IMG/VR virus record: IMGVR_UViG_2548876959_000011 | From: a virus | Lineage: Duplodnaviria; Heunggongvirae; Uroviricota; Caudoviricetes | Direction: 5' to 3' (one strand) | Length of the DNA: 51,013 nucleotides | Shown: positions 1 through 51,013 of the stretch, in pieces | Layout: each line of letters opens with the position of its first letter | How positions within the stretch are numbered: the first letter of the stretch is position 1 | Notes under the pieces: generated by a model | Databases searched by the model: none | Told to the model about the DNA's origin: nothing | Seen by the model: the letters and a program-made list of their open reading frames with translations, nothing else | Translations under genes and position numbers: made by a program

Positions 1-721
1 CTTTCGGTGTGGCGGCCAGCACTTCAGACGTGCTGTTAGTGGCACTACTGAGCTGAACTAATCCCTTTTGCGTTGTGCTTGCATCCTGCGCCGTATACTT
101 GCTTTTCGCCAGATCGTAGGCTTTTTTAACTGCCAGCGAACTCGCAGCAACATCACTTCTGGTACTGGTTACAGAGTCTGAAATATCAATGCCGATCGTG
201 CGGTTGATACGCTCGGATGTATCAATCATCTCTTGAGTAATGGTAGATACGCCAGCAGGGATATTCACCGTACAAACCAGCAGTTCCCCATCACCTAACT
301 GATATGAATCGGTATAGGTTCTGGCAACAAATTCAGCTGCATGAATATGTGACGCGGTATTCACCTGATAGGTATCTTCTCCAAGAAGGTATCTTCCCTT
401 CAGCACAATTGCATATTTCTTGCCTGCGTTAAGTGCAAGAGAGATATCCTTACGATGCTGAATAGTTACCTGGTAGAATTCACCAATATCCACTGACGCC
501 GCGCCAGCGGTTTTATCTCCATCCACTGAGGTGATTAACAGGTTCATCCCACCGCCAGGCTTAGGCAAGAAACCAGCATAAAATCCCGGGTCAACAATTC
601 CCCTGAATTTTCGGTTTAGAGCGGCTGACAGATATGGTTCGTGGTATTGCACATCAGCCACCAGAGCCAACGACTCGGGTGATGGGTAAGTAACCGATGT
701 AACAACTGTAACGTCATTCAT
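1..721 (-). CDS. tail fiber protein, N-terminal part (gene continues beyond window start)
   Basis: Reverse-strand ATG at 721 with AAGGA RBS; translation MNDVTVVTSVTYPS... contains the conserved tail-fiber N-terminal motif KGLVQLSSATNSTSEVLAATPK; absent from ORF track because truncated by the window edge. Confidence 0.7.
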   Translation of the reverse strand, partial: MNDVTVVTSVTYPSPESLALVADVQYHEPYLSAALNRKFRGIVDPGFYAGFLPKPGGGMNLLITSVDGDKTAGAASVDIGEFYQVTIQHRKDISLALNAGKKYAIVLKGRYLLGEDTYQVNTASHIHAAEFVARTYTDSYQLGDGELLVCTVNIPAGVSTITQEMIDTSERINRTIGIDISDSVTSTRSDVAASSLAVKKAYDLAKSKYTAQDASTTQKGLVQLSSATNSTSEVLAATPK

Positions 722-732
722 CAAGCATATCC

Positions 733-1167
733 TTATGCTGTAGTCGAGTTTATGGCCATAACTGCGGTATATGTTTTGCCCACATACAGCGAGTCTTCCT
801 GGACACAAATAATGGCGATTGGCTTATTCTCGTTATCCAGAACAACCAGAGTGTTGAATGGGTAGTTTTTCCCTTCCTGCAACTGACTTTGATCAAGGTC
901 CATTCGGACAGTAATTATCCCGCCTGAGTAGGTTGGGACGAGGTTGATGGTGCAAAATTGACTGGTCAGTTCTGCCAGATCGAAAGCCTTAGGCAGTTCT
1001 CCAATCTCATAAGTGCCATCTCCTTTCTTAGTAACCAGTGAACTGGTACCAAAAACGGCCTTGCTGATTAAAAATCGAGAGCCTTTGTTAATGGACGATT
1101 CAGCGCGCCGCTGATAGTAATAGTCCAACAACTGACTCTTATAGAGGTTTGTTGAGACGTCAGACAT
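733..1167 (-). CDS. tail-associated protein (P1 gene R position)
   Basis: 144-aa ORF directly upstream of the tail fiber gene on the same strand; function from synteny only. Confidence 0.5.
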   Translation of the reverse strand: MSDVSTNLYKSQLLDYYYQRRAESSINKGSRFLISKAVFGTSSLVTKKGDGTYEIGELPKAFDLAELTSQFCTINLVPTYSGGIITVRMDLDQSQLQEGKNYPFNTLVVLDNENKPIAIICVQEDSLYVGKTYTAVMAINSTTA

Positions 1168-1245
1168 GATTTTCCCTAATCAATGTTGTGAAGCCTCATT
1201 GTAAGATAAGTAACTTGTCACCCCGCCCTGCGGACGGGGTGATTG

Positions 1246-2085
1246 TCACGCATCGCTATCCAACAGCAAATCATCTGCGCGGGTGCGATCAAACGTAGGC
1301 GTTGCTTTCACAATAGTGCCGCCCGGCGTTGCAGTGATCGGGGCGTTAATCGACGTAACTTCAGTAAGCGAAGTTGTATCCGAAGTTTCAAACCAGCAGA
1401 ATGCTTTTTCGGTATCAGAAATCTCATTCAAAGTAATCATGTCGGCCTGTTCATTTACAACAACCGACAAATAGAGCGTAAGCCCATCAAACACTATATG
1501 CAGTGGCAGTAGAGGCTTTACGAACTGATTAAACTTTCTGAGAATTTCTTCTGTAATTGCGGACTGATCTATCGTTCCAGTAATACCCATTGTCCGGGCC
1601 AGGTCGTTTATGGGAATACTGATCATTCCTCTGGAAGTCAGAAACATCTCGCCGAATGTGCCGCCGGTGGTTTCCAGTGTGCTTTCTGGAATCAGGACCG
1701 TGCCATAGGGATGACGTTCAAAGTCCACCGGAGCATATATGGGATCCCATAAAACCGATATACCGTTAAATTCGCGATAAATTGTCTGGTTTATAGGGCG
1801 TTCAGTACCCTTAAAATGGATCTCATCAAACCGCTGTTGTAACAACATCGGAACGGAAGATGAATTCGACGTCCTGATAGTAAAAAACTGGCCAAGTTCA
1901 TTTGTCCTAGTCTCCAGATCCTCCTTGCTCATGGAGAAAATAGACTTCCGGTTGGTAATTCGCTCCAACCATGGGTCAACAAAGGTGTCCATCATTGACT
2001 GAACCAAATCAGCCAATGATTTATAAAGTAATGACTTTTGCTTAGCTGATGTAAGCCGGTTATTAAACCAGGAACGCTGCATCAC
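1246..2085 (-). CDS. baseplate/tail morphogenesis protein (P1 gene 16 position)
   Basis: 279-aa ORF; 4-nt overlap with the upstream ORF (2082) indicates translational coupling in the tail operon. Confidence 0.5.
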   Translation of the reverse strand: MMQRSWFNNRLTSAKQKSLLYKSLADLVQSMMDTFVDPWLERITNRKSIFSMSKEDLETRTNELGQFFTIRTSNSSSVPMLLQQRFDEIHFKGTERPINQTIYREFNGISVLWDPIYAPVDFERHPYGTVLIPESTLETTGGTFGEMFLTSRGMISIPINDLARTMGITGTIDQSAITEEILRKFNQFVKPLLPLHIVFDGLTLYLSVVVNEQADMITLNEISDTEKAFCWFETSDTTSLTEVTSINAPITATPGGTIVKATPTFDRTRADDLLLDSDA

Positions 2086-3515
2086 TCCTCCTCATACGAA
2101 ATATTAAAGGTGGAGTTTTCTGTATCCAGATAAACGAAATCGTAAAAGCCGTTGGACTCATTCCACTCGACAAATTCCAGATAAAAGTCGCGGAAATAAC
2201 CCAGCGTTTCGATAAATGCCCAAACGTCTTTTTTCTTGATTAGGATGTACTTGCCGACACGGTTCGGATCAAAGAAAGTTGAGTCACGCCCAAATTTTGT
2301 TTCCAGTGCCGACTTCAGCTCATCAGTCACGTTCTCAATGGTCAGGCTTGCCGATATCCGCCCAGTGATGGTGATCTTAAAGGGGAGTTTTCTGACCTCT
2401 TTATACGAGAATTTCTTGTTCAACTCATTCGGCACCTTCTTAAAGGCAGCCAGGATCATTTCTTCAAGCTCTGACTGGCTTTTGTTTGGATGCCATCCTG
2501 AAATAAATATCTTATTGATATTCCGAACATTATAAGCACCATCTAATTTCTCTTGCTGGCCTTCGCCCCATGCCTTTACCCAGGACAGTCCCGGGATGTT
2601 ACGCACCAGAAAATACGTATAGTCCCCGCCCCATACGACCTGATCATCATAGGCAAGGTAATATTGTGCACGATTACGTGTGATCTCCGTTGTTTCGGCA
2701 TCGGTACCTGCGGTTATGGGTGTCGTTGTCTTAACTGAAATCAAATTAGCTAAATTAGCCGCAGAATCGACAGGAGTCAGGTTTTGGCCAGCAACCAGGG
2801 TTATATCTCCGTTGGTGCACCATACCTTAAGTGTAATGGTCGAGCCTTCTGGCGGTATTTGCCCAATTAGCCCATCACCGAATCGAACCCCCAACTGCTC
2901 GGATGGCTTATAAAACTCAACGTAGACCTGGCTTTTACTACCGGCTAACCGGAACATAGTGCTGGAAGACCACTGCGTGGTCTTACCATCGGTCGTCACG
3001 AATACTTCCAGCTTACAGCAGACAGCAGTGAGAGCCTTTGATAACACGACTTCCAGAAATTCTTTGGCTGCCGTAACGGTATATGTCACCTCCTGGATTT
3101 CCAACTGTGCCACTTCTACCGTACCGGTGCCGTCAACCAACCTGCATACATCCATAGTCATGTAAGGGTACTGGTCGTCAGATATTAAAGGCATGTTTTT
3201 GGGGATTACCGCTGGGGCATCTTCACTTGTGGCGGTGATCTCAATCATCCCCGATGACGGTGTTGGCTTGGTACCAACGTAACTATTCGTTTCTGCCGCT
3301 GCCAGGATAGAGGAACGCCGCGTCGCGGTCGATATAAAGCCTTCAGCCAGCGCCGCATCGGCATACTGAAAGCACCTGTAGACAATCTGGGTAATAAACA
3401 ATGTCAGCATCGAGACAAATTGAGAGCCGACAAACTTCGACCAGAATGAATCTTTCTCGACAAGCTCTTCAAACTCTGCACGAATACTGTCTTTAGTCGG
3501 TGTTGTTTTACTCAT
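2082..3515 (-). CDS. baseplate protein (P1 bplA position)
   Basis: 477-aa ORF, stop/start overlaps with both neighbours; synteny with P1 baseplate gene. Confidence 0.5.
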   Translation of the reverse strand: MSKTTPTKDSIRAEFEELVEKDSFWSKFVGSQFVSMLTLFITQIVYRCFQYADAALAEGFISTATRRSSILAAAETNSYVGTKPTPSSGMIEITATSEDAPAVIPKNMPLISDDQYPYMTMDVCRLVDGTGTVEVAQLEIQEVTYTVTAAKEFLEVVLSKALTAVCCKLEVFVTTDGKTTQWSSSTMFRLAGSKSQVYVEFYKPSEQLGVRFGDGLIGQIPPEGSTITLKVWCTNGDITLVAGQNLTPVDSAANLANLISVKTTTPITAGTDAETTEITRNRAQYYLAYDDQVVWGGDYTYFLVRNIPGLSWVKAWGEGQQEKLDGAYNVRNINKIFISGWHPNKSQSELEEMILAAFKKVPNELNKKFSYKEVRKLPFKITITGRISASLTIENVTDELKSALETKFGRDSTFFDPNRVGKYILIKKKDVWAFIETLGYFRDFYLEFVEWNESNGFYDFVYLDTENSTFNISYEEE

Positions 3516-3871
3516 AGCACCACGTCCTGTGTGATAGTTATATCCCTGATACGAATGGATATTTTCAACTTATCAAAAGCATCTCCCTCGGCTACTGACA
3601 AGCCAGAAATCGGTATGTCAGGTAAATCTACCGTCAGTTTTTGCAACAGCATTGCCTCAACCGCAATTTGAACATGCGACAAGTTGGTCGGTTCGTGTTT
3701 AAACTGCGGTAAAACATTGCCCCATGACGGATCTCCGTATACCTCACCCTGATAAGTGTTTAGCCACTCATATAAACGAGCGCCCCAGGCCTCCTCCTGG
3801 GACTCATACGTTTTTACGCCGGATAACTCCAGCGTCAGTAAAGGATCAATTTCATTATTGTTGGCCATCAA
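3512..3871 (-). CDS. small tail/baseplate protein
   Basis: 119-aa ORF overlapping the sit stop (3868) and the bplA-like start. Confidence 0.5.
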   Translation of the reverse strand: MMANNNEIDPLLTLELSGVKTYESQEEAWGARLYEWLNTYQGEVYGDPSWGNVLPQFKHEPTNLSHVQIAVEAMLLQKLTVDLPDIPISGLSVAEGDAFDKLKISIRIRDITITQDVVL

Positions 3872-6800
3872 TCAACTCTCGCGTAGTCATTCATCAACGG
3901 ATCATCAATTGACAGTGGCACCGTGCGCATAACGCCCGGTTGAGGCGTGCTGACCTTTACGACAGTTCCCTGGCCTTTCGCCGAGTCTTTAGTGTGCTCT
4001 TCAATCCTGGCAAGCAATGAGGTCATCTGCGCAAACAGCCGCTTCGTTTCACCATCAAGTGAAACGGTATTATCAGCCAACTGCATTGTCGGCTTGGCAC
4101 CGGAGCCGCCAAGGTCACTAATAACCTGTCCGTCTATCTGCATACGACCGGTTGGTTGCTGCAAATCGTTGGCGGCAGTCGTCACCTGGGACGTGGAGGC
4201 TGGTTCAGGCGCATTATTTTTCCGCATCCCCGGCGAGTTGCGGAGTTTATCAAATAGCCCATCAATCCCCATTTGTGCGCCGAGTTGGTCAAAGTAACTT
4301 GAGTTGCTGGCCACCGGACGCGCCTCTTCAACTGGCATCGGAGTATCAACATACACATTGCCAGCTGCTGTTGCGGTCCCCTTCCCTCGTGCACGTTCTT
4401 CGAGCGTTCCCTGAACGACTTCCCGACGCATACCCCGGCCATTCATGAATTTGTTGACCAGATCGTTAACGCCAACAGCATTGCCAATTTTGTCTACCAG
4501 ACCGCCTTTCTCAAACGGGCTATCACCAGGGGTAAACGCCAGGCCAGTAGACTGATCGATAACAGCGTTATCAGGCAGTGGTCCCCTCACTCCATATTGC
4601 GCCCCACCCTGTGCTCCTGCTCCAGGTGTATAGATTTCACCACCTAAATAGCGAGCACGATGAGTATTGACCTTGATCGCGTACTCACGGTTTTCTTTCG
4701 ATAAGTCACCTGTGCCTTTTTTCCACTTATTGATAGTGCCAAACCCAGCATTATATGCAGTGATGGCCTCGTTTAAGTCTCCATTGGCTTGCTTCAGATA
4801 TTTGCTCATGAGAAGAGCCGCAGCTTCTGCCGATTTCACAGGATCAAACGATTCACCTTCAGCTAAGCCAGTCTCTTCACGAGCAATCCCCGTGAACTGA
4901 AACATCCCCAGAGCACCGGTTTGGGATTTTGCATACGGATTACCACCAGATTCAGTTGCAGCAATCGCGTAAAGAGTGCCTTCTGGAAGACCGTATTTAT
5001 TCTCTAGTTCGGCAAAATACGGAGCCAACTTATCGAGATTTGCCTTACCTTCAGCGCCAAGACTTCCGACTTTTACATCCAAGTTGCCATTGTTGTAGGT
5101 ATCCGCAGCTTTCTGAATGTCATTCCTGGTGCCAGTGGTATTAAGCGACGATGATGACGAGCTATTTTGACCAATAGCTTTATCAATTTTCTGCAACGCG
5201 CTATTGCCCGTTTCTACGGCATTTGCATTGATAATCTGATTAGCAGTTTCTTTAACTGTTTTATTGCTATCTTTCGCCGTGTCCAGTGCCGCATTTATCA
5301 CGCGGGTAACAATATTAGTCTGTTTGGCATCGGATTCAGTTTTAGAATCAGATGTCTCCTGGTGGCTATTAACCGGAGCTTTTAACTCTGGAGTGATTTC
5401 TTTCGCATTAGCCTCGCCGATCGGATTGGGTATTTTTGATACAATCATTGCCGCAGGGGTATTTTTAACGGCATCAACCGCTGCATCTAATGCTTTACCT
5501 GGTAAATTTTTAACCCCATCCCAAATATTACCAGCCGCCTCTTTAATGTGTTTCCCTGGGTTCTTAATGAAATCAATTGCACTATCAATTGCATCACTGA
5601 AAACCTGTTTCAGGTTATCGACAGTAAAGAAGTCTTTGATGGCATCCAGCTTTTCAAGCAGCTTATTAGATGTATCGCTAAACCATGCTGAAACAGCATC
5701 ACCAATCTTTGCTGTGTAATCATCGAACTTGGTAGAAATGGTGTCGCCAAGGTTAGAAATATATGTTTCTAAGTTGGTAATCCCACTATCAATGGCATGG
5801 GCAATACTTTCCGTCGAAAATGATTGCAACATATTGCCGATATCCTCAAATCCAAGTGATTTGAGAACCTCACCAATGGCGCTGCTAATACCAGATACCA
5901 GTCCCCCCATATCAAGAATATTAGCTAACGTATAAGCGGCTTTTTGCTGGAATGATGGATCTTGTCCTGATTTAAGCCCAAACGCTCGACGTTGCGCTTC
6001 TGTATCATTCCAACCGGTTACCGCATCATAAATACCTCCAACCACTGTGCCGACTAGGGGAATTGCGCGTAACGCCCCTTTACCAACTGCCTTTAATCCA
6101 AGTTTACCTGCTGCCCGGGCAGCCAAATCTCCGCCTTCATGGGCGAGAGTCTTCTTACCACCACCGCGTAGCATTCCTACAAGTTTCTTTGCCCCCAGAG
6201 CGCCAAAAGCGAGTGCTCCAGCTTTTTTCAGCATGCCACGCCCCATTAACAACGACGCGACGCCACCGGCCCCCTTCCCTAACAGGCTAAATAGTTTGGA
6301 CAGCAAGCCGCCCTTCTTTTTCCCGGTGTTTTTGGCTATCTGATCAAGGGCGCTGAGAATCTTGTCATTGCCCTCTTTAATTTCGCTGGTCTGCTCCTGA
6401 AGTTCCTGAACCGTCCGTTTTTGGGTGTTAACCTGAACGACATCGGCACTATTTTGCGATTTACGCCTAAAAAAACCTTTTCTACGGCTGTTATCGTCAT
6501 TGCCACGAATCACATCGGCAATAGACTTTCTGGCACCATTAAGCGATCCGCCAACTTCTTTTGATATCCCGCCAAGCTCCTTCCCTGCTGCCCACAATGG
6601 ACCTGCAACGGCATAACCTAACGCATCGACAGCACGAGTCTCTGAAGGGTTACCTATGCCTTCAGCTACTTTTGACAGTTTTTTTAATAAACCTGATTCA
6701 GCATTTAGACGCTCATCATCCTCTTTTCGCCTGGCCTTTTCTGCTCGTTCAGCACGGGCATCTTCCGCTGCGGCCTTACTCCCTGACTTTCCAATAAAAC

Positions 6801-7260
6801 GACCACGCGCATCGCGTTGGTTTTGGCTTTTTTGCGCACCGCCTTTTTGACCGAACATTTCGCGAGCGTGTTCGGCTGCTTCGGTCCGTTGTGCCTTTAC
6901 ATCCTCTGGTATAGCCTTCCTGCGTCGTTTTTTACCCTTTGGTGTGGTTGATTTGGCCCGCTGTTCCTGTTGAGCAACATCTTCCTGAACTACACGAGAA
7001 ACGTCCCCTAAATTAAGCCGTTTCATTGCCTCAACAATAGGGTCCACTGATGGCGCATTGGCCACAAAGTCTGGCCGGGAATTTTCGATTGTGCGATTTA
7101 ATGCCGACACACTGCGAGAGACAGGATCAACAGTTGCAACGCGTCCCCCTTTCAAATCTTCAACAGCTTCCCGGATACCTGCAAGCTCTTCCAGCTCTTT
7201 TGCACTGGCGGTTTCAACTGTCCTTATAACATCGTCAATGTTGGCGTTTTTTCTTTCCAT
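3868..7260 (-). CDS. sit: Sit-like tape-measure/injection protein with lytic transglycosylase domain
   Basis: 1130-aa ORF; SLT-type motif LYAIAATESGGNPYAKSQTGALGMFQF; long Ala/Gly/Lys-rich low-complexity regions typical of tape measure proteins. Confidence 0.85.
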   Translation of the reverse strand: MERKNANIDDVIRTVETASAKELEELAGIREAVEDLKGGRVATVDPVSRSVSALNRTIENSRPDFVANAPSVDPIVEAMKRLNLGDVSRVVQEDVAQQEQRAKSTTPKGKKRRRKAIPEDVKAQRTEAAEHAREMFGQKGGAQKSQNQRDARGRFIGKSGSKAAAEDARAERAEKARRKEDDERLNAESGLLKKLSKVAEGIGNPSETRAVDALGYAVAGPLWAAGKELGGISKEVGGSLNGARKSIADVIRGNDDNSRRKGFFRRKSQNSADVVQVNTQKRTVQELQEQTSEIKEGNDKILSALDQIAKNTGKKKGGLLSKLFSLLGKGAGGVASLLMGRGMLKKAGALAFGALGAKKLVGMLRGGGKKTLAHEGGDLAARAAGKLGLKAVGKGALRAIPLVGTVVGGIYDAVTGWNDTEAQRRAFGLKSGQDPSFQQKAAYTLANILDMGGLVSGISSAIGEVLKSLGFEDIGNMLQSFSTESIAHAIDSGITNLETYISNLGDTISTKFDDYTAKIGDAVSAWFSDTSNKLLEKLDAIKDFFTVDNLKQVFSDAIDSAIDFIKNPGKHIKEAAGNIWDGVKNLPGKALDAAVDAVKNTPAAMIVSKIPNPIGEANAKEITPELKAPVNSHQETSDSKTESDAKQTNIVTRVINAALDTAKDSNKTVKETANQIINANAVETGNSALQKIDKAIGQNSSSSSSLNTTGTRNDIQKAADTYNNGNLDVKVGSLGAEGKANLDKLAPYFAELENKYGLPEGTLYAIAATESGGNPYAKSQTGALGMFQFTGIAREETGLAEGESFDPVKSAEAAALLMSKYLKQANGDLNEAITAYNAGFGTINKWKKGTGDLSKENREYAIKVNTHRARYLGGEIYTPGAGAQGGAQYGVRGPLPDNAVIDQSTGLAFTPGDSPFEKGGLVDKIGNAVGVNDLVNKFMNGRGMRREVVQGTLEERARGKGTATAAGNVYVDTPMPVEEARPVASNSSYFDQLGAQMGIDGLFDKLRNSPGMRKNNAPEPASTSQVTTAANDLQQPTGRMQIDGQVISDLGGSGAKPTMQLADNTVSLDGETKRLFAQMTSLLARIEEHTKDSAKGQGTVVKVSTPQPGVMRTVPLSIDDPLMNDYARVD

Positions 7261-7341
7261 GATCTTATCGCCTACCGTTTCGGTTTAAGTTTTTCTTCCA
7301 GTTTCTCCAACAGGAAAAACGCATAGGATTCAGTAAGCCTT

Positions 7342-8223
7342 TCAGCGTCCTGAATCGGTATACCCCCATACAAAACCAGGTTGGACACTAAGGTCTGATA
7401 GCTTTTCAATCCCCACCTGTGGAATGAAGTCGGTAGCCCGAAAGGGCACCCACAGACGGGTATACGCACCCTCTGTGGACTCCTTTTTATCCTGATTTGG
7501 GCATTTATGCGGCGGGAGACGAAGACGCATTTCACCTTTATCGATGTAGCACGGTAAACCATGTTCGAGCTTTTCATGAGCCAGTCGGATGTGTGCCGCC
7601 AGCTTCATAAATTCAGTATCAATGGCCATCCGTTTAATCGTTTCATAACGACGCTCAGCCTGATCTTCACGAGTACCGCTAACATCGTTATAAAGCTCAC
7701 ACTGATAAGCGAATTCCCAAAAACGCAAATCAACGATCGCTTCTTTGAATTCCGCGTCGTCTTCAGGTGGCAATGCTGCACGGCGCATCTCCAGCATTTC
7801 CATTGCCCAACCATCAAGCGGCACGATACGCCATTGATAAGGTACTCCCTCTACAGACACCTCAATATCGTCAATGAAAGGTTCCACTTCCAGGACCTGG
7901 ATATCTTCAGCCAGAGCATTCATATCGCAATCGTAATAATGCTCTTTACCGCAATGTTTACAGGTGTAAGTGAATGTCTCGACCGGTGTTTCACGGGAGC
8001 CGGTAAATATCCACCATAACGCGGTAATCCGGTCCTGCGCCGTCCATGTCAGGGGATCATGTTTCGCGGGTTCAGCCAGCAAGGCTTTTAAATACGCCGT
8101 TGTCTGTTGTTCTTGTTCCTCCGGTGTTATCGAGTTGAAACGCATCGCATCAGCAATATTTGGCTGACGGAACTGGATCAATTCAGTTGGCCGCGATGGT
8201 AGCGGGAAAAGGGGTAAAAGCAT
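7342..8223 (-). CDS. tail morphogenesis protein (P1 pmgB position)
   Basis: 293-aa ORF in the leftward tail operon; synteny only. Confidence 0.45.
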   Translation of the reverse strand: MLLPLFPLPSRPTELIQFRQPNIADAMRFNSITPEEQEQQTTAYLKALLAEPAKHDPLTWTAQDRITALWWIFTGSRETPVETFTYTCKHCGKEHYYDCDMNALAEDIQVLEVEPFIDDIEVSVEGVPYQWRIVPLDGWAMEMLEMRRAALPPEDDAEFKEAIVDLRFWEFAYQCELYNDVSGTREDQAERRYETIKRMAIDTEFMKLAAHIRLAHEKLEHGLPCYIDKGEMRLRLPPHKCPNQDKKESTEGAYTRLWVPFRATDFIPQVGIEKLSDLSVQPGFVWGYTDSGR

Positions 8224-8237
8224 CCTTGCTCCTTAAT

Positions 8238-8849
8238 TCAAAGAGAAAAACTAAAGCCCAGAAGGGAAGCCAAAGAACTTGAGGATTGGTTAAACGTGCT
8301 GTGCAATGCGAAGGTCATTGGGAATGACTTAAATTCCGTAACCTGATCCCGCGCATAGGTGACATCGCCGGTAGTGACCGGGAATACAGTCATCTCATTT
8401 TCCAGTTTGGTTAAGCCGGAAGACAGCAACCGATAAATACGCACATTGAGCAAATATTTAGACGGTATATTCCCGGTACCGTCTGGATTAATCACCCGAC
8501 TTTTTGCCGTCTTAAACCAGTCCAAAACGAGGCCATCAACGGTATCCCTGACCATCATTGTTATCTGCCCTGGCGAACGCTCCGTTGGTTGAAGGATATT
8601 CCCTCCGCCGATTTTAATCGTTTCATATTCGATGCTGTAATCGTGGTAGGTAATATCTTTGGCAAAGAAGTCTGCTCCCTCCAGTCCATCAACTTCGACA
8701 GAGAACTGCCATCCTTGCGCGAACAGCATTTTGTTCATGATGATTGACGTCAGCTTACCAACTTCCCGCTCACCAACGCCGGAGCCAAATAATGTCGTCG
8801 TTAATGCCGAAGATACATAAGACTTTACTGAAGCAACATTAAGCCCCAT
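8238..8849 (-). CDS. putative tail tube protein (P1 tub position)
   Basis: 203-aa ORF between pmgB-like and pmgC-like ORFs; synteny only. Confidence 0.45.
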   Translation of the reverse strand: MGLNVASVKSYVSSALTTTLFGSGVGEREVGKLTSIIMNKMLFAQGWQFSVEVDGLEGADFFAKDITYHDYSIEYETIKIGGGNILQPTERSPGQITMMVRDTVDGLVLDWFKTAKSRVINPDGTGNIPSKYLLNVRIYRLLSSGLTKLENEMTVFPVTTGDVTYARDQVTEFKSFPMTFALHSTFNQSSSSLASLLGFSFSL

Positions 8850-8859
8850 ATCAGCCCCC

Positions 8860-9450
<591 letters not shown>

Positions 9451-9579
9451 TTAACCGATTCTACGAGTAGTCATTTGTTCATTGAGTAGGAATATTGTTG
9501 TCTGGGGGGTAATCAGTGTAGGTGGAATGAGGGATATGATATGGTTATCACATAATCAGGTTGTTTTGAGTAAAACAAT

Positions 9580-9608
9580 AAAACGCCCTTTAATGGGCGT
9601 TTTTTTAA
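9580..9608. terminator. bidirectional rho-independent terminator
   Basis: Stem aacgccc/gggcgtt with 6-nt loop, A-run upstream and T-run downstream. Confidence 0.6.
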
Positions 9609-9635
9609 AACTTAAATTGACTATCCTTTCAAATA

Positions 9636-10448
9636 CTATTTTAATTCTATGTAATTTTTAAATTCTCCCTCATATTTATACATGATGCTATCAAATCCTT
9701 CCATTACATCAACGAATTGTTGTGAACATTCCGGCTTCCAAGGCGTACACTTACGAACCATATCCATTTTTTTCTTATCCTTCGTTGTATCGACTAAGGA
9801 TAGGTACCCTATAAAATTCATCATCTGAACAGGATCTTGATTTGTGAATATATATTTGACGTTTTGCTTAGTAGGCGAAAAAGAATCAAAAGCAGGGAAC
9901 ATATATTCACCAGAAAAAGAGAGTGCAGCATCAATGACGTCTGTTGCAGGAGTGCAGTTGCTCAGAATTGGCACTAAGCTAAAATTAGCACCTGAGCACA
10001 CTGCATATATATCATCCCCTTTTTTTAGTTTTAACAGAGAGTCTTGCTTTGAATCCAATATTTTCAATTTGATATAATTTAGTGGCGTTGCATTTTCCCC
10101 TGGAGTAAATAACTCTACAATTGGTTTATTATTCACCATTTTTATGGATTTTATTTCACCATACACAATTGGAATTGTGTTCCATTTTTCCTGAGCAGCA
10201 AATTCATTATCTTTAAAATCATTAACCAACTCAGATGGCAAATGATAACCAAATTGATTGTTCATTGCTTTCGAAGCAAATCCAGACAAATAGAATGCCC
10301 TTACTAAATCATAATCTTTCTTTGAGGTAGAAAGCCAATCTGGCAATTTATTATCAGCTATCGCGCTTCCAGCAAAAATAGCACAACAAAATGTTATTAC
10401 ATTAAATAATTTCATTTTCCATTCACTCATTAATCGGTTTAAACTCAC
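9636..10448 (-). CDS. secreted protein, SimC-like (superinfection exclusion) by position and size
   Basis: 270-aa ORF; signal-peptide-like segment MKLFNVITFCCAIFAGSAIA (likely true start at Met12, about 10415); AT-rich coding sequence. Confidence 0.5.
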   Translation of the reverse strand: MSLNRLMSEWKMKLFNVITFCCAIFAGSAIADNKLPDWLSTSKKDYDLVRAFYLSGFASKAMNNQFGYHLPSELVNDFKDNEFAAQEKWNTIPIVYGEIKSIKMVNNKPIVELFTPGENATPLNYIKLKILDSKQDSLLKLKKGDDIYAVCSGANFSLVPILSNCTPATDVIDAALSFSGEYMFPAFDSFSPTKQNVKYIFTNQDPVQMMNFIGYLSLVDTTKDKKKMDMVRKCTPWKPECSQQFVDVMEGFDSIMYKYEGEFKNYIELK

Positions 10449-10758
10449 TAATTAATTCACCAAGACTATTTGGGTATGCTTTATAAATAACATACTCCGA
10501 AGAGCCATCTGAATATTGGTAAGCCCCATAACAGATCAGTTTATTTATTCCTTTCTGAATAGTTTTTTGATTATAAGAATCAACCACTGTTATTCCATAT
10601 GACGATAATATTTCGTTATATTCTTCAATAAGAGCTTTTCTTGTTTCCACTGAATTACAATCTACCTTCGAAAAGTCAACTTCATCAGCAAAAACATTAA
10701 ATGTTAAAAAGGAAAGCACTAAAAACAAACGAATCAGCATAAATCCACTCCTACGCAT
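10423..10758 (-). CDS. small secreted protein (sim-like locus)
   Basis: 111-aa ORF with N-terminal signal peptide MLIRLFLVLSFLTFNVFA; AT-rich. Confidence 0.5.
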   Translation of the reverse strand: MRRSGFMLIRLFLVLSFLTFNVFADEVDFSKVDCNSVETRKALIEEYNEILSSYGITVVDSYNQKTIQKGINKLICYGAYQYSDGSSEYVIYKAYPNSLGELISEFKPINE

Positions 10759-10761
10759 GGA

Positions 10762-10893
10762 TTAATAGTCATTGATCGCAAAGGCGTAAACTTGCCAAAG
10801 GTATTTCGTATAATCGGTACAAATCTCCTTTACGCTTGATGCTGCATTAACAGTCCCAGCCATAAATAATAACGATAGTAATAGTTTTCTCAT
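10762..10893 (-). CDS. small secreted peptide (43 aa)
   Basis: Hand-translated: MRKLLLSLLFMAGTVNAASSVKEICTDYTKYLWQVYAFAINDY; RBS-like AGGTGAGG upstream; below ORF-track size cutoff. Confidence 0.35.
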   Translation of the reverse strand: MRKLLLSLLFMAGTVNAASSVKEICTDYTKYLWQVYAFAINDY

Positions 10894-10989
10894 TATAACC
10901 TCACCTGCCTTATAACCCATTTAGGGTACATATTTTCGCCTTTAAAAAAAAGAGGTTATTAGATCCAATTGTGTATTTATTAAGTAGAT

Positions 10990-11006
10990 AATGCTCTAAT
11001 AAATTT
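10990..11006 (+). promoter_or_regulatory. C1 operator-like site upstream of immI (Op51-like)
   Basis: AATGCTCTAATAAATTT, 16/17 match to ATTGCTCTAATAAATTT. Confidence 0.7.
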
Positions 11007-11189
11007 GTATTTTTAAGTCACGAATGCTATCTTTTCGCATCATATTGACCTTTTAATCGTTCAGGCTTATAGTTCCGCCGTCGTAGCAAATTCTGCGACC
11101 GGGTTTAGCAGCCTGAATGATTGTGCGGACAGCCGCAGATATCCGATATTGCGGTATTTTTGTGTCCGTAAAACCGCGTTACGCCCAAA

Positions 11190-11285
11190 TTATGGTGGGG
11201 CGTGATGGGGAGGCTTCGGCCTGCTGGTTTCACAATCGCCAGTCTGCTAACCCCGTCACGTCCTGCCACCTGTTTAGCAGCGGGT
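11190..11285 (+). ncRNA. c4: c4-like antisense repressor RNA region (approximate bounds)
   Basis: Structured leader upstream of icd/ant; tcacaatc (11232-11239) is complementary to gattgtga just upstream of the icd start; UUCG-looped hairpin and 7-bp stem ctgctaa/ttagcag. Confidence 0.35.
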
Positions 11286-11320
11286 AGCAGGTTGTTAAAC
11301 CTGATTGTGAGGCCGTAACT

Positions 11321-11542
11321 ATGGTTAATGCCAATCCTTGCGCACGCCCAGAATTCATCTGGCGTTTCTATTCCTGTAAAAAACACCACTATCACTTCGT
11401 TATCGCAGCAACTGAAGACGAAGCACGCTCTCAATTGCCTGATGGCCCCTGCATTTTTACTGCCCGTTTTTCAACTAACTCGCGCAATTCACTTAGTTAC
11501 TGGAGCCTCCCCTTCTCTGCCGACGTTCAGGGGGGTTTATGA
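11321..11542 (+). CDS. icd: Icd-like cell division inhibitor
   Basis: 73-aa ORF whose stop overlaps the ant start (ATGA); position between c4 region and ant. Confidence 0.65.
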   Translation: MVNANPCARPEFIWRFYSCKKHHYHFVIAATEDEARSQLPDGPCIFTARFSTNSRNSLSYWSLPFSADVQGGL

Positions 11543-12582
11543 AAAAACCTCTCGTCACCCGTAATGACATAGCCGAAGCGATCGCCCTGCATACTGCCTG
11601 TATACCGACACGGGAGATCCCCGGCGCAATTGCCAACTATTTCATGATAACCAGGCGTTTTTATACCCGAACAGATAAGGCTGTGATCAACAGGCTACTG
11701 ATAGCCGAGATCAGGGATTATTTGATTGAACAAGGACGTCTACGTTACGCAACGGTGGCAGCAGAAATGAGAAAGGAGGCACATAGAATGACCAGTAATA
11801 ATTTGAATGTTAAAAAACCAGCACCTGTTGCTTCAGCAACGCCAGCACCAGCCGTGAATGTCATCCCCACCACCGGAGACACAATCGACAGCCTGACACT
11901 GTTAAAGATGGTCAATGAAGCGCGTAAGTTATGTGGGGAACCAGAGGTTCGGAACAACAAATTCATCGAAAAAATACTCGACGAATTAGAAGGTGAGGAC
12001 GGTTACACAAAAAGTGCAACCGTGCCGCCAGGTGGCGGTACGCCTATGGTTGTCATAACCATGACCTACAAACAAGCCCTGCGAGTCGCCGCGCGCGAAT
12101 CGAAAGCGGTCCGCCGTTCGCTGATCGACAAACTGGAAGAATTGCAGCAGGCAAACTCCCCTACCCCATCGATCCCCCAAACATTACCAGAAGCCCTACG
12201 CCTGGCTGCCGAGTTGGCAGAACAGAAATTGCAGCTGGAACAACAGCTGGTGGCCGCAGCCCCTAAAGTCGATTTTGCCGACCGGGTATCAGTGGCTAAT
12301 GGAATCCTGATCGGGAACTTTGCAAAGGTCGTTGGACTTAAGCAAAACGCCCTTTTCTCATGGTTGCGCCAGAACGGCATTCTCATGGCTTTTGGTGCGC
12401 GCAAAAACGTACCGAGCCAGCAGTACATTAACGCCGGGTATTTCACGGTGAAAGAAGTGGTGCTGGATGATGAAAATGGCTACCAGATACGGCTGACGCC
12501 CCAATTAACGGGTAAAGGCCAGCAGTGGTTAACTCGCAAGCTACTTGATGCTGGTTTGTTAAAACCAGTAGCAATAGGTTAA
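11539..12582 (+). CDS. ant1: antirepressor Ant1
   Basis: 347-aa ORF; C-terminal domain shared with the KilA-like ORF (LPEALRLAA..LAEQK...GKGQQWL..LLDAG); immI context. Confidence 0.8.
   Translation: MKKPLVTRNDIAEAIALHTACIPTREIPGAIANYFMITRRFYTRTDKAVINRLLIAEIRDYLIEQGRLRYATVAAEMRKEAHRMTSNNLNVKKPAPVASATPAPAVNVIPTTGDTIDSLTLLKMVNEARKLCGEPEVRNNKFIEKILDELEGEDGYTKSATVPPGGGTPMVVITMTYKQALRVAARESKAVRRSLIDKLEELQQANSPTPSIPQTLPEALRLAAELAEQKLQLEQQLVAAAPKVDFADRVSVANGILIGNFAKVVGLKQNALFSWLRQNGILMAFGARKNVPSQQYINAGYFTVKEVVLDDENGYQIRLTPQLTGKGQQWLTRKLLDAGLLKPVAIG
11788..12582 (+). CDS. ant2: Ant2, nested in-frame product of ant
   Basis: In-frame ATG at 11788 preceded by strong SD AAAGGAGG (11772-11779, 8-nt spacing); would give a 264-aa product. 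Confidence 0.5.
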   Translation: MTSNNLNVKKPAPVASATPAPAVNVIPTTGDTIDSLTLLKMVNEARKLCGEPEVRNNKFIEKILDELEGEDGYTKSATVPPGGGTPMVVITMTYKQALRVAARESKAVRRSLIDKLEELQQANSPTPSIPQTLPEALRLAAELAEQKLQLEQQLVAAAPKVDFADRVSVANGILIGNFAKVVGLKQNALFSWLRQNGILMAFGARKNVPSQQYINAGYFTVKEVVLDDENGYQIRLTPQLTGKGQQWLTRKLLDAGLLKPVAIG

Positions 12583-12588
12583 CAAAAG

Positions 12589-12620
12589 AAAAAACCTGCC
12601 AGCAAACTGGCAGGTTTCTG
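12589..12620 (+). terminator. rho-independent terminator after ant
   Basis: Stem acctgccag/ctggcaggt, loop caaa, followed by TTTCT. Confidence 0.6.
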
Positions 12621-12659
12621 AGCAGATCGACCAACCCGATCTGGATCGAGTCAGAAAAA

Positions 12660-12676
12660 TTTGCTCTAATAAATTT
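12660..12676 (+). promoter_or_regulatory. C1 operator-like site upstream of kilA (Op53-like)
   Basis: TTTGCTCTAATAAATTT, 16/17 match to consensus. Confidence 0.7.
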
Positions 12677-12745
12677 CGTTTTCTAAGTGCAAAGAATCAC
12701 CATTTCGAGCTGGTGATTGAAGGTTGATGCAAATTTGGAGAAAAA

Positions 12746-13546
12746 ATGCAACAAACATTCAATGCGGATATGAATATATCAAACCTTCATCAAAATGTCG
12801 ATCCTTCAACCACTCTGCCTGTTATTTGTGGTGTTGAAATTACGACCGACCGCGCTGGCCGTTACAACCTTAATGCTCTACACAGAGCGAGCGGACTCGG
12901 TGCCCATAAAGCGCCAGCTCAATGGCTAAGAACGCTGTCAGCCAAACAGCTCATCGAAGAGCTTGAAAAAGAAACTATGCAGAATTGCATAGTTTCGTTC
13001 GAAGGCCGTGGCGGCGGCACTTTTGCCCATGAATTGCTCGCTGTGGAGTACGCAGGCTGGATTTCTCCCGCGTTTCGGCTGAAGGTAAACCAGACATTTA
13101 TCGACTATCGAGCCGGAAGATTACAACCTGCTATTCCGCAGAGTCTCCCTGAAGCTCTCCGTTTGGCTGCCGACCTGGCAGAGCAAAAGCAACGGCTGGA
13201 GCAAAAAATGCTTATGGATGCACCTAAAGTCGAATTCGCCGAACGCGTTGCTACCGCCAGCGGGGTTCTAATCGGCAACTATGCCAAAGTGCTCGGTCTG
13301 GGCCAAAACTATCTCTTCACCTGGTTGCGTGATAACGGAATTCTGATCGCAACCGGTGAACGCAGGAACGTCCCCAAACAAGAATACATATCCCGTGGGT
13401 ATTTCACCCTTAAAGAAACCGTGATCGATACAAGCAATGGAAGCAGGATTTCTTTCACGACTCGTATAACCGGCAAAGGTCAGCAGTGGCTGATGAAGCG
13501 ATTGCTTGATGCTGGTGTGCTGGTACCTGTCGCGGCAACGCGCTAA
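12746..13546 (+). CDS. kilA: KilA (KilA-N domain plus antirepressor-like C-terminal domain)
   Basis: 266-aa ORF; KilA-N-like N-terminus (GRYNLNALHRASG); C-terminal domain paralogous to Ant. Confidence 0.75.
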   Translation: MQQTFNADMNISNLHQNVDPSTTLPVICGVEITTDRAGRYNLNALHRASGLGAHKAPAQWLRTLSAKQLIEELEKETMQNCIVSFEGRGGGTFAHELLAVEYAGWISPAFRLKVNQTFIDYRAGRLQPAIPQSLPEALRLAADLAEQKQRLEQKMLMDAPKVEFAERVATASGVLIGNYAKVLGLGQNYLFTWLRDNGILIATGERRNVPKQEYISRGYFTLKETVIDTSNGSRISFTTRITGKGQQWLMKRLLDAGVLVPVAATR

Positions 13547-13575
13547 CAGACGTAGTAAGAACCACCAGCATTGTA

Positions 13576-14421
13576 ATGCTGGCTAAAGTCACTTTCCTGA
13601 GCTGTATAACGATGAGCGATTTTACTTTTTCTGGCTATGAATTGGCCTGCTTTGTAACACACTCCGGTCTATCCCGTAGCGCCGGGCATATCCTGTCGCA
13701 ATGTGCAAATCTCGCGGCAACAACCAGTGAATACTTCATTCACAAGCCTCACCGCCTGATCGCGGCAGAAACTGGTTATAGCCAATCAACCGTCGTTCGT
13801 GCATTCCGTGAAGCTGTAAACAAAGGAATTCTATCTGTAGAGATTGTTATCGGCGATCACCGTGAACGTCGCGCTAACCTGTACCGGTTTACACCATCCT
13901 TTTTGGCCTTCGCACAACAAGCCAAAAATGCGCTGATTGAAAGCAAATTAAAGATCTCTTCAGCGGCAACCAAGGTTAAAGCTGTTCTCGCTAAGACATT
14001 GGCTTTATTTAATTTTTTATCCACACCCCCATGTCAAAATGATACCCCCTCCCCCTGTCAGGATGACGTGGCAATAAAGAATAAGAAGTCACAAATTAAA
14101 AAAACAAAAAGATCAGTTTCCGGCGGTGCCGAAACGACCAGCCTCAAAAAACTGACTTCATGGATCGCCGAGGCAAAAGCAAAGGCTGACAATCTGCGGT
14201 TATCCAAAAAACGCGCTCAAAAACATGAGTTCAAGCAGAAAGTAGAGGCGGCAGCGCGGAAATATGCTTACCTGAAGAACAAGCGTTCTCCTGATATTGG
14301 CGGGGTATCAAACTTCGATAATTTGCCGCATTGCATGACGGTAAACGAAGCTCTTAATGCGGTTTTAGCCAAAAATAAAGATAACGAACAATGGGGTATA
14401 CCGGCAGGATTTAGAGGGTGA
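13576..14421 (+). CDS. repL: RepL lytic replication initiator
   Basis: 281-aa ORF immediately downstream of kilA; HTH-like segment SQSTVVRAFREAVNKGIL; the lytic origin is expected within this gene. Confidence 0.65.
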   Translation: MLAKVTFLSCITMSDFTFSGYELACFVTHSGLSRSAGHILSQCANLAATTSEYFIHKPHRLIAAETGYSQSTVVRAFREAVNKGILSVEIVIGDHRERRANLYRFTPSFLAFAQQAKNALIESKLKISSAATKVKAVLAKTLALFNFLSTPPCQNDTPSPCQDDVAIKNKKSQIKKTKRSVSGGAETTSLKKLTSWIAEAKAKADNLRLSKKRAQKHEFKQKVEAAARKYAYLKNKRSPDIGGVSNFDNLPHCMTVNEALNAVLAKNKDNEQWGIPAGFRG

Positions 14422-14471
14422 TAGATTGCTCTAATCTGGAGTCACCTGGCGTTTTCAGTTTGAGGTCGGAG

Positions 14472-14717
14472 ATGCAATCTGATTTTTTACAGTTAGCGAT
14501 CGCTTTTGCAGGATATGTTTGTATTGGCTTCTGTGTATACATGATCAGCCGAAAAATGCTTGTCGATATCGACCGCAAAGAACAAGCAGAGGAGATCTTA
14601 GTATGGATTTTCTTTGGCGCGGTCTGGCCATTAGGGATCATGTTTGCTGCAACATTTCTTCTGATGTGGATATTCACCCTTCCAGGTGATTTCTATAGAA
14701 AAAAAGCCAGACATTGA
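14472..14717 (+). CDS. small membrane protein
   Basis: ATG at 14472 with GAGG RBS inside ORF 14418..14717; two hydrophobic helices. Confidence 0.45.
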   Translation: MQSDFLQLAIAFAGYVCIGFCVYMISRKMLVDIDRKEQAEEILVWIFFGAVWPLGIMFAATFLLMWIFTLPGDFYRKKARH

Positions 14718-14794
14718 TACAATCGTTGCGGGTGCTTGAGGCTATCTGCTTCAGGCATTACCCGAAAAGCAGATAGAAGAAAGCCCCAGATAAC

Positions 14795-14865
14795 ATTACG
14801 CGTCCTGCAAGACGCTTAACATTAATCTGAGGCAATATCTATGCTTAGCATACGTAGATTAGCCT
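14795..14865 (-). ncRNA. sok: putative Sok-like antisense RNA (approximate)
   Basis: Inferred from hok/mok architecture; reverse-strand TTGACC -35-like element near 14866-14871 and hairpin gcgtc/gacgc at 14800-14815. Confidence 0.3.
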
Positions 14866-15047
14866 CTTACCGACCAAAAGGTCAAGGAGAAGCAGGCTAT
14901 GAAGCAGCAAAAAGCGATATTAATCGCTCTGATCGTCATCTGTTTAACCGTCATTGTGACGGCACTGGTAACGAGGAAAGACCTCTGCGAGGTACGAATC
15001 CGAACCGGCCAGACGGAGGTCACTGTCTTCACAGCCTACGAATCTGA
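14841..15047 (+). CDS. mok: Mok-like reading frame overlapping hok
   Basis: 68-aa ORF in a different frame, starting upstream of hok and ending near the hok stop, as in hok/mok/sok loci. Confidence 0.5.
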   Translation: MLSIRRLASYRPKGQGEAGYEAAKSDINRSDRHLFNRHCDGTGNEERPLRGTNPNRPDGGHCLHSLRI

Positions 15048-15054
15048 AAGGTAA
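14899..15054 (+). CDS. hok: Hok/Gef-family type I toxin (51 aa)
   Basis: Hand-translated: MKQQKAILIALIVICLTVIVTALVTRKDLCEVRIRTGQTEVTVFTAYESER, near-identical to the HokD/Gef family as recalled; AGGAGA RBS; below ORF-track cutoff. Confidence 0.85.
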   Translation: MKQQKAILIALIVICLTVIVTALVTRKDLCEVRIRTGQTEVTVFTAYESER

Positions 15055-15127
15055 GAGACCTGGCGGGGAGAGATCCTCGCCACTCTTCGTGTGTCAGGTA
15101 TCCTCAATGCACCCTTTCCTCTCCAAA

Positions 15128-15155
15128 TAAAAAAGCTCCCGAAGGAGCTTTAAAA
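15128..15155. terminator. bidirectional rho-independent terminator
   Basis: Stem aaagctcc/ggagcttt with cgaa loop, flanked by A-run and T-run; sits between convergent hok and the leftward structural operon. Confidence 0.7.
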
Positions 15156-15170
15156 TACAAGGGATGACTC

Positions 15171-15680
15171 TTAATCCCACTCAATCCAGTTGTAGACGAT
15201 ACGAAGTGACGGGCGCACAGCGGCAGTCACATCTTCGGTACTAAAGTCGATTGCATCACTGTAGATTTTGCAGTCCAACATTTCAATTGTTGTAGCAGCT
15301 TTTGTCACAGCGTTAACCCCGGAAGATTTGGATTCAGGGGTAGCAGCCATCGTGATATCAACATAGTCCTTCGCCGCAATGCGATCTTTAATGAACTGAA
15401 GAATATCGCCTTCGATAGTCTCCACGCACTGGACCTGGATTTCCCCTGAGTTTCGAATTGGACCGTGCTGGTTGAACTTCACACCATTCGGACCATAGTC
15501 CTCCACATCCTCGCGGGTCATTTCAGGAATTTGCGACGTGCGAACCAGTACGCTGATATCTTCATGGCCTGCAAAAGTGAGCTGGAATTCAGAAGATACC
15601 AGTCGTTCGCCTTTGGCCGCGTTGGCAGTATAGCGGCCCTTAATAAATTTACGGTTTCCCTTAGTGTTATTGTGCCCCAT
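15171..15680 (-). CDS. virion structural protein (possibly tail tube-like)
   Basis: 169-aa ORF at the distal end of the leftward head/sheath operon. Confidence 0.45.
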   Translation of the reverse strand: MGHNNTKGNRKFIKGRYTANAAKGERLVSSEFQLTFAGHEDISVLVRTSQIPEMTREDVEDYGPNGVKFNQHGPIRNSGEIQVQCVETIEGDILQFIKDRIAAKDYVDITMAATPESKSSGVNAVTKAATTIEMLDCKIYSDAIDFSTEDVTAAVRPSLRIVYNWIEWD

Positions 15681-15691
15681 ATAAAATCCTT

Positions 15692-16273
15692 TTACTGGAA
15701 CGCCCGAACAATATCGGAGCTGTTATATATCGAAGAACCGGTCAACTGGAGGTTGACGGTGTTTTTCAGGAAATGTCCATTGCTGTCCCTGGGCGCATCG
15801 AGATCGAAACTTATGTCCTGGATAGCGACATCAATGATGTTGATCCGGCGACCAATGTTTAGCGTCACACGCTCCGGGATTCGACCACCAATACTGGCAT
15901 CTTTAAGTTCCGGGCTAATCATCGCTGACAATGCGGCGATAGCTCCTGAAACCTCCGTGAATGGGTCAAACAAAGCGATGAAAGTTACTGGCAGCGTGAA
16001 AGTCGGCGGTGTTCCCCCTTCCCAAACCATTAAGCTGTTCCAACGGGCAACCGACGTTGTTTCAGTACCAACCTGCGCAAAACCACTGAAGGCACCAGCA
16101 ACAGATCCCATGGACATACCGGTAAACGGCGCTTCCCAATTCTGGGCCATGTTCATTGCCGCTCCCTGGCTGATATATCCGGTAACCTGGTACTGAGAGT
16201 TCGTTAAAGTAACTTTCAGATATGGCGATACACCGTCAGCCTGGCTGTAAACCCCATAAGGAATAGGTGCCAT
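15692..16273 (-). CDS. virion structural protein
   Basis: 193-aa ORF in the same operon; synteny only. Confidence 0.45.
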   Translation of the reverse strand: MAPIPYGVYSQADGVSPYLKVTLTNSQYQVTGYISQGAAMNMAQNWEAPFTGMSMGSVAGAFSGFAQVGTETTSVARWNSLMVWEGGTPPTFTLPVTFIALFDPFTEVSGAIAALSAMISPELKDASIGGRIPERVTLNIGRRINIIDVAIQDISFDLDAPRDSNGHFLKNTVNLQLTGSSIYNSSDIVRAFQ

Positions 16274-16308
16274 TCAAGTTAAAGGCCGGAGTTCTCCGGC
16301 CTCCTCCT

Positions 16309-17124
16309 TTAGCCAAGGCGCTTACGGCGCAGTTTCATTGACTTTTTGCGGGCAAGTTTTGCCGCGCCGGTCTGGGCTTTTCGACGCGCTTTTTTCAGCG
16401 CCGATTTTTGAGCCGCAGTCAGACGTTTTTTACGCAGGCGTTTACGGATGAGTTTGATCTCACCGTTACGAACAACCTTCTTAAATGCTTCAGTCAGCAT
16501 TTCATCAGAAGTGCCAGCAACAACAAACGCCGCTTCCAGTTCGTCGCGGTCGTCGCTATCTAAACCAGCGATAGAGGCACCAACATCAGCAGCTGCGTCG
16601 TCGTCTTCATCGTCAGCCAGTGCTTCGATCAGGTCATCATCTACACCGCATGCTGCGAGGAAGTCAGCAACATTTGCCCATGCTTCGTTATAGGCATCGT
16701 CCTGTTCTTCTGTAACTTCGGAGTCGTCGTCATCAGAGATACCAGCGATAGCCTGAACGAAACCATCAAGGGAGTCGAAAGTCAGATCACCGCTATCAGC
16801 CCAGGCGAAAACGGCGTCGGCCGCATCACTCAACGCATTTTGCATAGCACTTCGATTTGCAGCTTCCAGAATCATCTGGTGCGCCTGTTCGACGGTCCAT
16901 TCTTTACCGTCTTTCCCTTCCAGGATTTGCTCAGGAGCCTGGGCAGATGGAACGTTATCGTTAGTCTGTGCCGCCGGTTCCGGATTATTATTAATAACCG
17001 GATCTGTTGGCGGTTCAGCGCTTGCTCGGGCAGACTCCATCAGCTGCACAGGATCAGAGTTCAAAGCGAAACGAGACAGTCCATTCCCCAAAAATGCCCC
17101 GGATTGAAAAAAGTTTTTGCTCAT
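16309..17124 (-). CDS. acidic protein with basic C-terminal tail (scaffold-like?)
   Basis: 271-aa ORF; extended D/E-rich region (ISDDDDSEVTEEQDD, ADDEDDDAAAD) followed by K/R-rich tail (RKRLRKKRL...RRKRLG). Confidence 0.5.
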   Translation of the reverse strand: MSKNFFQSGAFLGNGLSRFALNSDPVQLMESARASAEPPTDPVINNNPEPAAQTNDNVPSAQAPEQILEGKDGKEWTVEQAHQMILEAANRSAMQNALSDAADAVFAWADSGDLTFDSLDGFVQAIAGISDDDDSEVTEEQDDAYNEAWANVADFLAACGVDDDLIEALADDEDDDAAADVGASIAGLDSDDRDELEAAFVVAGTSDEMLTEAFKKVVRNGEIKLIRKRLRKKRLTAAQKSALKKARRKAQTGAAKLARKKSMKLRRKRLG

Positions 17125-17133
17125 TGTATTCCC

Positions 17134-18723
17134 TTACTTAATAAGCAGCGGTACGCCCTGGATACGACGGGCTACGCCAGTCGGGCAGCAGGCCCAGACT
17201 ACTTCCCATTTATCGAATTCCGCCTGCGTAACTTTCAGCACATACGGTTCTGTACCGTCAGCATCAGGATCACGAGGAGCCACCAGAGCGCCGGAGGCGA
17301 CAAAGCGATCTAAAAGTTTGGTCATCCCTTTAGTCAGGCCAGCCGCAGTAATACCGTCCGGGCTATGCTTCATCTGTCGGGCTAACTGGACAAAGAAACG
17401 GCTGATTGCATTCATCAGGGATGGGACGTGCTGGAAGTGCAGATAGTTATCCTGCGTGCAGCAAGTTAAAGCATCGTCGATGATCATCTGGCCAGAGGTG
17501 CCAACAGATACTTTATTGAGACGGCCCTTGACCATTGCTTCTTCGTCCGGGGTATCTTCCGGATACAGCGGTTGAATTGACGCACGAGCAATGACGGCAC
17601 GTTCTTCACCAGCCGGTGAGTAATGCCAACCGCCGACATCAGAGTTTTTCTTGACGCCACGAGCTTTCGCCGCATACGCCACGCCAGACAGACCAAAGAC
17701 CACACGGGATTGGGTCCATTTGTCTTTGCAGGAGAACGGGTAGTGATAGACAGCACAGCTTACATAATCGGTACCAAGTAAACCGGTATCTTCAACAGCA
17801 GAGATCGCTTCCGTGTACGTCAATGTCGGTTTGACATCAAAGAAGCCATCAATCAGGCGATCTGCACAGATTTTACCTAATGCGGTGATAGCCGCATTGT
17901 CATAGCAGCCCAGGCCAAGAACAGCGGTGTACATGTACGGCGCATTATTCAGCACTTTAACCGCACGCAGGTACGCAGCGGTTGAGATTTTCGACTGATC
18001 GCCGTTGGTACCGCCAGTGAACGCCAACGATTTTTTGTTTGTTACTTTCGCTGTCGAAATCAGCTCTTCATTAACAACCGCGCGCAGATATTTAGAACGG
18101 GCTTCCAGAGCCGTAGGCAGATAACACAAGCGGCCCATGTCATCTTTCGCTTCTTCCGCCAAAGACACAGTGTGTGTCTCCAGGGTCGTTACCACGCCGA
18201 GCGAAGTCGTCTGGGTCAGTTTTAAGAGGAAGCGTTCATTACCCGCGCTGTCCGCTGTTGCCGTTTCGATGGTTAACTCACGGGTAGGTGAAATACACGG
18301 ATCACCATCATCAACGTAGATAGCAAAGGCTTCGCCACTATCAAGTTCAATTTCAGAACCGTATGGCAACGCACTGTAAGCCGGTTCGCCTGATTCATCG
18401 AACATAATAATCGGGAACTTCGCATCATCCGGAACAGCGCGAACAACATAACCAGACGTTTGCTGAATAGCTTCGTATACATGGCGAATTGGTTCGAACT
18501 GTGAGCCGGAAGACGGCTTCAGCGGTTCGCCGAGAACATCTTCGTAATTGGACTCAGTAACCGCAAGAACAGTAAACGGCTTGCCACGCGCAAATACGCC
18601 AATACCAGCCCATAAGCTGCTATTTAATGCAACACCGGTAGATAACGTCGCATCGGCATTGATCGGGCTAACCGCGACGCCGGATGCATTACCTAATGAC
18701 TGTTGAATTGAATATTGAGACAT
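17134..18723 (-). CDS. putative contractile tail sheath protein (P1 gene 22 position)
   Basis: 529-aa ORF; size and position between major head gene and smaller structural ORFs; N-terminal region resembles sheath proteins by eye only. Confidence 0.5.
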   Translation of the reverse strand: MSQYSIQQSLGNASGVAVSPINADATLSTGVALNSSLWAGIGVFARGKPFTVLAVTESNYEDVLGEPLKPSSGSQFEPIRHVYEAIQQTSGYVVRAVPDDAKFPIIMFDESGEPAYSALPYGSEIELDSGEAFAIYVDDGDPCISPTRELTIETATADSAGNERFLLKLTQTTSLGVVTTLETHTVSLAEEAKDDMGRLCYLPTALEARSKYLRAVVNEELISTAKVTNKKSLAFTGGTNGDQSKISTAAYLRAVKVLNNAPYMYTAVLGLGCYDNAAITALGKICADRLIDGFFDVKPTLTYTEAISAVEDTGLLGTDYVSCAVYHYPFSCKDKWTQSRVVFGLSGVAYAAKARGVKKNSDVGGWHYSPAGEERAVIARASIQPLYPEDTPDEEAMVKGRLNKVSVGTSGQMIIDDALTCCTQDNYLHFQHVPSLMNAISRFFVQLARQMKHSPDGITAAGLTKGMTKLLDRFVASGALVAPRDPDADGTEPYVLKVTQAEFDKWEVVWACCPTGVARRIQGVPLLIK

Positions 18724-18783
18724 AACTTTCCCTGTTATGCGCCCCGCACGGGGGCGCTATGTTAAACGGAGAACTTCCCCTGA

Positions 18784-20511
18784 TTACTCAGAGTCACCGG
18801 CATCAATCGTGTCGCCGCTAATGAAGTTAAGCCCGCCTTTTTTGGCCATTGTCAGCGTTACACGAGTGAAGTAATCAGCGCCGTTGCGTGGGTGCATATC
18901 GTTGATAGCCGAACCCCACAGCGTGGTACGGTTGACCAGCGCCGGAGTGGTCGGATGCTGGAACGGGATGGCCGGGACAGCATCACCAGTCACGAAGCCT
19001 GCTTTACCCGGATTTTCATCACGGACGTAGCACAGCACATCCATCGAGCTGAACTGAATGTTCTCTGTCGTTAAGTTCTTACAAATACCAGCAGGTACTT
19101 CGTACACTTTCACGTTACCGAACAGGGTACCGATGTAGTGAACATACGGAGTCTGGATATAGTCTTCGGCTGGCTGGAAGAAATCCTTCGGCAACTGTTT
19201 GAAGAAAGATGCTGCATCAGCACCAGCAAACATCCCCATCGCACCAGAAGATTTAACGCGCTCAATAATGTCGCGATATACAGTCTGGAATTTGCCACGA
19301 ATGATGGTTGCCCATACATCAAAGGACTGGTTAACCGGCAGAGCGATGTCAAAGGTGTCGGTCGCAAGAGTACGCCAGATCATGATGCGAAGACGCAGCA
19401 TATCCTGTTCATGAGACAGGTATTCCTTCAGGGTGCGGAACTGTAGGGAACCCAGGTCCAGACCAAATTCACGCTGTGCTTCATACGCCGCCTGTACCGT
19501 GTGCTCAGCCGCGATAACGAACTGGCTTGGGAACAGGGTGTATTTCTTCATTTCGTGGTTGATCAGCGGGATCAGCTCAGGAGCGGCTTCAATATTGATT
19601 TCCGTCTCAATTGCGATCTCAGTGCCTTTATCCGGCGCTTTGGAGAACGACAGGGCAATCTGACCAATGTTGTAGTTCAGAGAGCAGGTAACAGTGATTT
19701 GCTCACCAGCAGCATTAGTAAACGAGTGAAGTAGGCTGCCGGAACCGTTATCAACAACAGACTTAATACGGTTAACGTAGATATTAGTGCGACCTTTTCG
19801 GATTGGTACATTCTGGCCTTCGAAGTCTTCCATCTTGAAGGTTGCGGTTTTGCTGGTGCCATCGGAGCTTGCCACCAGCACATAGCGGCGGCGTAACTGG
19901 CTGTACACACCGACGGATTGCATGTCCAGAACATCACCAGCAGCATAAGAACCAAAAGAGGAACCTGCCACGTTAAAGACTTCATAGATGTCGGACTGGT
20001 CACGCGTAACCGGAATGAAGGTACACGCATCAGCGGTAGCTGCCCCCAACTGAACAGGCAGGATCATCGCGAGGAATAAAGGCAGACGCATAACACCGTC
20101 AGAAACGCTCATCATCTCTGCTGCGACGGATTCCAGCATCGCTTTATTAGTGGCATCCATGCTATTGCGGGTGGACTCAATCAGGCAGTTTTCCAGCGTC
20201 TGGTGGCAGGAGGCCAGAATTTCCGGACGCGGCATAGATTTATGTGCTGCGGCGTAGTCAGCCAGTGCACTTGCCCACGCTGTAGCGATTTGAGCGGTGG
20301 CATTATCAGAGATACCCGCAAAAACCGGGTCTTTACGTGCAGCTTCAAGGATAGATGCGGCACGCGCGGCATCATCTTTAATGAATTGGTTATCAGTACC
20401 GAACTGCGCAGTGCTTGCCCAGCCAAGCACAGCTTTAGAGCGTTTTGCGATATCTGCAATACGATTCTGGTATTCGCGTAAGTTACTCAATTTACTCTTC
20501 CTTAAACACAA
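18784..20511 (-). CDS. putative major head protein (P1 gene 23 position)
   Basis: 575-aa ORF adjacent to parS/parB as recalled for P1 gene 23; GC hairpin immediately downstream. Confidence 0.5.
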   Translation of the reverse strand: MCLRKSKLSNLREYQNRIADIAKRSKAVLGWASTAQFGTDNQFIKDDAARAASILEAARKDPVFAGISDNATAQIATAWASALADYAAAHKSMPRPEILASCHQTLENCLIESTRNSMDATNKAMLESVAAEMMSVSDGVMRLPLFLAMILPVQLGAATADACTFIPVTRDQSDIYEVFNVAGSSFGSYAAGDVLDMQSVGVYSQLRRRYVLVASSDGTSKTATFKMEDFEGQNVPIRKGRTNIYVNRIKSVVDNGSGSLLHSFTNAAGEQITVTCSLNYNIGQIALSFSKAPDKGTEIAIETEINIEAAPELIPLINHEMKKYTLFPSQFVIAAEHTVQAAYEAQREFGLDLGSLQFRTLKEYLSHEQDMLRLRIMIWRTLATDTFDIALPVNQSFDVWATIIRGKFQTVYRDIIERVKSSGAMGMFAGADAASFFKQLPKDFFQPAEDYIQTPYVHYIGTLFGNVKVYEVPAGICKNLTTENIQFSSMDVLCYVRDENPGKAGFVTGDAVPAIPFQHPTTPALVNRTTLWGSAINDMHPRNGADYFTRVTLTMAKKGGLNFISGDTIDAGDSE

Positions 20512-20624
20512 GGCACTTGTGTGAATCCCTTTTCGGAAGAGATTTTATTGAAAGTCACTTGTTGACTTTCTCGTGACAAGCAATTTTTTTATTTTTTTCG
20601 GGAGTAGGGGCGGAAGGTAAAATC

Positions 20625-20712
20625 CAAGGTGAAATCGTGGCGATTTCACCTTGAAATTTTAGATGGATTTACTTTAAAAACAGTAGGTTAATAGTGAAAT
20701 TTGAATGGCGAA
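20625..20712. promoter_or_regulatory. parS: parS partition site
   Basis: ParB heptamer boxes gtgaaat (20629), atttcac (20643), gtgaaat (20694); hexamer boxes tggcga (20638, 20706); A/T-rich IHF-like region between them. Confidence 0.75.
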
Positions 20713-20715
20713 AGT

Positions 20716-21717
20716 TTAAGGCTTCGGCTTTTTATCGAGGCTCTTTCTAAGGATATGCCCAATCATCCTGTCGAGTTCTTCCTGTAGCTCTTTTGAAAGT
20801 CGATTAAACTCATAAGAAAATGCACGGCCTTTCACGCGTTTCCTTGCAAAGCGATCCTTGTCCTCAAATTTCCATAATTCAGTAACTACGGACTTATCTT
20901 TAGAACCTTTATCCGTGAGTAGTGAGGCTTCCTTTGTTATCAAGCGCAGGATTTTATTTTTAACTTCATCTTCGGCCATTTCTTCAATGGATAAGATGTC
21001 GTTTATTTCCGGGGATATGTTTTGAATAAGCTGATCAAACTCTAAATTCTTGTTCCCCATTTCGTCGCCAACAGCACAAAGCGTTTTGTAGTCCGAAAAG
21101 GTTAATTCCGACTGCACAGGGAAAAGGGCGACTAATTCTTCCGGAGCACTCGCTGCCTGGAGAGCACGCGTGACCTTCGCCTGAGACAGCCCTTCTTTGG
21201 CTGCAATATCCTTCTGACTCATCCCATCATTTTTCATTCGCATCAAACGCAGACCTATTTCTCGAATGCTGTGCTGCAATGCTGTCTGAACGTCTTTCGC
21301 TAAATTTTGCGCTTCCTGAACGCTGATCTCCTGGTCCGTGACTAAAACCCGCAACCCTACGTTCTCTAAGATGGCAGAAGCTCGACGCCGGGAACCATCC
21401 AAAATTTCAATTTTCCCTGTAGCCCGTCTAACACCTATTGCAGGGTAAAATTGCTGATGCTTAATAGTGCTTCGGATACTTTTTAATGATTTTGGCGTAA
21501 GAGATGCCTGGTCACGCCCGTTGTTATGCTGATCAACAAAGGTATCGCTTTCTACCTGGTTCGGAGGTATTACCTCTTCAATAAATGTGGCCTGGCGACC
21601 AGTTGATAACTTGAATACCTGCTCGACTCGATCGCCAGAGGCTGAAGAACTATCAAATCCGCTTAATATTGAAGGATTAAGGGTTCGCCCAATTGTTGGT
21701 CTGTTTTTCTTTGACAT
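20716..21717 (-). CDS. parB: ParB partition protein
   Basis: 333-aa ORF downstream of parA and adjacent to parS; N-terminus MSKKNRPTIGRTLNPS... recalled as P1 ParB. Confidence 0.95.
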   Translation of the reverse strand: MSKKNRPTIGRTLNPSILSGFDSSSASGDRVEQVFKLSTGRQATFIEEVIPPNQVESDTFVDQHNNGRDQASLTPKSLKSIRSTIKHQQFYPAIGVRRATGKIEILDGSRRRASAILENVGLRVLVTDQEISVQEAQNLAKDVQTALQHSIREIGLRLMRMKNDGMSQKDIAAKEGLSQAKVTRALQAASAPEELVALFPVQSELTFSDYKTLCAVGDEMGNKNLEFDQLIQNISPEINDILSIEEMAEDEVKNKILRLITKEASLLTDKGSKDKSVVTELWKFEDKDRFARKRVKGRAFSYEFNRLSKELQEELDRMIGHILRKSLDKKPKP

Positions 21718-21733
21718 GGGGGGTTCTTACTCC

Positions 21734-22930
21734 TCAGTTAGATCTGATAAATTCAATACGGTCAAAAACTGCTTTAGCAAAATCTTCCGCGGCAATTCGC
21801 GCGTTCTTCAATGCATCAGCACTACCAACATACGTTGCCGGGTTAGCTGAAATAACAGTGTCAAAAGACTCGCCGCAACGTTCAAAACCGTCAAGGCGAG
21901 GGAGGACGACATCGAGCATATCCCCACCGAACACTTCTTTAGCCAGGCTATGGCAATACTTATGATCTGCCTTGTTACTCAACTTGGACATAAAACCAAT
22001 GTTAGTCGCAAGCTGGCACTCGCAGCCTTCATCCGAAATGAGTTTTACCAACTCAGGAAGGCGGGCAACGTATTTAAGCGATGAGTGGAAATCGACAGTT
22101 GCTGGCGGCAGAGGTGTAAACAGTATATTGGCCGAGGCCAAAGCATTTTTCAGGAAGGCGTCAAGGTGAGGACCACTATCAACGAGGATAAAGTCATAAT
22201 CGCTCTTCAGCTTATCAATCACATTTTCTTTCAGGACAGCATGGATGTTCTGACCCGGTAGATGCTCATTGCACAGCTCTCTCCAATCGGATGCAATAAA
22301 GGCATCGTCAATCGACGCAGGCATAACGTCAACCCCAGGTACAACAGAAGGAACAATAAACTCCTCTAACAGCTCTTCACGGCTTACATTCTGCAACATA
22401 GCCTGTGCAGATGTTGCGTTTACGATACCAATAGAGTGTTTATGGCTTAAAAACATCGTTGCGGAAGATTGCGGATCAAGGTCAATAACCAGAATCCTTA
22501 AATCCTCCATAAGAAGATGAGGGTGAGCACGCATTGCATGCGCCAGAGAAACCGTCGATACAGTTTTTGACACACCGCCTTTAAGATTGGAGATGAAAAT
22601 CACATACGCTTCGCTGTAGCGATCCCGGTATTTTGGCACTCCGCGATGTTCATATATGTCAATGATGTTCTGAATTGACATCGCATATTTCATTGAAGAG
22701 CCAGCAGGGCGTTTATCGAAAACATAACCCTTTTCTTCCATTTCACTTACGGCATAGTCAACGTTCGCTCGAGTCAGTAGAGGCAATTTTGCCAGTGCCG
22801 CTTTCGCATAGACCTGGTAAAACTCGTTCGCGTGTAGCTCATCCTTTTGCAACTGTACTTGTTCAGTCAGAACATTGAGCATTCTGTTTGCTCTTTGAGC
22901 AACCTTGTGAAGCTGGCTGGAATCACTCAT
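21734..22930 (-). CDS. parA: ParA partition ATPase
   Basis: 398-aa ORF; deviant Walker A KGGVSKTVSTVSLA; N-terminal extension typical of type Ia ParA. Confidence 0.95.
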   Translation of the reverse strand: MSDSSQLHKVAQRANRMLNVLTEQVQLQKDELHANEFYQVYAKAALAKLPLLTRANVDYAVSEMEEKGYVFDKRPAGSSMKYAMSIQNIIDIYEHRGVPKYRDRYSEAYVIFISNLKGGVSKTVSTVSLAHAMRAHPHLLMEDLRILVIDLDPQSSATMFLSHKHSIGIVNATSAQAMLQNVSREELLEEFIVPSVVPGVDVMPASIDDAFIASDWRELCNEHLPGQNIHAVLKENVIDKLKSDYDFILVDSGPHLDAFLKNALASANILFTPLPPATVDFHSSLKYVARLPELVKLISDEGCECQLATNIGFMSKLSNKADHKYCHSLAKEVFGGDMLDVVLPRLDGFERCGESFDTVISANPATYVGSADALKNARIAAEDFAKAVFDRIEFIRSN

Positions 22931-23203
22931 CGAAAGACATCCTTTATGCTGTATTTTTGAATTTAATTAAAAATGCTGCATAAAATAATAATGTATGCGT
23001 AGATGCTTGTACATAGCATTCTCTGCATGCTTACTCCTTTGCCAAGTGTGTCACAACATGCTTTGGCATCCTCCACGCATAAAGGACGCGGATTTCTTCT
23101 ACGTTCAGGTTGTAGCCTGAATCATTTTGGTGATTTCCTGCTTCAATGGGCAGCCAAGCTTCACTCTCTATCAACTGGTGAGAACGGCTTGCCCGGCAGC
23201 TTC

Positions 23204-23488
23204 GATGTGTGCTGGAGGGAGAATAAAAGTCTAAGATGTGCGATAGAGGGAAGTCGCATTGAATTATGTGCTGTGGAGGGATCGCTGGTATCAAATATGT
23301 GTGCTGGAGGGAAAGGCAGAGAATTACATGTGCACTGGAGGGAAAAGCGGATGGACAGATGTGTGCTGGAGGGAAAGTCTGGGCAAACTGAGGGGCGTTC
23401 CCCTCCAGCGCACATCAAAAACAGGAAATTGGACAAGCCTTCCCGGCAGCACACATCTTTTTAATGCGGTTTCCCTCCAGCACACACT
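23204..23488. repeat. incA: incA iteron array (9 RepA-binding 19-bp repeats)
   Basis: Six copies of GATGTGTGCTGGAGGGAAA-like repeats in one orientation (23204-23377) and three inverted (23401-23488), between repA and parA. Confidence 0.9.
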
Positions 23489-24348
23489 TATTCGGGGAGT
23501 TTCAGCTTTGGATTGCGAGAATGGACGATTACAAAACTTTCCCGGCCTTTCTTCTCAATAGAACAGTCGAGATAGCCGATTGTTTTAAGCTGTTCTATCG
23601 CTTTCTTAATGATACGGTTTTGCTCGCCAACAGCTGACTGCAAAGCCAGGCGCTCACGGATTCGCGCGAACGATAGCGGCAACGGGTTCTGCGGAAGGCT
23701 TTCGATGAAAGTGTAAATGGCTTGTGCAGCTTCTTTCTTCGGAAGGGCACGCAAGGCGTGGTGTTGCAACAGAACGCGATAATCAAGCTGGAACAGCTCC
23801 CACAACTTCGAATCAGCCTCCAGCTCTATCAGATCAAGGTCAGCATCAAAACGCCCGACCTTCAGCAGACCAGTCTGATAGCCGCCTTTAGCATCTTTTC
23901 CGCGCTTAAAAGCGATACCCTTGTTACGCAAGCGTCCAAGTGATTCATGAATGGTTAAACGCAGTTTCGCATCCAGACGTTTTGAGGGGAAACCACAGGC
24001 TTTAGCGAATTCCTGAAACGATAACTGGATGGTGTTTGAGGACAAGCCGTATTTGCTGAACGCGTAGATGACACCGATCCACGTTTTGAAATCAGTATCC
24101 ATATCGAGTCGAGGACCGGTGATTTTAATATCATCGTAACCCTCGGCTTTAGCTATCTCCAGCTGGGAAAACGCTTTGGTGGCATCAATCTCTTTACTTT
24201 CTCCTTTGCTCTTTGATGGCTTCGGAACGAATACCCCCAAGCGCATCAACGCTACAGGCTGGACAGTGTTGTTTGAATTAACTGTTAGTTCTTTTGCCTT
24301 ACTTTCAATGTCTGCGTAAAGAATATCGGAGATAAATGATTGATTCAT
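23488..24348 (-). CDS. repA: RepA plasmid replication initiator
   Basis: 286-aa ORF flanked by iteron arrays on both sides. Confidence 0.95.
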   Translation of the reverse strand: MNQSFISDILYADIESKAKELTVNSNNTVQPVALMRLGVFVPKPSKSKGESKEIDATKAFSQLEIAKAEGYDDIKITGPRLDMDTDFKTWIGVIYAFSKYGLSSNTIQLSFQEFAKACGFPSKRLDAKLRLTIHESLGRLRNKGIAFKRGKDAKGGYQTGLLKVGRFDADLDLIELEADSKLWELFQLDYRVLLQHHALRALPKKEAAQAIYTFIESLPQNPLPLSFARIRERLALQSAVGEQNRIIKKAIEQLKTIGYLDCSIEKKGRESFVIVHSRNPKLKLPE

Positions 24349-24404
24349 ATTACTTTTTCCGAATTGTGTGGATAGTTTTTATAAGTGGTGATAACTACCC
24401 AGGC

Positions 24405-24510
24405 TTTCCCGTCAGCACACATCCTATATCCCGCCAGCACACATTAGCAACCCGTCAGCACACATTTTTATCCCTCCAGCACACATCGTTTTCCCTCCAG
24501 CACACATCGC
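24405..24510. repeat. incC: incC iterons (5 copies) of the plasmid origin oriR
   Basis: Five CCAGCACACAT-containing 19-bp repeats at roughly 21-bp spacing directly upstream of repA. Confidence 0.9.
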
Positions 24511-24544
24511 GATACACTTCTAAGCCAGACGTGGCGCGGCCTGC

Positions 24545-24630
24545 AACGATCAGGGATCTATATGGATCTAATTGGGATCTGTATGGACCTGATTATTGGA
24601 TCTATCCAGTGGATAATGTGGATAAGTGAA
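24545..24630. promoter_or_regulatory. oriR GATC cluster and DnaA boxes
   Basis: Five GATC sites in 24548-24603; DnaA box tgtggataa (24617-24625) plus agtggataa (24608-24616); a further box tgtggatag at 24367-24375. Confidence 0.7.
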
Positions 24631-24652
24631 AAACCGGCCAACAAAGCCGGTT
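24626..24652 (-). terminator. terminator insulating oriR from the upstream leftward operon
   Basis: Stem aaccggc/gccggtt followed on the minus strand by TTTTTCAC. Confidence 0.55.
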
Positions 24653-24666
24653 AGAAGGAAACCGTA

Positions 24667-25059
24667 TTATTCTACGCTTTCGATAAGAAGACCATGTTCA
24701 TAACATTTAAGCTCATCGCCTTCATACAGGAATTGGTATCCAACACCACCACCTTCCGGAACATTAGGGAATAAATCATCACTTACCGAAGAACAAATCA
24801 CACCAATGCAGCGATCAACGCCTTCTCGTTCTTCAGTGCTGAAAAAATCCTCTTCGGTAAGAACATGAGTACATTGCTCATCAGCATAGGTCGGAAATAC
24901 ATGCTCGATGCAATCCGGGTGTTTTAAACCAAGCTGATCGGCAAGCTCGAAAGCATGACGGTATTGTTCAGATCCTGGCTTGCCAACAGTGATGTGCTCA
25001 ATTTTGTAGATTGAAGTCGCTTTGTTGATAGTTTGCTTTACTGTTACTTTATCAGACAT
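24667..25059 (-). CDS. hypothetical protein (P1 upfA position)
   Basis: 130-aa ORF; no recognisable motif. Confidence 0.5.
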   Translation of the reverse strand: MSDKVTVKQTINKATSIYKIEHITVGKPGSEQYRHAFELADQLGLKHPDCIEHVFPTYADEQCTHVLTEEDFFSTEEREGVDRCIGVICSSVSDDLFPNVPEGGGVGYQFLYEGDELKCYEHGLLIESVE

Positions 25060-25070
25060 AAAAATCCCTT

Positions 25071-25403
25071 TTAGTTACCGCTGATAGCGCGGTTGTAATC
25101 ATTAACGTTGCGATTCTTCCTGTTAATCCCCATCAGCATCGTTTCTGTATCAAGGATATACGCTGGCAGATCATCAAAATATTCACTGCTAAACTCTGGC
25201 ATTCTGCACATAAATGCACTTTTGGGGGCAGGGTGGTTAACCTTTGTCGGCGTCGGCGTTAAATTCGCTGATCGACTCCCGGAGCAACCGCTGAGTGTCA
25301 GCAGGAATGCGCTGGCGAACATTACCCGCCGCAACCAGTTGTTTCTGAACTTCAGCTTTTCGTTCCATTTGCCTGTCAGCATATTTGGCTTGTTCTGATT
25401 CAT
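25071..25403 (-). CDS. lipoprotein (mlp-like); candidate o-spanin
   Basis: Lipobox LTLSGC; probable true start at internal Met (about 25322); overlaps the 3-prime end of the upstream ORF in another frame. Confidence 0.55.
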   Translation of the reverse strand: MNQNKPNMLTGKWNEKLKFRNNWLRRVMFASAFLLTLSGCSGSRSANLTPTPTKVNHPAPKSAFMCRMPEFSSEYFDDLPAYILDTETMLMGINRKNRNVNDYNRAISGN

Positions 25404-25686
25404 TTTTCACTTCCTGGCTGTGAAAATGTTGCTCTGCTTTGTTCATCGTCTCAATGGTCTGGTTAAGATCCATTATTGACTTATCACGTTCCTTAACAGC
25501 CTGATCAAGACTGCCAATTTTCTCGATGGCTTGCTTTAGCTGATGACGTTCCCATGCAAACCCAGCACCAACAAGTGCGCAAATCAGAACAAGAACACCA
25601 GTAGCAGCAAGTTTCTCCTTCAAAGACAAAGCTGTTTTTAACGTAGAAAAGAATGACATGTCTTCCTCCTGAAGAAAAATTATCAA
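25237..25686 (-). CDS. membrane-anchored coiled-coil periplasmic protein (ppfA-like); candidate i-spanin
   Basis: 149-aa ORF; N-terminal TM segment GVLVLICALVGAGFAW then charged coiled-coil region. Confidence 0.55.
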   Translation of the reverse strand: MIIFLQEEDMSFFSTLKTALSLKEKLAATGVLVLICALVGAGFAWERHQLKQAIEKIGSLDQAVKERDKSIMDLNQTIETMNKAEQHFHSQEVKNESEQAKYADRQMERKAEVQKQLVAAGNVRQRIPADTQRLLRESISEFNADADKG

Positions 25687-25698
25687 TGAAGTCCTTTG

Positions 25699-26544
25699 TT
25701 ACTGTGCCGCTTTGTTTAATTCATCAAGAACAGAATCAGGAACCAAAGCAGCAACTGCGCTGGCTGTGCTGGCCTTATTTGCTGATGCTTCCGCAAGCGC
25801 AGTACCGATAGCATGGTTATAAGCAGTTATGGCTACATTGGCGCTTTCATTCGCTCGTTCATACTGCTGTTGTAACGCAGTTGTGGGCGCTGTTGTCTGG
25901 TTGAAAACAACCCCAAACTGTTCAGTTGCTACTTTCAGAGATTCAATTTGCTCTTCTGTTAGTGCTGGTGGGGGAGTGGCAGTGCCGCCGCCTGAACCAG
26001 AGCCTGACGAGCTTCCTGAGCCAGTGTTAAGGGTCTGGTTAATCTCCCCCATAGCAGCGACTAAACTTGATGTATTAAGCGCGTTTACAGCGTCCTCAAG
26101 CGATTTAGTAATAGTCACATCACCAATGGCAATAGAGATCGGCAGTTCTGATACTTCTCGCTCATTAGCACGGCAGTAAACATCCCAACCAATATCGAGT
26201 TGAAGCAGCATTGACAGATCTGCATAACCAGCCAACAGGTCCGCGTGCTTAGTTGCCAGTTCTCCAATGTTCGTTAAGCCGGTTGTGGTTGTTCTGATCG
26301 TTGAAACATAGCTGGTAATAGTGTCGGGATAGACAATTGTATCCAGAATTAATCCGGTCAATTCTTCTGCAAGCAGTTTTGCTGTGTTAGCACTGTTTCG
26401 TGCCGATGTTATGGCACCAGGTGTTTTCATCCCACCGGCGGCGGCCAATTTTTTATATGCGGATAACTGGTAGTCTTTTTCCAGCATGATATCTCCTAAC
26501 TTACCTGAACCAGGCCGTCTCCGGACGCTACGGTAGATCCGCAT
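25699..26544 (-). CDS. hypothetical protein with Gly/Ser-rich linker
   Basis: 281-aa ORF; GSGSSSGSGSGGG linker; likely start at internal Met (MLEKDY...). Confidence 0.45.
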   Translation of the reverse strand: MRIYRSVRRRPGSGKLGDIMLEKDYQLSAYKKLAAAGGMKTPGAITSARNSANTAKLLAEELTGLILDTIVYPDTITSYVSTIRTTTTGLTNIGELATKHADLLAGYADLSMLLQLDIGWDVYCRANEREVSELPISIAIGDVTITKSLEDAVNALNTSSLVAAMGEINQTLNTGSGSSSGSGSGGGTATPPPALTEEQIESLKVATEQFGVVFNQTTAPTTALQQQYERANESANVAITAYNHAIGTALAEASANKASTASAVAALVPDSVLDELNKAAQ

Positions 26545-26780
26545 GAAACAGGGTCACCAACGCATACGATCCCTTTACCATTGACGGTAAACCATGCCCT
26601 GGTTGATATAGCTTGCCCACCGTGCGTACTGTTTCCATCGGTATGCTGTGCATATTGCTTACCATCAACTAACACTTCGACTCCGTTGACTTTAAGTAGT
26701 GGTTCACTCTCTACAGGAGGCCTGGATGGGAATCCTCCGTGCCCCGAACAAATGCTGTCTTTTGTTGCAATACTTGCCAC
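26496..26780 (-). CDS. small beta-rich protein, possibly PAAR-like
   Basis: 94-aa ORF; repeated HGG...VNG...GDPVSCGS pattern. Confidence 0.35.
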   Translation of the reverse strand: MASIATKDSICSGHGGFPSRPPVESEPLLKVNGVEVLVDGKQYAQHTDGNSTHGGQAISTRAWFTVNGKGIVCVGDPVSCGSTVASGDGLVQVS

Positions 26781-26861
26781 GTCATCACCAATTATTTGCT
26801 CTGATTTTCGTTATTTTAACTCAGGTTGTTTGTGGTCTACACGGAGTTCAACTATTGCAAA

Positions 26862-26878
26862 ATTGCTCTAATAAATAT
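26862..26878 (+). promoter_or_regulatory. C1 operator-like site upstream of the hrdC-dmt operon
   Basis: ATTGCTCTAATAAATAT, 16/17 match. Confidence 0.65.
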
Positions 26879-26949
26879 TGTTTTTTATGTCGTATTTTCG
26901 GTACCATTCAGCCATCGCCCTTCAATGGGCATTTGTTTGGAGTCGTCAG

Positions 26950-27234
26950 ATGCAGATGGAGCTAATAAGCCGCAAAGAGTTCGATAGCCGTGTAACCAGC
27001 GGTGAACTCGACAACTTGCAGGCTATCAAGGTGAAAGAAGGCTTTTGCCTCATTGGGAATCAGAGCGGAACAAATCGCGTTTTTATGCTTCGCCGTACGG
27101 ATTTGAAGCCATTTGTCTGGAAGAACGAAATTGGTCCCAGCTCATACGCTCAAACGAGGGGGTGCCACAACCTGGCCTTTTTCTACAAAGACGAGCTTTC
27201 TGTGGTTGATATTCAAGGGTTACAACATGTTTAA
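26950..27234 (+). CDS. hypothetical protein upstream of hrdC
   Basis: ATG at 26950 with GGAG RBS inside ORF 26878..27234; 8-nt overlap with hrdC start. Confidence 0.45.
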
Positions 27235-28132
27235 GCACTGGAAAAACATTACTATTTATAAACTTTCTCGTGAGGCGGATCTGACCGACTTAGAAGATAA
27301 AAAGAAAATGATCCTTTTCACGCCATGCGGTAGTCAGGATATGGCCAAGTTCGGTTTTGTATCTCCATTTGGTGATAATTCCGAAGTTATCGCTATGCAT
27401 GGAAATGGTTTTATCCTTGTTGAAGCAAAGCGCGAAACAAAAATTCTTCCCCCGCCGGTTATCCAGCGAGCTATTCAAGAAAAAATTGAAAAACTTGAGC
27501 AAGAACAAGCGCGTAAACTGAAGAAAACAGAGAAGGACTCCCTGAAAGACGAAGTTCTGCATTCTCTTCTGCCACGGGCTTTTTCAAAGTTTTCTGTTAT
27601 CCAGGCGATCTACGACGGTTCAACTAAACGTATCTATATCAATGCCAGCGCGCGGCAGGCAGAGGATATGCTCGCGCTTATGCGTAAGTCTCTGGGTTCT
27701 CTTCCTGTTGTTCCCCTGAGTGTTGAAAATCCCATTGAATTAACGCTGACCGACTGGGTACGTGATGGTAGTGCTCCACAGGGATTTCAAATGGGGGATG
27801 CGGCAGAACTTAAGGCAGTGCTTGAGGATGGCGGTATTGCCCGGGTGAAAAAGCAGGATTTGGGAAGCGATGAAATTTCCACACACCTGGAAGCTGGCAA
27901 GCTCGTCACTAAGTTGGCACTCGACTGGCAGAACCGCATTAAATTTACACTGGACCATAACTTCAGCCTTACCAGCGTCAAATTTGCGGATGAATTGCTT
28001 GAGCAGAACTCTGATATTGATAGTGAAGATGTTGCGCAGCGACTGGACGCAGATTTCTTCCTGTTGACCAGTGAAATTTCGTGCCTGGTTGATGCTCTGG
28101 TAAATGCCCTTGGTGGAGAGGCTAAGCAGTGA
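27227..28132 (+). CDS. hrdC: RdgC-family recombination-associated protein (P1 HrdC-like)
   Basis: Start [16 protein letters not shown]... and [23 protein letters not shown] match the RdgC family; ORF-track entry 27113 extends upstream in frame. Confidence 0.85.
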
Positions 28133-40764: not shown

Positions 40765-41343
40765 ATGTTGCGCTTTACTGAGGAAGAGTTTCAGGCTTTT
40801 AGTGAGCGTCGAAATAAGGGGCGGTCCAGGCCAAAAACCAAAAAGGATCCATTCTTATCGCTTGCGCCGGTAAAAGAAGTTTCTCCACATGCGAAGGCAC
40901 TTGCAGCACTGGCAAAGAACCCAGACCTGCGCGACGGAAATTGCGAGCACTTCGAGCAGGTTTTCATTTTTGATTACTTCGAACGCAAGCACCCTGACAT
41001 CTATGATCTGTTGCATGCAACGCCTAACGGAGGGAAGCGTTCAAAAGCAACCGCTGGGAAAATGAAGGCTGAAGGGCAGAAAAAAGGTTATCCGGACATG
41101 AGTCTCGATAAAGCATGCGGTATTTATCACGGCATGCGAATTGAGCTTAAAGAACCAAATGGTAAAGCCCCGACGAAAGAGCAGATCGCCTGGATGCGCA
41201 GGCTTAGAGAGGAAGGCTACTACGTTGTTCTTGCGTATGGTGCAGAACAAGCGATTACCGCCATCCTGGAATACATAAGCCTTAAAAAGGGTGAGGCTAT
41301 TGAGCATGTATTGAACGGCGATAAGTGGTTGTCTGTCGCTTAA
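40765..41343 (+). CDS. VRR-NUC domain nuclease-like protein
   Basis: 192-aa ORF; GYPDMSL...MRIELKEPNGKAPTKEQIAWMRRLREEGYYVVLAYG matches VRR-NUC pattern. Confidence 0.6.
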   Translation: MLRFTEEEFQAFSERRNKGRSRPKTKKDPFLSLAPVKEVSPHAKALAALAKNPDLRDGNCEHFEQVFIFDYFERKHPDIYDLLHATPNGGKRSKATAGKMKAEGQKKGYPDMSLDKACGIYHGMRIELKEPNGKAPTKEQIAWMRRLREEGYYVVLAYGAEQAITAILEYISLKKGEAIEHVLNGDKWLSVA

Positions 41344-41410
41344 AATAATAAATTAATTAGTGCATGTGCACTCTTTGTGGTAGTGCACTTTAACATCGGG
41401 AGAATAATCG

Positions 41411-41565
41411 TGTCATCCAAGGTTAATTATGAGTCGCTGGCATCGGTCATGCCGCGTAATGAACAGGAAACAGATGCTGTAGTGGACCCTGTAATCGCTG
41501 AAATGAATGCTCGCCTGGAGGCTGAATTTGCAGCTGAGAATGAACATACCACCCAGGGCGACTAG
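41411..41565 (+). CDS. small hypothetical protein
   Basis: GTG at 41411 after GGGAG RBS, inside ORF 41377..41565. Confidence 0.3.
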
Positions 41566-42169
41566 GACTGTTTTTTGTGTCGGTAGCGGTCCGTCACTCA
41601 CTCGTGAGGACTGTGCTGCTATAGAAAAAACTGGCTGTTCAATCATCGCGGTTAACAATTCCTGGCAGATGTTCGATGACATTTATGCCTTATACGCCGG
41701 TGATTTGTCATGGTGGAAGCAATACGGATCCACCATACCGGGAGGGAGATTCCGCAAAGTGACAGCCAACCTGGCGGCGGCGAAATCATTTTCGTTGGAG
41801 TACAGGCGATATTGTGGACCGGCGGAAGGGGTAAATAGCGGCGCGCAGGCTATCAGTCTGGCTGCTGAATCAGGGGCTGAAGTAGTGGTATTAGTCGGCT
41901 ATGACTGTTCTCTGCAAAACGGCCTTCATTGGCATGGCGCGCACCCTCAAGCCCTACGGAATCCAACGCAGGTGTCTATTTCAAAATGGCAACAGCAGTT
42001 CCTGGATACCCGCAAAAAACACGCAGATTTACATATTTTGAATGCAAGTAGGAGCAGTGCAATTCAATGTTTCCCAAGAATAAATTTAGAGGCAGTGATC
42101 GCGTTATTATCGTCGGCAGTGGCCCAAGCGCCGCAAACTTTGTTGCGCCGCGCGGAGTGCCGATTATAG
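41507..42169 (+). CDS. DUF115 (MptE/Cst-II-like) family protein, paralog 1
   Basis: N-terminal VFCVGSGPSL...IIAVNN and VVLVGYDCS motifs; start may be at 41540. Confidence 0.45.
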   Translation: MLAWRLNLQLRMNIPPRATRTVFCVGSGPSLTREDCAAIEKTGCSIIAVNNSWQMFDDIYALYAGDLSWWKQYGSTIPGGRFRKVTANLAAAKSFSLEYRRYCGPAEGVNSGAQAISLAAESGAEVVVLVGYDCSLQNGLHWHGAHPQALRNPTQVSISKWQQQFLDTRKKHADLHILNASRSSAIQCFPRINLEAVIALLSSAVAQAPQTLLRRAECRL

Positions 42170-42693
42170 CGGTCAATGGGGCCATCGACTGGCTGAACCG
42201 CGCTTCTTATTTTTTCACACTTGATCCATCGCCAGACAATATGCGGCGCGTTGGTCGTGGCCGCCGTCGCCGTGGTGTTTGTTATTGCATGGCACTACCC
42301 GATGTTAAAGAACGTGAAGTCAGAGATGGCGTTCTGTGCTTCCGTCGTGTGGCTGAACGCGGCATGGAGCCAAACAATACGAATTCTCCCGAGTGGTGGG
42401 CGTGGCGCTGGTCCGCACATTTCGGACTTTGCGAAGATGAGAATGAAATTGCCAGCGGCAATAGTGCATATGGTGCTCTGAACCTGGCTTTCCATATCGG
42501 ATTCAAACATGTCGCCCTGGTGGGCGTTGACGCTACACAAGAACCACGCGTTCACTCCGGCGGCACGCCAAAAAATCTAAGTCACCTGCCTTTGTTATTC
42601 CAGTCTGCGCGTGAACGGATTGACGTTGTTTCATGCGGGAAAATGGGAGGTATTCCGCAGATGACTCTTAAAGAATGGCTGAAGAATACATGA
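42067..42693 (+). CDS. DUF115 (MptE/Cst-II-like) family protein, paralog 2
   Basis: N-terminal [10 protein letters not shown]...IIAVNG and VALVGVDAT motifs paralleling the upstream ORF. Confidence 0.45.
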
Positions 42694-43367
42694 TGGCACC
42701 CACAATTTATCACCGTATCGACGGTACCAAATACAGGAATGTCTGGGTTGTTGGTGATCTGCATGGTTGCTACACCAGACTGATGTCCGAACTCCATCGT
42801 GTGGATTTTGACCCGGCGCAGGATTTACTGATATCGGTCGGCGACCTTATCGATCGCGGTACTGAAAATGTCGAATGTCTGGAACTATTGCAGATGCCCT
42901 GGTTCAGGGCAGTGATGGGGAACCATGAGCGGCTGATGATTGATGCGTTAAGTCCAGATGGCAACGTGAATAACTGGCTAATGAATGGCGGACAATGGTT
43001 CTTCATGCTGGACACTGATCAGGAAATATTAGCTTGGGCGCTGGTGGAGCTGGTAAAGCGTCTGCCCTATATCATTGAGTTGAACACCGGGCAAGAAACT
43101 ATCGTTATAGCCCATGCCGACTATCCGGATAATGAATACCAATTCGGTAAGGAGGTGCCGCTTTTCAACGTTGTCTGGGCGCGCGAGCGTATCAGTGATT
43201 CGATGGATGATATTGGTGGCGAAATTTCGGGCGCAGATCGTTTTATCTTTGGTCACACTCCGGTGAAAAGCCCGAAGACATTCTGGAATCAGCAGTATAT
43301 CGACACTGGTGCCGTATTTTGCGGAAACCTGACATTGATGAAAGTGAAAGGTGATGGTGCAGCATGA
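42675..43367 (+). CDS. ppp: Ser/Thr protein phosphatase (lambda-PPase / calcineurin-like)
   Basis: Motifs GDLHG, GDLIDRG, GNHE. Confidence 0.85.
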
Positions 43368-44065
43368 AGATTGCTTTAGTTTTTCGCTCTGGTGGTGACT
43401 ATAACGCTTCCGATGTGCAGTGGCTGGTTAATCAACTGCCAAAAGGCTATGAAATTATTTGCCTGACAGACCTGAAGCGTTTACATGTACCTGGCGTCAA
43501 AGTTGTCCCATTGATCAACCAGTGGCAAAAGTGCCGTGGCTGGTGGGCGAAAATCGAGTTGTTCCGACCGGATATAACCGATGATCTGTTCTATCTGGAT
43601 TTGGACACGGTTATTGCCGGTGATATACGCCCAATCCTAGAGCATCCACCAACCAGCTTCACCATGCTTAGGGATTTTTACCATCCACAATATCGTGGCA
43701 GCGGTGCCCTGTGGATACCAAATAGTGTTAAAGCGCATATCTGGAGTTCATTCTGGCAAGATCCGGAAGGTTGGATTTCTCGTTGTGTCACTACTGAGTG
43801 CTGGGGTGACCAGGGGTTCTTACGAAAGGTTATGGGCGATGATACACCAGCATTTCAGGATCTGTATCCAGGATGGTTTGTAAGTTACAAGGCCGATGTT
43901 GTGGAACCTGGTTCAAAATATGCGAGCGCGCGTTACTCCAGGGGGAATGGGGCATTACCAAAAGACTGCCGAATAATCTTTTTCCACGGCAAACCGCGAC
44001 CTCGCGAAGTGTCAGAGGATTGGCTTCCCCTTATCAGCTCGTTTTTTGAGCGAGAATCAGAATAA
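43364..44065 (+). CDS. GT-A-like glycosyltransferase candidate (DXD motif)
   Basis: 233-aa ORF; [13 protein letters not shown] resembles GT-A DXD region. Confidence 0.4.
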
Positions 44066-44066
44066 T

Positions 44067-44083
44067 ATTGCTCTAATAATTCC
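44067..44083 (+). promoter_or_regulatory. C1 operator-like half of a palindromic operator pair
   Basis: ATTGCTCTAATAATTCC, 14/17 match. Confidence 0.5.
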
Positions 44084-44115
44084 ATATTTTTAAAACGTGA
44101 TGTACACTCATCACG

Positions 44116-44132
44116 TTTTTTATTAGAGCAAT
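44116..44132 (-). promoter_or_regulatory. C1 operator-like half of a palindromic operator pair (inverted)
   Basis: TTTTTTATTAGAGCAAT; reverse complement 14/17 match. Confidence 0.5.
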
Positions 44133-44146
44133 CTACAAGGTGCACT

Positions 44147-44365
44147 ATGTGGCCATTCCGACGGAAATATCACTACTGGCTGATCGCCTTTGTTACGCCG
44201 ACCGGCGGTATCAGGCATGTCATCACCAGGTATCGCAACAAGAGACTCACTTTAGCCAGAATTTTACAGGCTGCCATAGGTGAGGGACTGGATACAAATT
44301 GCGTAGTCCTTCCACCTTCATACTTAGGAAAAATGACCGAAGCACAAGCTAATACGGAACTTTGA
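44147..44365 (+). CDS. small hypothetical protein
   Basis: 72-aa ORF immediately upstream of the 420-aa ORF. Confidence 0.35.
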   Translation: MWPFRRKYHYWLIAFVTPTGGIRHVITRYRNKRLTLARILQAAIGEGLDTNCVVLPPSYLGKMTEAQANTEL

Positions 44366-44366
44366 A

Positions 44367-45629
44367 ATGAGCACTTCAGCACAAAACCAATCAATCGAAA
44401 ATGTATCTATCCCTGACGTCCTGAATGCCGGTATCCCGGCCATTATCCAGAACATCCGAGCCGCGCAACGCCGCGTTAGTTGTGATGACCTCACAGCGCG
44501 TTTTTTTGATAATGCGGTTCAGTCAGCGGAGATGCTTCACGCACAGCTTATTGATGTTTATAACGCAGAAGCTGATAGCCATAACTCCCTGGTAGATGCA
44601 GCTGAAAATATGCAGTTGGATCTCGGTCTGAAGGGTAAAGAAATTGAAGAGCTTCAGCTGGAAATTGAACATTTGAAACGCCAGCAACAGGACGCGATCG
44701 AAGATGCGACGCATGACGCCAACCAGCGTGCTGATAATGCCGAACGTATAAGCATTGAGCTGGAAACAAAACTCAATGAAATGACCGCGATGGTTGTGCT
44801 GCGGAACTCACAGATTTCAACTCTAAAATCTCAATATAAAGAGATCATGAAACTTGATCCTTTTAACCTTGAGAAACGCTATAACAAAGCCAAAAGCGAG
44901 CGACAGGAACTGCGTAAGCAGATTGTCGACCTTAACCAACAGCTCAAAAAGGCTATTAAAGATGCAAGCGAGGCGCGCGTGGCATTTGCTAATAAGAAAG
45001 CAGAGGTTACCGAGCTGGTTAATGAAAACGCCAAATTTGCGACGCTCAAGAAGGAAATGTATGGCATTACTGAGCGCCGTTTCCCTGCAAGCAAACTCCA
45101 TCCGACGTTAGGGCAAATCTCATTCTTCCCGCGCCTCCTGGCTTATGGGATCTCATCGCCTAAAGAGTTCAATAACGAGCGTCCTTATATCGTTTCTAAG
45201 CTGGACTTTGCTTATCAGTTCTGCTGCGACATGGGCTATGCCATTGATATCCGGATCAACGAATGGTTGATGCCAAACTTCCAGCCGTTGGCCATTTTCC
45301 GCGAGTTCCAGCCGGAAGGTTGGGTAGAGTTCTTCCATGAATTGATCTGTAAAGAGATGGAAAGCCGCCGCCCGGAACTGGTCCGTCGAGTTGAGTGGGC
45401 GCAAGAGGTTATGTTGGCAGATGCAGAGCTGCCGTTCGAACCGGAATTTATTGATGATCTGGCAGCTAAAGGGCTGCATACCCTGTTTGATGTGGTTACC
45501 CGCCGTCATGAGCAGTTGGTTGTCGAATTGGGTTTAGAGGAAACAGCGGCAAGAAGACTTCTCGATGTTTGCTATGCACGTAGCGATGCATGGGAAAAAG
45601 AGAACGGCGGCACTATTTACGTTCGCTGA
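44367..45629 (+). CDS. coiled-coil hypothetical protein
   Basis: 420-aa ORF; N-terminal half heptad-rich (LKGKEIEELQLEIEHLKRQQ). Confidence 0.5.
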   Translation: MSTSAQNQSIENVSIPDVLNAGIPAIIQNIRAAQRRVSCDDLTARFFDNAVQSAEMLHAQLIDVYNAEADSHNSLVDAAENMQLDLGLKGKEIEELQLEIEHLKRQQQDAIEDATHDANQRADNAERISIELETKLNEMTAMVVLRNSQISTLKSQYKEIMKLDPFNLEKRYNKAKSERQELRKQIVDLNQQLKKAIKDASEARVAFANKKAEVTELVNENAKFATLKKEMYGITERRFPASKLHPTLGQISFFPRLLAYGISSPKEFNNERPYIVSKLDFAYQFCCDMGYAIDIRINEWLMPNFQPLAIFREFQPEGWVEFFHELICKEMESRRPELVRRVEWAQEVMLADAELPFEPEFIDDLAAKGLHTLFDVVTRRHEQLVVELGLEETAARRLLDVCYARSDAWEKENGGTIYVR

Positions 45630-45701
45630 TAGTTACAGTGTCACTTTTAATGCTGGTGGAGTGCGCCCACCAGCATTTTTTTCGTCCAATGAGGAGGGCA
45701 T

Positions 45702-46208
45702 TTGAGTATTTTCAATAAACACGCACACCAGGAACGTCCGTATATCGTCATAGTCGATATTGATGGAACAATATCAGAGGCAACTGAAGACAGACTGCAT
45801 TTGCTTCCGCCACCAGGTAAAGGTGCATTAACAAAGGACTGGAACGAGTTTAATCTCGCCTGTGACACCGATACACCCATCACTCCAGTTATTGATATGG
45901 TGCGCCAGTTATTTAACGTTTACACGGTCTGGTTTGTAACTGGGCGCTGTGAGATCGCAAGGGATAAAACACGAGCCTGGCTGCGGAAGTACGTAACAAA
46001 CGGGGCTGAGCCTTTGCTATCTATGCGTCCTGCCACCGATGACAGAAATGACGGCCCAGCAAAGATTGATCTCCTTAAGAAAATTGGTCTAAGTAAAATC
46101 GCGTTCGCGCTGGAAGATAAGATTGAAGTGGCGCGTATTTTCAGGAGTCACGGCGTACTTACATTCATGGTCAGGGAGTATGAAAATGCGCTTCTTCATC
46201 AACAATAA
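45702..46208 (+). CDS. pap: HAD-superfamily phosphatase (P1 Pap-like)
   Basis: 168-aa ORF; DxDGT motif VIVDIDGTIS. Confidence 0.7.
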   Translation: MSIFNKHAHQERPYIVIVDIDGTISEATEDRLHLLPPPGKGALTKDWNEFNLACDTDTPITPVIDMVRQLFNVYTVWFVTGRCEIARDKTRAWLRKYVTNGAEPLLSMRPATDDRNDGPAKIDLLKKIGLSKIAFALEDKIEVARIFRSHGVLTFMVREYENALLHQQ

Positions 46209-46224
46209 TTGCTCTAATAAATCT
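46208..46224 (+). promoter_or_regulatory. C1 operator-like site overlapping the pap stop codon
   Basis: ATTGCTCTAATAAATCT, 16/17 match. Confidence 0.65.
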
Positions 46225-46306
46225 TGATTTTTAAGACAGGGGAAGTGAAAATAAAAACATGCCGCAAGGCGCGGCATGTATCCAATCAATCACAGGAGCT
46301 GAAAAT

Positions 46307-46393
46307 ATGAACACGGCATTCAAAATCATTATGGCCGCGATCTATTTCTGGCTGTTCTCTATCACTTTTGGCGGCATCGTCGCACATGGGTAA
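46307..46393 (+). CDS. small hydrophobic peptide (28 aa)
   Basis: Hand-translated MNTAFKIIMAAIYFWLFSITFGGIVAHG; AGGAG RBS at 46294-46298. Confidence 0.3.
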   Translation: MNTAFKIIMAAIYFWLFSITFGGIVAHG

Positions 46394-46402
46394 GGGGGAT
46401 GC

Positions 46403-47131
46403 ATGAAAGGCGAAGTGAAAGAGCGCGGCATGATTTTCAACGATGAGATGGTCCGGGCCATCCTCGAAGGAAGGAAAACGCAGACGCGGCGGATAATGAA
46501 AAATCAGCCTGCGGAAGTTGGTCCAGAAGCACCAGTGATGGTTAGAAAAATTGGTGCAGGTTTTCAGTGGTACGGGGCTGATGGTGTAAGCAGTGTTTTC
46601 AATTGCCCATTTGGTATCGTCGGCGATCGAATTTGGGTTCGTGAAACATGGGCGATATTAGGCAATGAGGATGGTTGCAGTGTGGACTGGAACGACAACC
46701 TTTGTCGTGGCGATGAGAAGAACGCAGCAAGGATTTATCGGGCCAGTTGCGAGCAAAAACCTGGTGATTACGGCTTATGGTCGATACCCGATGATGCCGA
46801 CTGGAAACCTCACACTGTGAATGAAAAGTTTGATGGTGGGTGGCGTCCATCAATTCACATGCCGCGATGGGCATCACGCATTCTGTTGGAAATTACCAAC
46901 GTGCGCGTTGAACGGTTGAACGATATCAGCGAATGCGATGCAAGGGCTGAGGGCGTTCCGCCTGCTGGAAGTTTGCTTCCTGATCACCCGGGAACATTCC
47001 TTACTCCCAAGGGGGATTTCGCAATGGCCAAGGTTGCGTTCCAGCGCCTATGGGAATCCATCTATGGTGAAGAAAGCTGGAACGCTAATCCCTGGGTGTG
47101 GGTAATCGAGTTTAAGCGCATTCAGGAATAA
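46403..47131 (+). CDS. hypothetical protein, possibly ASCH-like
   Basis: 242-aa ORF; N-terminal MIFNDEMVRAILEGRKTQTRR. Confidence 0.45.
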   Translation: MKGEVKERGMIFNDEMVRAILEGRKTQTRRIMKNQPAEVGPEAPVMVRKIGAGFQWYGADGVSSVFNCPFGIVGDRIWVRETWAILGNEDGCSVDWNDNLCRGDEKNAARIYRASCEQKPGDYGLWSIPDDADWKPHTVNEKFDGGWRPSIHMPRWASRILLEITNVRVERLNDISECDARAEGVPPAGSLLPDHPGTFLTPKGDFAMAKVAFQRLWESIYGEESWNANPWVWVIEFKRIQE

Positions 47132-47214
47132 ACCGTGAGTATGCATCAAATCGTCAGTTTTTCAGGTGGACGAGCATCGGCCTGTCTCGTTCATCTGTTC
47201 GAAGAGGTAGTGGC

Positions 47215-47418
47215 ATGACAATCGTAAAAACCCATACCGGCACCGTGATCACCAAAGACGGGCCGCAGGTAAAAAAACTGCACCAAACAGAGCGGATGTG
47301 GGTCGTCGGCAAAAATGAGTTTTACCACAAAGATACCGGACGCCGCCACTTTGCAGAAAATACGCGCCGTCGACTGCTGTTAGACACCATCAAGCCTATC
47401 GAGGTGAAGCATGTTTAA
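47215..47418 (+). CDS. small hypothetical protein
   Basis: 67-aa ORF. Confidence 0.4.
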   Translation: MTIVKTHTGTVITKDGPQVKKLHQTERMWVVGKNEFYHKDTGRRHFAENTRRRLLLDTIKPIEVKHV

Positions 47419-47650
47419 ACAGAACGAAAAAGCTATCGCTCAAATTGCTGATTATATCCCGCGTGCGTGCCGGGGTATGCAGTTGCAGGAAGCCAAAGCG
47501 CGCCTGGAGAAAAAAATTGCGCTCTATATTGATGACGGCTGTGATGCTGCCGTTCTTAACGCGGCGTTCGCACCAGCTCTTAACAGTCATACTCGGGAGT
47601 CTTTTTTTTCGTGCATCGAAGCGCAACTCCGCAAAGGAGGCAGCCAGTGA
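47411..47650 (+). CDS. small hypothetical protein
   Basis: 79-aa ORF ending ...LRKGGSQ, overlapping the next start. Confidence 0.4.
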   Translation: MFKQNEKAIAQIADYIPRACRGMQLQEAKARLEKKIALYIDDGCDAAVLNAAFAPALNSHTRESFFSCIEAQLRKGGSQ

Positions 47651-48348
47651 TCGAAATTAATTACCGGGCACTGCGTGAGATAGCAAAACAGGCAACACAG
47701 GGCGAATGGGTCGCATTTATTTCGCCGGGTACTGGTACGTATGCGGTGCATACGCCCGGTGATAAACGATGTGAAGACGTTATCAAATGGACCGGCTTTG
47801 ATGGACTGAAAAACGCAGAGAACAACGCTCGTTATATTGCCGCATTCAACCCAAAGGTTGCACTGGAGCTACTTGGTGAAATTAAGCGCCTGGAGGACAC
47901 AAATATTGATGCTATGTGCCGAATAGCACCGCTTGAGACTAAGCTCGCGGCTCTGGTGGCAGAGAACGCTGGGCTGAAACACGCAATGGCTGTAACTCTT
48001 GATCATGTGTCGGTCACGGATGCAGGGCAGGCCGGAGTTGCTGCAATGATTATCAACGATGCCCTACACCACAGCGAAACTCCAGCTACCGATGCTTTTC
48101 TGGCGGAAATTCGTGCGGAAGCACGCAACGAGGGGATTAACTATACCGCCAGCCGTCTTGCTGCTGCGTTCAATCACGGATTTATCAATACGTCTTTGCG
48201 TGAAGTTTTCGACGTTACGCGCATGATTCTGTCAGCGAAAGAAGAGTTGGCTAATGAACCGTACCCGATTGATGGCCTGTCCGGTGAATATGCGGAGAAA
48301 TCCCTTGAAGAATGGGCGGAACAGATTCGCAAAGGAGCTGACAAGTGA
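47647..48348 (+). CDS. modular coiled-coil protein
   Basis: GTG at 47647 after AAAGGAGG; N-terminal module VIEINYRALRE and ETPATDAFLAE module are shared with downstream ORFs. Confidence 0.5.
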   Translation: MIEINYRALREIAKQATQGEWVAFISPGTGTYAVHTPGDKRCEDVIKWTGFDGLKNAENNARYIAAFNPKVALELLGEIKRLEDTNIDAMCRIAPLETKLAALVAENAGLKHAMAVTLDHVSVTDAGQAGVAAMIINDALHHSETPATDAFLAEIRAEARNEGINYTASRLAAAFNHGFINTSLREVFDVTRMILSAKEELANEPYPIDGLSGEYAEKSLEEWAEQIRKGADK

Positions 48349-48755
48349 AGAAGATGATTTTTGTCGCGGCATTGTTGGTGAATATCCAACAAGTGCATGC
48401 TTCAGCAGCTATTGTAGCCTCTACCGCCGCGACTACGGCTGCTGTAGCTGCTGCGAACTCTGCGAATATCGCAAACCAACAGGCACAGCGTGCTGCTAAT
48501 GCATCAGCCAGCGTTCACCCAATCACCATTAAGAGCAGTAAGCAAAATCTGGGATTCATAACGTGCGGCACGCGTTCTAATGAAGCTGTAGGCTCTCTGG
48601 GATGTACGGTATATGGCGATAGTGAGCGCAGAGAAATTCCATGGAAAACGTGGCCCGGATACGTTCTCGGATCGAAGCTCCCTGCCAGCTACGAAGTAAA
48701 TGCCGTATCGTTTGATCACTATAACGGCGTGGCAACTGTCTATTTTACATACTGA
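48345..48755 (+). CDS. secreted protein
   Basis: 136-aa ORF; signal peptide MKKMIFVAALLVNIQQVHASAA. Confidence 0.5.
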   Translation: MKKMIFVAALLVNIQQVHASAAIVASTAATTAAVAAANSANIANQQAQRAANASASVHPITIKSSKQNLGFITCGTRSNEAVGSLGCTVYGDSERREIPWKTWPGYVLGSKLPASYEVNAVSFDHYNGVATVYFTY

Positions 48756-48763
48756 GGCTCCGC

Positions 48764-49417
48764 ATGAAATTCTCCAAATTTTCTGAGTTGGTGAATCGTA
48801 TTTTGTTGAATCGTATTTTGTCCAACAACCACAGCCATCGTCGCGATATGGATGTAACGATCGTTGTTCATTCGCCTGGCAGCATTGGTTCAACACCTTC
48901 AGTTGAGGTTCAGTCAATTCATGCTGGTTTTGATTGGGATTCCGGGAAAGTGCTTATTTTCCCAGCACAGCCACTGACCACGCTAACACCAGAGCAGGTT
49001 GCTGATATCACTGATAGTGTGCGCAAAGGTCAGTCTTGGCACGCATATCAGGAATATAAAAAGCATAAAGAGCAGTTGGAAAAATTGTCGATTGAACTGG
49101 ATGCTGCAAAACAGCGCGTAGCAGAACTGGAGGCCAGTCGCGTGACGCTGGCGGAGGAGAACTCGTGGCTGAAGATGCTCATAGAAGATCATGCTGGTTG
49201 TACTGCTGTCTGCCCAAATTGCTCTCATGAAGAACCCAGTGAAACAGACGACATTGTTTGGTCTTACCGTTCACGGGAAACGCCAGCCACCGATGCTTTC
49301 CTGGCTGAAGTCCGGGCGCAGGGCGTGGAGATGTTTGCGGAGTGTGCATACACGCTTGAACATCATGATCACGCAGTAGCCTTCGCCGCTGAGCTTCGCA
49401 AAGGAGGCAACCAGTGA
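48764..49417 (+). CDS. modular coiled-coil protein
   Basis: 217-aa ORF; C-terminal ETPATDAFLAEVRAQ...ELRKGGNQ module. Confidence 0.5.
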   Translation: MKFSKFSELVNRILLNRILSNNHSHRRDMDVTIVVHSPGSIGSTPSVEVQSIHAGFDWDSGKVLIFPAQPLTTLTPEQVADITDSVRKGQSWHAYQEYKKHKEQLEKLSIELDAAKQRVAELEASRVTLAEENSWLKMLIEDHAGCTAVCPNCSHEEPSETDDIVWSYRSRETPATDAFLAEVRAQGVEMFAECAYTLEHHDHAVAFAAELRKGGNQ

Positions 49418-49932
49418 GCGAAATTAATTACCAGGCACTGCGTGAGGCGGCAGAACGTGCAACTCCAGCAATGGAACGCCTGTTAATGTTGCCAGTTGAT
49501 GATGATTTGTTAAGTGAACAGGAACTTAAAGATTACGGTGTGGATATTGATGCGCTCAACGCCTTCAAATTTCTGACCGGACCAGAAACCGTGCTGGCAC
49601 TGCTGGATGAACGGGAAAGAAACCAGCAATACATCAAACGCCGCGACCAGGAGAACGAGGATATTGCGCTAACGGTAGGGAAGCTGCGCGTTGAGCTTGA
49701 AGCAGCAAAATCAAAACTCAACGAGCAGCGTGAATATTACGAGGGAGTAATCGCGGATGGAAGTAAGCGCATAGCAGAACTGGAGGAGCGGGAAATACTG
49801 CTCCCGGAACGTAGCAGCATGCTTCATCGAACAGATTTTCACGATGATTACCAAACGGTAATGGCATACAAAGTTTCTGAAGTCATCGCTGCAATCCGCG
49901 CCGCAGGCATTCGCATCAAAGGAGGTGAGTAA
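49414..49932 (+). CDS. modular coiled-coil protein
   Basis: GTG start after AAAGGAGG; N-terminal SEINYQALREAAERAT module paralogous to the 47647 ORF. Confidence 0.5.
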   Translation: MSEINYQALREAAERATPAMERLLMLPVDDDLLSEQELKDYGVDIDALNAFKFLTGPETVLALLDERERNQQYIKRRDQENEDIALTVGKLRVELEAAKSKLNEQREYYEGVIADGSKRIAELEEREILLPERSSMLHRTDFHDDYQTVMAYKVSEVIAAIRAAGIRIKGGE

Positions 49933-50107
49933 TGCGTGTGGCATGTATCGGCTTGTTACCGTACCCGACTCGTTTTTGGGCTTCTGCGCTAATTGCAAAG
50001 CCGTATGTCCTGATGGCTGACAACATCATCCCGGCACCAAAGCGCCGCCATACCGGTATTGCAGCGGCACGACGAGCAGCAAAGAGACGCAGGAGAGCAA
50101 AGCGATG
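49932..50107 (+). CDS. small basic protein (58 aa)
   Basis: Hand-translated; Arg/Lys-rich C-terminus; stop overlaps next start (ATGA). Confidence 0.3.
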
Positions 50108-50282
50108 AAAAACCGTAAGGCAAAACGACTTTTTTTACAGCGACCTGTGCGTGTGGTGGAGCTGGTTATTAGCAACCATAAGATAGCGGTACTCCATCCA
50201 TTTGGTCAGGTGGCTTTTGCCGCAAAGCGTAAGCCTACTGCGTCACAGAACAGGCGGAAGAAAGGGTACGCTGTAAGATGAA
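50106..50282 (+). CDS. small basic protein, MKNRKAK paralog 1
   Basis: Hand-translated MKNRKAKRLFLQRPVRVVELV...; ATGA overlap with the next ORF. Confidence 0.35.
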
Positions 50283-50466
50283 AAACCGTAAAGCAAAGAT
50301 TCTGTTAGTTCGTAGAAACGCTCCTGGCGTCTGGCAGTGGGTGAGACTCAGCAACCGACGGATGGGGTTGATGAAATATTACGGGATGATGGATTGTGGT
50401 TTTTGCAAAAAGCCCAGCGCGGCGCAAAACCGCTGGAAAAACCACTTGCGCACTAAAGGAGAGTGA
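50278..50466 (+). CDS. small basic protein, MKNRKAK paralog 2
   Basis: 62-aa ORF MKNRKAKILLVRRNAPGVWQWV... Confidence 0.4.
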   Translation: MKNRKAKILLVRRNAPGVWQWVRLSNRRMGLMKYYGMMDCGFCKKPSAAQNRWKNHLRTKGE

Positions 50467-50467
50467 T

Positions 50468-50962
50468 ATGGCGTTAACACACCGCGAACTCTGTCAGATT
50501 GCGTATAAGTTCCTTAAGCGCAACGGGTTCAAGGTTTGTTTTCATGACCGCTTTATAGCTGTAACCAGTACCGGAGAACAGCCAGATGCTATGGGATTCA
50601 GAAATTCAGCATCATGCCTGATAGAAGCGAAGTGTTCTCGTGCTGACTTGTTAGCAGATAGAAAAAAGCGTTTTCGTAAAAATCCGTCTCTTGGAATGGG
50701 CGACTGGCGATTCTTTATTAGTGAGCCGGGAATTATTTCAATTGAGGATTTACCACCTGGCTGGGGATTACTTCACGTTGTTAACGGAAGAGTACGGAAA
50801 GTACATGGGTGGCCCAAGGGTAATTGCTGTTGGGGTAATCCTGACGATAAGCCATTTACTGGAAATAAGCAGGTTGAATGCGATTACATGTTATCTGCAT
50901 TAAGGCGCATGGAGTTGAGAGGGCACCTTAATGAAATATATGACGGTGTAATTGTTAGGTAA
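50468..50962 (+). CDS. putative PD-(D/E)xK-fold protein
   Basis: ATG at 50468 after AAAGGAGAG RBS (ORF-track entry 50396 extends upstream in frame); PDAMGF...CLIEAKCS matches D...ExK pattern. Confidence 0.4.
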   Translation: MALTHRELCQIAYKFLKRNGFKVCFHDRFIAVTSTGEQPDAMGFRNSASCLIEAKCSRADLLADRKKRFRKNPSLGMGDWRFFISEPGIISIEDLPPGWGLLHVVNGRVRKVHGWPKGNCCWGNPDDKPFTGNKQVECDYMLSALRRMELRGHLNEIYDGVIVR

Positions 50963-51013
50963 TGACTCCAACTTATTGATAGTGTTTTATGTTCAGATAA
51001 TGCCCGATGACTT

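Follow-up and report, generated by a model that had tools for sequence, protein, structure and literature searches.

The sim locus of a P1-like phage-plasmid: gene starts, a predicted OB fold in SimC, a putative simA remnant and the joints of a cassette slot

Results and Discussion

The three minus-strand genes analysed in this work are identified as the simABC operon of a P1-like phage-plasmid, which is a prophage-expressed superinfection-exclusion ('superimmunity') module. We put the probability of this identification at about 0.93. The genes are located in a stretch of viral DNA of 51,013 nucleotides (IMGVR_UViG_2548876959_000011), which is referred to as the window. The sim locus is already known and the copy in the window is an ordinary one. 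This work contributes small additions and no discovery, namely the assignment of a predicted OB fold to SimC, the putative stub nature of simA, corrections of the start codons and the precise location of the joints that bound the slot occupied by the genes. The periplasmic location of the products and their role in exclusion rest on the published work on P1.

Identity and position of the locus

The interval 9400-11200 of the window was compared with phage records using megablast. The interval exhibits 98.2% DNA identity at 100% coverage (1801 nt) to positions 46550-48349 of phage P1 (AF234172/NC_005856), and 97.4% identity to M34382, which is the original 'sim region' entry. In the matching interval of the P1 record, simC is annotated as 'superimmunity' while simB and simA are annotated as 'putative superimmunity accessory function'. 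The window resembles P1 (simC/simB/simA at 46786-48070 of AF234172; ORF1 and ORF2 of M34382) in the genes, their order, their strand, their flanks and their low G+C. Unlike in P1, the sim of the window is an allele carried by a mosaic P1-like phage-plasmid.

The sim block lies between the tail operon (sit-pmgB-tub-pmgC, with the late promoter LPsit) and immI (Oc4, C4 RNA, icd, and ant), and the sim genes are transcribed away from immI. The P1 record has the same map position, with pmgC and LPsit as the bounds on one side and Oc4, the c4 promoters, C4 RNA, icd, and ant1/2 as the bounds on the other side. The C4 RNA (11188-11273) and the a1b1 target element (11067-11119) were also identified with Rfam, independently of the P1 annotation. 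The preliminary description of this DNA had stated that the position matches P1 sim, had proposed a candidate periplasmic superinfection-exclusion module, and had left the relatedness to P1 SimA, SimB, and SimC to a search. The flanks agree with the stated position, and the protein comparison confirms the relatedness. The products are identical to their P1 counterparts at 48 of 52 residues (SimA), 109 of 111 residues (SimB), and 262 of 264 residues (SimC), which indicates orthology for all three. In addition, simA has the same coordinates relative to simB as in P1, and simB is adjacent to simC on its upstream side.

The rest of the window is also P1-like. The first 25 kb exhibit 97.9% identity over 97% of their length and the next 25 kb exhibit 98.7% identity over 88%. 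Copies of the sim stretch that are 99.8-99.9% identical were found in PLSDB on non-mobilisable plasmids of 85-102 kb from E. coli, E. albertii, and Klebsiella. We therefore consider that the window originates from a P1-like phage-plasmid.

The sim genes are labelled 'hypothetical protein' on those PLSDB plasmids. The search of PADLOC-DB with all three proteins gave zero matches at E values up to 1. The sole match among the NCBIfam models covered 34 residues of SimB below the threshold and was rejected. The label is thus explained by the lack of a PADLOC or NCBIfam model that covers the Sim proteins. It concerns hundreds of P1-like plasmids, some of which carry mcr-1 or blaCTX-M.

Open reading frames, base composition and signal peptides

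The minus-strand open reading frames (ORFs) of the block are 9636..10448 (270 aa, starting with GTG), 10423..10758 (111 aa), and 10762..10920 (52 aa). A 43-aa form of simA is obtained from the frame of the 52-aa ORF when the internal ATG at 10893 is used. The G+C content is 0.335 for simC, 0.312 for simB, 0.365 for simA, and 0.335 for the whole block (9427-11100), compared with the mean of 0.477 for the window, 0.474 for pmgC, and 0.501 for ant1. The lowest-G+C stretch of 1285 bp in the whole window begins at 9751, where the G+C content is 0.326, which is about 4.9 standard deviations under the mean of such stretches.

All three N-termini exhibit an n-region with K/R followed by an uncharged hydrophobic core in which the Kyte-Doolittle mean over 10 residues is 2.4-2.7, as judged by a heuristic. 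These regions are followed by cleavage motifs of the AxA type, which are GTVNA/ASSV in SimA, FNVFA/DEVD in SimB, and GSAIA/DNKL in SimC (the slash denotes the predicted cleavage site). A crude rule detects signal-peptide-like N-termini in 10 of the 221 ORFs of at least 40 aa in the window, and three of these are the adjacent sim genes. The sequence heuristics detected no lipobox and no second membrane-spanning segment in SimA, SimB, and SimC. The designation of the Sim products as lipoproteins was rejected because of the missing lipobox.

These findings can be compared with the preliminary description, which had reported three consecutive minus-strand ORFs of 43, 111, and 270 aa, each starting with a signal peptide, in a block far more AT-rich than its flanks. 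The ORF list contains the three consecutive ORFs, the block has 33.5% G+C compared with 47.7% for the window, and the rule-of-thumb n-, h-, and c-regions with their AxA motifs are consistent with a signal peptide in each product. The lengths are retained in part. The length of 43 aa is favoured over the 52 aa of GenBank. The lengths of 270 and 111 aa are those of the mechanical longest ORFs and are replaced by 259 and 105 aa, which are favoured by the starts of the homologues and the positions of the Shine-Dalgarno sequences.

Transcription signals

An intrinsic-terminator-like hairpin (AAAACGCCC-ATTAAA-GGGCGTTTT and then a run of T) was identified on the minus strand at 9580..9603, at a distance of 33 nt downstream from the stop codon of simC. 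By consensus match, no other terminator-like site occurs in 9300-11300, and the hairpin would close the sim transcription unit before LPsit. The tail operon has its late promoter, LPsit, at 9458..9476 on the minus strand, as mapped by annotation transfer through global alignment, and the sequence is identical to that of P1 at 19 of 19 positions.

PsimA, the predicted sigma-70 promoter of the P1 record, corresponds to 10958..10984 on the minus strand, where the window differs from P1 at 10969 and 10984. PsimB, another predicted promoter of the P1 record, corresponds to 10892-10920 by annotation transfer. The only site that the consensus promoter scan detected near these predicted promoters is a weak one at 10893..10866. 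The scan of 9300-11300 detected five sites compared with 8.1 in shuffled sequence, and since there are fewer sites than in shuffled sequence, the scan speaks neither for nor against the predictions of PsimA and PsimB.

SimC and its predicted fold

The simC gene is assigned to 9636..10415 on the minus strand. It encodes the precursor of the superinfection-exclusion protein, which likely has 259 aa and starts at the ATG at 10415 (MKLFNV...). The other starts are at 10430 in P1-style annotation (264 aa) and at the mechanical GTG at 10448 (270 aa). The representative of the commonest SimC cluster, with 777 member sequences, has 259 aa, and homologues that are 83% and 39% identical begin at the equivalent of MKLFNV. 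The start at 10415 is favoured for these two reasons. SimC matches phrog_14355 with an E value of 1e-190.

The predicted signal peptide of SimC (MKLFNVITFCCAIFAGSAIA/DNK) exhibits textbook n-, h-, and c-regions and a predicted AIA/D cleavage site, as read from the sequence. It is followed by a helix, a predicted OB-fold domain (approximately residues 60-165 when the 264-aa form is numbered), and a C-terminal part that is helical. The mature protein has two cysteine pairs, one inside the OB domain and one in the C-terminal part. Both pairs are kept in relatives down to 29-40% identity, which would be anticipated if the exported protein forms disulfides.

The SimC family is small. The word-index homologue search gave four proteins that are all near-identical, and the exhaustive HMMER search gave 15 relatives among 1.84 billion representatives. 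Merely about three of these 15 relatives are full length, so the alignment for structure prediction is shallow. The AlphaFold (AF2) model that was built on an alignment of nine sequences has a mean pLDDT of 60. The pLDDT is 70-83 for a five-stranded barrel formed by approximately residues 60-165, and below 65 in the C-terminal half, which is too low for conclusions on the C-terminal domain.

The barrel coincides with a match of SimC to the Pfam family PF12869 (tRNA_anti-like) at residues 67-159, with an E value of 1.1e-3 and a score of 19.0 bits that is below the gathering cut-off of 23.5. PF12869 also matches five of the nine aligned SimC relatives, with E values down to 2e-14. SimC thus appears to share the fold of a solved structure and to be linked to that family through intermediate sequences. 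The solved structure of PF12869, 3f1z, is a 'putative nucleic acid-binding lipoprotein' of Klebsiella. SimC differs from the PF12869 proteins in having a predicted type I signal peptide instead of a lipobox, and in having an extra helical C-terminal domain of approximately 100 residues with its own cysteine pair. The search of PDB sequences with the SimC profile gave no meaningful match. The top matches of the model among viral models (BFVD) with Foldseek are phage proteins that bear the names tRNA_anti-like, nucleic-acid-binding lipoprotein and, in one case, 'host cell surface-exposed lipoprotein'. The last name is presumably the one by which Pfam designates the Ltp family. The OB-fold assignment offers a concrete handle on the mechanism of Sim, with a domain to mutate and partners to test.

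SimB

The simB gene is assigned to 10423..10740 on the minus strand and encodes a small exported protein of likely 105 aa, with its ATG at 10740 and an AGGAG sequence 7 nt upstream. The GenBank-style simB has 111 aa and starts at the ATG at 10758, which is without a Shine-Dalgarno sequence. SimB matches phrog_14329 (E value of 3e-70), where the profile of 105 positions aligns to residues 7-111, and the homologues have 105-108 aa and start with MLIRLF. The profile, the homologue starts, and the AGGAG sequence together favour the start at 10740. The gene overlaps or abuts simC.

SimB has a signal peptide as predicted by a heuristic (MLIRLFLVLSFLTFNVFA/DEVD), and two conserved cysteines. The word-index search gave ten proteins, which are near-identical only, and the AlphaFold model based on the near-identical alignment has a pLDDT of 50 and is unusable. 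A sub-threshold Pfam match to TcpS was rejected because the match falls on the signal peptide. SimB is found beside SimC in four of the four SimC-bearing loci that were examined, which are those of P1, the window, the metagenomic contig L004, and the diverged P1-like contig L005. SimB may be a conserved exported partner of SimC.

simA as a putative stub

The simA gene is assigned to 10762..10893 on the minus strand. It encodes 43 aa, which comprise a predicted signal peptide and approximately 17 further residues. The ATG at 10893 is preceded by GGTGAGG, and all of the long homologues start there, so the 43-aa form is preferred over the GenBank form of 52 aa that starts at 10920.

Residues 10-50 of the GenBank-style SimA are co-linear with residues 1-41 of proteins that are much longer. 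The identities are 85% to gp35 of Ro157c2YLVW (215 aa), 88% to L004_1921 of contig L004 (215 aa), and 64% to L005_4059 of contig L005 (179 aa). SimA likewise matches positions 1-41 of the 213 positions of the phrog_3933 profile. The DNA alignment exhibits a TAA stop in P1 and the window at the position where the long simA gene has GAA. The ATG annotated for simB aligns with a Met codon inside the long simA gene, and the similarity ends a few bases beyond it. The gene for P1-type simA would thus be the 5' remnant of a gene for a secreted protein of 180-215 aa, which may have been formed by internal deletion or by cassette exchange.

In contig L005 the genes run from long SimA (179 aa) through SimB (60% identical) and SimC (40% identical) to pmgC, tub, pmgB, and sit, and a region resembling immI lies upstream. 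A three-gene module with a full-length simA therefore exists, and the full-length first gene is probably the older state. The tblastn search with the long form matched 267 plasmid records. At least 80% of the protein is matched in 84 of these, and in most of the remaining records the match is limited to approximately residues 1-48. The long form is named 'simA domain protein' in one Salmonella record.

All four nucleotide differences between the window and P1 in simA change the amino acid, compared with two of the seven in simC. These numbers are small and fit relaxed constraint on simA. The recognition of simA as a stub, together with the three start corrections, would improve the annotation of the locus.

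A swappable cassette slot between LPsit and Oc4

It has been reported that simC-simB-simA is variable region 4 of P1-like phage-plasmids and is low in G+C (PMC9603915). The findings in this work agree with that report: several AT-rich cassettes, among them sim, can take each other's place between joints that are fixed at LPsit and Oc4. On the left side the variable cassette is joined at 9478/9479, as the homology to P7 and Ro157c2YLVW ends at 9478. The homology on the right side resumes at 10992 in P7 and at 10754 in Ro157c2YLVW. The right joint of the variable region is located at Oc4, a C1 operator at 10990..11006 on the plus strand (AATGCTCTAATAAATTT) that is identical to that of P1.

Only 136 of the 623 matching plasmid records in PLSDB carry at least 80% of the sim stretch. 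The slot in P7, RCS47, and SJ46 holds upf50.0 (DUF5384, with a signal peptide) and upf50.5 (a lipoprotein). The slot in Ro157c2YLVW holds gp35, which is the long simA relative, and gp34 of 158 aa, and simB and simC are absent. The 158-aa protein matched no Pfam family at E values up to 0.01 in our own scan, and its 92% identical counterpart in contig L004 has a precomputed match to PF27224 (YfjT). The genes stacked in contig L004 encode a membrane protein of 107 aa, SimB, SimC, the long relative of SimA, and the YfjT-like protein. The alternative cassettes have a low G+C content of 0.36-0.41.

The cassettes of P7, RCS47, and SJ46 and of Ro157c2YLVW are therefore similar to sim in their joints, strand, low G+C of 0.40-0.41, and products with signal peptides or lipoboxes. 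Their proteins are unrelated to SimB and SimC, whereas gp35 alone is related, being the full-length form of SimA. The foreign compositional origin that the preliminary description had suggested is reasonable in view of these low-G+C swappable cassettes. It is supported if it is taken to denote a mosaic accessory cassette, and it had already been published. The joints, which are fixed at LPsit and Oc4, delimit a slot in which cassettes for envelope proteins are swapped. This slot is of use for typing P1-like phage-plasmids and for predicting cross-exclusion between them.

Superinfection exclusion and alternative explanations

The superimmunity phenotype was reportedly defined with multicopy clones by Devlin and co-workers in 1982. 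Their work and that of Kliem and Dreiseikelmann in 1989 and of Maillou and Dreiseikelmann in 1990 are said to have traced the sim determinant to ORF2, which is now simC, and the processed SimC protein was reportedly purified by Maillou and Dreiseikelmann. According to what is reported from the original P1 sim papers, the Sim product is first a precursor, from which processing yields a mature protein that is slightly smaller, and Sim-expressing cells adsorb P1 without productive infection, virulent mutants included. The protection is said to be clearest from multicopy clones and to act at a stage that follows adsorption and precedes the establishment of the DNA in the cytoplasm, and DNA introduced by other routes is reportedly unaffected. 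The original papers are listed as references in PMC8546580, PMC10695390, PMC6832061, and PMC2409434.

Several phage or prophage envelope proteins block the entry of a genome after adsorption, including Imm and Sp of T4, Ltp of TP-J34, and SieA of P22. Sp of T4 inhibits the tail lysozyme and Ltp of the Streptococcus phage TP-J34 targets the tape-measure protein. The mode of action proposed below for SimC is similar to that of these proteins, with no sequence relationship shown between them and SimC. SimC has the look of a soluble periplasmic protein, and not of a membrane protein or a lipoprotein.

We propose that mature SimC would be a soluble periplasmic protein of two domains, with a tRNA_anti-like OB fold as its core and probably stabilised by two disulfides. 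SimC would most likely act as a binding module that intercepts a periplasmic component delivered by the tail. The candidate targets by analogy are the Sit tape-measure/transglycosylase, the tail-tip complex, or the DNA itself. The OB fold gives no word on the ligand, and the choice of target is guided by analogy. Sit, a tape-measure protein with a transglycosylase domain, is encoded three genes away. The channel into the cytoplasm would then never be completed and the entry of DNA would be aborted. SimA in P1-type cassettes would be a truncated relic that mainly supplies a promoter-proximal leader. Two statements are linked in this proposal, namely that SimC excludes P1 by means of a periplasmic tRNA_anti-like OB domain that binds a tail-delivered component or DNA, and that simA is the 5' relic of a gene for a 180-215 aa secreted protein, with the trio of long SimA, SimB, and SimC as the ancestral module. 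We regard the linked pair as a tentative proposal that may well turn out otherwise. If the proposal is true, exported OB-fold proteins of the tRNA_anti-like family in phages and prophages would constitute a broader unrecognised class of entry blockers.

The proposal has to be weighed against other explanations of the same genes. SimA (43-52 aa) and SimB could both be required accessory subunits of SimC in one machine, in keeping with the accessory functions that the P1 record assigns to them, with three genes that are co-oriented and tightly packed or overlapping, and with SimB accompanying SimC in every locus mentioned above. However, the SimA part of this explanation conflicts with the co-linearity to the first 41 residues only of a family of 179-215 aa, with the stop codon in place of GAA, with the four amino-acid-changing differences from P1, and with contig L004, where simB-simC occurs without a stub in front. 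ORF2 alone is also reported to be sim in the work of Maillou and Dreiseikelmann. We consider it rather unlikely that all three proteins form one machine. The ORFs and their 'signal peptides' could also be chance products of AT-rich non-coding DNA, which is rich in codons for Leu, Ile, and Phe, and short ORFs are frequent in the list for the window. However, one strand of the block is filled, sequences of the Shine-Dalgarno type precede two of the three likely starts, and the proteins match protein families with E values down to 1e-190. The homologues are 40-83% identical for SimC and 60-90% identical for SimB with conserved cysteines and length, and a processed SimC protein was reportedly obtained, as mentioned above. 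The chance explanation has a negligible probability and is rejected on the conservation at the protein level.

A further explanation is that the exported proteins belong to a general 'moron' cassette, which in single copy has a role other than the exclusion of P1, and that superimmunity is an effect of over-expression. The role could then be envelope modification, a fitness benefit for the host, or protection against unrelated phages or colicins. The reported use of multicopy clones to define the phenotype would fit this explanation, as would the unrelated exported or lipoprotein cassettes in the slot of other P1-like elements (DUF5384 with a lipoprotein; the YfjT family) and the missing match to any PADLOC defence model. 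It has also been reported from single-cell work that several P1 genomes enter one cell during primary infection (PMC8546580). Little can be concluded from this on lysogens, because the co-infecting genomes of a primary infection arrive before there is any Sim. The strength of exclusion by a single-copy prophage is nevertheless uncertain, given the multicopy-clone phenotype and the entry of multiple genomes. The explanation is opposed by the retention of the SimA, SimB, and SimC trio in the corresponding position of a P1-like element with a SimC of only 40% identity, which fits a phage-specific role, and by Kliem & Dreiseikelmann (1989; as cited in PMC8546580 and PMC6832061), the title of which names sim as the cause of superinfection exclusion. 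We consider the moron explanation improbable and retain the exclusion of P1 by SimC as the preferred reading. The sim genes are dispensable for the lytic growth of P1, as reported from CRISPRi (PMC10695390).

Mosaic surroundings of the locus

The interval from Oc4 to icd (10992-11400) has one mismatch in 409 positions to P7 (99.8% identity). The same interval has approximately 25 mismatches to P1, five of which are in C4 RNA. The element therefore has a sim cassette of the P1 type next to an immI of the P7 type.

A hok/sok module was also identified in the window at 14730-15054 (114 bits for sok in Rfam; E value of 1.3e-21 for Hok/Gef in Pfam). Phage phi456, Ro157c2YLVW, and others contain the whole of the hok/sok stretch, and the reference P1 is not among the full-coverage matches.

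Cassettes in the LPsit-Oc4 slot

In P1-like elements, the slot between LPsit, the late promoter of the tail operon, and the C1 operator Oc4 is occupied by low-GC cassettes that are interchangeable and encode exported proteins or lipoproteins. The slot spans window 9479-10991, L002 380-1755 (the P1-like locus of the P7/RCS47/SJ46 type), L003 380-1421 (the phage Ro157c2YLVW locus), and L004 1-3160 (a metagenomic contig). Four cassettes were identified: sim; upf50.0 (DUF5384) with upf50.5 (lipoprotein); gp35 with a YfjT-like gene; and a stacked form that consists of genes for a 107-aa membrane protein, simB, simC, and the gp35-like and YfjT-like proteins.

The P1-type simA (window 10762-10920) was compared with a family of long secreted proteins of 179-215 aa that is encoded at L003 914-1561, L004 1921-2568, and L005 4059-4598. 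Only the first 41 residues of this family are co-linear with the P1-type simA, and GAA in the long genes corresponds to the TAA stop in the P1-type simA. The diverged P1-like contig L005 retained the trio of long SimA, SimB, and SimC. Among the PLSDB records matched, 84 carry the long form and the majority of the remaining records match the first ~48 residues only.

Two high-scoring, putative ArgR-box-like sequences have been reported in the sim locus of P1 (PMC2409434), at P1 47270 inside simC (~window 10120) and at P1 47906 at the simA/simB junction (~window 10756). The latter coincides exactly with the junction proposed here for the simA truncation.

Junction of sim and immI

The immI segment that consists of Oc4, the c4 promoters, C4 RNA, and the icd start (window 10992-11400) is 99.8% identical to that of P7 (1 mismatch in 409), whereas it differs from P1 at ~25 positions, five of them within C4 RNA. 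Because of this near-identity to P7 and divergence from P1, the element is a combination of the P1-type sim cassette and P7-type immI that are joined at Oc4. This mix may affect both the range of phages excluded and the range covered by immunity.

Other genes in the window

The ORFs of Ant1 (11539-12582, plus strand) and KilA (12746-13546, plus strand) have plainly alike C-terminal halves when their translations are compared by eye. Both exhibit the pattern …PQ(S/T)LPEALRLAA(E/D)LAEQK…GKGQQWL…, which presumably represents the already-known common ANT/KilA C-terminal domain.

A hok/sok toxin-antitoxin module (14730-15054, plus strand), identified by Rfam and Pfam matches, is placed after repL. 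The module consists of sok RNA (14730-14904; Rfam RF01794, 114 bits) and a 51-aa Hok/Gef ORF (14899-15054; Pfam E 1.3e-21). The region that carries it has been reported as variable and is occupied by rlfA-rlfB-pmgF in P1 (PMC9603915). The hok/sok stretch is matched over its entire length by phi456 and Ro157c2YLVW, among others, but reference P1 was absent from the full-coverage matches.

Follow-up and report, generated by a model that had tools for sequence, protein, structure and literature searches.

Studies of the C1 operator network of phage P1 go back to the late 1980s, and GenBank annotates its sites individually; the C1 repressors of P1 and P7 are functionally interchangeable. Scattered through P1 DNA are 22 operators bound by C1, with the same asymmetric 17-bp consensus that recurs in the DNA analysed here, and the control of RepL and Lpa has been described, as have the parts played by Coi, Lxc, Ant1/2 and c4 (PMC8546580). 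P1 and P7 were grouped with L5 and Bxb1 on the basis of dispersed asymmetric sites, the L5 motif being 13 bp in length, GGTGGMTGTCAAG (PMC1934351). The stoperators of mycobacteriophages L5, L1 and Bxb1 are likewise many asymmetric repressor sites dispersed genome-wide, and a few palindromic operators beside the repressor gene is the arrangement of neither L5-type phages nor P1; inside transcription units, L5 sites also stop elongation, something that P1 sites are not known to do.

The window analysed, a stretch of 51,013 nucleotides, corresponded to P1 37152-85182 with 97-99% identity by sequence comparison, while window 1-50957 was 99.996% identical to the E. coli IncY plasmid NZ_LR882977.1. 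By sequence similarity, it is a P1-type (Punavirus, IncY) phage-plasmid, a plasmid-prophage of E. coli, which diverges from P1 downstream of Op88, starting after window 47097. No c1 repressor gene was found within the window. The cognate c1 on the same replicon was located by way of NZ_LR882977.1, which is at least one IS1 insertion apart from the window's own replicon; it lies at 64054-64905, about 10.5 kb past the window's right end, and encodes a C1 that is identical to P1 C1.100 at 282 of 283 residues, with one residue changed, and matches NCBIfam NF041318 phage_rep_C1 at 610.9 bits (cut-off 500 bits).

The repeated 17-bp sites are almost certainly the C1 operators of this P1-type phage-plasmid, with C1 encoded elsewhere on the replicon, and 11 of the about 22 known P1 operators are assigned to the window from these matches, spread across 35 kb. 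The preliminary description had listed eight sites matching a 17-bp motif at 14-17 positions, and each of them was recovered in place and on the same strand with 0-3 mismatches to the consensus ATTGCTCTAATAAATTT; the tally was short by three, since Op72b, Op83 and the Op55 remnant had been missed. The sites are as follows.

10990-11006, plus strand: Op51 (Oc4), AATGCTCTAATAAATTT, 1 mismatch; precedes the immunity I operon, c4 RNA-icd-ant1/2
12660-12676, plus strand: Op53 (OrepL), 1 mismatch; covers the PkilA (P53) -10; controls the lytic replicon kilA-repL
14425-14441, plus strand: Op55 (Orlf) remnant, ATTGCTCTAATCTGGAG; 3 nt past the repL stop codon
26862-26878, plus strand: Op68 (Odmt), 1 mismatch; abuts the Pdmt -35; controls uhr-hrdC-dmt
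30384-30400, plus strand: Op72a (Obana), perfect consensus (0 mismatches); contains the P1ban -35 TTGCTC
30395-30411, minus strand: Op72b (Obanb), 2 mismatches; inverted partner with a 6-bp overlap with Op72a
40443-40459, minus strand: Op82 (O26), 2 mismatches; divergent gene 26 / pmgL control region
41350-41366, minus strand: Op83 (Oppp), CATGCACTAATTAATTT; weak, 4 mismatches; between pmgM and pmgN
44067-44083, plus strand: Op86a (OpmgRa), 3 mismatches; 1 nt past the pmgQ stop codon
44116-44132, minus strand: Op86b (OpmgRb), 3 mismatches; inverted copy 32 bp downstream of Op86a
46208-46224, plus strand: Op88 (OpmgT), 1 mismatch; upstream of a pmgT-like operon

Eight of the 11 sites are aligned with the operon they precede, and four lie on an upstream stop codon or within 3 nt of it. 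Two such overlaps had been described before and were both observed here: the dmt TAA (30391-30393) falls inside Op72a, and the pap TAA (46206-46208) shares the first base of Op88. Op72a and Op72b form the bivalent ban operator. Op55 retains a perfect 11-bp core, ATTGCTCTAAT (14425-14435), followed by a right half, CTGGAG, without any match; it is reduced to the core because the rlfA/rlfB module of P1 has been replaced by a hok/sok module, it received no score with the weight matrix, and it may have lost C1 binding.

The promoter hexamers annotated in P1 were mapped onto the window, where they overlap Op51, Op53, Op68, Op72ab, Op86a and Op88. The 3' end of Op51 overlaps the P2c4 -35 (11004-11010), the PkilA -10 TCTAAT (12665-12670) is within Op53, Pdmt has its -35 at 26878-26883 and its -10 at 26902-26907, the P1ban -10 TAATAT is at 30408-30413, and TTGCTC in Op86a is the predicted -35 of PpmgR. 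The hexamers of P2c4, PkilA, Pdmt, P1ban and PpmgR are unchanged from P1, and P2pmgT keeps the -35 of P1 and has a -10 of TAAGAC vs TAAAAC in P1. The operators were thus found to overlap or abut sigma-70 -35 or -10 hexamers, several of these promoters being predictions, as are most operator-linked promoters of the P1 record, and bound C1 is for this reason proposed to exclude RNA polymerase. A strict sigma-70 scan of 10900-14600 found P1c4 and PaskilA and no others. The operons, as given in the P1 and P7 records, are c4-icd-ant, kilA-repL, uhr-hrdC-dmt, tRNA/tciA/ban, pmgR-pmgS and pmgT, and they contain or adjoin the following elements.

11067-11119: a1/b1 targets of the C4 antisense RNA
11188-11273, plus strand: C4 antisense RNA (Rfam RF01695, 69.6 bits; RF03163, 55.5 bits), first product of the Op51-controlled operon
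31067-31220, plus strand: tRNA-Asn and tRNA-Thr, early in the Op72-controlled operon
32848-32923: tRNA(CAT), in the Op72-controlled operon
about 33210-34574: ban helicase, further downstream, positioned by coordinate offset from P1
44092-44119, plus strand: terminator-like 11-bp hairpin with a U-run, between the inverted Op86a and Op86b arms; the entire Op86a/Op86b composite stem has a folding energy of -26.9 kcal/mol (z = -8.1)

Comparison with P1 (AF234172) revealed that the ten full sites share their 17-mers, strands, order and neighbouring genes with the window, the matched P1 features being Oc4, OrepL, Orlf (core only), Odmt, Obana/b, O26, Oppp, OpmgRa/b and OpmgT; Op51, for instance, has exactly the sequence of the protein_bind feature at P1 48140-48156. 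Both the P1 and the P7 records annotate these sites as 'phage repressor C1' protein_bind features. In P7 (AF503408), the annotated C1 operators, Op(c4), Op(rep), Op(rap), Op(dam), Op(ban a/b), Op(26), Op(hdm) and Op(sht a/b), occupy the same positions with nearly the same sequences; the first two bases of Op(c4) read TC against AA because upf50.0/upf50.5, not sim, abuts the P7 operator, and base 1 differs in Op(hdm). Op83 is conserved in three of the compared genomes, P1, 813R1 and SJ46, and carries a single change in P7.

A parallel dispersed network was detected in phage D6 (MF356679), a distant relative of P1, with an asymmetric motif of about 17 bp, TTTGTGTTAGAAAACTA, present in 12 copies at ≤3 mismatches vs 0.2 expected. 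Its copies occupy positions comparable to those in P1, upstream of c1, lpa and ref, upstream of hrdC-dmt as two overlapping inverted copies, and immediately past repL, but the D6 motif differs in sequence from the P1-type motif, no P1-type sites were found in D6, and the D6 C1 is identical at only 56 of 242 positions and matches NF041318 at 25 bits. The L5-type stoperator motif, read by a gp71-type repressor, was rejected for the window repeat, which is a different sequence; the likeness to L5 stoperators is one of analogy, not of membership, and gives no pointer to repressor homology. Lambdoid CI/Cro operators were likewise rejected, as no single site has dyad symmetry: ATTGCTCTAATAAATTT agrees with its own reverse complement at 6 of 17 positions as read from the sequence, and symmetry is confined to the inverted pairs Op72ab and Op86ab. 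Tandem clustering of the lambdoid type beside a repressor gene was also rejected, the sites being dispersed and the window being without a repressor gene.

A chance origin of the matches in AT-rich intergenic DNA is refuted. On both strands of the window, nine matches to ATTGCTCTAATAAATTT at ≤3 mismatches were obtained vs 0.33 expected, the mean of 100 dinucleotide-preserving shuffles, whose maximum was 2 and none of which reached nine. The weight-matrix scan that the preliminary description had suggested, trained on seven sites, all from outside the window, separated ten window sites (15.0-27.9 bits) from the next best position (11.4 bits). In 30 shuffles, the best scores averaged 12.4 with a maximum of 17.3, so that, on sequence alone, Op86b (15.0) lies within the spread of these best scores, and Op83 (17.9) is barely above the highest of them; these two sites, and one more core-like match at 49218, as many as chance predicts, are what a chance origin has in its favour. 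Against it stand also the positions of the sites, identical in P1, P7, 813R1 and SJ46, and a conservation above that of the flanks: in these four genomes, the operators differ at 17 of 697 positions, 10 of the 17 in the right half of Op55, vs 195 of 2050 in the 25-nt flanks. The whole matching plasmid NZ_LR882977.1 contains 16 sites at ≤3 mismatches, and in IMG/VR, the loci with multiple copies of the motif are all P1-like, with 67 non-P1 loci having a single match each. Two further readings accept the conserved sites and explain them differently. In one, the conserved cores would serve chiefly for recombination or as linkers where modules meet, with repressor binding secondary. In P7, SJ46 and many PLSDB plasmids, homology sets in precisely on the third base of Op51 (window 10992), and in P1, P7, 813R1 and some plasmids it breaks off precisely on the final base of the Op55 core (14435); yet only these two of about 30 distinct breakpoints are on operators, the other nine operators are not junctions, and an apparent junction at an operator is expected anyway, since selective conservation within a module begins with its operator. 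We consider this reading extremely improbable. The modules swapped are sim vs upf50 at Op51 and rlfAB vs hok/sok at Op55.

The other reading concerns a conserved element that follows many of the operators, found at these positions.

11007-11019, plus strand: downstream element, for example GTATTTTTAAGTC, 3' of Op51
12677-12689: equivalent downstream element
26879-26891: equivalent downstream element
44084-44096: equivalent downstream element
46225-46237: equivalent downstream element
41337-41349, minus strand: equivalent downstream element

TTT[TC]TA[AT][GA] occurs at +3..+6 after Op51, Op53, Op68, Op86a and Op88, and Op83 has an element shorter by one base; plasmid-wide, it was found at 6 of 19 operator-like sites, vs a background rate of 0.001. 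A T-rich/TAAG segment behind several sites had been described earlier as -10-like, and it does follow the five operators named, though it makes a poor -10 because it is without the final T, and the annotated promoters of Op51 and Op68 use other hexamers. The repeat might accordingly be a reiterated promoter cassette, copied around the genome and read by RNA polymerase or a phage factor, in which the motif supplies the -35, TTGCTC, and a -10-like TA(A/T)G hexamer follows after 17 bp. TTGCTC is indeed the annotated -35 of P1ban, PpmgR and P2pmgT, the +8..+13 hexamers of seven operators (TAAGTC, TAAGTG, TATGTC, TAAAAC, TAAGAC, TAAGCG and TATGCG) share the register of the P1ban -10, and the downstream flank is conserved equally with the operator, with no substitutions at +1..+10 among P1, P7, 813R1 and SJ46. 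However, the motif covers the -10 and not the -35 at Op53, the annotated -35 is at its 3' edge in Op51 and Op68, the inverted partners Op72b and Op86b would be senseless as promoters, the TAAGNC hexamers lack a conserved final T and were missed by the strict scan, and the P1 and P7 records together with PMC8546580 assign the sites to C1 binding. As the explanation of the repeat, a promoter cassette is therefore very unlikely, although the promoter and repressor-site readings are compatible and not mutually exclusive. With the sites read as C1 operators, the T-run and TA(A/T)G, in fixed register at +3..+13 and conserved like the operator, could be part of a contact surface of C1 (or C1-Lxc), or alternatively could belong to a shared operator-promoter cassette, and the cores of Op51 and Op55 may serve as short conserved sequences for swaps of neighbouring modules among P1-like phage-plasmids. 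The joint proposal, a unit larger than the 17-mer together with cores used in module swaps, is tentative and on balance rather unlikely.

We infer C1 binding, repression and their modulation by Lxc, Coi and Ant from published P1 work. In the prophage state, C1 would recognise the asymmetric 17-bp site and silence six units: the c4-icd-ant antirepressor (Op51), the kilA-repL lytic replicon (Op53), the hrdC-dmt methylase (Op68), the tRNA/ban helicase operon (Op72ab), pmgR-pmgS (Op86ab) and pmgT (Op88), with Op82 and Op83 situated in the gene 26 / pmgL-pmgN control regions, and inactivation of C1 by Coi or Ant1/2 would release all six jointly. The proposal that one repressor coordinates immunity, lytic replicon, methylase and tRNA/helicase operons thus agrees with the P1 and P7 records and PMC8546580, from which it is carried over to the window. 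Its term 'late accessory' for the remaining operons calls for correction: the annotation of those that follow Op82, Op83, Op86 and Op88 is putatively morphogenetic, and, being under C1 control, they do not count as late by the P1 definition (Lpa-dependent); among the four operators, only Op82 adjoins late promoters (LP26/LPpmgL).

The network is the established C1 regulon of P1, a real finding and textbook knowledge, so its value as a discovery is small and its use lies in annotation, where one operator, Op55, is flagged as halved by the hok/sok module swap. The extended flank, the mosaic junctions at operators and the D6 motif network give modest clues to the evolution of dispersed-operator regulons. 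A clinically common IncY P1-like plasmid type retains the whole P1 immunity circuit, and since this circuit is intact, the plasmid type should behave like P1 in induction and in superinfection immunity.

The window was found to be closest to phage P1 (AF234172/NC_005856), its best full-length relative among phage records by megablast (~98% identity), with further matches to P7, RCS47, SJ46 and JL22. Window 1–50957 was 99.996% identical to the E. coli IncY plasmid NZ_LR882977.1 (102,017 bp). The local alignments with P1 are listed below.

Local alignments of the window with phage P1
Window 32–14435, P1 37152–51585
Window 15129–31313, P1 53412–69594
Window 31487–47097, P1 69572–85182

Several side observations concern the ends and joints of these alignments. 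The last 56 bases (50958–51013) are IS1 terminal sequence that matches the IS1 copies annotated in P1, RCS47 and SfIV at 100% identity, and this IS1 copy is missing at the same place in the otherwise identical NZ_LR882977.1. Window 1–56 recurs five more times with a 300-bp period just left of the window in that plasmid (24593–25848), in the tail-fibre S gene region, where CDS annotation is absent; such repetition would be a genuine tandem repeat of that gene or an artefact of assembly. Compared with P1, the window is slightly rearranged at 31313–31487, just after the tRNA-Asn/tRNA-Thr pair, in a region that varies among P1, P7, SJ46 and 813R1. The P1 homology ends at 47097, inside a pmgT-like gene, and is followed by an accessory block (47098–50957) in which the matching plasmid annotates ead/Ea22-like, DUF551 and eaa-type small genes of a kind typical of lambdoid prophages.

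A search of both strands of the 51,013-base window with ATTGCTCTAATAAATTT, the consensus quoted for the asymmetric 17-bp C1 operator (PMC8546580), revealed nine matches with ≤3 mismatches, against 0.33 on average and at most 2 in dinucleotide-preserving shuffles, none of which reached nine. All eight sites of the preliminary description were correct in coordinate and strand, with 0–3 mismatches each, and the ninth match, 30395–30411 on the minus strand, which overlaps 30384–30400, had been overlooked. The 11-bp core ATTGCTCTAAT (≤1 mismatch) added 14425–14435, and coordinate transfer from P1 added a site with four mismatches at 41350–41366 on the minus strand. The P1 GenBank record carries 'protein_bind: phage repressor C1' features that map onto these sites.

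C1 operators of the window (position, strand, name), mapped from the P1 annotation
10990, plus, Oc4 / Op51
12660, plus, OrepL / Op53
14425, plus, Orlf / Op55
26862, plus, Odmt / Op68
30384, plus, Obana / Op72a
30395, minus, Obanb / Op72b
40443, minus, O26 / Op82
41350, minus, Oppp / Op83
44067, plus, OpmgRa / Op86a
44116, minus, OpmgRb / Op86b
46208, plus, OpmgT / Op88

Ten of the 11 window 17-mers are identical to those of P1, with Op55 alone differing, and the P7 record annotates the same operator series at the same places; our statements on individual operators rest on such GenBank feature notes. The weight-matrix scan named as a check in the preliminary description was carried out with a matrix trained solely on seven sites outside the window, in the remainder of NZ_LR882977.1. 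Ten window sites scored 15.0–27.9 bits, above every other window position (best 11.4), and in 30 shuffles the top-scoring position reached 12.4 bits on average and 17.3 at most. On these scores, eight sites are unambiguous by sequence alone, whilst Op86b (15.0) and Op83 (17.9) need comparative evidence. A core-like site at 49218 (ATTGCTCTCATGAAGAA) was rejected as an operator because of its position outside the P1-like part of the window, its score of 8.8 bits and its agreement with chance expectation. An exact 15-mer of the motif matched 120 IMG/VR loci, 53 of them P1-like with 1–3 sites each and the remaining 67 with a single match each; since more than half of the loci are thus single chance matches, the scan is unspecific and informative only once P1-like loci are sorted from the others. 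The motif observation is confirmed.

Each operator was also aligned with 25 nt on either side across P1, P7, 813R1 and SJ46. Differences were found at 17 of 697 operator positions vs 195 of 2050 flanking positions; of the 17, ten affect the right half of Op55 and three the first two bases of Op51. The ten bases that immediately follow the operators are nearly invariant, and variation is seen in the flanks upstream of Op51, Op68 and Op83. Operator positions are conserved in P1 and P7.

In P1, C1 binds 22 operators dispersed over the DNA, with RepL and Lpa among the controlled genes; it is inactivated by Coi and by Ant1/Ant2, its binding is strengthened by Lxc, and Ant synthesis is repressed by c4 RNA (PMC8546580). 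With 11 of these 22 operators, the window thus covers half of the C1 regulon known from P1. No match to P1 C1, Coi or Lpa was detected within the window by tblastn. The c1 gene was located in NZ_LR882977.1 at 64054–64905, ~10.5 kb past the right end of the window, and its product is identical to P1 C1.100 at 282 of 283 positions and matches the NCBIfam equivalog NF041318 'phage repressor protein C1' with 610.9 bits (cut-off 500). Apart from this equivalog, C1 belongs to no Pfam family, and a sequence search gave no solved structure in the PDB related to this reader of an asymmetric 17-mer.

The promoter hexamers annotated in P1 also map onto the window, where they overlap the operators, and are unchanged except for the P2pmgT -10 (TAAGAC in the window vs TAAAAC in P1).

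Promoter elements and RNAs associated with the operators (promoters mapped from the P1 annotation)
11004–11010, P2c4 -35, overlapping the 3′ end of Op51
12665–12670, PkilA -10, inside Op53
26878–26883, Pdmt -35, abutting Op68
30385–30390, P1ban -35 (TTGCTC), within Op72a
30408–30413, P1ban -10 (TAATAT), within Op72b
TTGCTC of Op86a and of Op88, predicted -35 of PpmgR and P2pmgT, respectively
11188–11273, C4 antisense RNA (Rfam), downstream of Op51, its a1/b1 targets also found
Downstream of Op72ab, tRNA-Asn, tRNA-Thr and a tRNA with anticodon CAT, the ban helicase lying further downstream

With promoter hexamers overlapping operators, the straightforward reading from the sequence and published P1 work is that C1 would repress by promoter occlusion. 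A strict sigma-70 scan of window 10900–14600 did not recover the weak operator-linked promoters. C1 would thus control c4/ant as a second layer of immunity, the lytic replicon and the methylase, as well as the helicase operon and several operons related to morphogenesis. The proposal that one repressor coordinates immunity, replicon, methylase, helicase and accessory operons is supported, as is the C1-regulon interpretation as a whole; the term 'late' for the Op86 and Op88 operons has to be dropped, these units being C1-controlled and not Lpa-dependent, and c1 itself lies outside the window.

Op72a contains the dmt stop codon TAA (30391–30393), and the last base of the pap stop codon (46206–46208) is shared with Op88, both as originally described, and the pmgQ stop ends 1 nt upstream of Op86a and the repL stop 3 nt upstream of Op55. 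Separately, Op86a and Op86b (44067–44132) form the outer 13-nt inverted arms of a composite palindrome enclosing an 11-bp terminator-like hairpin with a U-run (44092–44119), and as RNA the composite reaches -26.9 kcal/mol (z = -8.1). The third tRNA (32848–32923) is called Met (anticodon CAT) by ARAGORN and tRNA-Ile2 in the P1 record. The 3′ part of ant1 (12187–12456) and an internal part of kilA (13148–13417) share ~66% DNA identity, consistent with a shared KilAC antirepressor domain, which the plasmid annotates for both proteins.

The T-rich/TAAG segment noticed after several sites proved to be real: TTT[TC]TA[AT][GA] begins at +3 to +6 downstream of Op51, Op53, Op68, Op86a and Op88.

T-run plus TA(A/T)G elements
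11007–11019
12677–12689
26879–26891
44084–44096
46225–46237
41337–41349, minus strand

Op83 carries a version one T shorter, and Op99e, an operator outside the window, also has the element. Plasmid-wide, it follows six of 19 operator-like sites vs a background rate of 0.001, and in P1, P7, 813R1 and SJ46 it is conserved to the operator's own level at a fixed distance from it. The element may be a weak -10, or an extended contact for C1 or Lxc. The hexamers at +8 to +13 (TAAGTC, TAAGTG, TATGTC, TAAAAC, TAAGAC) share the register of the P1ban -10, and the P1 record takes this hexamer as the -10 of PpmgR and P2pmgT. The hexamers lack the conserved final T, the annotated promoters at Op51 and Op68 use other hexamers, and the strict sigma-70 scan of 10900–14600 does not report these sites.

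Two operators coincide with mosaic junctions. For P1, P7 and 813R1, homology breaks off precisely at 14435, where the Op55 core has its last base, and the next 693 bases (to 15128) hold a hok/sok module in place of P1 rlfA/rlfB, as indicated by Rfam sok (14730–14904), a 51-aa Hok ORF (14899–15054) and the plasmid annotation hokD. With this break and replacement, Op55 is reduced to a half-site, ATTGCTCTAAT followed by CTGGAG. With P7, SJ46, RCS47 and many PLSDB plasmids (about a quarter of the matches in a sample spread over PLSDB), homology sets in precisely at 10992, base three of Op51, and in other groups at 10754 or 10778. To the left of 10992, those relatives carry other modules instead of the sim genes. 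The sim region is a swappable module with the Op51 operator as its boundary. Across four genomes compared, two of ~30 distinct breakpoints coincide with operators, which exceeds the prediction from the operators' 0.45% share of the window; such coincidence is also expected if the operator is merely the first conserved element of a module. Downstream of Op88, SJ46 and 813R1 diverge at points other than 47097, where the P1 homology stops, namely at 46494 and 47730.

Searches for more distant relatives recovered little: blastn of the dmt-ban junction returned close P1-likes plus unrelated Dam, tRNA and dicF-like matches, and RepL found three loci among genome contigs, all close relatives or fragments, which gives no deep positional test. 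In the phage collection, tblastn with RepL revealed D6 (MF356679) as the sole distant relative (RepL 25% identical), and it was therefore chosen for deep comparison. No P1-type operator sites were found in D6, which has another asymmetric motif, TTTGTGTTAGAAAACTA, in 12 copies (≤3 mismatches) vs 0.2 expected. Copies precede c1, lpa, ref and hrdC-dmt (there as an overlapping inverted pair), and one directly follows repL.

Examples of the D6 motif (MF356679)
195–211
4628–4644
21264–21280
64112–64149
76634–76650

These places are analogous to those of the P1 operators, whereas the recognition sequence differs, and D6 C1 is identical to the P1-type C1 at 56 of 242 positions. A full-text literature search with the D6 motif core, its coverage not extending to the D6 genome paper, returned nothing relevant.

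The motif network and its C1 interpretation have long been established for P1 and P7, whose public records annotate each site individually. Mildly new leads are limited to the extended element downstream of operators, the mosaic junctions that coincide with operators and, possibly, the motif network of D6. With its own dispersed motif, a diverged C1 and no P1-type site, D6 indicates that the dispersed-operator architecture is conserved across the wider group, the recognition sequence having changed along with the repressor.

Follow-up and report, generated by a model that had tools for sequence, protein, structure and literature searches.

The P1-like phage-plasmid examined here carries, in one of the variable regions of its genome, what we read as an intact and canonical hok/mok/sok type I toxin-antitoxin cassette of the hokD/hokW lineage (14730-15116), which likely stabilises the plasmid; we give this reading as a whole a probability of roughly 0.8. 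All coordinates refer to the window, that is, the entire 51,013-nucleotide stretch of the IMG/VR record IMGVR_UViG_2548876959_000011. The system type has long been known and this particular allele has already been annotated publicly, and the locus is in that sense already known; public records tag the toxin only, leaving sok, the mok frame and the mRNA elements unannotated. A preliminary description had proposed a hok-type locus at this position from inspection of the sequence, and on its two main points, a toxin with Hok similarity and a locus that reference P1 does not hold, the comparisons below bear it out.

The cassette occupies a variable slot of a P1-like genome

The host element is identified as a P1-like phage-plasmid (Punavirus) by its structural, immunity and replication genes, which are collinear and homologous with those of P1. 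With the exception of five replaced segments, window positions 32-47049 match P1 32589-81394 (96.6-99.2% identity), and a C4 antisense RNA with its a1/b1 targets (Rfam scan) and three tRNAs are present in the window. The partition region (20661-23200) has no megablast match to P1 and encodes a ParB of 333 aa (PF08775) and a ParA of 398 aa (HTH_54 and AAA_31 domains), a par allele diverged from that of reference P1. Short replacements without a P1 match were also seen at 28852-29280 and 32116-32602, one inside dmt and one near tciA, and a 3.9-kb block of unannotated ORFs at 47050-50957, again without a P1 match, stands where P1 has pmgT onwards (variable region 8).

The hok locus is flanked by repL and bplB. 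In a local blastn comparison with NC_005856, the match to P1 breaks off at 14435 and restarts at 15129, leaving a differing segment of 693 bp (14436-15128, no strand assigned) that contains an open reading frame, ORF81, and the hok/sok cassette. According to the annotation of NC_005856, the counterpart of this segment is P1 51586-53411 (1,826 bp), which carries rlfA, rlfB and pmgF, and the suspicion that hok is missing from canonical P1 was therefore correct. The slot itself, between repL/Op55 and the bplB terminator, is common to both genomes, whereas its content is wholly unlike, with three genes in 1,826 bp in P1 and ORF81 plus hok/sok in 693 bp here. The rlfA-rlfB-pmgF region is among eight regions reported as highly variable in P1-like phage-plasmids, where it is variable region 5 (PMC9603915).

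The left junction of the segment falls within the C1 operator Op55, at which the window reads ATTGCTCTAAT followed by CTGGAG and P1 reads ATTGCTCTAAT followed by TATAAC. In Op55/Orlf (14425-14441), the first 11 bases (ATTGCTCTAAT) are retained and the last 6 are swapped. Because Op55 is partly replaced, C1 control of transcription downstream of repL may be altered. The right junction lies immediately 5′ of a hairpin at 15132-15151, and here the preliminary description, which had counted a terminator at 15128-15155 as part of the locus, has to be revised. A terminator scan found a stem of 8 bp whose T-run is confined to the minus strand, the hairpin is identical in reference P1, and, given this minus-strand T-run and the P1-shared sequence from 15129 on, we assign it to the P1 backbone as the terminator downstream of bplB. 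It may, in addition, act as a weak stop for read-through on the plus strand.

The two contents of the 693-bp segment are independent parts. ORF81 (14472-14717, plus strand), which lies between repL and hok and outside the toxin-antitoxin cassette, is called by PGAP in identical plasmids and matches phrog_3772 (E 3e-54), while Pfam and NCBIfam searches with it returned no match; its product is a small hydrophobic protein, probably located in the membrane. Within the phage collection it was found in P1-like phages only, including a homologue in SJ46 that is 44% identical. We considered that ORF81 might have arrived together with the hok cassette and rejected this, since prophage hok cassettes occur without ORF81 and a diverged homologue exists in SJ46. 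A hairpin with a T-run (14674-14699) was observed at the 3′ end of ORF81, just upstream of the hok -10 element, and two of the related loci (L007 and L009) have a 137-bp deletion within ORF81.

The toxin gene and the overlapping mok frame

The hok gene (14899-15054, plus strand) encodes a peptide of 51 aa (MKQQKAILIALIVICLTVIVTALVTRKDLCEVRIRTGQTEVTVFTAYESER) and is preceded by a Shine-Dalgarno sequence, AAGGAG, at 14882-14887. As had been proposed, the product is, by profile similarity, a toxin of the Hok/Gef family: it matches PF01848 (HOK_GEF) over profile positions 2-42 of 42 (76.3 bits, cut-off 22; E 1.3e-21), and phrog_251, 'MokW-like host killing', with an E-value of 1.9e-31. The NCBIfam models for the Hok subfamily and HokA also match (E 1.7e-13), with scores that are under their curated cut-offs (50 versus 73 bits). 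Amino-acid identity to Hok of plasmid R1 is 42% (E 6e-16), measured with an R1 Hok query that matches thousands of hok genes on plasmids at 100% identity.

The overlapping, out-of-frame mok-like ORF was likewise found where it had been described (14841-15047, plus strand). It comprises 68 codons and matches phrog_37205 (E 1.9e-20), and an NCBIfam HMM search with mok gave no match. Its Shine-Dalgarno sequence, GAGG (14828-14831), is situated 9 nt upstream of the mok start, in the 3′ arm of a leader hairpin, sokT. Both frames are well kept among relatives: of the 61 unique homologues, all have an intact hok, and 60 have an open mok of 68 or 70 codons.

Architecture of the predicted hok mRNA

A putative hok promoter at 14696-14723 (plus strand) consists of a -35 element TAGAAA (14696-14701), a 16-bp spacer and an extended -10 element TGaTACAAT (14715-14723). 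In a consensus scan this candidate has 9 of 12 consensus matches in addition to the TG, and its predicted +1, G14730, coincides with the first position of the match to the Rfam model described below. Since homology to prophage hok cassettes starts at 14718, only the -10 element belongs to the cassette; the -35 element comes from the end of ORF81.

From this start, a full-length hok mRNA of about 387 nt (14730-15116, plus strand) is predicted, its 3′ end being placed by analogy with R1. The mRNA probably ends near 15116, just past the fold-back inhibition element (fbi), as does the 398-nt mRNA of R1; in the R1-type locus used as a control (L089), the R1-type mRNA spans 228-625 (398 nt) and ends directly after fbi. 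The RNA 14730-15116 has a minimum free energy (MFE) of -154 kcal/mol and a z-score of -8.85, and none of 100 shuffled sequences folds as well.

The elements expected of a hok mRNA are found in this fold. The tac element (GGGUGCUUGAGG, 14730-14741, plus strand) forms the 5′ end, is complementary to the ucb box and pairs with fbi (CCUCAAUGCACCC, 15102-15114, plus strand), giving a helix of 12 bp with a single bulged base (U15108) in both the MFE and the centroid structures. Such a long-range pairing of the mRNA ends had been suggested in the preliminary description, and the tac-fbi helix stands, with the 3′ element (cctcaatgcacc) at 15102-15113 instead of 15103-15114; the count of 12 bp takes in G14730 and C15114. 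Further along the leader, the sokT hairpin (14783-14833, plus strand), which reproduces the terminator hairpin of Sok in sense orientation, is delimited by the Rfam structure alignment and the MFE helices. The ucb box (CUCUUACC, 14864-14871, plus strand) is paired in the full-length fold with the dcb box (GGUAAGAG, 15050-15057, plus strand), which overlaps the hok stop codon. In the same fold, the mok start region (14841-14858) pairs with 15084-15101, and the hok Shine-Dalgarno and start region (14886-14907) pairs with 15023-15045.

Duplex energies are -21.5 kcal/mol for tac-fbi and -15.9 kcal/mol for tac-ucb, compared with -17.0 and -17.7 kcal/mol, respectively, in the R1 control. MFE folds of 3′-truncated hok RNA gave no tac-ucb refolding, neither here nor in the R1 control, and because the R1 control fails likewise, folding of the truncated RNA is uninformative on this step.

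The predicted Sok antisense RNA

The preliminary description had also predicted a Sok-like antisense RNA opposite the mok start, and had pointed to an Rfam scan as a check. In a scan of the whole window, the Rfam model RF01794, named 'sok', matches 14730-14904 on the plus strand (114.3 bits, gathering score 59; E 2.4e-25). The consensus of this model opens with a tac box (GGGUGCUUGAG) and closes at the hok AUG, which is the sense of the hok mRNA. Because RF01794 is written in the hok sense, its plus-strand match identifies the hok leader, and sok itself by complementarity only. Automated annotation that trusts the strand of RF01794 would, therefore, mislabel the hok leader as Sok.

The minus strand does contain the features of such an RNA. 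The sequence from 14855 to 14775 folds with -31 kcal/mol (z = -5.3) into a hairpin followed by CUUUCUUCU, and the sokW gene annotated in phage 933W maps onto approximately 14779-14849 of the minus strand. The predicted Sok RNA (14777-14849, minus strand) would be about 70 nt long, with ends placed by inference, and would consist of a single-stranded 5′ tail of 16 nt complementary to the mok start, a long hairpin (14833-14783) and a U-rich tail. A putative sok promoter (14856-14885, minus strand) was located by visual inspection together with positional homology and comprises a -35 element TTGACC (14885-14880), an 18-bp spacer and a -10 element TAATCT (14861-14856). It aligns in position with TTGCGC-17-TATCCT of the R1-type locus (alignment A1, see below). 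The generic promoter scan did not list this promoter, having missed it because its -10 element matches the consensus at only 3 of 6 positions.

Conservation of the RNA structure

Hok proteins 94-100% identical to that of the window are encoded by 80 loci in viral contigs, and in most of these the nucleotide homology extends from 14718 or 14727 to 15114, that is, from the -10 element to fbi. We aligned the 61 unique mRNAs with the R1-type locus (alignment A1, 62 sequences) and projected the MFE structure of the window onto the alignment. Standard pairs account for 93.0% of the pair cells across the 62 sequences, versus 35-42% with the partners slid by 1-3 columns, a percentage that is favoured by taking the structure from one aligned member. 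This choice weighs less on the compensatory counts: changes on both sides occur at 18 pairs, as opposed to 8.6 in shuffles and 4-7 with slid partners. Among the homologues, pairing amounts to 99.1% in the tac-fbi helix and to 89% in the ucb-dcb helix (helix 6). Variation in tac-fbi is limited, in the 62 sequences, to the bulged base and G-U wobbles, and the bulged base, which may be T, C or A, is the most variable base of fbi among the 61 homologues.

Small ORFs are common, and a sceptic might hold that the ORF and the pairings have come together by chance and that there is no toxin-antitoxin locus here at all. This is refuted by the Pfam (E 1.3e-21) and Rfam (E 2.4e-25) matches, the fold z-score of -8.85 and hundreds of conserved homologues, and we regard it as next to impossible.

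Variability within the cassette is highest at 14834-14848, a 15-nt stretch comprising the 5′ tail of the predicted Sok RNA and the target of this tail at the start of mok, with a mean column entropy of 0.82 versus 0.16 overall and 19 variants among the 61 sequences. Its partner in the full-length fold, 15085-15099, was also observed to be variable, with compensatory changes.

Kinship with prophage and plasmid hok loci

The closest known systems are hokW/mokW/sokW of the Stx2 phage 933W and the hokD cassettes of lambdoid and Rac/Qin-type prophages, which share 87-90% nucleotide identity with the window from 14718 or 14727 to 15114 (85-90% for the hokD/hokW lineage), have the identical order of elements (tac, sokT, mok, ucb, hok, dcb, fbi) and encode Hok proteins that differ from the window's by 1-5 residues. 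Those cassettes sit in integrated prophages, whereas the one described here is located in a plasmid prophage. The window is further distinguished by a Sok target of its own (14834-14848), a sok promoter spacer that is longer by one base, a mok of 68 rather than 70 codons, a Hok C-terminus ending in ...YESER and the -35 element supplied by the end of ORF81. On these sequence relationships, the cassette is to be placed as a derivative of the prophage hokD/hokW lineage and not of the hok of conjugative plasmids.

In comparison with R1 hok/sok (parB), the prototype that was defined by experiment, represented here by the R1-type locus L089, the architecture of the full-length fold matches that of the window, including the 5′-3′ fold-back, and AGCCUCUUACC (ucb), both Shine-Dalgarno spacings and the position of the sok promoter are common to the two. 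The tac/fbi core has changed on both sides, from GGCGC/GCGCC in R1 to GGGUGC/GCACCC in the window, with pairing preserved. Differences lie in a shorter leader hairpin I, a longer Sok hairpin with a 16-nt insert (Rfam alignment) and the longer tac-fbi helix of 12 bp. No R1-type hok was found by blastn in 'distant' mode against plasmids, the DNA being too diverged; R1-type loci were instead fetched by tblastn with R1 Hok, and L089 was used as the control. Two other candidates, L087, with IS150 in the leader, and the Klebsiella locus L088, with no recognisable tac box, were dropped.

The phd/doc system of P1 is presumed to have a like role, namely post-segregational killing that stabilises the plasmid prophage. 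It is a type II protein-protein system at another genome position, outside the window, and has neither sequence nor mechanistic kinship with the cassette described here. P1-type plasmids normally already carry phd/doc for addiction. Homology between the window and P1 finishes at P1 81394, before phd, and the window stops short of the expected phd/doc position.

Frequency, annotation and disrupted relatives

The prevalence of the arrangement was assessed with a 1-kb stretch (14300-15300) that covers both junctions. It is found with a coverage of at least 80% in six phage records, one of which (MH422554) labels the ORF MokW. PLSDB contains 216 plasmids with the arrangement, and of 5,426 complete E. 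coli genomes 199 carry it, the identity being 99-100%. Many of these plasmid and genome matches are 100% identical and carry the PGAP label 'hokD: type I toxin-antitoxin system toxin HokD'. In PLSDB, 80% or more of the hok cassette is present in at least 449 records, and partial matches to the 1-kb query occur in 4,748 of the 5,426 genomes, these being mostly hok cassettes of 80-95% identity and mainly chromosomal. Many of the hok loci on E. coli chromosomes are known to be inactive.

The hok/sok cassette is, in short, missing from canonical P1 and routine in wild P1-like plasmids. The idea of an acquired cargo, as put forward in the preliminary description, accordingly holds in that the segment is not in reference P1, but the cargo is not unusual, given the 216 plasmids and 199 genomes. 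In the literature that could be searched, no description of hok in P1-like phage-plasmids turned up, and the matches concerned hok on plasmids of another kind that these strains also carry; for pAvM_E1649_9, a plasmid with 100% identity, this literature mentions only a 'P1 addiction system'.

Not all relatives are intact. In about one third of the sampled plasmid matches, IS421 (IS4 family, 1,338 bp) has inserted into a hairpin of the hok 3′ UTR and splits fbi from hok. The target duplication of 11 bp, GGGAGAGATCC, corresponds to window 15066-15076 and is seen at 3849-3859 and 5198-5208 of one such locus (L090); the window itself is uninterrupted at this site. In phage vB_EcoM-673R5 and several plasmids, only 14718-14864, comprising sok and the hok leader, is left. 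In stubs of the vB_EcoM-673R5 type (L005 1-2062), ORF81 and the sok/leader part were seen to be kept and the hok coding sequence swapped for unrelated DNA, and none of these stubs is annotated. With IS421-split or stub forms being common and reference P1 lacking the locus, the hok/sok locus is evidently dispensable.

These disrupted relatives, together with a reference P1 that does without the cassette, are what one would expect if the window contained a neutral or decaying hok copy that hitch-hikes, as most chromosomal copies of hok do, and is kept only by a recent clonal spread of the P1-like lineage. We consider this unlikely, as all regulatory elements and both frames are intact in the window, compensatory changes maintain the RNA pairing across homologues and, of all states seen in the sampled plasmids, the intact one is the most frequent.

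Proposed mechanism and role

We infer the transcription, processing and toxicity of hok and the killing phenotype from family membership, and on this basis the cassette would probably operate on the model of hok/sok of plasmid R1, as follows. From the weak promoter, a long-lived hok transcript of about 387 nt would be made, in which the 5′ tac element would be locked to the 3′ fbi element, and the mok start and ucb paired with 3′ sequences, such that neither translation nor binding of Sok could take place. Slow trimming at the 3′ end would then strip off fbi and allow tac-ucb refolding, which would render mok, and through mok hok, translatable. In cells that carry the plasmid, the unstable Sok RNA of about 70 nt would pair with the mok start region and lead to decay of the hok mRNA. 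Upon loss of the plasmid prophage, Sok would decay first and Hok would depolarise the membrane. The likely benefit of such a system is the stabilisation of a low-copy plasmid prophage by post-segregational killing, and a second possible benefit is the exclusion of phages that arrest transcription in the host.

This second benefit may even be the principal one. If the cassette were mainly an anti-phage device, a lytic phage would stop transcription, Sok would decay and Hok would kill the cell before progeny are released, a sequence of events that the same hok/sok anatomy would also fit. The lineage is, moreover, almost wholly prophage-borne (Stx, Rac and other lambdoid prophages, 85-90% identical), a setting in which plasmid loss is irrelevant, and the site, rlfA-rlfB-pmgF, is a variable accessory region (PMC9603915). 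An anti-phage role is, however, compatible with post-segregational killing, and both could apply. Pecota and Wood reportedly observed, in 1996, that R1 hok/sok partially excludes T4; the exclusion effect reported for R1 hok/sok is modest. We see a mainly anti-phage function as a real but rather improbable option, and favour plasmid stabilisation as the likely role of the cassette.

More speculatively, hok/sok alleles may play a part when P1-like plasmids compete with resident prophages. The variable stretch 14834-14848 could then set private specificity groups, and perhaps the sok/leader stubs could serve as anti-addiction antidotes against hok-positive relatives, whether these are co-resident or incoming. 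We think this scenario quite improbable.

Wild P1-like phage-plasmids, then, commonly carry a second, RNA-based module for addiction or exclusion that the laboratory reference P1 is without. The intact, IS421-split and sok-only forms of the locus provide a natural series with which the role of hok/sok in a plasmid prophage can be probed.

Follow-up and report, generated by a model that had tools for sequence, protein, structure and literature searches.

Results

Identity of the DNA and of the gene pair

The window, by which we mean the whole 51,013-nucleotide stretch analysed (IMG/VR record IMGVR_UViG_2548876959_000011), carries on its minus strand five tightly packed genes of the same orientation, in the order upfC-upfB-ppfA-mlp-upfA (Table 1). 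Two of them, ppfA and mlp, overlap in different frames. Judged by its nucleotide identity, the window is a P1-like phage-plasmid: positions 15000-36000 are 98.7% identical to P1 across 99% of those 21 kb, and positions 24600-26000 are 95.7-97.9% identical to P1 records (95.7% to NC_005856 and 97.9% to other P1 isolates). The ppfA and mlp genes are the same genes as gp064 and gp063 of P1, with the same overlap, Shine-Dalgarno sequences, orientation and neighbours (upfA, upfB, upfC and repA). PpfA of the window is 100% identical to P1 PpfA, and Mlp is 98.2% identical to P1 Mlp and 100% identical to Mlp of phage RCS47. The two residues in which it differs from the P1 reference, N7 for S7 and A32 for V32, are both inside the signal peptide. 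In the P1 reference record ppfA is annotated as "possible periplasmic function" and mlp as "membrane lipoprotein precursor", with upfA, oriR and repA on one side of the pair and upfB and upfC on the other.

Table 1. Features of the ppfA/mlp locus, in window coordinates and in the order of transcription
Feature	Position	Strand	Basis or remark
upfC, PAAR-like spike tip	26496..26780	-	PAAR matches; P1 cryo-EM
upfB, tripod on spike	25699..26544 (as annotated)	-	P1 cryo-EM
ppfA Shine-Dalgarno, AGGAGG	25665..25670	-	sequence; 5 nt upstream of the ATG at 25659
ppfA, putative i-spanin gene, 140 aa	25237..25659	-	ORF; P1 identity; phrog_89; Kongari 2018 gp064
PpfA predicted transmembrane anchor, codons 17-35 (LAATGVLVLICALVGAGFA)	25555..25611	-	Kyte-Doolittle
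mlp Shine-Dalgarno, AGGAAG	25410..25415	-	within ppfA codons Q82-E83-V84
mlp, putative o-spanin gene, 110-aa precursor, +1 frame relative to ppfA	25071..25403	-	ORF; P1 identity; PHROGs; hhalign to LysC
Dual-coding overlap, 167 nt	25237..25403	-	last 55 residues of PpfA; signal peptide and first 16 mature residues of Mlp
Mlp lipobox L-S-G-C, residues 37-40	25284..25295	-	LTLSG/C; Cys40 is the predicted lipidated residue
upfA, last gene of the unit	24667..25059	-	phrog_1453
Terminator-like GC hairpin and T-run, 8-bp stem	24632..24652	-	consensus scan; candidate terminator

Targeting signals of PpfA and Mlp

The ORF listing contains a 149-aa reading frame that starts at a TTG (25237..25686, minus strand), and an earlier note on this sequence had described its product as a 149-aa protein with a transmembrane anchor and a charged periplasmic domain. 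An ATG lies nine codons into this frame and is preceded, at a spacing of 5 nt, by AGGAGG. Since this Shine-Dalgarno sequence and the ATG are conserved among the relatives examined, and the nine codons upstream are not, we take PpfA to be 140 aa long. The ribosome-binding site reads (C)AGGAGG in the window and in five diverged relatives (L003 and L007-L010, described below) and GGGAGG in a sixth, L015. The anchor and the charge described earlier stand, but the length of 149 aa does not. The sole strongly hydrophobic segment of PpfA is LAATGVLVLICALVGAGFA (maximum of 2.35 in a 19-residue Kyte-Doolittle window), and the 17 N-terminal residues ahead of it are net positive, with three K/R against one D/E. 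The C-terminal 104 residues are 36% charged and include 12 Gln and one Pro. An AlphaFold2 model built with 11 homologues (mean pLDDT 72) shows residues 13-110 and 120-138 as helices, separated by a break at 111-119. PpfA is thus predicted to have a short cytoplasmic N-terminus, one transmembrane helix and a helical periplasmic domain with a linker.

The lipoprotein gene with the lipobox LTLSGC that had been noticed earlier is present. Mlp has a predicted lipoprotein signal peptide of 39 aa, which leaves a mature lipoprotein of 71 aa; the N-terminus reads MNQNKPNMLTGKWNEKLKFRNNWLRRVMFASAFLLTLSG followed, after the predicted cleavage site, by CSGS. This signal peptide is unusually long, as was also flagged by Kongari 2018 (PMC6139136). 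The +2 residue, next to Cys40, is Ser, so sorting to the outer membrane is favoured. The mature part is proline-containing as described, with six Pro in its 71 residues, all of them within the first 30, and it has one Cys besides Cys40.

We applied the criteria for two-component spanins of Summer 2007 and Kongari 2018. An i-spanin has a single N-terminal transmembrane segment with most of the protein in the periplasm, and this is the predicted topology of PpfA; the periplasmic domain is expected to be alpha-helical or coiled coil and broken by a linker, and the AlphaFold2 model has this form. An o-spanin carries a Cys in a lipobox, is free of a residue at +2 that would retain it in the inner membrane, and is small once processed, as predicted for Mlp. 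The o-spanin gene is adjacent to, overlaps or is embedded in the i-spanin gene, and here the two overlap by 167 nt in the +1 frame, an arrangement that is conserved in relatives. Spanin genes are expressed late, together with holin and endolysin, and this was found in P1vir RNA-seq data (PMC8201110; see below). They usually, though not obligatorily, lie in or next to a lysis cassette; the neighbours here are upfB, upfC, upfA and repA.

Conservation of both reading frames

We compared the window with P1 and six diverged P1-like elements, namely Cronobacter phage JK004 (L003), four assemblies whose PpfA is 59-63% identical (L007-L010) and a 94-kb IMG/VR contig (L015; about 31-40% PpfA identity) that was found by a viral-contig search with P0102. 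The +1 mlp ORF is open and has an ATG start in P1 and in all six diverged genomes; the ATG is the same codon in P1 and lies one codon further downstream in the six. The Shine-Dalgarno sequence of mlp, AGGAAG in the window, reads AGGAGG in five of them (L003 and L007-L010), and PpfA residues Q82 and E83, whose codons hold it, are invariant. The lipobox Cys is invariant and at the same position in eight genomes, in a box of the form LS[GA]C, with Asn in place of Ser (LN[GA]C) in two relatives. In the alignment of the eight Mlp sequences 34 columns are invariant, among them AFMC-x-MP, DDLP-x-Y and INRKN. The gene ends 166 nt past the ppfA stop in the window, 166-169 nt past it in L003 and L007-L010, and 151 nt past it in L015. 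Among the diverged P1-like genomes conservation reaches down to 48% identity for Mlp and to about 31% for PpfA.

Nei-Gojobori dN/dS values between the window and the five relatives L003 and L007-L010 were 0.15-0.26 for the ppfA frame in the segment that is ppfA only, against 0.8-1.8 for the wrong frames. In the segment downstream of the overlap, which is mlp only, the mlp frame gave about 0.1 and the wrong frames 1.4-2.4. Each frame is thus under purifying selection outside the overlap. Within the overlap the ppfA frame gave 0.16-0.28 and the mlp frame about 2. The ppfA frame therefore dominates there, which fits, since most of what the overlap encodes in the mlp frame is the n-region of the signal peptide, which tolerates sequence change and varies freely. 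The earlier note had named a lack of conservation of the overlap as an outcome that would speak against its reading; both frames are kept across the P1-like genomes.

A scan of the genome collection for the pair returned three near-identical loci only. A profile search with the PpfA alignment against 1.84 billion representatives returned P1-like relatives, two or three distant full-length proteins and coiled-coil noise only, with no homologue in a different genomic context, and a viral-contig search with P0108 gave no match. Gene callers often skip mlp: many records are without it or have only a 46-aa C-terminal fragment.

Family relationships

Spanin-specific searches, which had been proposed as a check, placed both proteins in PHROG spanin families as their best matches. 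PpfA matched phrog_89 best (5e-25, nearly full length), and Mlp matched phrog_30284 (2e-77) and phrog_456 (4e-5); all three families are labelled Rz-like spanin. When prototype spanins were scanned in the same way, P2 LysB fell in phrog_89 (5.8e-61) and P2 LysC in phrog_456 (1.7e-31), the latter also matching the Mlp family reciprocally (5e-4), whereas lambda Rz and Rz1 fell in phrog_13 and phrog_3198. In a direct BLASTP comparison Mlp and P2 LysC were 37% identical over 68 aa (E 5e-8), and hhalign of the Mlp alignment against P2 LysC gave a probability of 90% (E 1.7e-6). The match takes in the lipobox and a conserved second Cys in a C-x-M-P motif. Because the PpfA profile gave no significant hhalign match to P2 LysB taken as one sequence, the link between PpfA and LysB rests on the PHROG profile. 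The top NCBIfam matches of the pair were likewise TIGR03495 (LysB) and NF038368 (P2_Rz1), both below the cut-off for equivalog membership: PpfA scored 18.2 bits against a cut-off of 92.75, and Mlp 14.3 bits against a cut-off of 27.

A Pfam scan of both proteins at E up to 1 gave low-scoring coiled-coil noise only, with no match to Phage_lysis (lambda Rz), and hhalign of the pair against lambda Rz and Rz1 gave probabilities of 1.6% and 8.9%, so that no similarity was detectable. Membership in the families of lambda Rz (Phage_lysis, phrog_13) and Rz1 (phrog_3198), for which Pfam, hhalign and PHROG all gave no match, is rejected. By these profile comparisons, ppfA/mlp appears to be a remote relative of P2 LysB/LysC and to stand outside the lambda Rz/Rz1 sequence family. 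The terms Rz-like and Rz1-like used in the earlier note are therefore apt for the functional design of the two proteins but not for their kinship, which is with P2 LysB/LysC instead.

The P2 pair is the prototype of the overlapped spanin architecture, and its likeness to the P1 pair extends beyond the shared phrog_89 and phrog_456. The sizes are alike (141 and 96 aa for LysB and LysC, 140 and 110 aa for PpfA and Mlp), and P2 lysC, likewise in the +1 frame, shares 146 nt with the 3' end of lysB, compared with 167 nt for mlp and ppfA. However, Mlp has a signal peptide that exceeds that of LysC by about 20 residues. The P2 pair belongs to a lysis cassette, in which holin Y, endolysin K and lysA precede it, whereas the P1 pair comes after spike-tip genes and has no linkage to lyz and lydAB. 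The functional design of the pair is that of lambda Rz/Rz1, the experimentally characterised spanin: Rz is, as predicted for PpfA, a type II protein of the inner membrane whose periplasmic domain is helical, and Rz1 is, as predicted for Mlp, an outer-membrane lipoprotein encoded in the +1 frame. In contrast to mlp, which extends past the end of ppfA, the Rz1 gene is wholly embedded in Rz. Lambda Rz has a periplasmic Cys and PpfA is without one, and the whole Rz1 precursor is 60 aa long, whereas mature Mlp alone has 71 aa.

Transcription unit and late expression

The genes upstream of ppfA are virion genes, since the P1 cryo-EM structure of 2026 puts UpfC and UpfB on the spike, the former as its PAAR-like tip and the latter as a tripod (PMC12810830). 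The order upfC-upfB-ppfA-mlp, followed by repA-parA-parB, is kept in every one of the six diverged relatives, and the upfA slot is variable among them. In the window the candidate terminator hairpin lies 15 nt past the upfA stop, ahead of oriR.

Expression was read from the P1vir RNA-seq table of PMC8201110, which gives log fold changes at 10 and 30 min. The five genes from upfC to upfA stood at 4.1-5.6 at 10 min and at 10.5-11.2 at 30 min, a mean rise of 6.2, or about 70-fold. Over the same interval the late structural genes rose by a mean of 6.75 and lydA/lydB/lyz/lydD/lydE by a mean of 6.8. Unlike these, repA/parA/parB and uhr-hrdC-dmt were already at 7.4-9.5 at 10 min and rose by only 2.3-2.5 to 30 min. 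Given the sequence identity, the late profile of the P1 unit can be transferred to the window. The ppfA and mlp genes are the distal part of a late unit that starts at upfC/upfB and is separate from the plasmid-maintenance module, and because they are transcribed late with the tail-tip genes, their place beside the replicon is a physical one only. The odd location that had been remarked on earlier is thus real in that the pair lies outside a lysis cassette, but its assignment to the plasmid-maintenance region does not hold, the pair being part of the late spike-tip unit with the hairpin before oriR.

On the coordinates of NC_005856, P1 lyz-lydD-lydE and lydAB lie at 20-21 kb and 30-31 kb and ppfA/mlp at 63.4-63.9 kb, a gap of 32-44 kb between the pair and the other lysis genes. 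That the lysis genes of P1 are spread over several operons is a described feature of this phage (Bednarek 2022).

The Lpa late-promoter motif was taken from the annotated LP23 (AAGTGACTT-N4-TAAAAT; general form AAGTNACTT-N4-TANNNT). No Lpa box with at most one mismatch was found at window positions 25660-27000, upstream of ppfA and upfC. The P1 record places two predicted sigma-70 promoters (P1ppfA and P2ppfA) inside upfB and has no late promoter there. In an alignment of the region upstream of upfC, the C1 operator Op68 and a TAAAAT-like -10 are conserved about 35-40 nt before the start, and a -35 is absent.

Discussion

The ppfA and mlp genes of this P1-like phage-plasmid very probably encode, together, a two-component spanin. 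The i-spanin/o-spanin reading that the earlier note had proposed is supported by the transmembrane segment, the lipobox and the overlap, by the PHROG families of both proteins, by the late P1 mRNA and by an existing listing in Kongari 2018. The reading is not new, and the feature is ordinary for P1. In Table S1 of Kongari 2018 (PMC6139136) the two-component spanin of P1 (NC_005856) has the type "ovl" (overlapped). Its i-spanin is gp064, with the identical 140-aa sequence, a 36/104 split that leaves 104 residues in the periplasm and no periplasmic Cys. The o-spanin is gp063, of 110 aa, with a signal of 39 residues that is annotated "too long signal sequence", a LipoP cleavage at 39, the lipobox TLSG, a mature part of 71 residues and one periplasmic Cys. 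Bednarek 2022 also names ppfA/mlp as the P1 spanin pair, attributing the identification to Summer 2007, with the i- and o- labels of the two interchanged. The RefSeq name for mlp is already "Rz-like spanin", several P1-like records label the pair Rz/Rz1, and the P1 record adds to mlp the note "possibly involved in regulation of lysis (by homology)".

The analysis shows the gene structure, the targeting signals, the conservation in two frames, the remote homology to LysB/LysC and, in P1, the late mRNA; by analogy with lambda Rz/Rz1, Mlp would be lipidated, PpfA and Mlp would form a complex, and this complex would fuse the membranes or disrupt the outer one. The two genes are expressed late, in the distal part of upfC-upfB-ppfA-mlp-upfA, a unit that would end at the hairpin before oriR. 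Translation of mlp would use a Shine-Dalgarno sequence and an ATG of its own, which lie within the 3' part of ppfA in the +1 frame. The N-terminal helix would anchor PpfA in the inner membrane in an N-in, C-out orientation, with the long helical domain in the periplasm, while Mlp would be exported, lipidated on Cys40, relieved of its 39-residue signal peptide and delivered to the outer membrane, on its inner leaflet. Joined by their periplasmic ends, the two proteins may bridge the periplasm through the meshes of the murein. After degradation of the murein by Lyz, the SAR-endolysin of P1, the PpfA-Mlp complexes would be free to move and to change conformation, and could then fuse the inner and outer membranes, removing the last barrier to phage release.

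Several observations were counted against the spanin reading. They are the low NCBIfam scores, the lack of similarity to lambda Rz/Rz1 and of a periplasmic Cys in PpfA, the long Mlp signal, the Asn at lipobox position -2 in two relatives, and the absence of a linked holin or endolysin gene and of an upstream Lpa box. In a CRISPRi knock-down study of P1, both genes were non-essential for plaques, with EOP values of 0.24/0.19 for mlp and 1.3/1.2 for ppfA; in the same study lambda Rz was scored as essential, with EOP values of 5e-4 and 0.15 in the two columns. The P1 result does not conflict with a spanin role, since the phenotype of spanin mutants is conditional, and lends that role no positive support.

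The CRISPRi result would also agree with a different kind of function, in which the pair serves the prophage in the envelope, through superinfection exclusion or lysogenic conversion, and is expressed from sigma-70 promoters in the plasmid state as part of the maintenance region. The adjacency to oriR, repA and parAB, the predicted P1ppfA and P2ppfA promoters, with no late promoter in the P1 record, and the missing Lpa box would all agree with this. Yet the mRNA is scarce at 10 min and has risen about 70-fold by 30 min, a course that repA/parAB do not share, the pair is co-oriented and co-regulated with the virion spike genes, a hairpin separates the unit from oriR, and the homology is to the lysis pair of P2, so that we regard an envelope function of the prophage as very improbable. 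The P2 homology itself might be read in another way, as the P2 record describes lysB/lysC with "affects timing of lysis" and "regulation of lysis", the P1 record carries its similar note on mlp, and the holin/antiholin set of P1 is unusually complex (Bednarek 2022); PpfA and Mlp would then modulate the timing of lysis through the holin or the SAR-endolysin rather than disrupt the outer membrane. This seems very improbable to us, since an inner-membrane anchor paired with an outer-membrane lipoprotein is the defining topology of spanins, P2 LysB/LysC are themselves now classed as a paradigm two-component spanin, and a spanin defect under shaking itself gives delayed lysis (lambda Rz/Rz1 literature, as summed up by Bednarek 2022).

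Both of these alternatives take mlp to be a gene. If the +1 lipoprotein ORF had instead arisen by chance and ppfA were the sole real gene, the frequent omission of mlp by gene callers, or its reduction to a 46-aa fragment, would be expected, as would the dN/dS of about 2 for its frame inside the overlap. However, mlp continues for 166 nt beyond ppfA with a dN/dS of about 0.1 in its own frame, its ORF, start, Cys and 34-column invariant core are kept in eight genomes, down to 48% identity, and it has its own PHROG family and homology to P2 LysC. The probability of a chance ORF is practically nil, and the conservation data effectively refute it. There is also a very slim chance that PpfA and Mlp are not, or not only, a lysis spanin and have another or additional role that spans the periplasm, for example in entry or in virion maturation. 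Its basis is the tight and ancient linkage to upfC/upfB, down to about 31% PpfA identity, together with the weak CRISPRi phenotype and a unit that is without a canonical Lpa promoter. If this were true, P1 would breach the outer membrane by a different route.

If ppfA/mlp is a two-component spanin, as we think very probable, the finding has little consequence beyond correct annotation, for the pair is already catalogued as the spanin of P1, and that it lies apart from the holin and endolysin genes has been described as peculiar to this phage. What we consider useful is that both frames are conserved over diverged P1-like phage-plasmids, and that the pair is grouped with P2 LysB/LysC and not with lambda Rz/Rz1. 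It is also useful that the adjacency to repA reflects no functional linkage, the pair lying in the last part of a late unit of spike-tip genes, which a candidate terminator hairpin insulates from oriR.

Gene starts, and annotation of the predicted spanin genes

Mis-annotation of mlp, the predicted o-spanin gene overlapped with ppfA (mlp lies at 25071-25403 in the window), is widespread in database records, many of which either lack the gene or have only its C-terminal 44-52 residues, labelled 'Rz1' or 'hypothetical'. The RefSeq entry for P1 calls mlp an 'Rz-like spanin', whereas ppfA is still 'PpfA', and Bednarek 2022 reversed the labels, with ppfA as o-spanin and mlp as i-spanin. The Shine-Dalgarno sequence of mlp lies within ppfA, in codons for residues that are invariant or nearly so, and reads CAGGAAGTG in the window versus CAGGAGGTG in relatives. 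In the signal peptide of Mlp, the basic n-region (about 26 residues) is conserved in length and varies in sequence.

As annotated in P1, the 281-aa upfB ORF shares 49 nt with upfC. UpfB aligns with its PHROG family only from residue 20 onward, and diverged homologues, at 258-260 aa, start 3' of the upfC stop; the true start is therefore probably Met20 (MLEKDYQ..., about 26487).

Features of the upfC-to-upfA unit and corresponding regions of P1-like elements
Feature	Sequence	Coordinates	Strand	Content
upfC	window	26496-26780	minus	PAAR-motif protein
upfB as annotated	window	25699-26544		281-aa ORF
mlp Shine-Dalgarno	window	25410-25415		formed by PpfA codons Q82-E83-V84
Terminator-like hairpin	window	24632-24652	minus	AACCGGCTTTGTTGGCCGGTT then T-run
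mlp-oriR/repA slot	window, also P1	24667-25059 (window)		upfA (phrog_1453)
Same slot	L007	4601-4966		Gp49/PF13876-family gene
Same slot	L009	4600-4953		Gp49/PF13876-family gene
Same slot	L010	4597-4965		Gp49/PF13876-family gene
Same slot	L008	4424-4977		no called gene
Same slot	L015	7753-9182		157-aa ORF + extra 318-aa ORF
mlp mis-annotation example	MH422554	57202-57342
mlp mis-annotation example	JK004			gene_24

Organization of the late unit

UpfC matches PF05488 (8.5e-6) and phrog_281 (2e-30), and P1 cryo-EM identified it as a T4 gp5.4-like spike tip (PMC12810830). P1-like elements keep spike-tip genes immediately 5' of the spanin genes. On the other side, the slot between mlp and oriR/repA is variable in gene content: the window and P1 both carry upfA there, and other arrangements occur in four assemblies with 59-63% PpfA identity (L007-L010) and a 94-kb contig (L015).

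Late timing of the unit was seen in P1 RNA-seq; the canonical Lpa box, the P1 late-promoter motif (AAGTNACTT), is absent upstream of it (window 26781-26945, minus). When this region was compared with those of Cronobacter phage JK004 (L003) and L007-L010 at about 2731-2897, the sole common elements were Op68, an operator for C1, and a -10 element resembling TAAAAT, which sits about 35-40 nt 5' of upfC in the diverged intergenic regions and has no -35 beside it in the regions compared.

At the distal end in the window, the terminator-like hairpin follows the upfA stop by 15 nt, with oriR just beyond. In this position, the hairpin would shield the plasmid origin from late transcription running from upfC to upfA.

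Follow-up and report, generated by a model that had tools for sequence, protein, structure and literature searches.

Organisation and control of the locus

The DNA analysed here, a stretch of 51,013 nucleotides hereafter called the window, comes from a P1-like phage: it shares 99.9% identity with Salmonella phage SJ46 and 99.0% with P1, and the P1 feature coordinates were transferred to it at the latter identity (window = L001 + 37299). Four open reading frames occupy positions 41507 to 44065, exactly as delimited in the initial annotation, and correspond to the P1 genes pmgO, pmgP, ppp and pmgQ, named hdmB, hdmC, ppp and hdmD, respectively, in P7; all four lie in this order on the + strand. 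In the reference phage P1, the only label given to pmgO, pmgP and pmgQ from the genome annotation onwards has been "putative morphogenetic". No plaque phenotype resulted from the deletions and knockdowns published for P1, and no functional study of pmgO, pmgP, pmgQ or the P7 hdm genes was found in the literature.

The transcription unit is opened by pmgN (41410-41565, + strand), a small ORF of 51 aa recognised from the P1 annotation and from reading of the sequence, which has a GTG start at 41410 with GGGAGA just before it and overlaps the start of pmgO with its 3' end; pmgN matched no family and was not found with the neighbouring genes outside P1-like elements. Two upstream signals were transferred from the P1 RefSeq annotation, the predicted sigma-70 promoter PpmgN (41311-41337, + strand; L001 4012-4038) and the C1 repressor operator Oppp/Op83 (41350-41366, - strand; L001 4051-4067). 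By our own count the operator has 4 mismatches to the C1 consensus in its 17 positions and is therefore not listed by a scan allowing three mismatches. The downstream boundary of the unit is formed by the C1 operator pair OpmgRa/OpmgRb with the promoter PpmgR (44067-44132, no strand assigned), where matches to the C1 consensus at 44067-44083 (- strand) and 44116-44132 (+ strand) agree with the P1 annotation. C1 operators together with a late promoter at the P1 operon, as given by that annotation and the consensus scan, point to lytic-phase control.

None of the four proteins has a 19-residue hydropathy window above 1.6, and all appear to be soluble. A P1-like relative from Pantoea keeps the gene order pmgO-pmgP-ppp-pmgQ, and its proteins are 58-74% identical in amino acids to those of the window despite saturated synonymous sites, which indicates purifying selection. 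The anti-phage defence models of PADLOC gave no significant match (E of 0.02-0.03 at best), and no collagen-like repeats were found within the window.

PmgO and PmgP, a diverged pair

The pmgO gene (41507-42169, + strand) encodes a protein of 220 aa that we assign as a divergent DUF115/MptE-like member of the Cst/Maf type, and pmgP (42067-42693, + strand; 208 aa) encodes its remote paralog, with the same predicted fold. PmgO carries CVGSGPS, IIAVN and LVGYD, and PmgP carries IVGSGPS, IIAVN and LVGVD; the GSGPS, IIAVN and LVG-x-D elements quoted in the initial annotation are thus all present, as is the DXD motif in PmgQ. Matches to the Pfam MptE-like family (PF01973) are partial and lie under the gathering cut-off of 34.6 bits for both PmgO (23.4 bits, E=5.7e-5) and PmgP (20.9 bits, E=3.4e-4), and this is the sole Pfam family matched by 55 of the 61 PmgO/PmgP-family members (best E=5e-8). 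Single-sequence BLASTP aligns 36 N-terminal residues of the two proteins (E=0.003), and profile-profile comparison of the two families, for which the natural fusion protein was left out of the PmgO alignment, returns 98% probability and E=1.6e-13 over 160 columns covering both proteins. Judged by these comparisons, the resemblance is above chance and the proteins are diverged paralogs. A natural PmgO::PmgP fusion (P0051) and tandem double-domain proteins (P0223, P0244, P0303 and P0269) occur, and the structural model of PmgP, modelled alone, has the DUF115 fold common to MptE, Maf and Cst; the earlier proposal of two DUF115-like paralogs is thereby upheld, and PmgP, to which PHROGs gives no function, is accounted for as a PmgO paralog.

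The PmgO family comprises 7,524 representatives at E<=1e-3, and G28-P29-S30, N50, D66, S111-G112, G131-Y-D133-C-S, H141, H143 and R182 are invariant in 33 homologues. To judge from the homologues, conservation in PmgO starts near residue 19, so that its start codon may be either 41507 or 41540. A profile scan of viruses with PmgP returned only near-identical P1-like contigs. The two genes share a dual-coding overlap of 103 nt (42067-42169, + strand), in which pmgP is read in the -1 frame relative to pmgO and the C-terminal 34 codons of PmgO coincide with the N-terminal 34 codons of PmgP. The ATG of pmgP sits within the conserved Cys-Phe codons of PmgO, and the same arrangement recurs at L007, the P1-like locus from Pantoea, and in a Citrobacter rodentium prophage (L003). 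A joint PmgO-PmgP product made by a programmed -1 frameshift is not supported: the overlap has an A_AAT_TTA heptamer at 42082, but this is not conserved in either of these two loci, and about 0.13 sites of this type are expected by chance per 34 codons by our own estimate.

With a combined PmgO and PmgP profile, the nearest solved relatives by sequence are the Cst-II sialyltransferases, GNGPSL and ITSG...LSGIDFY being aligned. Cst-II KKVIIAGNGPSL and QRITSG...LSGIDFY fall in register with the G-x-G-P-S loop and the (T/N)-S-G and G-x-D motifs, which are invariant or near-invariant in both families. Similarity to characterised GT42 enzymes reaches at best E=0.014 with the combined profile and 0.2 with that of PmgO, in both cases against Cst-II. 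PmgO matches phrog_4603, "alpha-2,3-sialyltransferase" (4e-74), and the family assignments of PmgO and PmgQ already stand in PHROGs and RefSeq and are not new. No genes for CMP-sialic acid synthesis were found in the cassette, and to our knowledge E. coli K-12 does not make CMP-sialic acid, so that the PHROG and RefSeq label is probably too specific for PmgO. We propose instead that PmgO and PmgP are subunits 1 and 2, respectively, of a nucleotide-sugar transferase.

PmgQ, a GT8-like protein

The pmgQ gene (43364-44065, + strand) encodes 233 aa and carries the DxD motif in the sequence YLDLDTV. Pfam Glyco_transf_8 (PF01501) did not match PmgQ, and matched only 4 of 27 homologues weakly (best E=0.026). 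A PmgQ profile searched against PDB sequences retrieved Gat1 (6mw5, E=1.6e-6), GlyE (E=0.004) and glycogenin (E=0.02), and for a structural model with a pLDDT of 94.3 the first 50 Foldseek matches consist of glycogenin, Gat1, GlyE, LgtC, a deposited GT8 protein, WbbM, LARGE1 and XXYLT1, with a best E-value of 5e-9 and a TM-score of about 0.57. The invariant positions are W60-W61-x-K63, D79-L-D81-T, G148-D149, S174-x-K176 and H208-G-x-P211-x-P213; across 27 homologues the metal-binding D79-L-D81, the catalytic-region G148-D149(-Q150) and the C-terminal H208-G-x-P-R-P show no or almost no variation, and they line up with the equivalent motifs in Gat1, glycogenin and WaaJ. On the strength of the model, PmgQ has a fold of the GT8-like retaining GT-A type (glycogenin/LgtC/Gat1), and the fold with its DxD, DQ and H-G-x-P-R-P elements bears out the "DXD glycosyltransferase-like" reading of this gene. 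Gat1, glycogenin and GlyE, the top three matches of PmgQ, act on proteins or protein-linked glycans.

Ppp, a lambda-type phosphatase outside the conserved set

The ppp gene (42675-43367, + strand; 230 aa) is translationally coupled to its neighbours by a 19-nt overlap with pmgP and an ATGA overlap with pmgQ. Its product is a lambda-type Ser/Thr protein phosphatase of the calcineurin-like metallophosphoesterase class, as had been recognised: it scores 59.3 bits against Pfam Metallophos (cut-off 21.5), matches the lambda phosphatase (PDB 1g5b) over residues 11-229 with E=1.5e-94, is 64% identical to it according to the P1 annotation, and displays the metal-binding motifs GDxHG, GDxxDRG and GNHE. 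Against the NCBIfam equivalog models of the host PrpA/PrpB it reaches 272 bits, under the cut-off of 326. Profile and structure tests thus uphold the family assigned to each of the four proteins.

Co-conservation sets ppp apart from the other three genes. While pmgO, pmgP and pmgQ occur together in unrelated prophages, ppp lies near PmgQ-like genes in 3 of 56 loci, all of them in P1-like elements (one further, unrelated copy lies 2.5 kb off on the opposite strand), at none of 80 viral PmgO loci, and in none of the six further contexts inspected, from prophages or phages. In phage D6, ppp occurs but pmgO, pmgP and pmgQ do not. Thus ppp is outside the conserved cassette and joins it only in P1-like elements. 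These observations bear on the idea that all four proteins serve one pathway, in which the substrate of Ppp would be a phosphorylated intermediate or a PmgO/PmgP product, an idea favoured by the translational coupling of the four genes in P1-like elements, by the order kept in the Pantoea relative at 58-74% identity, and by the existence of pyrophosphokinases within the DUF115 fold. We regard it as improbable, given that each cassette detected beyond P1-like elements lacks ppp, which D6 carries on its own and lambda likewise, as ninI, and that the nearly full-length match to the lambda phosphatase gives no hint of a new specificity.

Distribution and neighbours of the cassette

The triad pmgO-pmgP-pmgQ without ppp was found in the Citrobacter rodentium prophage, a Pseudomonas prophage (L141), a lambdoid contig (L144) and a metagenomic phage (L002), and it constitutes a mobile cassette recurring among unrelated phages and prophages. 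Of 58 loci with a PmgQ-like gene, 24 also have a DUF115-like gene, which is invariably co-directional and lies at a median of 1.1 kb upstream. Partners of the cassette include GT77-like Nucleotid_trans proteins (sub-threshold), Methyltransf_24 proteins, a TylF-like fusion, APS kinase and sulfotransferases; Ig-like domains and collagen-repeat proteins are other neighbours or fusion partners of its families. A GT9 heptosyltransferase was entertained for a C-terminal domain of about 290 residues fused to PmgO-like domains (P0217, P0320) and discarded, the domain having no Pfam or PDB match.

Co-conservation, natural fusions and sugar-tailoring neighbours make a glycan-modification role of PmgO, PmgP and PmgQ well supported. 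The initial annotation had suggested a joint glycan or small-molecule pathway for the whole cluster, of which the glycan part is supported for these three proteins, while the membership of Ppp is not, and the gene neighbourhoods speak against the small-molecule version, with which the fold by itself would be compatible. In that version PmgO and PmgP would be pyrophosphokinases of the pterin or thiamin type and the locus would make or modify a metabolite; with the Cst-II enzymes as nearest solved relatives by sequence, and with glycosyltransferases, a TylF-like sugar O-methyltransferase, sulfotransferases and Ig-like domains, and no cofactor-biosynthesis genes, as neighbours or fusion partners, we consider this very improbable. 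Glycosylation could also be directed at the phage DNA, as by the T-even glucosyltransferases, since DNA-acting phage glycosyltransferases are a known category. However, genes for hydroxymethyl-base synthesis lie beside the cassette in none of the loci examined, the T4 DNA glucosyltransferases have a different fold (GT-B), and ordinary restriction enzymes cut P1 DNA, which leaves this idea scarcely credible.

The position of the families in other phage genomes points to the virion. The large PmgO family is usually located in the head module, next to capsid or head-completion genes. Genes of the PmgO, PmgP or PmgQ families directly follow a capsid or connector gene at L039, L014, L141, L142, L037 and L055. 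In a varied set of 80 IMG/VR loci, every head gene detected shares its strand with the PmgO-like gene; seed searches revealed a gene for the portal at 44 of these loci, for head completion at 42 and for the capsid at 37. By clustering, 62 of the 80 have a head-completion-type gene immediately upstream and 51 a collagen-repeat protein.

The host envelope is another conceivable target. During lytic growth the cassette might remodel a glycan there, such as the LPS core, which serves P1 as receptor; PmgO/PmgP would then resemble WaaZ, the Kdo-III transferase, in their action, and PmgQ would resemble WaaO and WaaJ, the core glucosyltransferases of GT8. The gain would lie in blocking superinfection or in preventing the loss of progeny on cell debris. 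CMP-Kdo is general in Gram-negative hosts, and the LPS core is the adsorption site of P1. WaaZ_KDO_III is the sole NCBIfam model repeatedly matched by the PmgO/PmgP families (10 of 61 members, best E=0.006), the fusion protein has a faint precomputed Pfam match to WaaZ_KDO_III, PmgQ and WaaJ can be aligned through the DxD and H-x-x-G-x-x-KPW motifs, and in several enterobacterial prophages the cassette is at or adjoins the lysis genes. The similarity to WaaZ is nevertheless very weak, with E=0.11 and 11.8 bits for PmgP against TIGR04437 (WaaZ Kdo-III, GT73; cut-off 200) and a probability of 12-14% for E. coli WaaZ by hhalign. Moreover, these families lie within the head module in many lineages, they associate with collagen-repeat proteins, the operon is repressed by C1 and so is not one of lysogenic conversion, and some carriers are binned to Saccharibacteria and Woesearchaeota, lineages thought to be devoid of LPS, although the binning of such short contigs is unreliable. 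Remodelling of the envelope is, in our opinion, unlikely.

A proposed role in virion glycosylation

The reading that we favour, and to which we give roughly even chances, is a three-enzyme PmgO/PmgP/PmgQ glycosylation cassette with a phage-made protein as the likeliest acceptor and Ppp as an accessory. PmgO, PmgP and PmgQ would be soluble cytoplasmic glycosylation enzymes, PmgO and PmgP most likely forming a heteromer and each transferring a nucleotide-activated sugar, for which host CMP-Kdo is the foremost candidate donor for this fold in enterobacteria; PmgQ would be a metal-dependent retaining hexosyltransferase that adds a sugar, or extends the product, with a UDP-sugar. In P1 the genes are kept silent by C1 in the lysogen and are expressed in lytic growth. 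Ppp, whose gene is an insertion between pmgP and pmgQ confined to the P1 lineage, would be a co-transcribed passenger or accessory and not a step of the pathway. The results themselves establish the folds, the paralogy, the natural fusions, the co-conservation, the places of the genes in the genomes and the separability of ppp, from which enzyme activity, the formation of a heteromer, the donor sugars and the acceptor are inferred. Lytic-phase control by C1 in P1, together with the presence of the same families in the head module of other phages, makes a phage-made protein the likeliest acceptor, that is, virion glycosylation. Phage glycosyltransferases expressed with structural genes are to be expected in such a case, and this is what is seen, with C1-controlled and late promoters in P1 and head-module embedding elsewhere. 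Glycans on virion proteins are not among the topics of the P1 virion proteome (PMC9024508).

More tentatively, the proposal may be extended to P1 and hundreds of tailed phages, mostly of Gram-negative hosts, which could glycosylate a capsid, decoration or collagen-like head-fibre protein through a Maf/Cst-like pair, probably using host CMP-Kdo or another ulosonic acid, and GT8-like or other tailoring enzymes. If so, virion glycosylation would be widespread and overlooked outside the mycobacteriophages, and the "putative morphogenetic" genes pmgO, pmgP and pmgQ of a textbook phage would gain a function; phage glycosylation would also bear on immunogenicity, stability and adsorption. Cassette mobility, head-module residence, and collagen and sugar-tailoring neighbours turn the glycosylation of Gram-negative phage particles into a testable claim.

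Comparison with known systems

The Maf flagellin glycosyltransferases and the Campylobacter Cst-I/Cst-II enzymes (GT42; PF01973) have the DUF115/MptE-like fold predicted for PmgO and PmgP, which differ from them as minimal domains of about 200 residues, below the Pfam cut-off, forming a diverged and sometimes fused pair of putative activity without CMP-nonulosonic acid synthesis genes nearby; an invariant H-W-H-G-x-H motif is peculiar to PmgO. MptE, the archaeal 6-hydroxymethyl-7,8-dihydropterin pyrophosphokinase (PDB 8sd5), is an enzyme of folate/methanopterin biosynthesis, whereas no PmgO/PmgP neighbourhood suggests cofactor metabolism. PmgQ has the GT-A fold, DxD and DQ in common with the GT8 enzymes (glycogenin, Gat1, GlyE, LgtC and WaaJ/WaaO), and its C-terminal H-G-x-P-R-P corresponds to the GT8 H-x-x-G-x-x-KPW; it is, however, only 11-17% identical to them at a TM-score of about 0.5-0.6, shorter, without a Glyco_transf_8 match, and marked by a family-specific W-W-x-K.

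In the virion glycosylation of mycobacteriophages (Freeman et al. 2023, cited in PMC12691614), phage glycosyltransferases reportedly decorate capsid and tail-tube proteins. The system proposed here differs in its Gram-negative hosts and in its protein families, a DUF115 pair and a putative GT8-like enzyme. The mycobacteriophage glycosyltransferases, reportedly, are accompanied by methyltransferases. Lysogenic-conversion modules of the gtrABC type are expressed in the lysogen and include an integral-membrane flippase or transferase, whereas the P1 operon stands behind C1 operators and its four proteins remain below the hydropathy of 1.6 in every 19-residue window. Finally, Ppp is like the lambda phosphatase (NinI, PDB 1g5b) over nearly its full length, but the phosphatase gene of lambda and D6 has nin-region genes around it, whereas that of P1-like elements is lodged within the proposed glycosyltransferase cassette.

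Locus identity and control elements

The 2.9-kb region around the cluster shares 99.9% identity with Salmonella phage SJ46 and 99.0% with phage P1, and at least 80% of it is contained in 19 of the 21 matching phage records. The location and content proposed in the initial annotation were borne out, the four ORFs being P1 pmgO (P7 hdmB; 41507-42169), pmgP (P7 hdmC; 42067-42693), ppp (P7 ppp; 42675-43367) and pmgQ (P7 hdmD; 43364-44065), all named genes that are functionally uncharacterised. These genes are preceded by pmgN, a small gene, by a predicted promoter (PpmgN) and by the C1 operator Oppp; the late promoter LPpmgL is located further upstream, and a C1 operator pair directly downstream. 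Scanning the window with the 17-nt C1 operator consensus returned nine matches with at most three mismatches (10990, 12660, 26862, 30384/30395, 40443, 44067/44116 and 46208), the chance expectation being 0.19. The annotated Oppp (41350-41366, upstream of pmgN) was missed at this threshold; by our count it has four mismatches and may therefore be a weak C1 site.

Published deletions and knockdowns of pmgO, pmgP, ppp and pmgQ have left plaque formation and antirestriction unaffected (PMC9024508; PMC10695390), and the P1 virion-proteome paper mentions none of PmgO, PmgP, Ppp and PmgQ in its main text (PMC9024508). Published results on the essentiality of pmgN (41410-41565) conflict: CRISPRi knockdown reduced plating about 70-fold, and the gene was scored essential, while its deletion was reported harmless (PMC10695390). 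Simple polarity does not explain this conflict, since knockdowns of the downstream pmgO, pmgP, ppp and pmgQ were neutral (PMC10695390).

Three other genes nearby deserve comment. The product of pmgM (40765-41343), directly upstream of the unit, matches the VRR-NUC nuclease domain just below the Pfam cut-off (E=3e-4), which is also its RefSeq label. The P1 'acid phosphatase' gene pap (45702-46208) matches a HAD-type phosphatase domain, that of polynucleotide kinase-phosphatase (6e-12 to Pfam HAD_PNKP; 8e-57 to phrog_415 'polynucleotide kinase'), which suggests a role in nucleic-acid end repair rather than as a generic acid phosphatase. PmgT (46403-47131) has 242 aa here versus 309 aa annotated in P1, where its gene overlaps pmgU; the shorter form aligns with PHROG 874 over its whole length, and the difference reflects either an extension in the P1 annotation or an earlier stop in the present lineage.

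PmgO and PmgP

The proposal that PmgO and PmgP are DUF115-like paralogs held at the level of the fold, both proteins being divergent and under Pfam's own threshold: as single sequences they give partial matches to MptE-like/DUF115 of 23.4 and 20.9 bits, respectively (cut-off 34.6), and BLASTP aligns only 36 residues between them. Profiles built from 33 PmgO and 36 PmgP homologues align over their full length (98% probability, E=1.6e-13), which settles their relationship. MptE-like is the sole Pfam family matched by 55 of the 61 members of the two families, and among solved structures the combined profile comes closest in sequence to the Cst-II sialyltransferases (E=0.014), whose GNGPSL and ITSG...LSGIDFY motifs fall in register with it. 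The fold by itself cannot tell a glycosyltransferase from a pyrophosphokinase.

The two genes overlap by 103 nt (42067-42169), with pmgP in the -1 frame and its ATG inside conserved Cys-Phe codons of PmgO, as also in a Pantoea P1-like locus (L007) and a Citrobacter rodentium lambdoid prophage (L003). A slippery-type heptamer at 42082 (A_AAT_TTA), which would fuse both proteins, is not conserved and was set aside. In an unrelated metagenomic phage (L002) PmgO and PmgP form a single 376-residue fusion protein, and further representatives carry tandem pairs of DUF115-like domains; such arrangements argue that PmgO and PmgP act together. The PmgO family comprises 7,524 representatives at E<=1e-3; fusion partners of PmgO-like domains include Ig-like domains and a sugar O-methyltransferase of the TylF type. 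In two homologues (P0217, P0320) the PmgO-like domain is followed by some 290 residues that form a conserved C-terminal domain without a sequence match in Pfam or PDB.

Ppp and PmgQ

The assignment of Ppp as a lambda-type phosphatase is unambiguous (59.3 bits to Pfam Metallophos; E=1.5e-94 to PDB 1g5b, covering residues 11-229). PmgQ has no match in Pfam; its family profile matches solved GT8 enzymes, namely Gat1 (E=1.6e-6), GlyE and glycogenin. The best 50 Foldseek matches of its model (pLDDT 94.3; best match 5e-9) are glycogenin, Gat1, GlyE, LgtC, a deposited GT8 protein, WbbM, LARGE1 and XXYLT1. D79-L-D81, G148-D149 and H208-G-x-P-R-P are invariant in the family, Q150 nearly so, and these three motifs are the counterparts of GT8 motifs for metal binding and catalysis.

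Co-conservation of the cluster

The initial annotation had suggested one small-molecule or glycan modification pathway for the four genes; co-conservation, a check it had called for, keeps pmgO-pmgP-pmgQ together and separates ppp from them outside P1-like elements. The three genes occur without a phosphatase in L003, in a Pseudomonas prophage (L141) and, with pmgQ truncated, in an E. coli-type contig related to L003 (L144); in L002, PmgQ and another glycosyltransferase-like protein come after the PmgO::PmgP fusion. A PmgQ profile scan of 185,579 species genomes yielded 56 loci from many phyla. Of these loci and those of L002 and L003 (58 in all), 24 contain a DUF115-like gene, which lies a median 1.1 kb upstream and invariably shares the strand of the PmgQ-like gene. 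Among the scan loci a Ppp relative was found only in the three P1-like ones and in one other, where it lies at a distance of 2.5 kb on the opposite strand. In phage D6, ppp occurs by itself in a stretch of nin-like genes. P1-like elements retain the order of all four genes down to 58-74% amino-acid identity despite saturated synonymous sites, which indicates purifying selection on all four genes.

PHROGs and RefSeq already assign PmgO, Ppp and PmgQ to families, so these assignments are confirmations, not discoveries. Our literature search found no report of PmgP paralogy (PHROGs leaves PmgP without function), of natural PmgO/PmgP fusions, of a mobile pmgO-pmgP-pmgQ cassette, of Ppp's exclusion from it, or of systematic head-module residence of the PmgO family.

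Neighbours and genomic position

Partner genes include those for GT77-like Nucleotid_trans proteins (sub-threshold in Pfam), Methyltransf_24 methyltransferases, APS kinase and sulfotransferases. In Nitratireductor, Pseudomaricurvus, Pseudomonas, Ochrobactrum and Zixibacteria prophages, and in a contig binned to Woesearchaeota, cassette-family genes are found immediately behind the major capsid or connector gene, ahead of the head-completion gene; in enterobacterial lambdoid prophages the cassette sits after the lysis genes instead. All positions found are in a lysis or virion-structural gene region. Two capsid-adjacent islands (L055:3460-7668 and L037:5294-8233) bring methyltransferases together with a PmgO-like gene and one or two PmgQ-like genes; that of L055, whose binning to a Woesearchaeota MAG may be an error, also encodes APS kinase and two sulfotransferase-like proteins, a combination suggestive of glycans carrying sulfate and methyl groups.

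A sample of 80 diverse IMG/VR contigs was drawn from at least 585 matches; in it, the PmgO-like gene shares the strand of each detected head gene. Portal, head-completion and capsid genes were picked up by seed searches in 44, 42 and 37 of these contigs, respectively; by clustering, 62 have a head-completion-type gene directly upstream of the PmgO-like gene and 51 have a collagen-repeat protein at about 1.8 kb upstream. Of the 80, 52 contain a methyltransferase-like gene, 32 a second DUF115 paralog, more Cst-like by its sequence motifs, only 4 PmgQ and none Ppp. A large HK97-like group within these contigs (L146-L225; for example L154:2144-3112, L154:3742-4092 and L155:2577-3260) shows a recurring order: terminase, capsid, portal, collagen-triple-helix-repeat protein (Pfam Collagen, E=5.5e-19), head-completion protein, PmgO-like gene, Cst-like DUF115 paralog (GSGPG / RVNN / TGFDFF), methyltransferase and tail genes. 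The collagen-repeat protein is an obvious candidate glycosylation acceptor.

Proposed function

The best-supported reading is that pmgO-pmgP-pmgQ is a lytic-phase glycosylation cassette, in which PmgO and PmgP would form a heteromer of Maf/Cst-type transferases and PmgQ would be a GT8-like retaining hexosyltransferase; all three proteins are predicted to be soluble. Characterised transferases of the DUF115/Cst fold use CMP-activated ulosonic acids as donors, and the cassette is not accompanied by genes for CMP-sugar synthesis; CMP-Kdo is for these reasons a reasoned guess as donor, for which the one hint among sequence matches is a faint, recurrent signal to the Kdo-III transferase WaaZ in the PmgO and PmgP families. 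The most probable acceptor is a protein made by the phage itself, and both the association with head modules and the neighbouring collagen-repeat genes favour virion proteins. Less probably, the cassette may instead remodel the host LPS core during lytic growth, a reading that would apply especially to P1, whose receptor is the LPS core.

Such a cassette would fall within phage-encoded glycosylation, a known kind of system. Action on virion proteins would be analogous to that of Maf on flagellin, and to the glycosylation of capsids in mycobacteriophages, as cited in PMC12691614.

Follow-up and report, generated by a model that had tools for sequence, protein, structure and literature searches.

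The DNA at positions 44067-44132 raises the question what purpose is served by two facing operator-like sequences that bracket a hairpin, when the element lies between two phage genes read in the same direction. The window, i.e. the whole stretch of 51,013 nucleotides that was analysed and to which all coordinates refer, represents a P1/P7-type phage-plasmid: the 2.4 kb around the composite are 99.1% identical to phage P7 and 98.3% to phage P1, and a 601-bp stretch has a 100% match in the E. coli plasmid NZ_CP060916.1 and is present in 687 plasmid records. The composite occupies the 81-nt gap between pmgQ (hdmD in P7; 43364-44065, plus strand), the last gene of the pmgL-pmgQ operon, and pmgR (shtA in P7; 44147-44365, plus strand, 72 aa), the first gene of a C1-controlled operon, as located by the open reading frame list and by P1/P7 annotation mapped onto the window. 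pmgS (shtB in P7; 44367-45629, plus strand, 420 aa) is the second gene of this pmgR-pmgS operon, and a Shine-Dalgarno-like AAGG (44137-44140, plus strand), read off the sequence, lies 6 nt 5' of the pmgR ATG. According to the P1 annotation all genes from pmgL through pmgV are on the plus strand and none converges on the composite. Still further 5', pmgL and pmgN are preceded in the P1 record by the late promoter LPpmgL and by early promoters under C1 control (Op82, Op83). The c1 gene lies outside the window (in P1 at 93.2-94.1 kb).

The 66 bp read ATTGCTCTAATAA-TTCCATATTTTT-AAAACGTGATG-TACACT-CATCACGTTTT-TTATTAGAGCAAT, and a repeat search resolves them into two nested inverted repeats: an outer one with arms of 13 nt (44067-44079 and 44120-44132, 100% complementary, 40 nt apart) and an inner one with arms of 11 nt (44092-44102 and 44109-44119, 100%) around a loop of 6 nt. 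A preliminary description of this DNA had regarded the whole as a 66-bp palindrome with two inverted 17-mers at its ends. The 17-mers are correctly placed, but they are complementary over 13 nt only and not over 17, and the term palindrome does not fit a structure in which 12 bases at the left (44080-44091) stay unpaired between outer and inner arms and none at the right. The window contains 13 perfect inverted repeats with arms of 11 nt or longer within 60 nt, whereas 40 first-order Markov simulations gave 0.6 on average and never more than 3; such repeats are about 20-fold rarer in simulated sequence. For arms of at least 13 nt the simulated mean is 0.075. An 81-nt RNA spanning the composite folds with -26.9 kcal/mol (z = -8.1); for the inner hairpin by itself the value is -13.4 kcal/mol (z = -5.5). 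The outer 13-bp arms also pair in silico, yet we do not count them as RNA structure, because protein binding explains the conservation of the arms and because termination would precede the transcription of the right-hand operator. At this locus no Rfam family exceeds its gathering threshold, and a generic scan called neither a promoter nor a terminator. The terminator was likely missed because the stem had been extended through A/U pairs, which leaves too few T's in the tail.

The two outer sites are, as judged from their sequence, C1-type operators, and in this respect the preliminary description was right to call them operator-like. Op86a, also named OpmgRa (44067-44083, plus strand, ATTGCTCTAATAATTCC), and Op86b, or OpmgRb (44116-44132, minus strand, ATTGCTCTAATAAAAAA), each match the asymmetric 17-bp C1 consensus ATTGCTCTAATAAATTT, which is represented by 22 operators per P1 genome (PMC8546580), at 14 of 17 positions and with a perfect 13-nt core; the window contains nine matches of that quality where 0.33 are expected. 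Exactly these positions are annotated in GenBank as binding sites (feature type protein_bind, 'phage repressor C1') in both P1 (AF234172) and P7 (AF503408). The P1 record describes OpmgRa, the former Op86a, as a 'monovalent C1-controlled operator' that controls the expression of pmgR and pmgS, and in the P7 record the pair is named Op(sht a) and Op(sht b). The operators, together with the pmgR-pmgS operon assigned to their control, have stood in these records since the early 2000s. The two sites face each other with their centres 49 bp apart, and consequently do not form a bivalent operator of the Op72ab or Op99ab type, in which the 17-mers overlap as a palindrome of about 28 bp. Promoter elements of a lytic-cycle gene lie within or next to them: the -35 of the annotated promoter PpmgR falls within Op86a, and an alternative promoter candidate lies between the sites. 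All three mismatches of Op86b to the consensus are confined to its A-run, because the same DNA is, on the opposite strand, the U-run of the hairpin. No C1 footprint or EMSA data on Op86, and nothing relevant on a pmgQ terminator, on RNA 3' ends or on P1 start sites, were found in the full-text literature searched, a body that does not include the 2004 P1 genome paper.

Conservation across P1-like genomes had been proposed as a check, and the composite passes it. In a first scan, which required both operator cores with a gap of 25-55 nt, at least 120 viral contigs and two genomes were recovered, all of them at this locus; no second instance of the operator pair was seen elsewhere in these genome-wide scans, and in P1-like elements it is restricted to this site. 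A second and independent scan was anchored solely on the flanking coding sequences, with no conditioning on operators, and found both 12-mer operator cores intact in 93 of 96 P1-clade loci, where variation concentrates directly 3' of Op86b and in the hairpin stem. More diverged relatives were gathered through homologues of PmgR and PmgS, the deeper ones through PmgS because PmgR homologues reach only about 72% identity. They comprise Cronobacter phage JK004 and the Salmonella plasmid pCVMN1543, with flanks of about 70% DNA identity, further contigs from Salmonella, Cronobacter and metagenomes, and two contigs (L148 and L150) with a PmgS of 53% identity. All of these relatives retain the succession of operator, hairpin and inverted operator at the homologous position, as do P1 and P7, although the operator cores of the D6/JK004-like and the more distant relatives carry C-to-T or G-to-A variants.

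The length of the composite is equally constant. Across the at least 120 loci, 28 of the 31 distinct variants measure exactly 66 bp, including those from relatives with about 70% flank identity; two others reach 67 bp through a homopolymer slip, and the third has a 1-nt insertion in Op86b and stems from a contig with fragmented neighbouring ORFs. The spacer between Op86b and the ATG, in contrast, is anywhere between 10 and 16 nt long among these sequences. Even at 53% PmgS identity the 40-nt gap between the operator cores is kept, and in these two contigs the hairpin is displaced by 1 nt while the operator spacing is unchanged.

The hairpin (44092-44119, plus strand) consists of the 11-bp stem AAAACGTGATG/CATCACGTTTT and the 6-nt loop TACACT, and we propose it as the terminator stem-loop for transcripts arriving from the pmgQ side. 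In an alignment of 28 variant sequences, standard pairs occupy 96.4% of the stem cells, compared to 37-72% when the partners are slid against each other. Pairs 29/50, 31/48 and 34/45 have changed on both sides (e.g. from G-C to A-U or from A-U to G-C), and in 500 shuffles neither the paired fraction nor the covariation score was ever as high as observed; in one relative (L134) the hairpin is kept in a different register. The cells that deviate from Watson-Crick pairing are unevenly distributed between the strands, with 27 G·U on the plus strand against four A·C, which correspond to G·U on the minus strand. Counted as distinct column/background events, by hand from the variant lists, about 10-12 plus-strand G·U stand against three A·C (one-sided binomial p of about 0.02-0.05, with kinship ignored). 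The three A·C cases are singletons within the P1 clade, whereas several of the G·U pairs are fixed across whole clades. Accordingly, the plus-strand folding energy of the diverged relatives remains between -13 and -17.7 kcal/mol, while that of the minus strand falls to -5.8 kcal/mol. This pattern argues that the hairpin is maintained as an RNA structure of the plus strand, and the covariation of the stem together with the plus-strand G·U bias speaks against three alternatives: a bidirectional terminator, a cruciform in the DNA and a further palindromic protein site.

The features next to the stem point in the same direction. The U-tract TTTTTTATT (44116-44124, plus strand) belongs at once to the last four stem pairs, to the terminator tail and to the inner end of Op86b; on the plus strand UUUUUUAUU follows directly 3' of the last G-C pair, and columns T51-T55 are invariant in the 28 variants. 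Of the first eight positions of the tail, seven are T in the window as well as in both closer clades (P1 and D6/JK004-type), compared to four of eight in L148. The full 11-bp stem has -12.9 kcal/mol in the window and its 7-bp core -8.5 kcal/mol, a modest core with four G-C pairs, and the hairpin begins 27 nt after the pmgQ stop codon. A stable stem-loop, a U-rich tract 3' of it, and a co-directional gene upstream combined with strand-specific maintenance are thus all present; the preliminary notion of a terminator-like hairpin is strengthened by the evolutionary maintenance of stem and U-run. Hairpin and U-run together are probably a one-directional intrinsic terminator of the upstream pmgL-pmgQ operon. 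The P1 and P7 records annotate no terminator here, but four inspected stretches of the P1 record hold no terminator features at all, so that this absence says little; a later paper counts Rho-independent terminators among the features mapped in P1 (PMC8201110). L148 and L150 retain the stem (-15.2 kcal/mol) and the loop hexamer, but their U-run has degenerated to UCUUGAUU, and in these contigs the hairpin may terminate only weakly or have a different function.

What the preliminary description lacked is the promoter inside the composite. The P1 GenBank record predicts PpmgR, a sigma-70 promoter, at 44068-44096 (plus strand), with a -35 TTGCTC (44068-44073), a 17-nt spacer and a -10 TAAAAC (44091-44096). 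An alternative candidate at 44080-44108 (plus strand) has a -35-like TTCCAT (44080-44085), likewise a 17-nt spacer, and the hairpin loop TACACT (44103-44108) as its -10. In a rough scan with hand-entered position-weight matrices both are weak in the window, with scores of 3.1 for the annotated promoter and 5.8 for the alternative. The annotated -10 has no final T and reads TGAAGC, TGAGGC or TAAAGG in relatives. The loop hexamer occurs as TACACT, TACGCT, TATCAT or TATTAT but always as TAnnnT, i.e. with T37, A38 and T42 invariant in the 28 variants, and these three positions are the best-conserved ones of the sigma-70 -10 element. In 10 of 11 lineages the highest-scoring promoter uses the loop as its -10; the JK004/D6-like clade has TTTACT-16-TATCAT or TATTAT with scores of 6.9-7.8, and L148 and L150 have TTGATT-16-TATTAT at the same position. 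These comparisons make the loop hexamer, unlike the element in the annotated PpmgR, most likely the -10 of pmgR. Transcription would then start near G44115; relative to this start, Op86a would span about -48 to -32 and Op86b about +2 to +18. From the annotated PpmgR it would start near 44103. Since under either promoter the start would fall within the hairpin, the RNA of the pmgR operon would lack the 5' arm and could not form the terminator. An Lpa-dependent late promoter was also considered. The -22 boxes of such promoters are 9 bp long, of the type TGTGACTTT, AGTTACTTT or TAGTCATTT, and usually lie 4 nt (9 nt in LPhot) before the -10; this reading was dropped because the annotated boxes have no counterpart in the TTAAAACGTGATG upstream of the loop hexamer.

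Published expression data change their character exactly at the composite. In RNA-seq of P1vir in a wild-type host (PMC8201110, Table S1), transcript levels, which are given as log fold change versus time 0 and without length normalisation, rise between 10 and 30 min by +4.0 log2 for pmgL and pmgM, +4.2 for pmgN, +4.4 for pmgO, +4.3 for pmgP, +4.5 for ppp and +4.6 for pmgQ, as opposed to +1.8 for pmgR and +1.7 for pmgS; beyond them pap increases by +2.8 and pmgT by +1.9. A dksA host shows the identical break between pmgQ and pmgR, and at 10 min pmgR (9.0) and pmgS (10.0) already exceed pmgQ (7.05) (PMC8201110), which places both genes in the early class during infection by P1vir. The earlier suggestion that the composite separates two operons finds its confirmation here. 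The switch of kinetic class shows that pmgR and pmgS have an early promoter of their own and agrees with limited read-through, but fold changes relative to time 0 without length normalisation give no termination efficiency, and by our own arithmetic read-through could account for up to about 70% of the pmgS RNA at 30 min. Genetic data touch on the same boundary: pmgR is essential, and its deletion leads to unjoined heads and tails (PMC9024508), and CRISPRi roadblocks in pmgM and in pmgO-pmgQ give a non-essential score (PMC10695390). This pattern weakly fits a promoter of pmgR's own, the weakness being due to the essential score of pmgN and to the fact that the screen missed pmgR itself.

Taken together, the composite is probably the control region of pmgR-pmgS, in which two C1 operators, a promoter and the terminator of the upstream operon overlap within the 81-nt gap. 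In the lysogen, C1 bound to Op86a and Op86b would occlude RNA polymerase at the promoter between them, and upon inactivation of C1 the pmgR promoter would fire early. Polymerases arriving from the pmgQ side, whether from LPpmgL or from the early promoters of pmgL and pmgN, would reach the hairpin and its U-run and mostly stop, the strong late transcription from LPpmgL being halted there especially, and pmgR-pmgS would thereby follow their own expression schedule. Transcripts from the pmgR promoter would begin inside the hairpin and escape termination. The U-tract would play a double role, as terminator tail and as inner end of Op86b, and the pmgR-pmgS unit would be closed by a second, canonical intrinsic terminator at 45649-45684 (plus strand; AATGCTGGTGG-7 nt-CCACCAGCATT, a stem-loop at 45649-45677 followed by T7; -17.6 kcal/mol). 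Inferred in this model are the occupancy by C1, the termination itself and the place where transcription starts.

Several other readings have to be weighed against this one. The preliminary description suggested a bidirectional terminator clamped by the repressor, or else a site of DNA looping; C1 would make contacts across the hairpin and transcription would be stopped both ways. In the window an A-run does precede the stem and a T-run follow it, but the minus-strand tail is UUUUAAAAAU (UUUU and then A's) here and CUUCAAAAAA or CCUCAUAAAA, with no U-run, in relatives; the G·U variants fit the plus strand only, minus-strand folding is lost in relatives, and with all neighbouring genes on the plus strand there is no convergent gene whose transcripts could be terminated, so that we rejected bidirectional termination. 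A clamp or loop would account for the constant distance of the 13-nt cores, 40 nt in 28 of the 31 variants, and the invariant 49-bp spacing of the centres, kept where the hairpin has moved by 1 nt, is a suggestive hint in this direction; C1-mediated looping has been reported for the c1 operators. The fixed length can, on the other hand, be explained by stacked constraints, namely the -35/-10 spacing, the stem, the loop and the shared U-tract, and 49 bp correspond to about 4.7 helical turns, with no obvious in-phase spacing. As a whole we regard this reading as unlikely. It would also be conceivable, though rather unlikely in our view, that the composite is a fixed-geometry insulator switch, in which two C1 monomers 49 bp apart cooperate (together with Lxc) across the hairpin, shutting the promoter and strengthening pausing or termination of arriving polymerases at the U-tract; the strict 66 bp would then reflect protein-protein geometry and not stacked constraints.

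The remaining alternatives concern the hairpin itself. Selection as plus-strand RNA is expected of any plus-strand transcript that contains the hairpin, including a pmgR leader that starts upstream of 44092 and uses it as attenuator or 5' stabiliser, and P1 ref, to judge by the title of Windle et al. 1988, combines promoter-operator control with an attenuator. Yet no lineage offers a well-scoring promoter with a start 5' of the hairpin, the GenBank -10 (44091-44096) already overlaps the 5' arm, and an essential gene would need to overcome its own perfect terminator while no antiterminator pairing is evident; a leader function is therefore decidedly unlikely. We give similarly little credence to the idea that the hairpin is a barrier to 3'-exonucleases or a site of RNase processing, through which the pmgQ and pmgR messages would acquire independent stabilities. 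It would agree with the persistence of stem and loop where the U-run has decayed (L148 and L150), and the RNA-seq data are compatible with substantial read-through, but the invariant five to six U's that adjoin the hairpin in the window and the two closer clades, so shortly after the pmgQ stop, form the textbook layout of a terminator. That the inner palindrome acts as DNA, either as the site of another dimeric protein or as a promoter-modulating cruciform, might be supposed from its perfect 11-bp symmetry centred on a -10-like hexamer; it is nevertheless very improbable, because the stem sequence varies (CGTGATG, CATGGTG, CGTGGTG, GGCATG, GTGTGGTG) with complementarity kept, and the departures are strand-asymmetric G·T pairs, whereas a protein site would fix the sequence and a cruciform needs both strands.

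The preferred reading, a control region with overlapping operators, promoter and terminator, can be compared with known systems. OpmgRa, OpmgRb and PpmgR of P1, and Op(sht a) and Op(sht b) of P7, are the same element, with equal positions, strands and sequences; the P1 record differs from our reading in that it places the -10 at TAAAAC and not in the loop, and annotates no terminator. The bivalent operator Op72ab (Obanab) of the P1 ban operon, at 30384-30411 of the window, is likewise made of two converging C1 17-mers, with a -35 TTGCTC inside the left operator and the promoter under both sites. In Op72ab the sites overlap by 6 bp with centres 11 bp apart, in contrast to the 49 bp of Op86a/b, which enclose a hairpin and its U-run and carry separate annotations as monovalent operators. 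Canonical Rho-independent terminators, such as the one after pmgS, share the stem-loop followed by a U-run just past a stop codon on the coding strand; the hairpin of the composite has a weaker, A/U-extended core, its U-run lies within a repressor site, and its loop holds a -10 candidate, so that the same DNA would end one transcription unit and start the next. A single hairpin at the junction of two co-directional transcription units is also found in the frd-ampC region of E. coli, where the downstream promoter lies 5' of the hairpin, which therefore attenuates the downstream gene. In the composite the start is placed inside the hairpin, and the downstream transcript would escape.

The composite is real and neatly built, but ordinary. 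Beyond the GenBank records our analysis makes modest additions: the conserved 66-bp geometry, a conserved hairpin that is probably a terminator for the plus strand only, a loop that probably contains the -10, and a U-tract that is at the same time part of Op86b. The value as a discovery is small, and the result is a sharper map of one junction between P1 transcription units, which aids the reading of P1 RNA-seq and of CRISPRi polarity around the essential pmgR. For phage engineering, the locus would offer a compact natural module that terminates and then restarts transcription under repressor control.

A side observation concerns a much more distant contig (L152), whose PmgS is 27% identical. 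Two perfect inverted 14-mers AGATACTAATTTAT, 17 nt apart, lie there 5' of a pmgR-sized gene; enclosed by them is the -10-like GATATT, which TTTACA precedes at a distance of 17 nt, and the hairpin is absent. If these 14-mers are the repressor operators of that phage, this one contig would suggest that the inverted pair bracketing a -10 is the older arrangement and that the hairpin is an addition of the P1/D6 lineages.

The operator-hairpin-operator composite that occupies the gap between pmgQ and pmgR (44067-44132) keeps its 66-bp layout in two diverged relatives, at 1699-1764 of contig L148 and at the homologous position of L150, at a PmgS identity of 53%. In both relatives the hairpin position has moved by 1 nt, the T-tract that follows it is degraded to TCTTGATT, the core of the counterpart of Op86b (one of the two inverted C1 operators at the ends of the composite) carries an A-to-C change, and a better promoter, TTGATT-16-TATTAT, is present. 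At a PmgS identity of 27%, contig L152 possesses two perfect inverted 14-mers (AGATACTAATTTAT; 1705-1749), separated by 17 nt, which bracket a -10-like GATATT 5' of a pmgR-sized gene; the hairpin is absent from the region of this pair. The 14-mers may represent an operator pair for another repressor specificity. In L130 (GCA_045575315.1 contig, about 1120-1190), Op86b has an internal 1-nt insertion (TTATTAGAAACAAT), and the pmgQ and pmgS reading frames beside the composite are fragmented. Two readings of this copy are a prophage in decay and an assembly of low quality. The 70-aa minus-strand ORF with a GTG start (43933-44145), which covers the entire composite and the end of pmgQ, is probably spurious.

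Directly 3' of pmgS lies a canonical intrinsic terminator (45649-45684; AATGCTGGTGG-7 nt-CCACCAGCATT followed by T7) with a folding energy of -17.6 kcal/mol; the P1 record (GenBank AF234172) carries no annotation for it. With this terminator in place, pap (45702-46208), for which no promoter of its own is annotated, is flanked by two terminator/operator junctions. On the 3' side of Op88 (OpmgT; 46208-46224, ATTGCTCTAATAAATCT), the pmgT leader contains a G+C-rich hairpin (46259-46279; CATGCCGC-aagg-GCGGCATG) that lacks a U-run.

The counterpart of the ban operon's bivalent operator, Op72ab (Obanab), lies at 30384-30411; it is likewise an inverted pair of C1 17-mers, and shares the converging orientation of Op86a/b; however, its 17-mers overlap, with centres 11 bp apart. 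Three tRNA genes (31067, 31145 and 32848) are found downstream of it. The immI region (11067-11273) comprises the C4 antisense RNA (RF01695; 11188-11273) and the a1/b1 sites that this RNA targets (RF03163; 11067-11119), with C1 operator matches nearby at 10990-11006 and 12660-12676. An Rfam match to the sok antitoxin RNA (RF01794; 14730-14904, 114 bits) suggests that this P1/P7-like element carries a toxin-antitoxin module of the hok/sok type.

Ten more perfect inverted repeats, each with arms 11 nt or longer that lie within 60 nt, occur in the window, at 9433, 12592, 12971, 20625 (13-nt arms, 3-nt loop), 24782, 29920, 31650 (14-nt arms separated by 54 nt, close to the tRNA genes), 32519, 35593 and 37060; the repeat at 35593 (AGAAAAGCCCG) is terminator-like.

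Follow-up and report, generated by a model that had tools for sequence, protein, structure and literature searches.

Why do two gene junctions in one phage genome carry nearly the same 50 bp of DNA, and has this sequence taken part in rearranging the genes around it? An earlier note on the window (the whole stretch of 51,013 nt analysed here, IMG/VR record IMGVR_UViG_2548876959_000011) described a 50-bp direct repeat with only three mismatches and proposed that it marks module exchange and a potential deletion hotspot. We consider it likely, with a probability of roughly 0.8, that the repeat serves a P1-like phage-plasmid as a composite joint for homologous recombination, located within a single long operon of accessory genes.

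Structure of the repeated junction

Careful alignment finds the repeat at both sites. Its two + strand copies occupy 47630-47679 and 49397-49446, share 47 of 50 positions and differ by exactly three mismatches. The positions given in the earlier note were approximately right, but were off by +2 and -1 nt. None of 100 dinucleotide-preserving shuffles of the window contained a match to the 50-mer at three or fewer mismatches, and 0 are expected by chance. Extended without gaps, the similarity covers 81 nt at 81% identity (47616-47696 versus 49383-49463, spacing 1767). As had been claimed, each copy holds a stop codon, a ribosome-binding site and a GTG start: both include the TGA that ends the upstream ORF (47648-50 and 49415-17), and both carry an AAGGAGG Shine-Dalgarno (SD) sequence and a GTG overlapping that stop (47647 and 49414). 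In the RefSeq annotation of an identical plasmid, gene A starts exactly at GTG 47647.

Two parts make up the repeat: a linker of 21-27 nt, followed by the conserved 5' end of two paralogous Ead/Ea22 genes (Table 1). The linker reads CGCAAAGGAGGCA[A/G]CCAGTGA, with the SD 6 nt before the start codon and the GTGA stop/start overlap at its end, and the ORF that it terminates ends in (L/I)RKGG(N/S)Q-stop. We refer to junctions with the RKGG(N/S)Q-stop tail and a GTGA overlap as class 1, and to those in which IRIKGE-stop is followed by one base and then ATG as class 2. Three linker copies lie at junctions within the window. Expression constraint alone explains some of the conservation of the linker (SD, GTGA).

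Upon folding, two of the window copies form a small SD-occluding hairpin (z = -2.4 and -1.9), the SD being able to pair with an upstream CUCC/CUUC, and the third forms none that is stable (z = 0.05). Rfam returned nothing at the joint. We do not claim an RNA element here because the hairpin fails in the third copy and the pairing bases are missing from some upstream families.

Table 1. Positions of the repeats, linkers and genes of the locus in the window
Feature	Position	Strand	Description
79-aa ORF	47411..47650	+	PHROG 1344, function unknown; C-terminal tail forms linker copy 1
Repeat copy 1	47630..47679	+	Class-1 linker CGCAAAGGAGGCAGCCAGTGA at 47630-47650; tail RKGGSQ-stop; SD AAGGAGG; GTGA overlap
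Repeat copy 1, downstream part		+	First 29 nt of Ea22-family gene A after the overlap
Gene A, 233-aa Ead/Ea22-family	47647..48348	+	PF13935, 90.3 bits; N-terminus IEINYRALRE; tail ...AEQIRKGADK-stop
Internal direct repeat copy 1	48076..48117	+	ETPATDAFLAEIRA; from self-comparison; encodes the ETPATDAFLAE region of gene A
Third, degenerate linker copy	48323..48348	+	AGATTCGCAAAGGAGCTGACAAGTGA; tail IRKGADK-stop; GTGA overlap; upstream half of the repeat only; precedes a non-Ea22 gene
136-aa ORF	48345..48755	+	Signal-peptide-like N-terminus; PHROG 8805
Gene B, 217 aa	48764..49417	+	Distinct N-terminus (PHROG 6026), then RETPATDAFLAEVRAQGV...FAAELRKGGNQ-stop; tail forms linker copy 2
Internal direct repeat copy 2	49277..49318	+	ETPATDAFLAEVRA; 83% identical to 48076-48117 over 42 nt
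Repeat copy 2	49397..49446	+	Class-1 linker CGCAAAGGAGGCAACCAGTGA at 49397-49417; tail RKGGNQ-stop; then start of Ea22-family gene C
Gene C, 172-aa Ead/Ea22 protein	49414..49932	+	PF13935, 130.5 bits
Class-2 junction variant	49904..49934	+	CAGGCATTCGCATCAAAGGAGGTGAGTAATG; gene C tail ...GIRIKGGE-stop; SD; next-ORF ATG overlapping the stop (TAATG)

Genes joined at the repeat

In a Pfam profile search, genes A and C, which follow the two repeat copies, both exceed the 27-bit gathering threshold of Ead_Ea22 (PF13935), and BLASTP aligns them at 30% identity over 109 aa. The shared N-terminal EINY-ALRE module described earlier is present in both as (I/S)EINY(R/Q)ALRE. Over 128 aligned positions, which comprise the N-segment and the coiled-coil core, gene C and lambda Ea22 are 65% identical; the C-terminal domain of gene C is different. 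Gene B has no Pfam match and does not reach the PF13935 threshold. Genes A, B and C alike match PHROG 368, however, gene B at 7.7e-57, and an alignment of gene B with gene A covers the helical region as well as ETPATDAFLAE (E = 2e-6). Gene B is therefore classed by profile as an Ea22 relative, yet not as a PF13935 member. The ETPATDAFLAE module, previously placed at the C-termini of the flanking proteins, is indeed shared by genes A and B through the 42-nt internal repeat, but it is near the C-terminus only in B; in A it lies mid-protein, at about residues 144-154.

The coiled coils in the flanking proteins are predicted by homology to lambda Ea22 (PMC10834534). Prolysogenic activity and a tetrameric coiled-coil architecture have been described for Ea22 of lambda and Stx phages (PMC7093339, PMC10834534). 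NCBIfam assigned a family to none of the cassette proteins, and a PDB sequence search gave no match for genes A and C. A role in defence or anti-defence was dropped because PADLOC gave only a sub-threshold coiled-coil match, for gene B. The 136-aa ORF is an allelic cassette: most relatives have a DUF4752 gene instead, between breakpoints at 48336 and 48759.

A variable region of a P1-like phage-plasmid

The window is assigned, by its hallmark genes and RNAs and by its collinearity, to the P1-like phage-plasmids (Punavirus). It encodes a PmgS-like protein (5e-193), a C4 antisense RNA with a1/b1 targets, and tRNA-Asn, -Thr and -Met, and its gene order agrees with that of phage RCS47. A query of 47300-50100 (2,801 nt) is 100% identical to non-mobilizable plasmids of 85-102 kb. 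The locus lies downstream of pmgR, pmgS and a 3'-phosphatase gene and corresponds to the known variable region 8 of P1-like elements, which here is filled with accessory genes of the lambdoid early region. The + strand between 46210 and 50960 contains no site resembling a promoter or terminator, which supports a long single accessory-gene operon. There is no adjacent recombinase gene among the ORFs of 43364-50962, and neither repeat self-search nor folding revealed an inverted repeat or attC-like structure at the joints.

Breakpoints and natural variants

Across 16 related plasmids and phages, homology breaks at gene junctions (47650/47655, 48336, 48759 and 49402/49415) and also at internal shared motifs (49161, 49277-49333 and 49582-49710). 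In seven relatives it ends at 48336, directly after the AAAGGAG of the third linker copy. Breakpoints lie within 25 nt of a gene junction in 31% of 408 cases versus 13% expected, in a set of loci that are related, partly linker-selected and non-independent, for which reason we give no weight to the p-value of this enrichment. Many others are intragenic, at the Ea22 coiled-coil core (49582-49710), indicating that the linker is just one among several joints. Gene-boundary breakpoints are also expected from random illegitimate joints filtered by selection.

When the intervening genes are compared across relatives, as the earlier note proposed, plasmid pSBF45b is found to be collinear and to lack exactly the 1767-bp unit between the repeats. 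Its identity is 98.6% as far as the repeat and 98.4% beyond the second copy, and its bases at the three mismatches are G, G and A, where copy 1 has G, T and G and copy 2 has A, G and A; the crossover therefore lies between 47643 and 47666, inside the repeat. Plasmid pZ0117EC0062-2 has a different joint, with its crossover within CGCAAAGGAGGCA. In pO26_10153_1, gene A is fused at the 48076..48117 repeat to a B-like tail, making that repeat a recombination joint as well.

Of 5,426 complete E. coli genomes, 56 contain the predicted deletion joint as a contiguous sequence and 3 have the window's own arrangement. Natural variation thus supports the idea of a deletion hotspot, the event being either a deletion or an insertion. 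Segments of the locus occur in 2,990 of the same genomes, in up to eight places per genome, so partner copies are abundant.

The same linker between unrelated genes

The exact 21-mer linker occurs in at least 120 IMG/VR phage contigs, and in 13 relatives the linker is found at many junctions between unrelated genes. Lambdoid prophages, Stx phages and P1-like plasmids, which share E. coli hosts, all carry it between genes that are otherwise unrelated. Its taxonomic range is very narrow, with an exact match in one of ~185,000 species-representative genomes.

We compared 111 unique 201-nt linker contexts from exact-match loci. Their flanks fall into 20 upstream and 25 downstream sequence families that form 73 combinations, where free assortment would give 81.9 ± 2.8 and complete linkage 25, and they contain 81 four-gamete quartets; these counts and their p-values overstate independence because the loci were chosen by exact linker match and many are related prophages. 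Identity between contexts is 1.0 in the linker and reaches background (about 0.3) beyond ~15 nt upstream and ~60 nt downstream. Seven non-Ea22 downstream gene families are each combined with two to five upstream families. These partners are only 0.28 identical after the linker, meaning no homology, and upstream the exact match continues for a median of 2 nt, so their crossovers must lie within the linker itself. A conserved boundary sequence, combinatorial flanks and breakpoints on the linker together agree with a modular-exchange linker in the sense of Botstein and Clark. The near-free assortment of flanks, along with breakpoints at the repeat, at gene junctions and at shared motifs, lends support to the module exchange suggested at the outset.

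A probable joint for homologous exchange

How might such a joint work? Read in frame, the linker terminates the upstream ORF, brings a strong SD and overlaps the stop with the next GTG; with this arrangement of SD and GTGA, the genes are probably translationally coupled. The downstream part of the repeat is the conserved N-terminal coding segment of the two paralogous Ead/Ea22 genes. Because the same linker lies between many unrelated genes, recombination between its copies would yield in-frame, correctly expressed products. Exchange between co-resident elements could replace or insert a cassette, and exchange between both copies in one element could delete or duplicate the 1767-bp unit. For exchange that depends on RecA, 21-27 nt of homology is short. 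The most plausible enzymes would be phage recombinases of the Red-beta/RecT type, which anneal single strands; for the 50-80 nt version of the repeat, RecA would be the other candidate. Recombinases of the Red-beta/RecT type are tolerant of short, diverged homology (Martinsohn 2008, De Paepe 2014).

The junction might instead be kept only for its function, that is for the SD, for coupling and for its peptide motifs (the RKGGNQ tail and EINYQALRE head), with mosaic boundaries arising from random illegitimate recombination and selection for intact genes (the Hendrix model). The bases always kept in degenerate copies are those of the SD core and AGTGA, as this explanation predicts, but the spacer GCA[A/G]CCA, which has no known expression role, is identical across more than 100 unrelated contexts. 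At the protein level, an Ala three residues before the R-K-G tail (position -9) is invariant, whereas the tail residues vary where the DNA varies (RKGSSQ, RKGADK, RQGGNQ, HKGGNQ). The SD pairing in two of the three window copies would fit coupling, although the third copy has no such stable hairpin. Selection does place surviving breakpoints at gene ends; the crossovers, however, map within the shared bases and not at random nearby positions. We regard constraint alone as unlikely, and it is in any case compatible with recombination at the joint, since constraint would itself create the homology.

Still less probable is that an Ea22 gene was tandemly duplicated with its upstream junction and that the repeat is the slowest-diverging remnant of this event, with no role in later rearrangements. 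Genes A and C are true paralogs, PHROG 368 is matched by all three of genes A, B and C, and relatives often carry Ea22 genes in tandem. Nevertheless, the ORFs that contribute the upstream half of each copy, the PHROG 1344 ORF and gene B, are unrelated and alike in the tail only, which contradicts such an origin for that half. It is also difficult to reconcile with a repeat that is 94% identical between stretches of DNA that cannot be aligned on either side, with the same linker preceding non-Ea22 genes, with nearly free assortment of flanks, and with variants whose crossovers fall inside the repeat. A dedicated site-specific or cassette-mobilising system acting on the linker, in the manner of integron attC sites or T4-type PeSLs, would account for the cassette-like behaviour, standard ends and very narrow taxonomic range, but is very improbable given a joint that lies within coding sequence with no inverted repeat, attC-like structure, promoter or terminator, no recombinase gene in the adjacent 43364-50962, and crossover points that differ between variants as general homologous exchange predicts.

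Protein termini as possible traces of DNA joints

The conserved K/R-G-E end of Ea22 proteins has been described as of "significance unknown" (PMC7093339). At class-2 SD-start junctions, this C-terminus reads as the in-frame translation of AAAGGAG, which serves the following gene as its ribosome-binding site. A broader and doubtful extension is that a very few standardised SD-containing junctions, of classes 1 and 2, connect accessory early genes universally throughout the pool shared by temperate phages of the Escherichia group, with flanks near linkage equilibrium and exchange across integrated lambdoid prophages and P1-like phage-plasmids. The non-SD bases would then be kept because exchangeability is selected for, or through a dedicated recombination function, as opposed to recent common descent. 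If so, conserved protein termini such as the Ea22 +GE end would be by-products of the DNA joint. For annotation, this is a warning that short shared termini in phage ORFs can be DNA-level joints and not functional peptide motifs.

A homologous-recombination joint at the repeat would provide a concrete sequence-level mechanism for one known variable region of P1-like phage-plasmids, elements of growing interest as carriers of resistance genes. The locus also shows that the accessory genes of this region come from a pool in common with Stx and other lambdoid prophages. The definition of the joint is precise enough for testing.

Comparison with known systems

Integron cassettes resemble the units described here in being promoterless single genes with standard ends that assort combinatorially. 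The present joints differ in lacking an integrase and an imperfect-palindrome attC, in their variable crossover positions and in exchange by general homology; we rejected an integron-like cassette because the joints have no inverted repeat, their folds are weak and inconsistent, and neighbouring ORFs include no recombinase. The PeSL cassettes of T4-type phages (Arbiol et al. 2010, PMC2839356) are likewise single genes flanked by repeated short regulatory sequences that mediate insertion, deletion and replacement. PeSLs, however, are intergenic and consist of a promoter and a stem-loop, which makes the cassette transcriptionally autonomous, whereas the linker here is an SD and start inside the end of the upstream ORF. 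The lack of + strand promoter- or terminator-like sites and the position of the junctions in coding sequence excluded a cassette of this type.

Lambda Ea22 and the genes of the exo-xis region (PMC7093339, PMC10834534) share with ours a mosaic structure, with a common N-terminus and coiled coil, unrelated C-terminal domains and the +GE terminus. Here the setting is a P1-like plasmid and not the exo-xis interval, three family members stand in tandem, and their C-terminal domains are unlike those of lambda. As for the element itself, variable region 8 of P1-like phage-plasmids, from pmgT to humD (PMC9603915), has the same position and the same high variability among conserved elements, and gene flow between phage-plasmids and phages has been reported (PMC10879196). 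The relevant passages of these two papers give the variability and the gene flow, and do not describe a sequence-level joint that would explain them.

A further close likeness is to the linkers of lambdoid phages, proposed in the modular theory of Botstein (1980), as summarised in PMC2839356, and seen in the boundary sequences of Clark et al. (2001; HK620, J Mol Biol 311:657), as cited in PMC2327257 and PMC3945230. As outlined in these accounts, short conserved sequences flank unrelated modules so that homologous exchange keeps order and expression, and the host pool, the temperate phages of E. coli and Salmonella, is the same. Module exchange through linkers is, on this evidence, already known phage mosaicism, seen here in a P1-like phage-plasmid. 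Relative to the linkers as these sources present them, the sequence is now specified (21-27 nt including the SD and GTGA overlap), the assortment of its flanks is quantified, it operates at the scale of single genes within an operon, and it occurs both in lambdoid prophages and in a P1-like phage-plasmid.

Repeat anatomy and gene content

The 50-bp direct repeat described in the earlier note is present in two copies, with three mismatches, at positions 1–2 nt off those first given. No second match to the 50-mer arose in 100 dinucleotide-preserving shuffles of the window. Extended without gaps, the repeat covers 81 nt at 81% identity, with its copies 1767 nt apart. As had been proposed, each copy contains the final codons of the upstream ORF, a TGA stop, the Shine-Dalgarno (SD) sequence AAGGAGG and a GTG start; stop and start overlap (GTGA) in both, and in an identical plasmid the RefSeq start of the first downstream gene is the same GTG.

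Features of the repeat locus and P1 hallmark RNAs in the window
Feature	Position	Strand	Description
50-bp direct repeat	47630-47679 and 49397-49446		CGCAAAGGAGGCAGCCAGTGATCGAAATTAATTACCGGGCACTGCGTGAG (first copy)
ORF upstream of copy 1		+	79 aa, PHROG 1344, uncharacterised
Gene A	47647-48348	+	233 aa, Ead/Ea22 family, PF13935 90 bits
ORF between A and B	48345-48755	+	136 aa, signal-peptide-like, PHROG 8805, uncharacterised
Gene B	48764-49417	+	217 aa, PHROG 368 like A and C
Gene C	49414-49932	+	172 aa, Ead/Ea22 family, PF13935 130 bits
Degenerate third copy, upstream half of repeat	48323-48348		precedes gene of another kind
Second direct repeat	48076-48117 and 49277-49318		83% identity, encodes ETPATDAFLAE(I/V)RA
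Class-2 junction (variant form), gene C end	49904-49934	+	GCATTCGCATCAAAGGAG[A/G]GTGA, one base, ATG
P1 hallmark RNAs (C4 antisense with a1/b1 targets, sok-like, tRNAs)	11067-11273, 14730-14904, 31067-31220, 32848-32923

Sequence comparison shows that the repeat is a composite of a linker and an Ea22 gene start. The upstream 21–27 nt follow the consensus [C/T]T[C/T]CGCAAAGGAGGCA[A/G]CCAGTGA at junctions in 13 relatives (plasmids and phages), where this linker separates many gene pairs that are otherwise without similarity; among its downstream partners are the 136-aa gene and DUF4752 genes. The other 29 nt, on the downstream side, are a conserved gene start of the Ea22 type. A slightly longer tail, F-A-A-(Q/E)-L-R-K-G-G-N-Q before the stop (positions -14 to -1 relative to the linker), is common to many upstream ORFs that are otherwise unrelated, and in the identity profile the G at -9 from the linker, the first base of an Ala codon, is invariant. 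This tail could reflect either longer DNA homology or a constraint on the peptide. In the window, two copies out of three allow the SD to pair with upstream CUCC/CUUC (z = -2.4 and -1.9), as might be expected if translation were coupled. No such pairing was found in the third (z = 0.05), the pairing bases are missing from some upstream families, and we do not rely on it.

All ORFs of 43364-50962 lie on the + strand in tight packing, with no promoter-like or terminator-like sites on that strand beyond 46210. Gene C is 65% identical to lambda Ea22 over the N-terminal segment and coiled-coil core, but its C-terminal domain differs from that of lambda. Genes A and C share the segment (I/S)EINY(R/Q)ALRE, in agreement with the N-terminal module noted earlier, and genes A and B have in common a helical stretch and the ETPATDAFLAE motif. 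The Pfam search gave no match for gene B, and none of the locus proteins (A, B, C, 79-aa and 136-aa) matched a defence-system model or a solved structure. Gene B also carries a 15-nt tandem duplication at 48788-48817 (TTGGTGAATCGTATT and TTGTTGAATCGTATT), giving LVNRI-LLNRI in the protein. The 136-aa ORF, whose signal-peptide-like N-terminus reads MKKMIFVAALLVNIQQVHA|SA, is a rare allele of its slot; most P1-like relatives have a DUF4752 gene between breakpoints 48336 and 48759.

Genomic setting

The window is a P1-like phage-plasmid. Markers of this are genes for a 3'-phosphatase and a protein resembling PmgS, the C4 antisense RNA and its targets, a sok-like antitoxin RNA scoring 114 bits, and three tRNA genes: tRNA-Asn(gtt), tRNA-Thr(tgt) and tRNA-Met(cat). 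Three non-mobilizable E. coli plasmids of 85–102 kb match the 2,801 nt of 47300-50100 with 100% identity. With pmgR, pmgS and the phosphatase gene directly upstream, the locus occupies the position of variable region 8 in P1-like phage-plasmids (PMC9603915); here that region holds lambdoid early-left/exo-xis type genes (Ea22, eaa, DUF551, ASCH).

Two strong, terminator-like G+C-rich hairpins with T tracts (45649-45677 and 46257-46279) flank the 3'-phosphatase gene, the latter called on the - strand directly upstream of the accessory-gene array that begins at 46403. At the window's end, 50958-51013 is an IS1 left terminal repeat (GGTAATGACTCCAACTTATTGATAG...) that cuts off a 164-aa ORF (50468-50962, PHROG 9263/631). 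Homology to the relatives pSBF45b and pO26_10153_1 stops at 50957, and IS1 transposase genes on more than 5,000 plasmids matched a 74-nt query. NC_050153 labels its PmgR homolog (1-74) 'RNA-directed RNA polymerase L', an evident mis-annotation.

Assortment of linker flanks

The exact 21-mer linker occurs in at least 120 IMG/VR contigs but in only one of ~185,000 species-representative genomes, an Escherichia, and therefore belongs to the Escherichia-group phage pool. Exact-linker instances among the matches listed were deduplicated to 111 unique 201-nt contexts, and the 60 nt outside the conserved segments were clustered on each side. The resulting 20 upstream and 25 downstream families occur in 73 combinations, the expectation being 81.9 ± 2.8 for free assortment and 25 for complete linkage; since loci were chosen by exact linker and include related prophages, these figures count configurations rather than independent events. 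The flanks assort almost freely, with all four combinations seen in 81 pairs of pairs among these contexts. Pairwise identity is at background (~0.3) past ~15 nt upstream and ~60 nt downstream of the linker. For seven downstream families outside Ea22, 2–5 upstream partner families each were seen; in these, similarity is absent after the linker (identity 0.28), the exact upstream extension has a median of 2 nt, and the exchange must have taken place inside the linker.

Breakpoints and natural variants

In a local blastn of 46300-50500 against the relatives, homology starts or stops at 47650/47655 in the first repeat, at 48336 within the third linker copy directly after AAAGGAG, at 48759, 5 nt upstream of the gene B ATG, and at 49402/49415 in the second repeat. 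Internal shared motifs also carry breakpoints (49161, 49277-49333, 49582-49710).

The suggested deletion hotspot finds support in natural variants. The product predicted if the two copies recombine (47300-47650 joined to 49418-49800) exists as one uninterrupted stretch in 56 of 5,426 complete E. coli genomes, and the window's own arrangement in three. Plasmid pSBF45b lacks exactly the 1767-bp unit; its identity to the window is 98.6% between 43301 and the repeat, and 98.4% over the part that begins with the second copy. Its bases at the three mismatches are G,G,A, against G,T,G in copy 1 and A,G,A in copy 2, placing the crossover between 47643 and 47666; of these sites the middle one carries no information, T at 47651 being confined to the window lineage. 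The difference may be either a deletion in pSBF45b or an insertion in the window. Downstream of this joint, the pSBF45b Ea22 genes (4348-5714) are annotated as pseudogenes (partial/frameshifted).

Another joint, in pZ0117EC0062-2, has its crossover inside CGCAAAGGAGGCA. In pO26_10153_1, the ETPATDAFLAE repeat is where gene A passes into a B-like tail. The converse is seen in p95_MLI121, which has the window's genes from A into the first part of B, the 136-aa gene included, after another upstream gene, with homology from 47655. On a smaller scale, a 21-nt direct repeat (95%; 50104-50124 and 50277-50297) marks where two small ORFs start that are tandem paralogs (58 and 62 aa, each beginning MKNRKAK), and two relatives (L002 and L009) lack exactly 50125-50276, a repeat-mediated presence/absence as at the 50-bp repeat.

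A second junction type

A second class of standard junction encodes the IRIKGE end of Ea22 proteins. Gene C ends in GIRIKGGE, encoded in GCATTCGCATCAAAGGAGGTGAGTAATG (49907-49934). The core TTCGCATCAAAGGAG[A/G]GTGA of this class-2 junction occurs in at least 120 phage contigs; among the matches listed, 89 of 96 unique contexts have a start codon exactly 1 nt past the TGA that opens a reading frame. Identity falls to background directly past the ATG, and 15 upstream and 23 downstream families form 61 combinations among the matches listed (69 ± 2.5 expected under free assortment). PMC7093339 describes a K/R-G-E terminus in all Ea22 proteins, "significance unknown". On the simplest reading, K-G-E is AAAGGAG, the next gene's ribosome-binding site read in frame, so the class-2 junction probably accounts for this '+GE motif'. 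Lambda ea22 ends in GGCATTCGCATCAAAGGAGAGTGAGATC (1040-1075 of the lambda entry L139, - strand) and would retain a relic of the junction, with ATC in place of ATG.

Mechanism and relation to known systems

The recombination-driven module exchange proposed earlier is supported, with refinements: a stop/SD/start unit is reused between unrelated genes, its flanks assort almost freely and crossovers map inside it. Because the joint closes one ORF in frame and supplies the SD and start of the next, exchange inside it would yield intact, expressed genes, which would explain survival of such recombinants. Of 5,426 E. coli genomes, 2,990 have pieces of the locus, in up to eight places each, so a P1-like plasmid is commonly co-resident with lambdoid prophages. 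These would bring linker copies and, presumably, Red/RecET-type recombinases, enzymes that PMC2327257 and PMC3945230 describe as efficient on short, diverged homologies.

This amounts to a new, well-documented case of a phage-mosaicism mechanism that is already known; it would be of more interest if the linker turned out to be under active maintenance, or a specific target, as a device for exchange. For lambdoid phages, module exchange through homologous recombination in "flanking, short and conserved sequences" has been published (Clark et al. 2001, cited in PMC2327257 and PMC3945230), as have mosaic ea22 genes (PMC10834534). As far as the literature consulted goes, the elements specific to this analysis are the linker's defined sequence, its flank assortment put in numbers, its presence in a variable region of a P1-like phage-plasmid, and natural variants with mapped crossovers. 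Unlike the PeSL cassettes of T4-type phages (PMC2839356), the joint has no promoter or terminator, and in contrast to integron cassettes it lacks a palindromic site and a recombinase dedicated to it. It is the linker of Botstein's modular theory.
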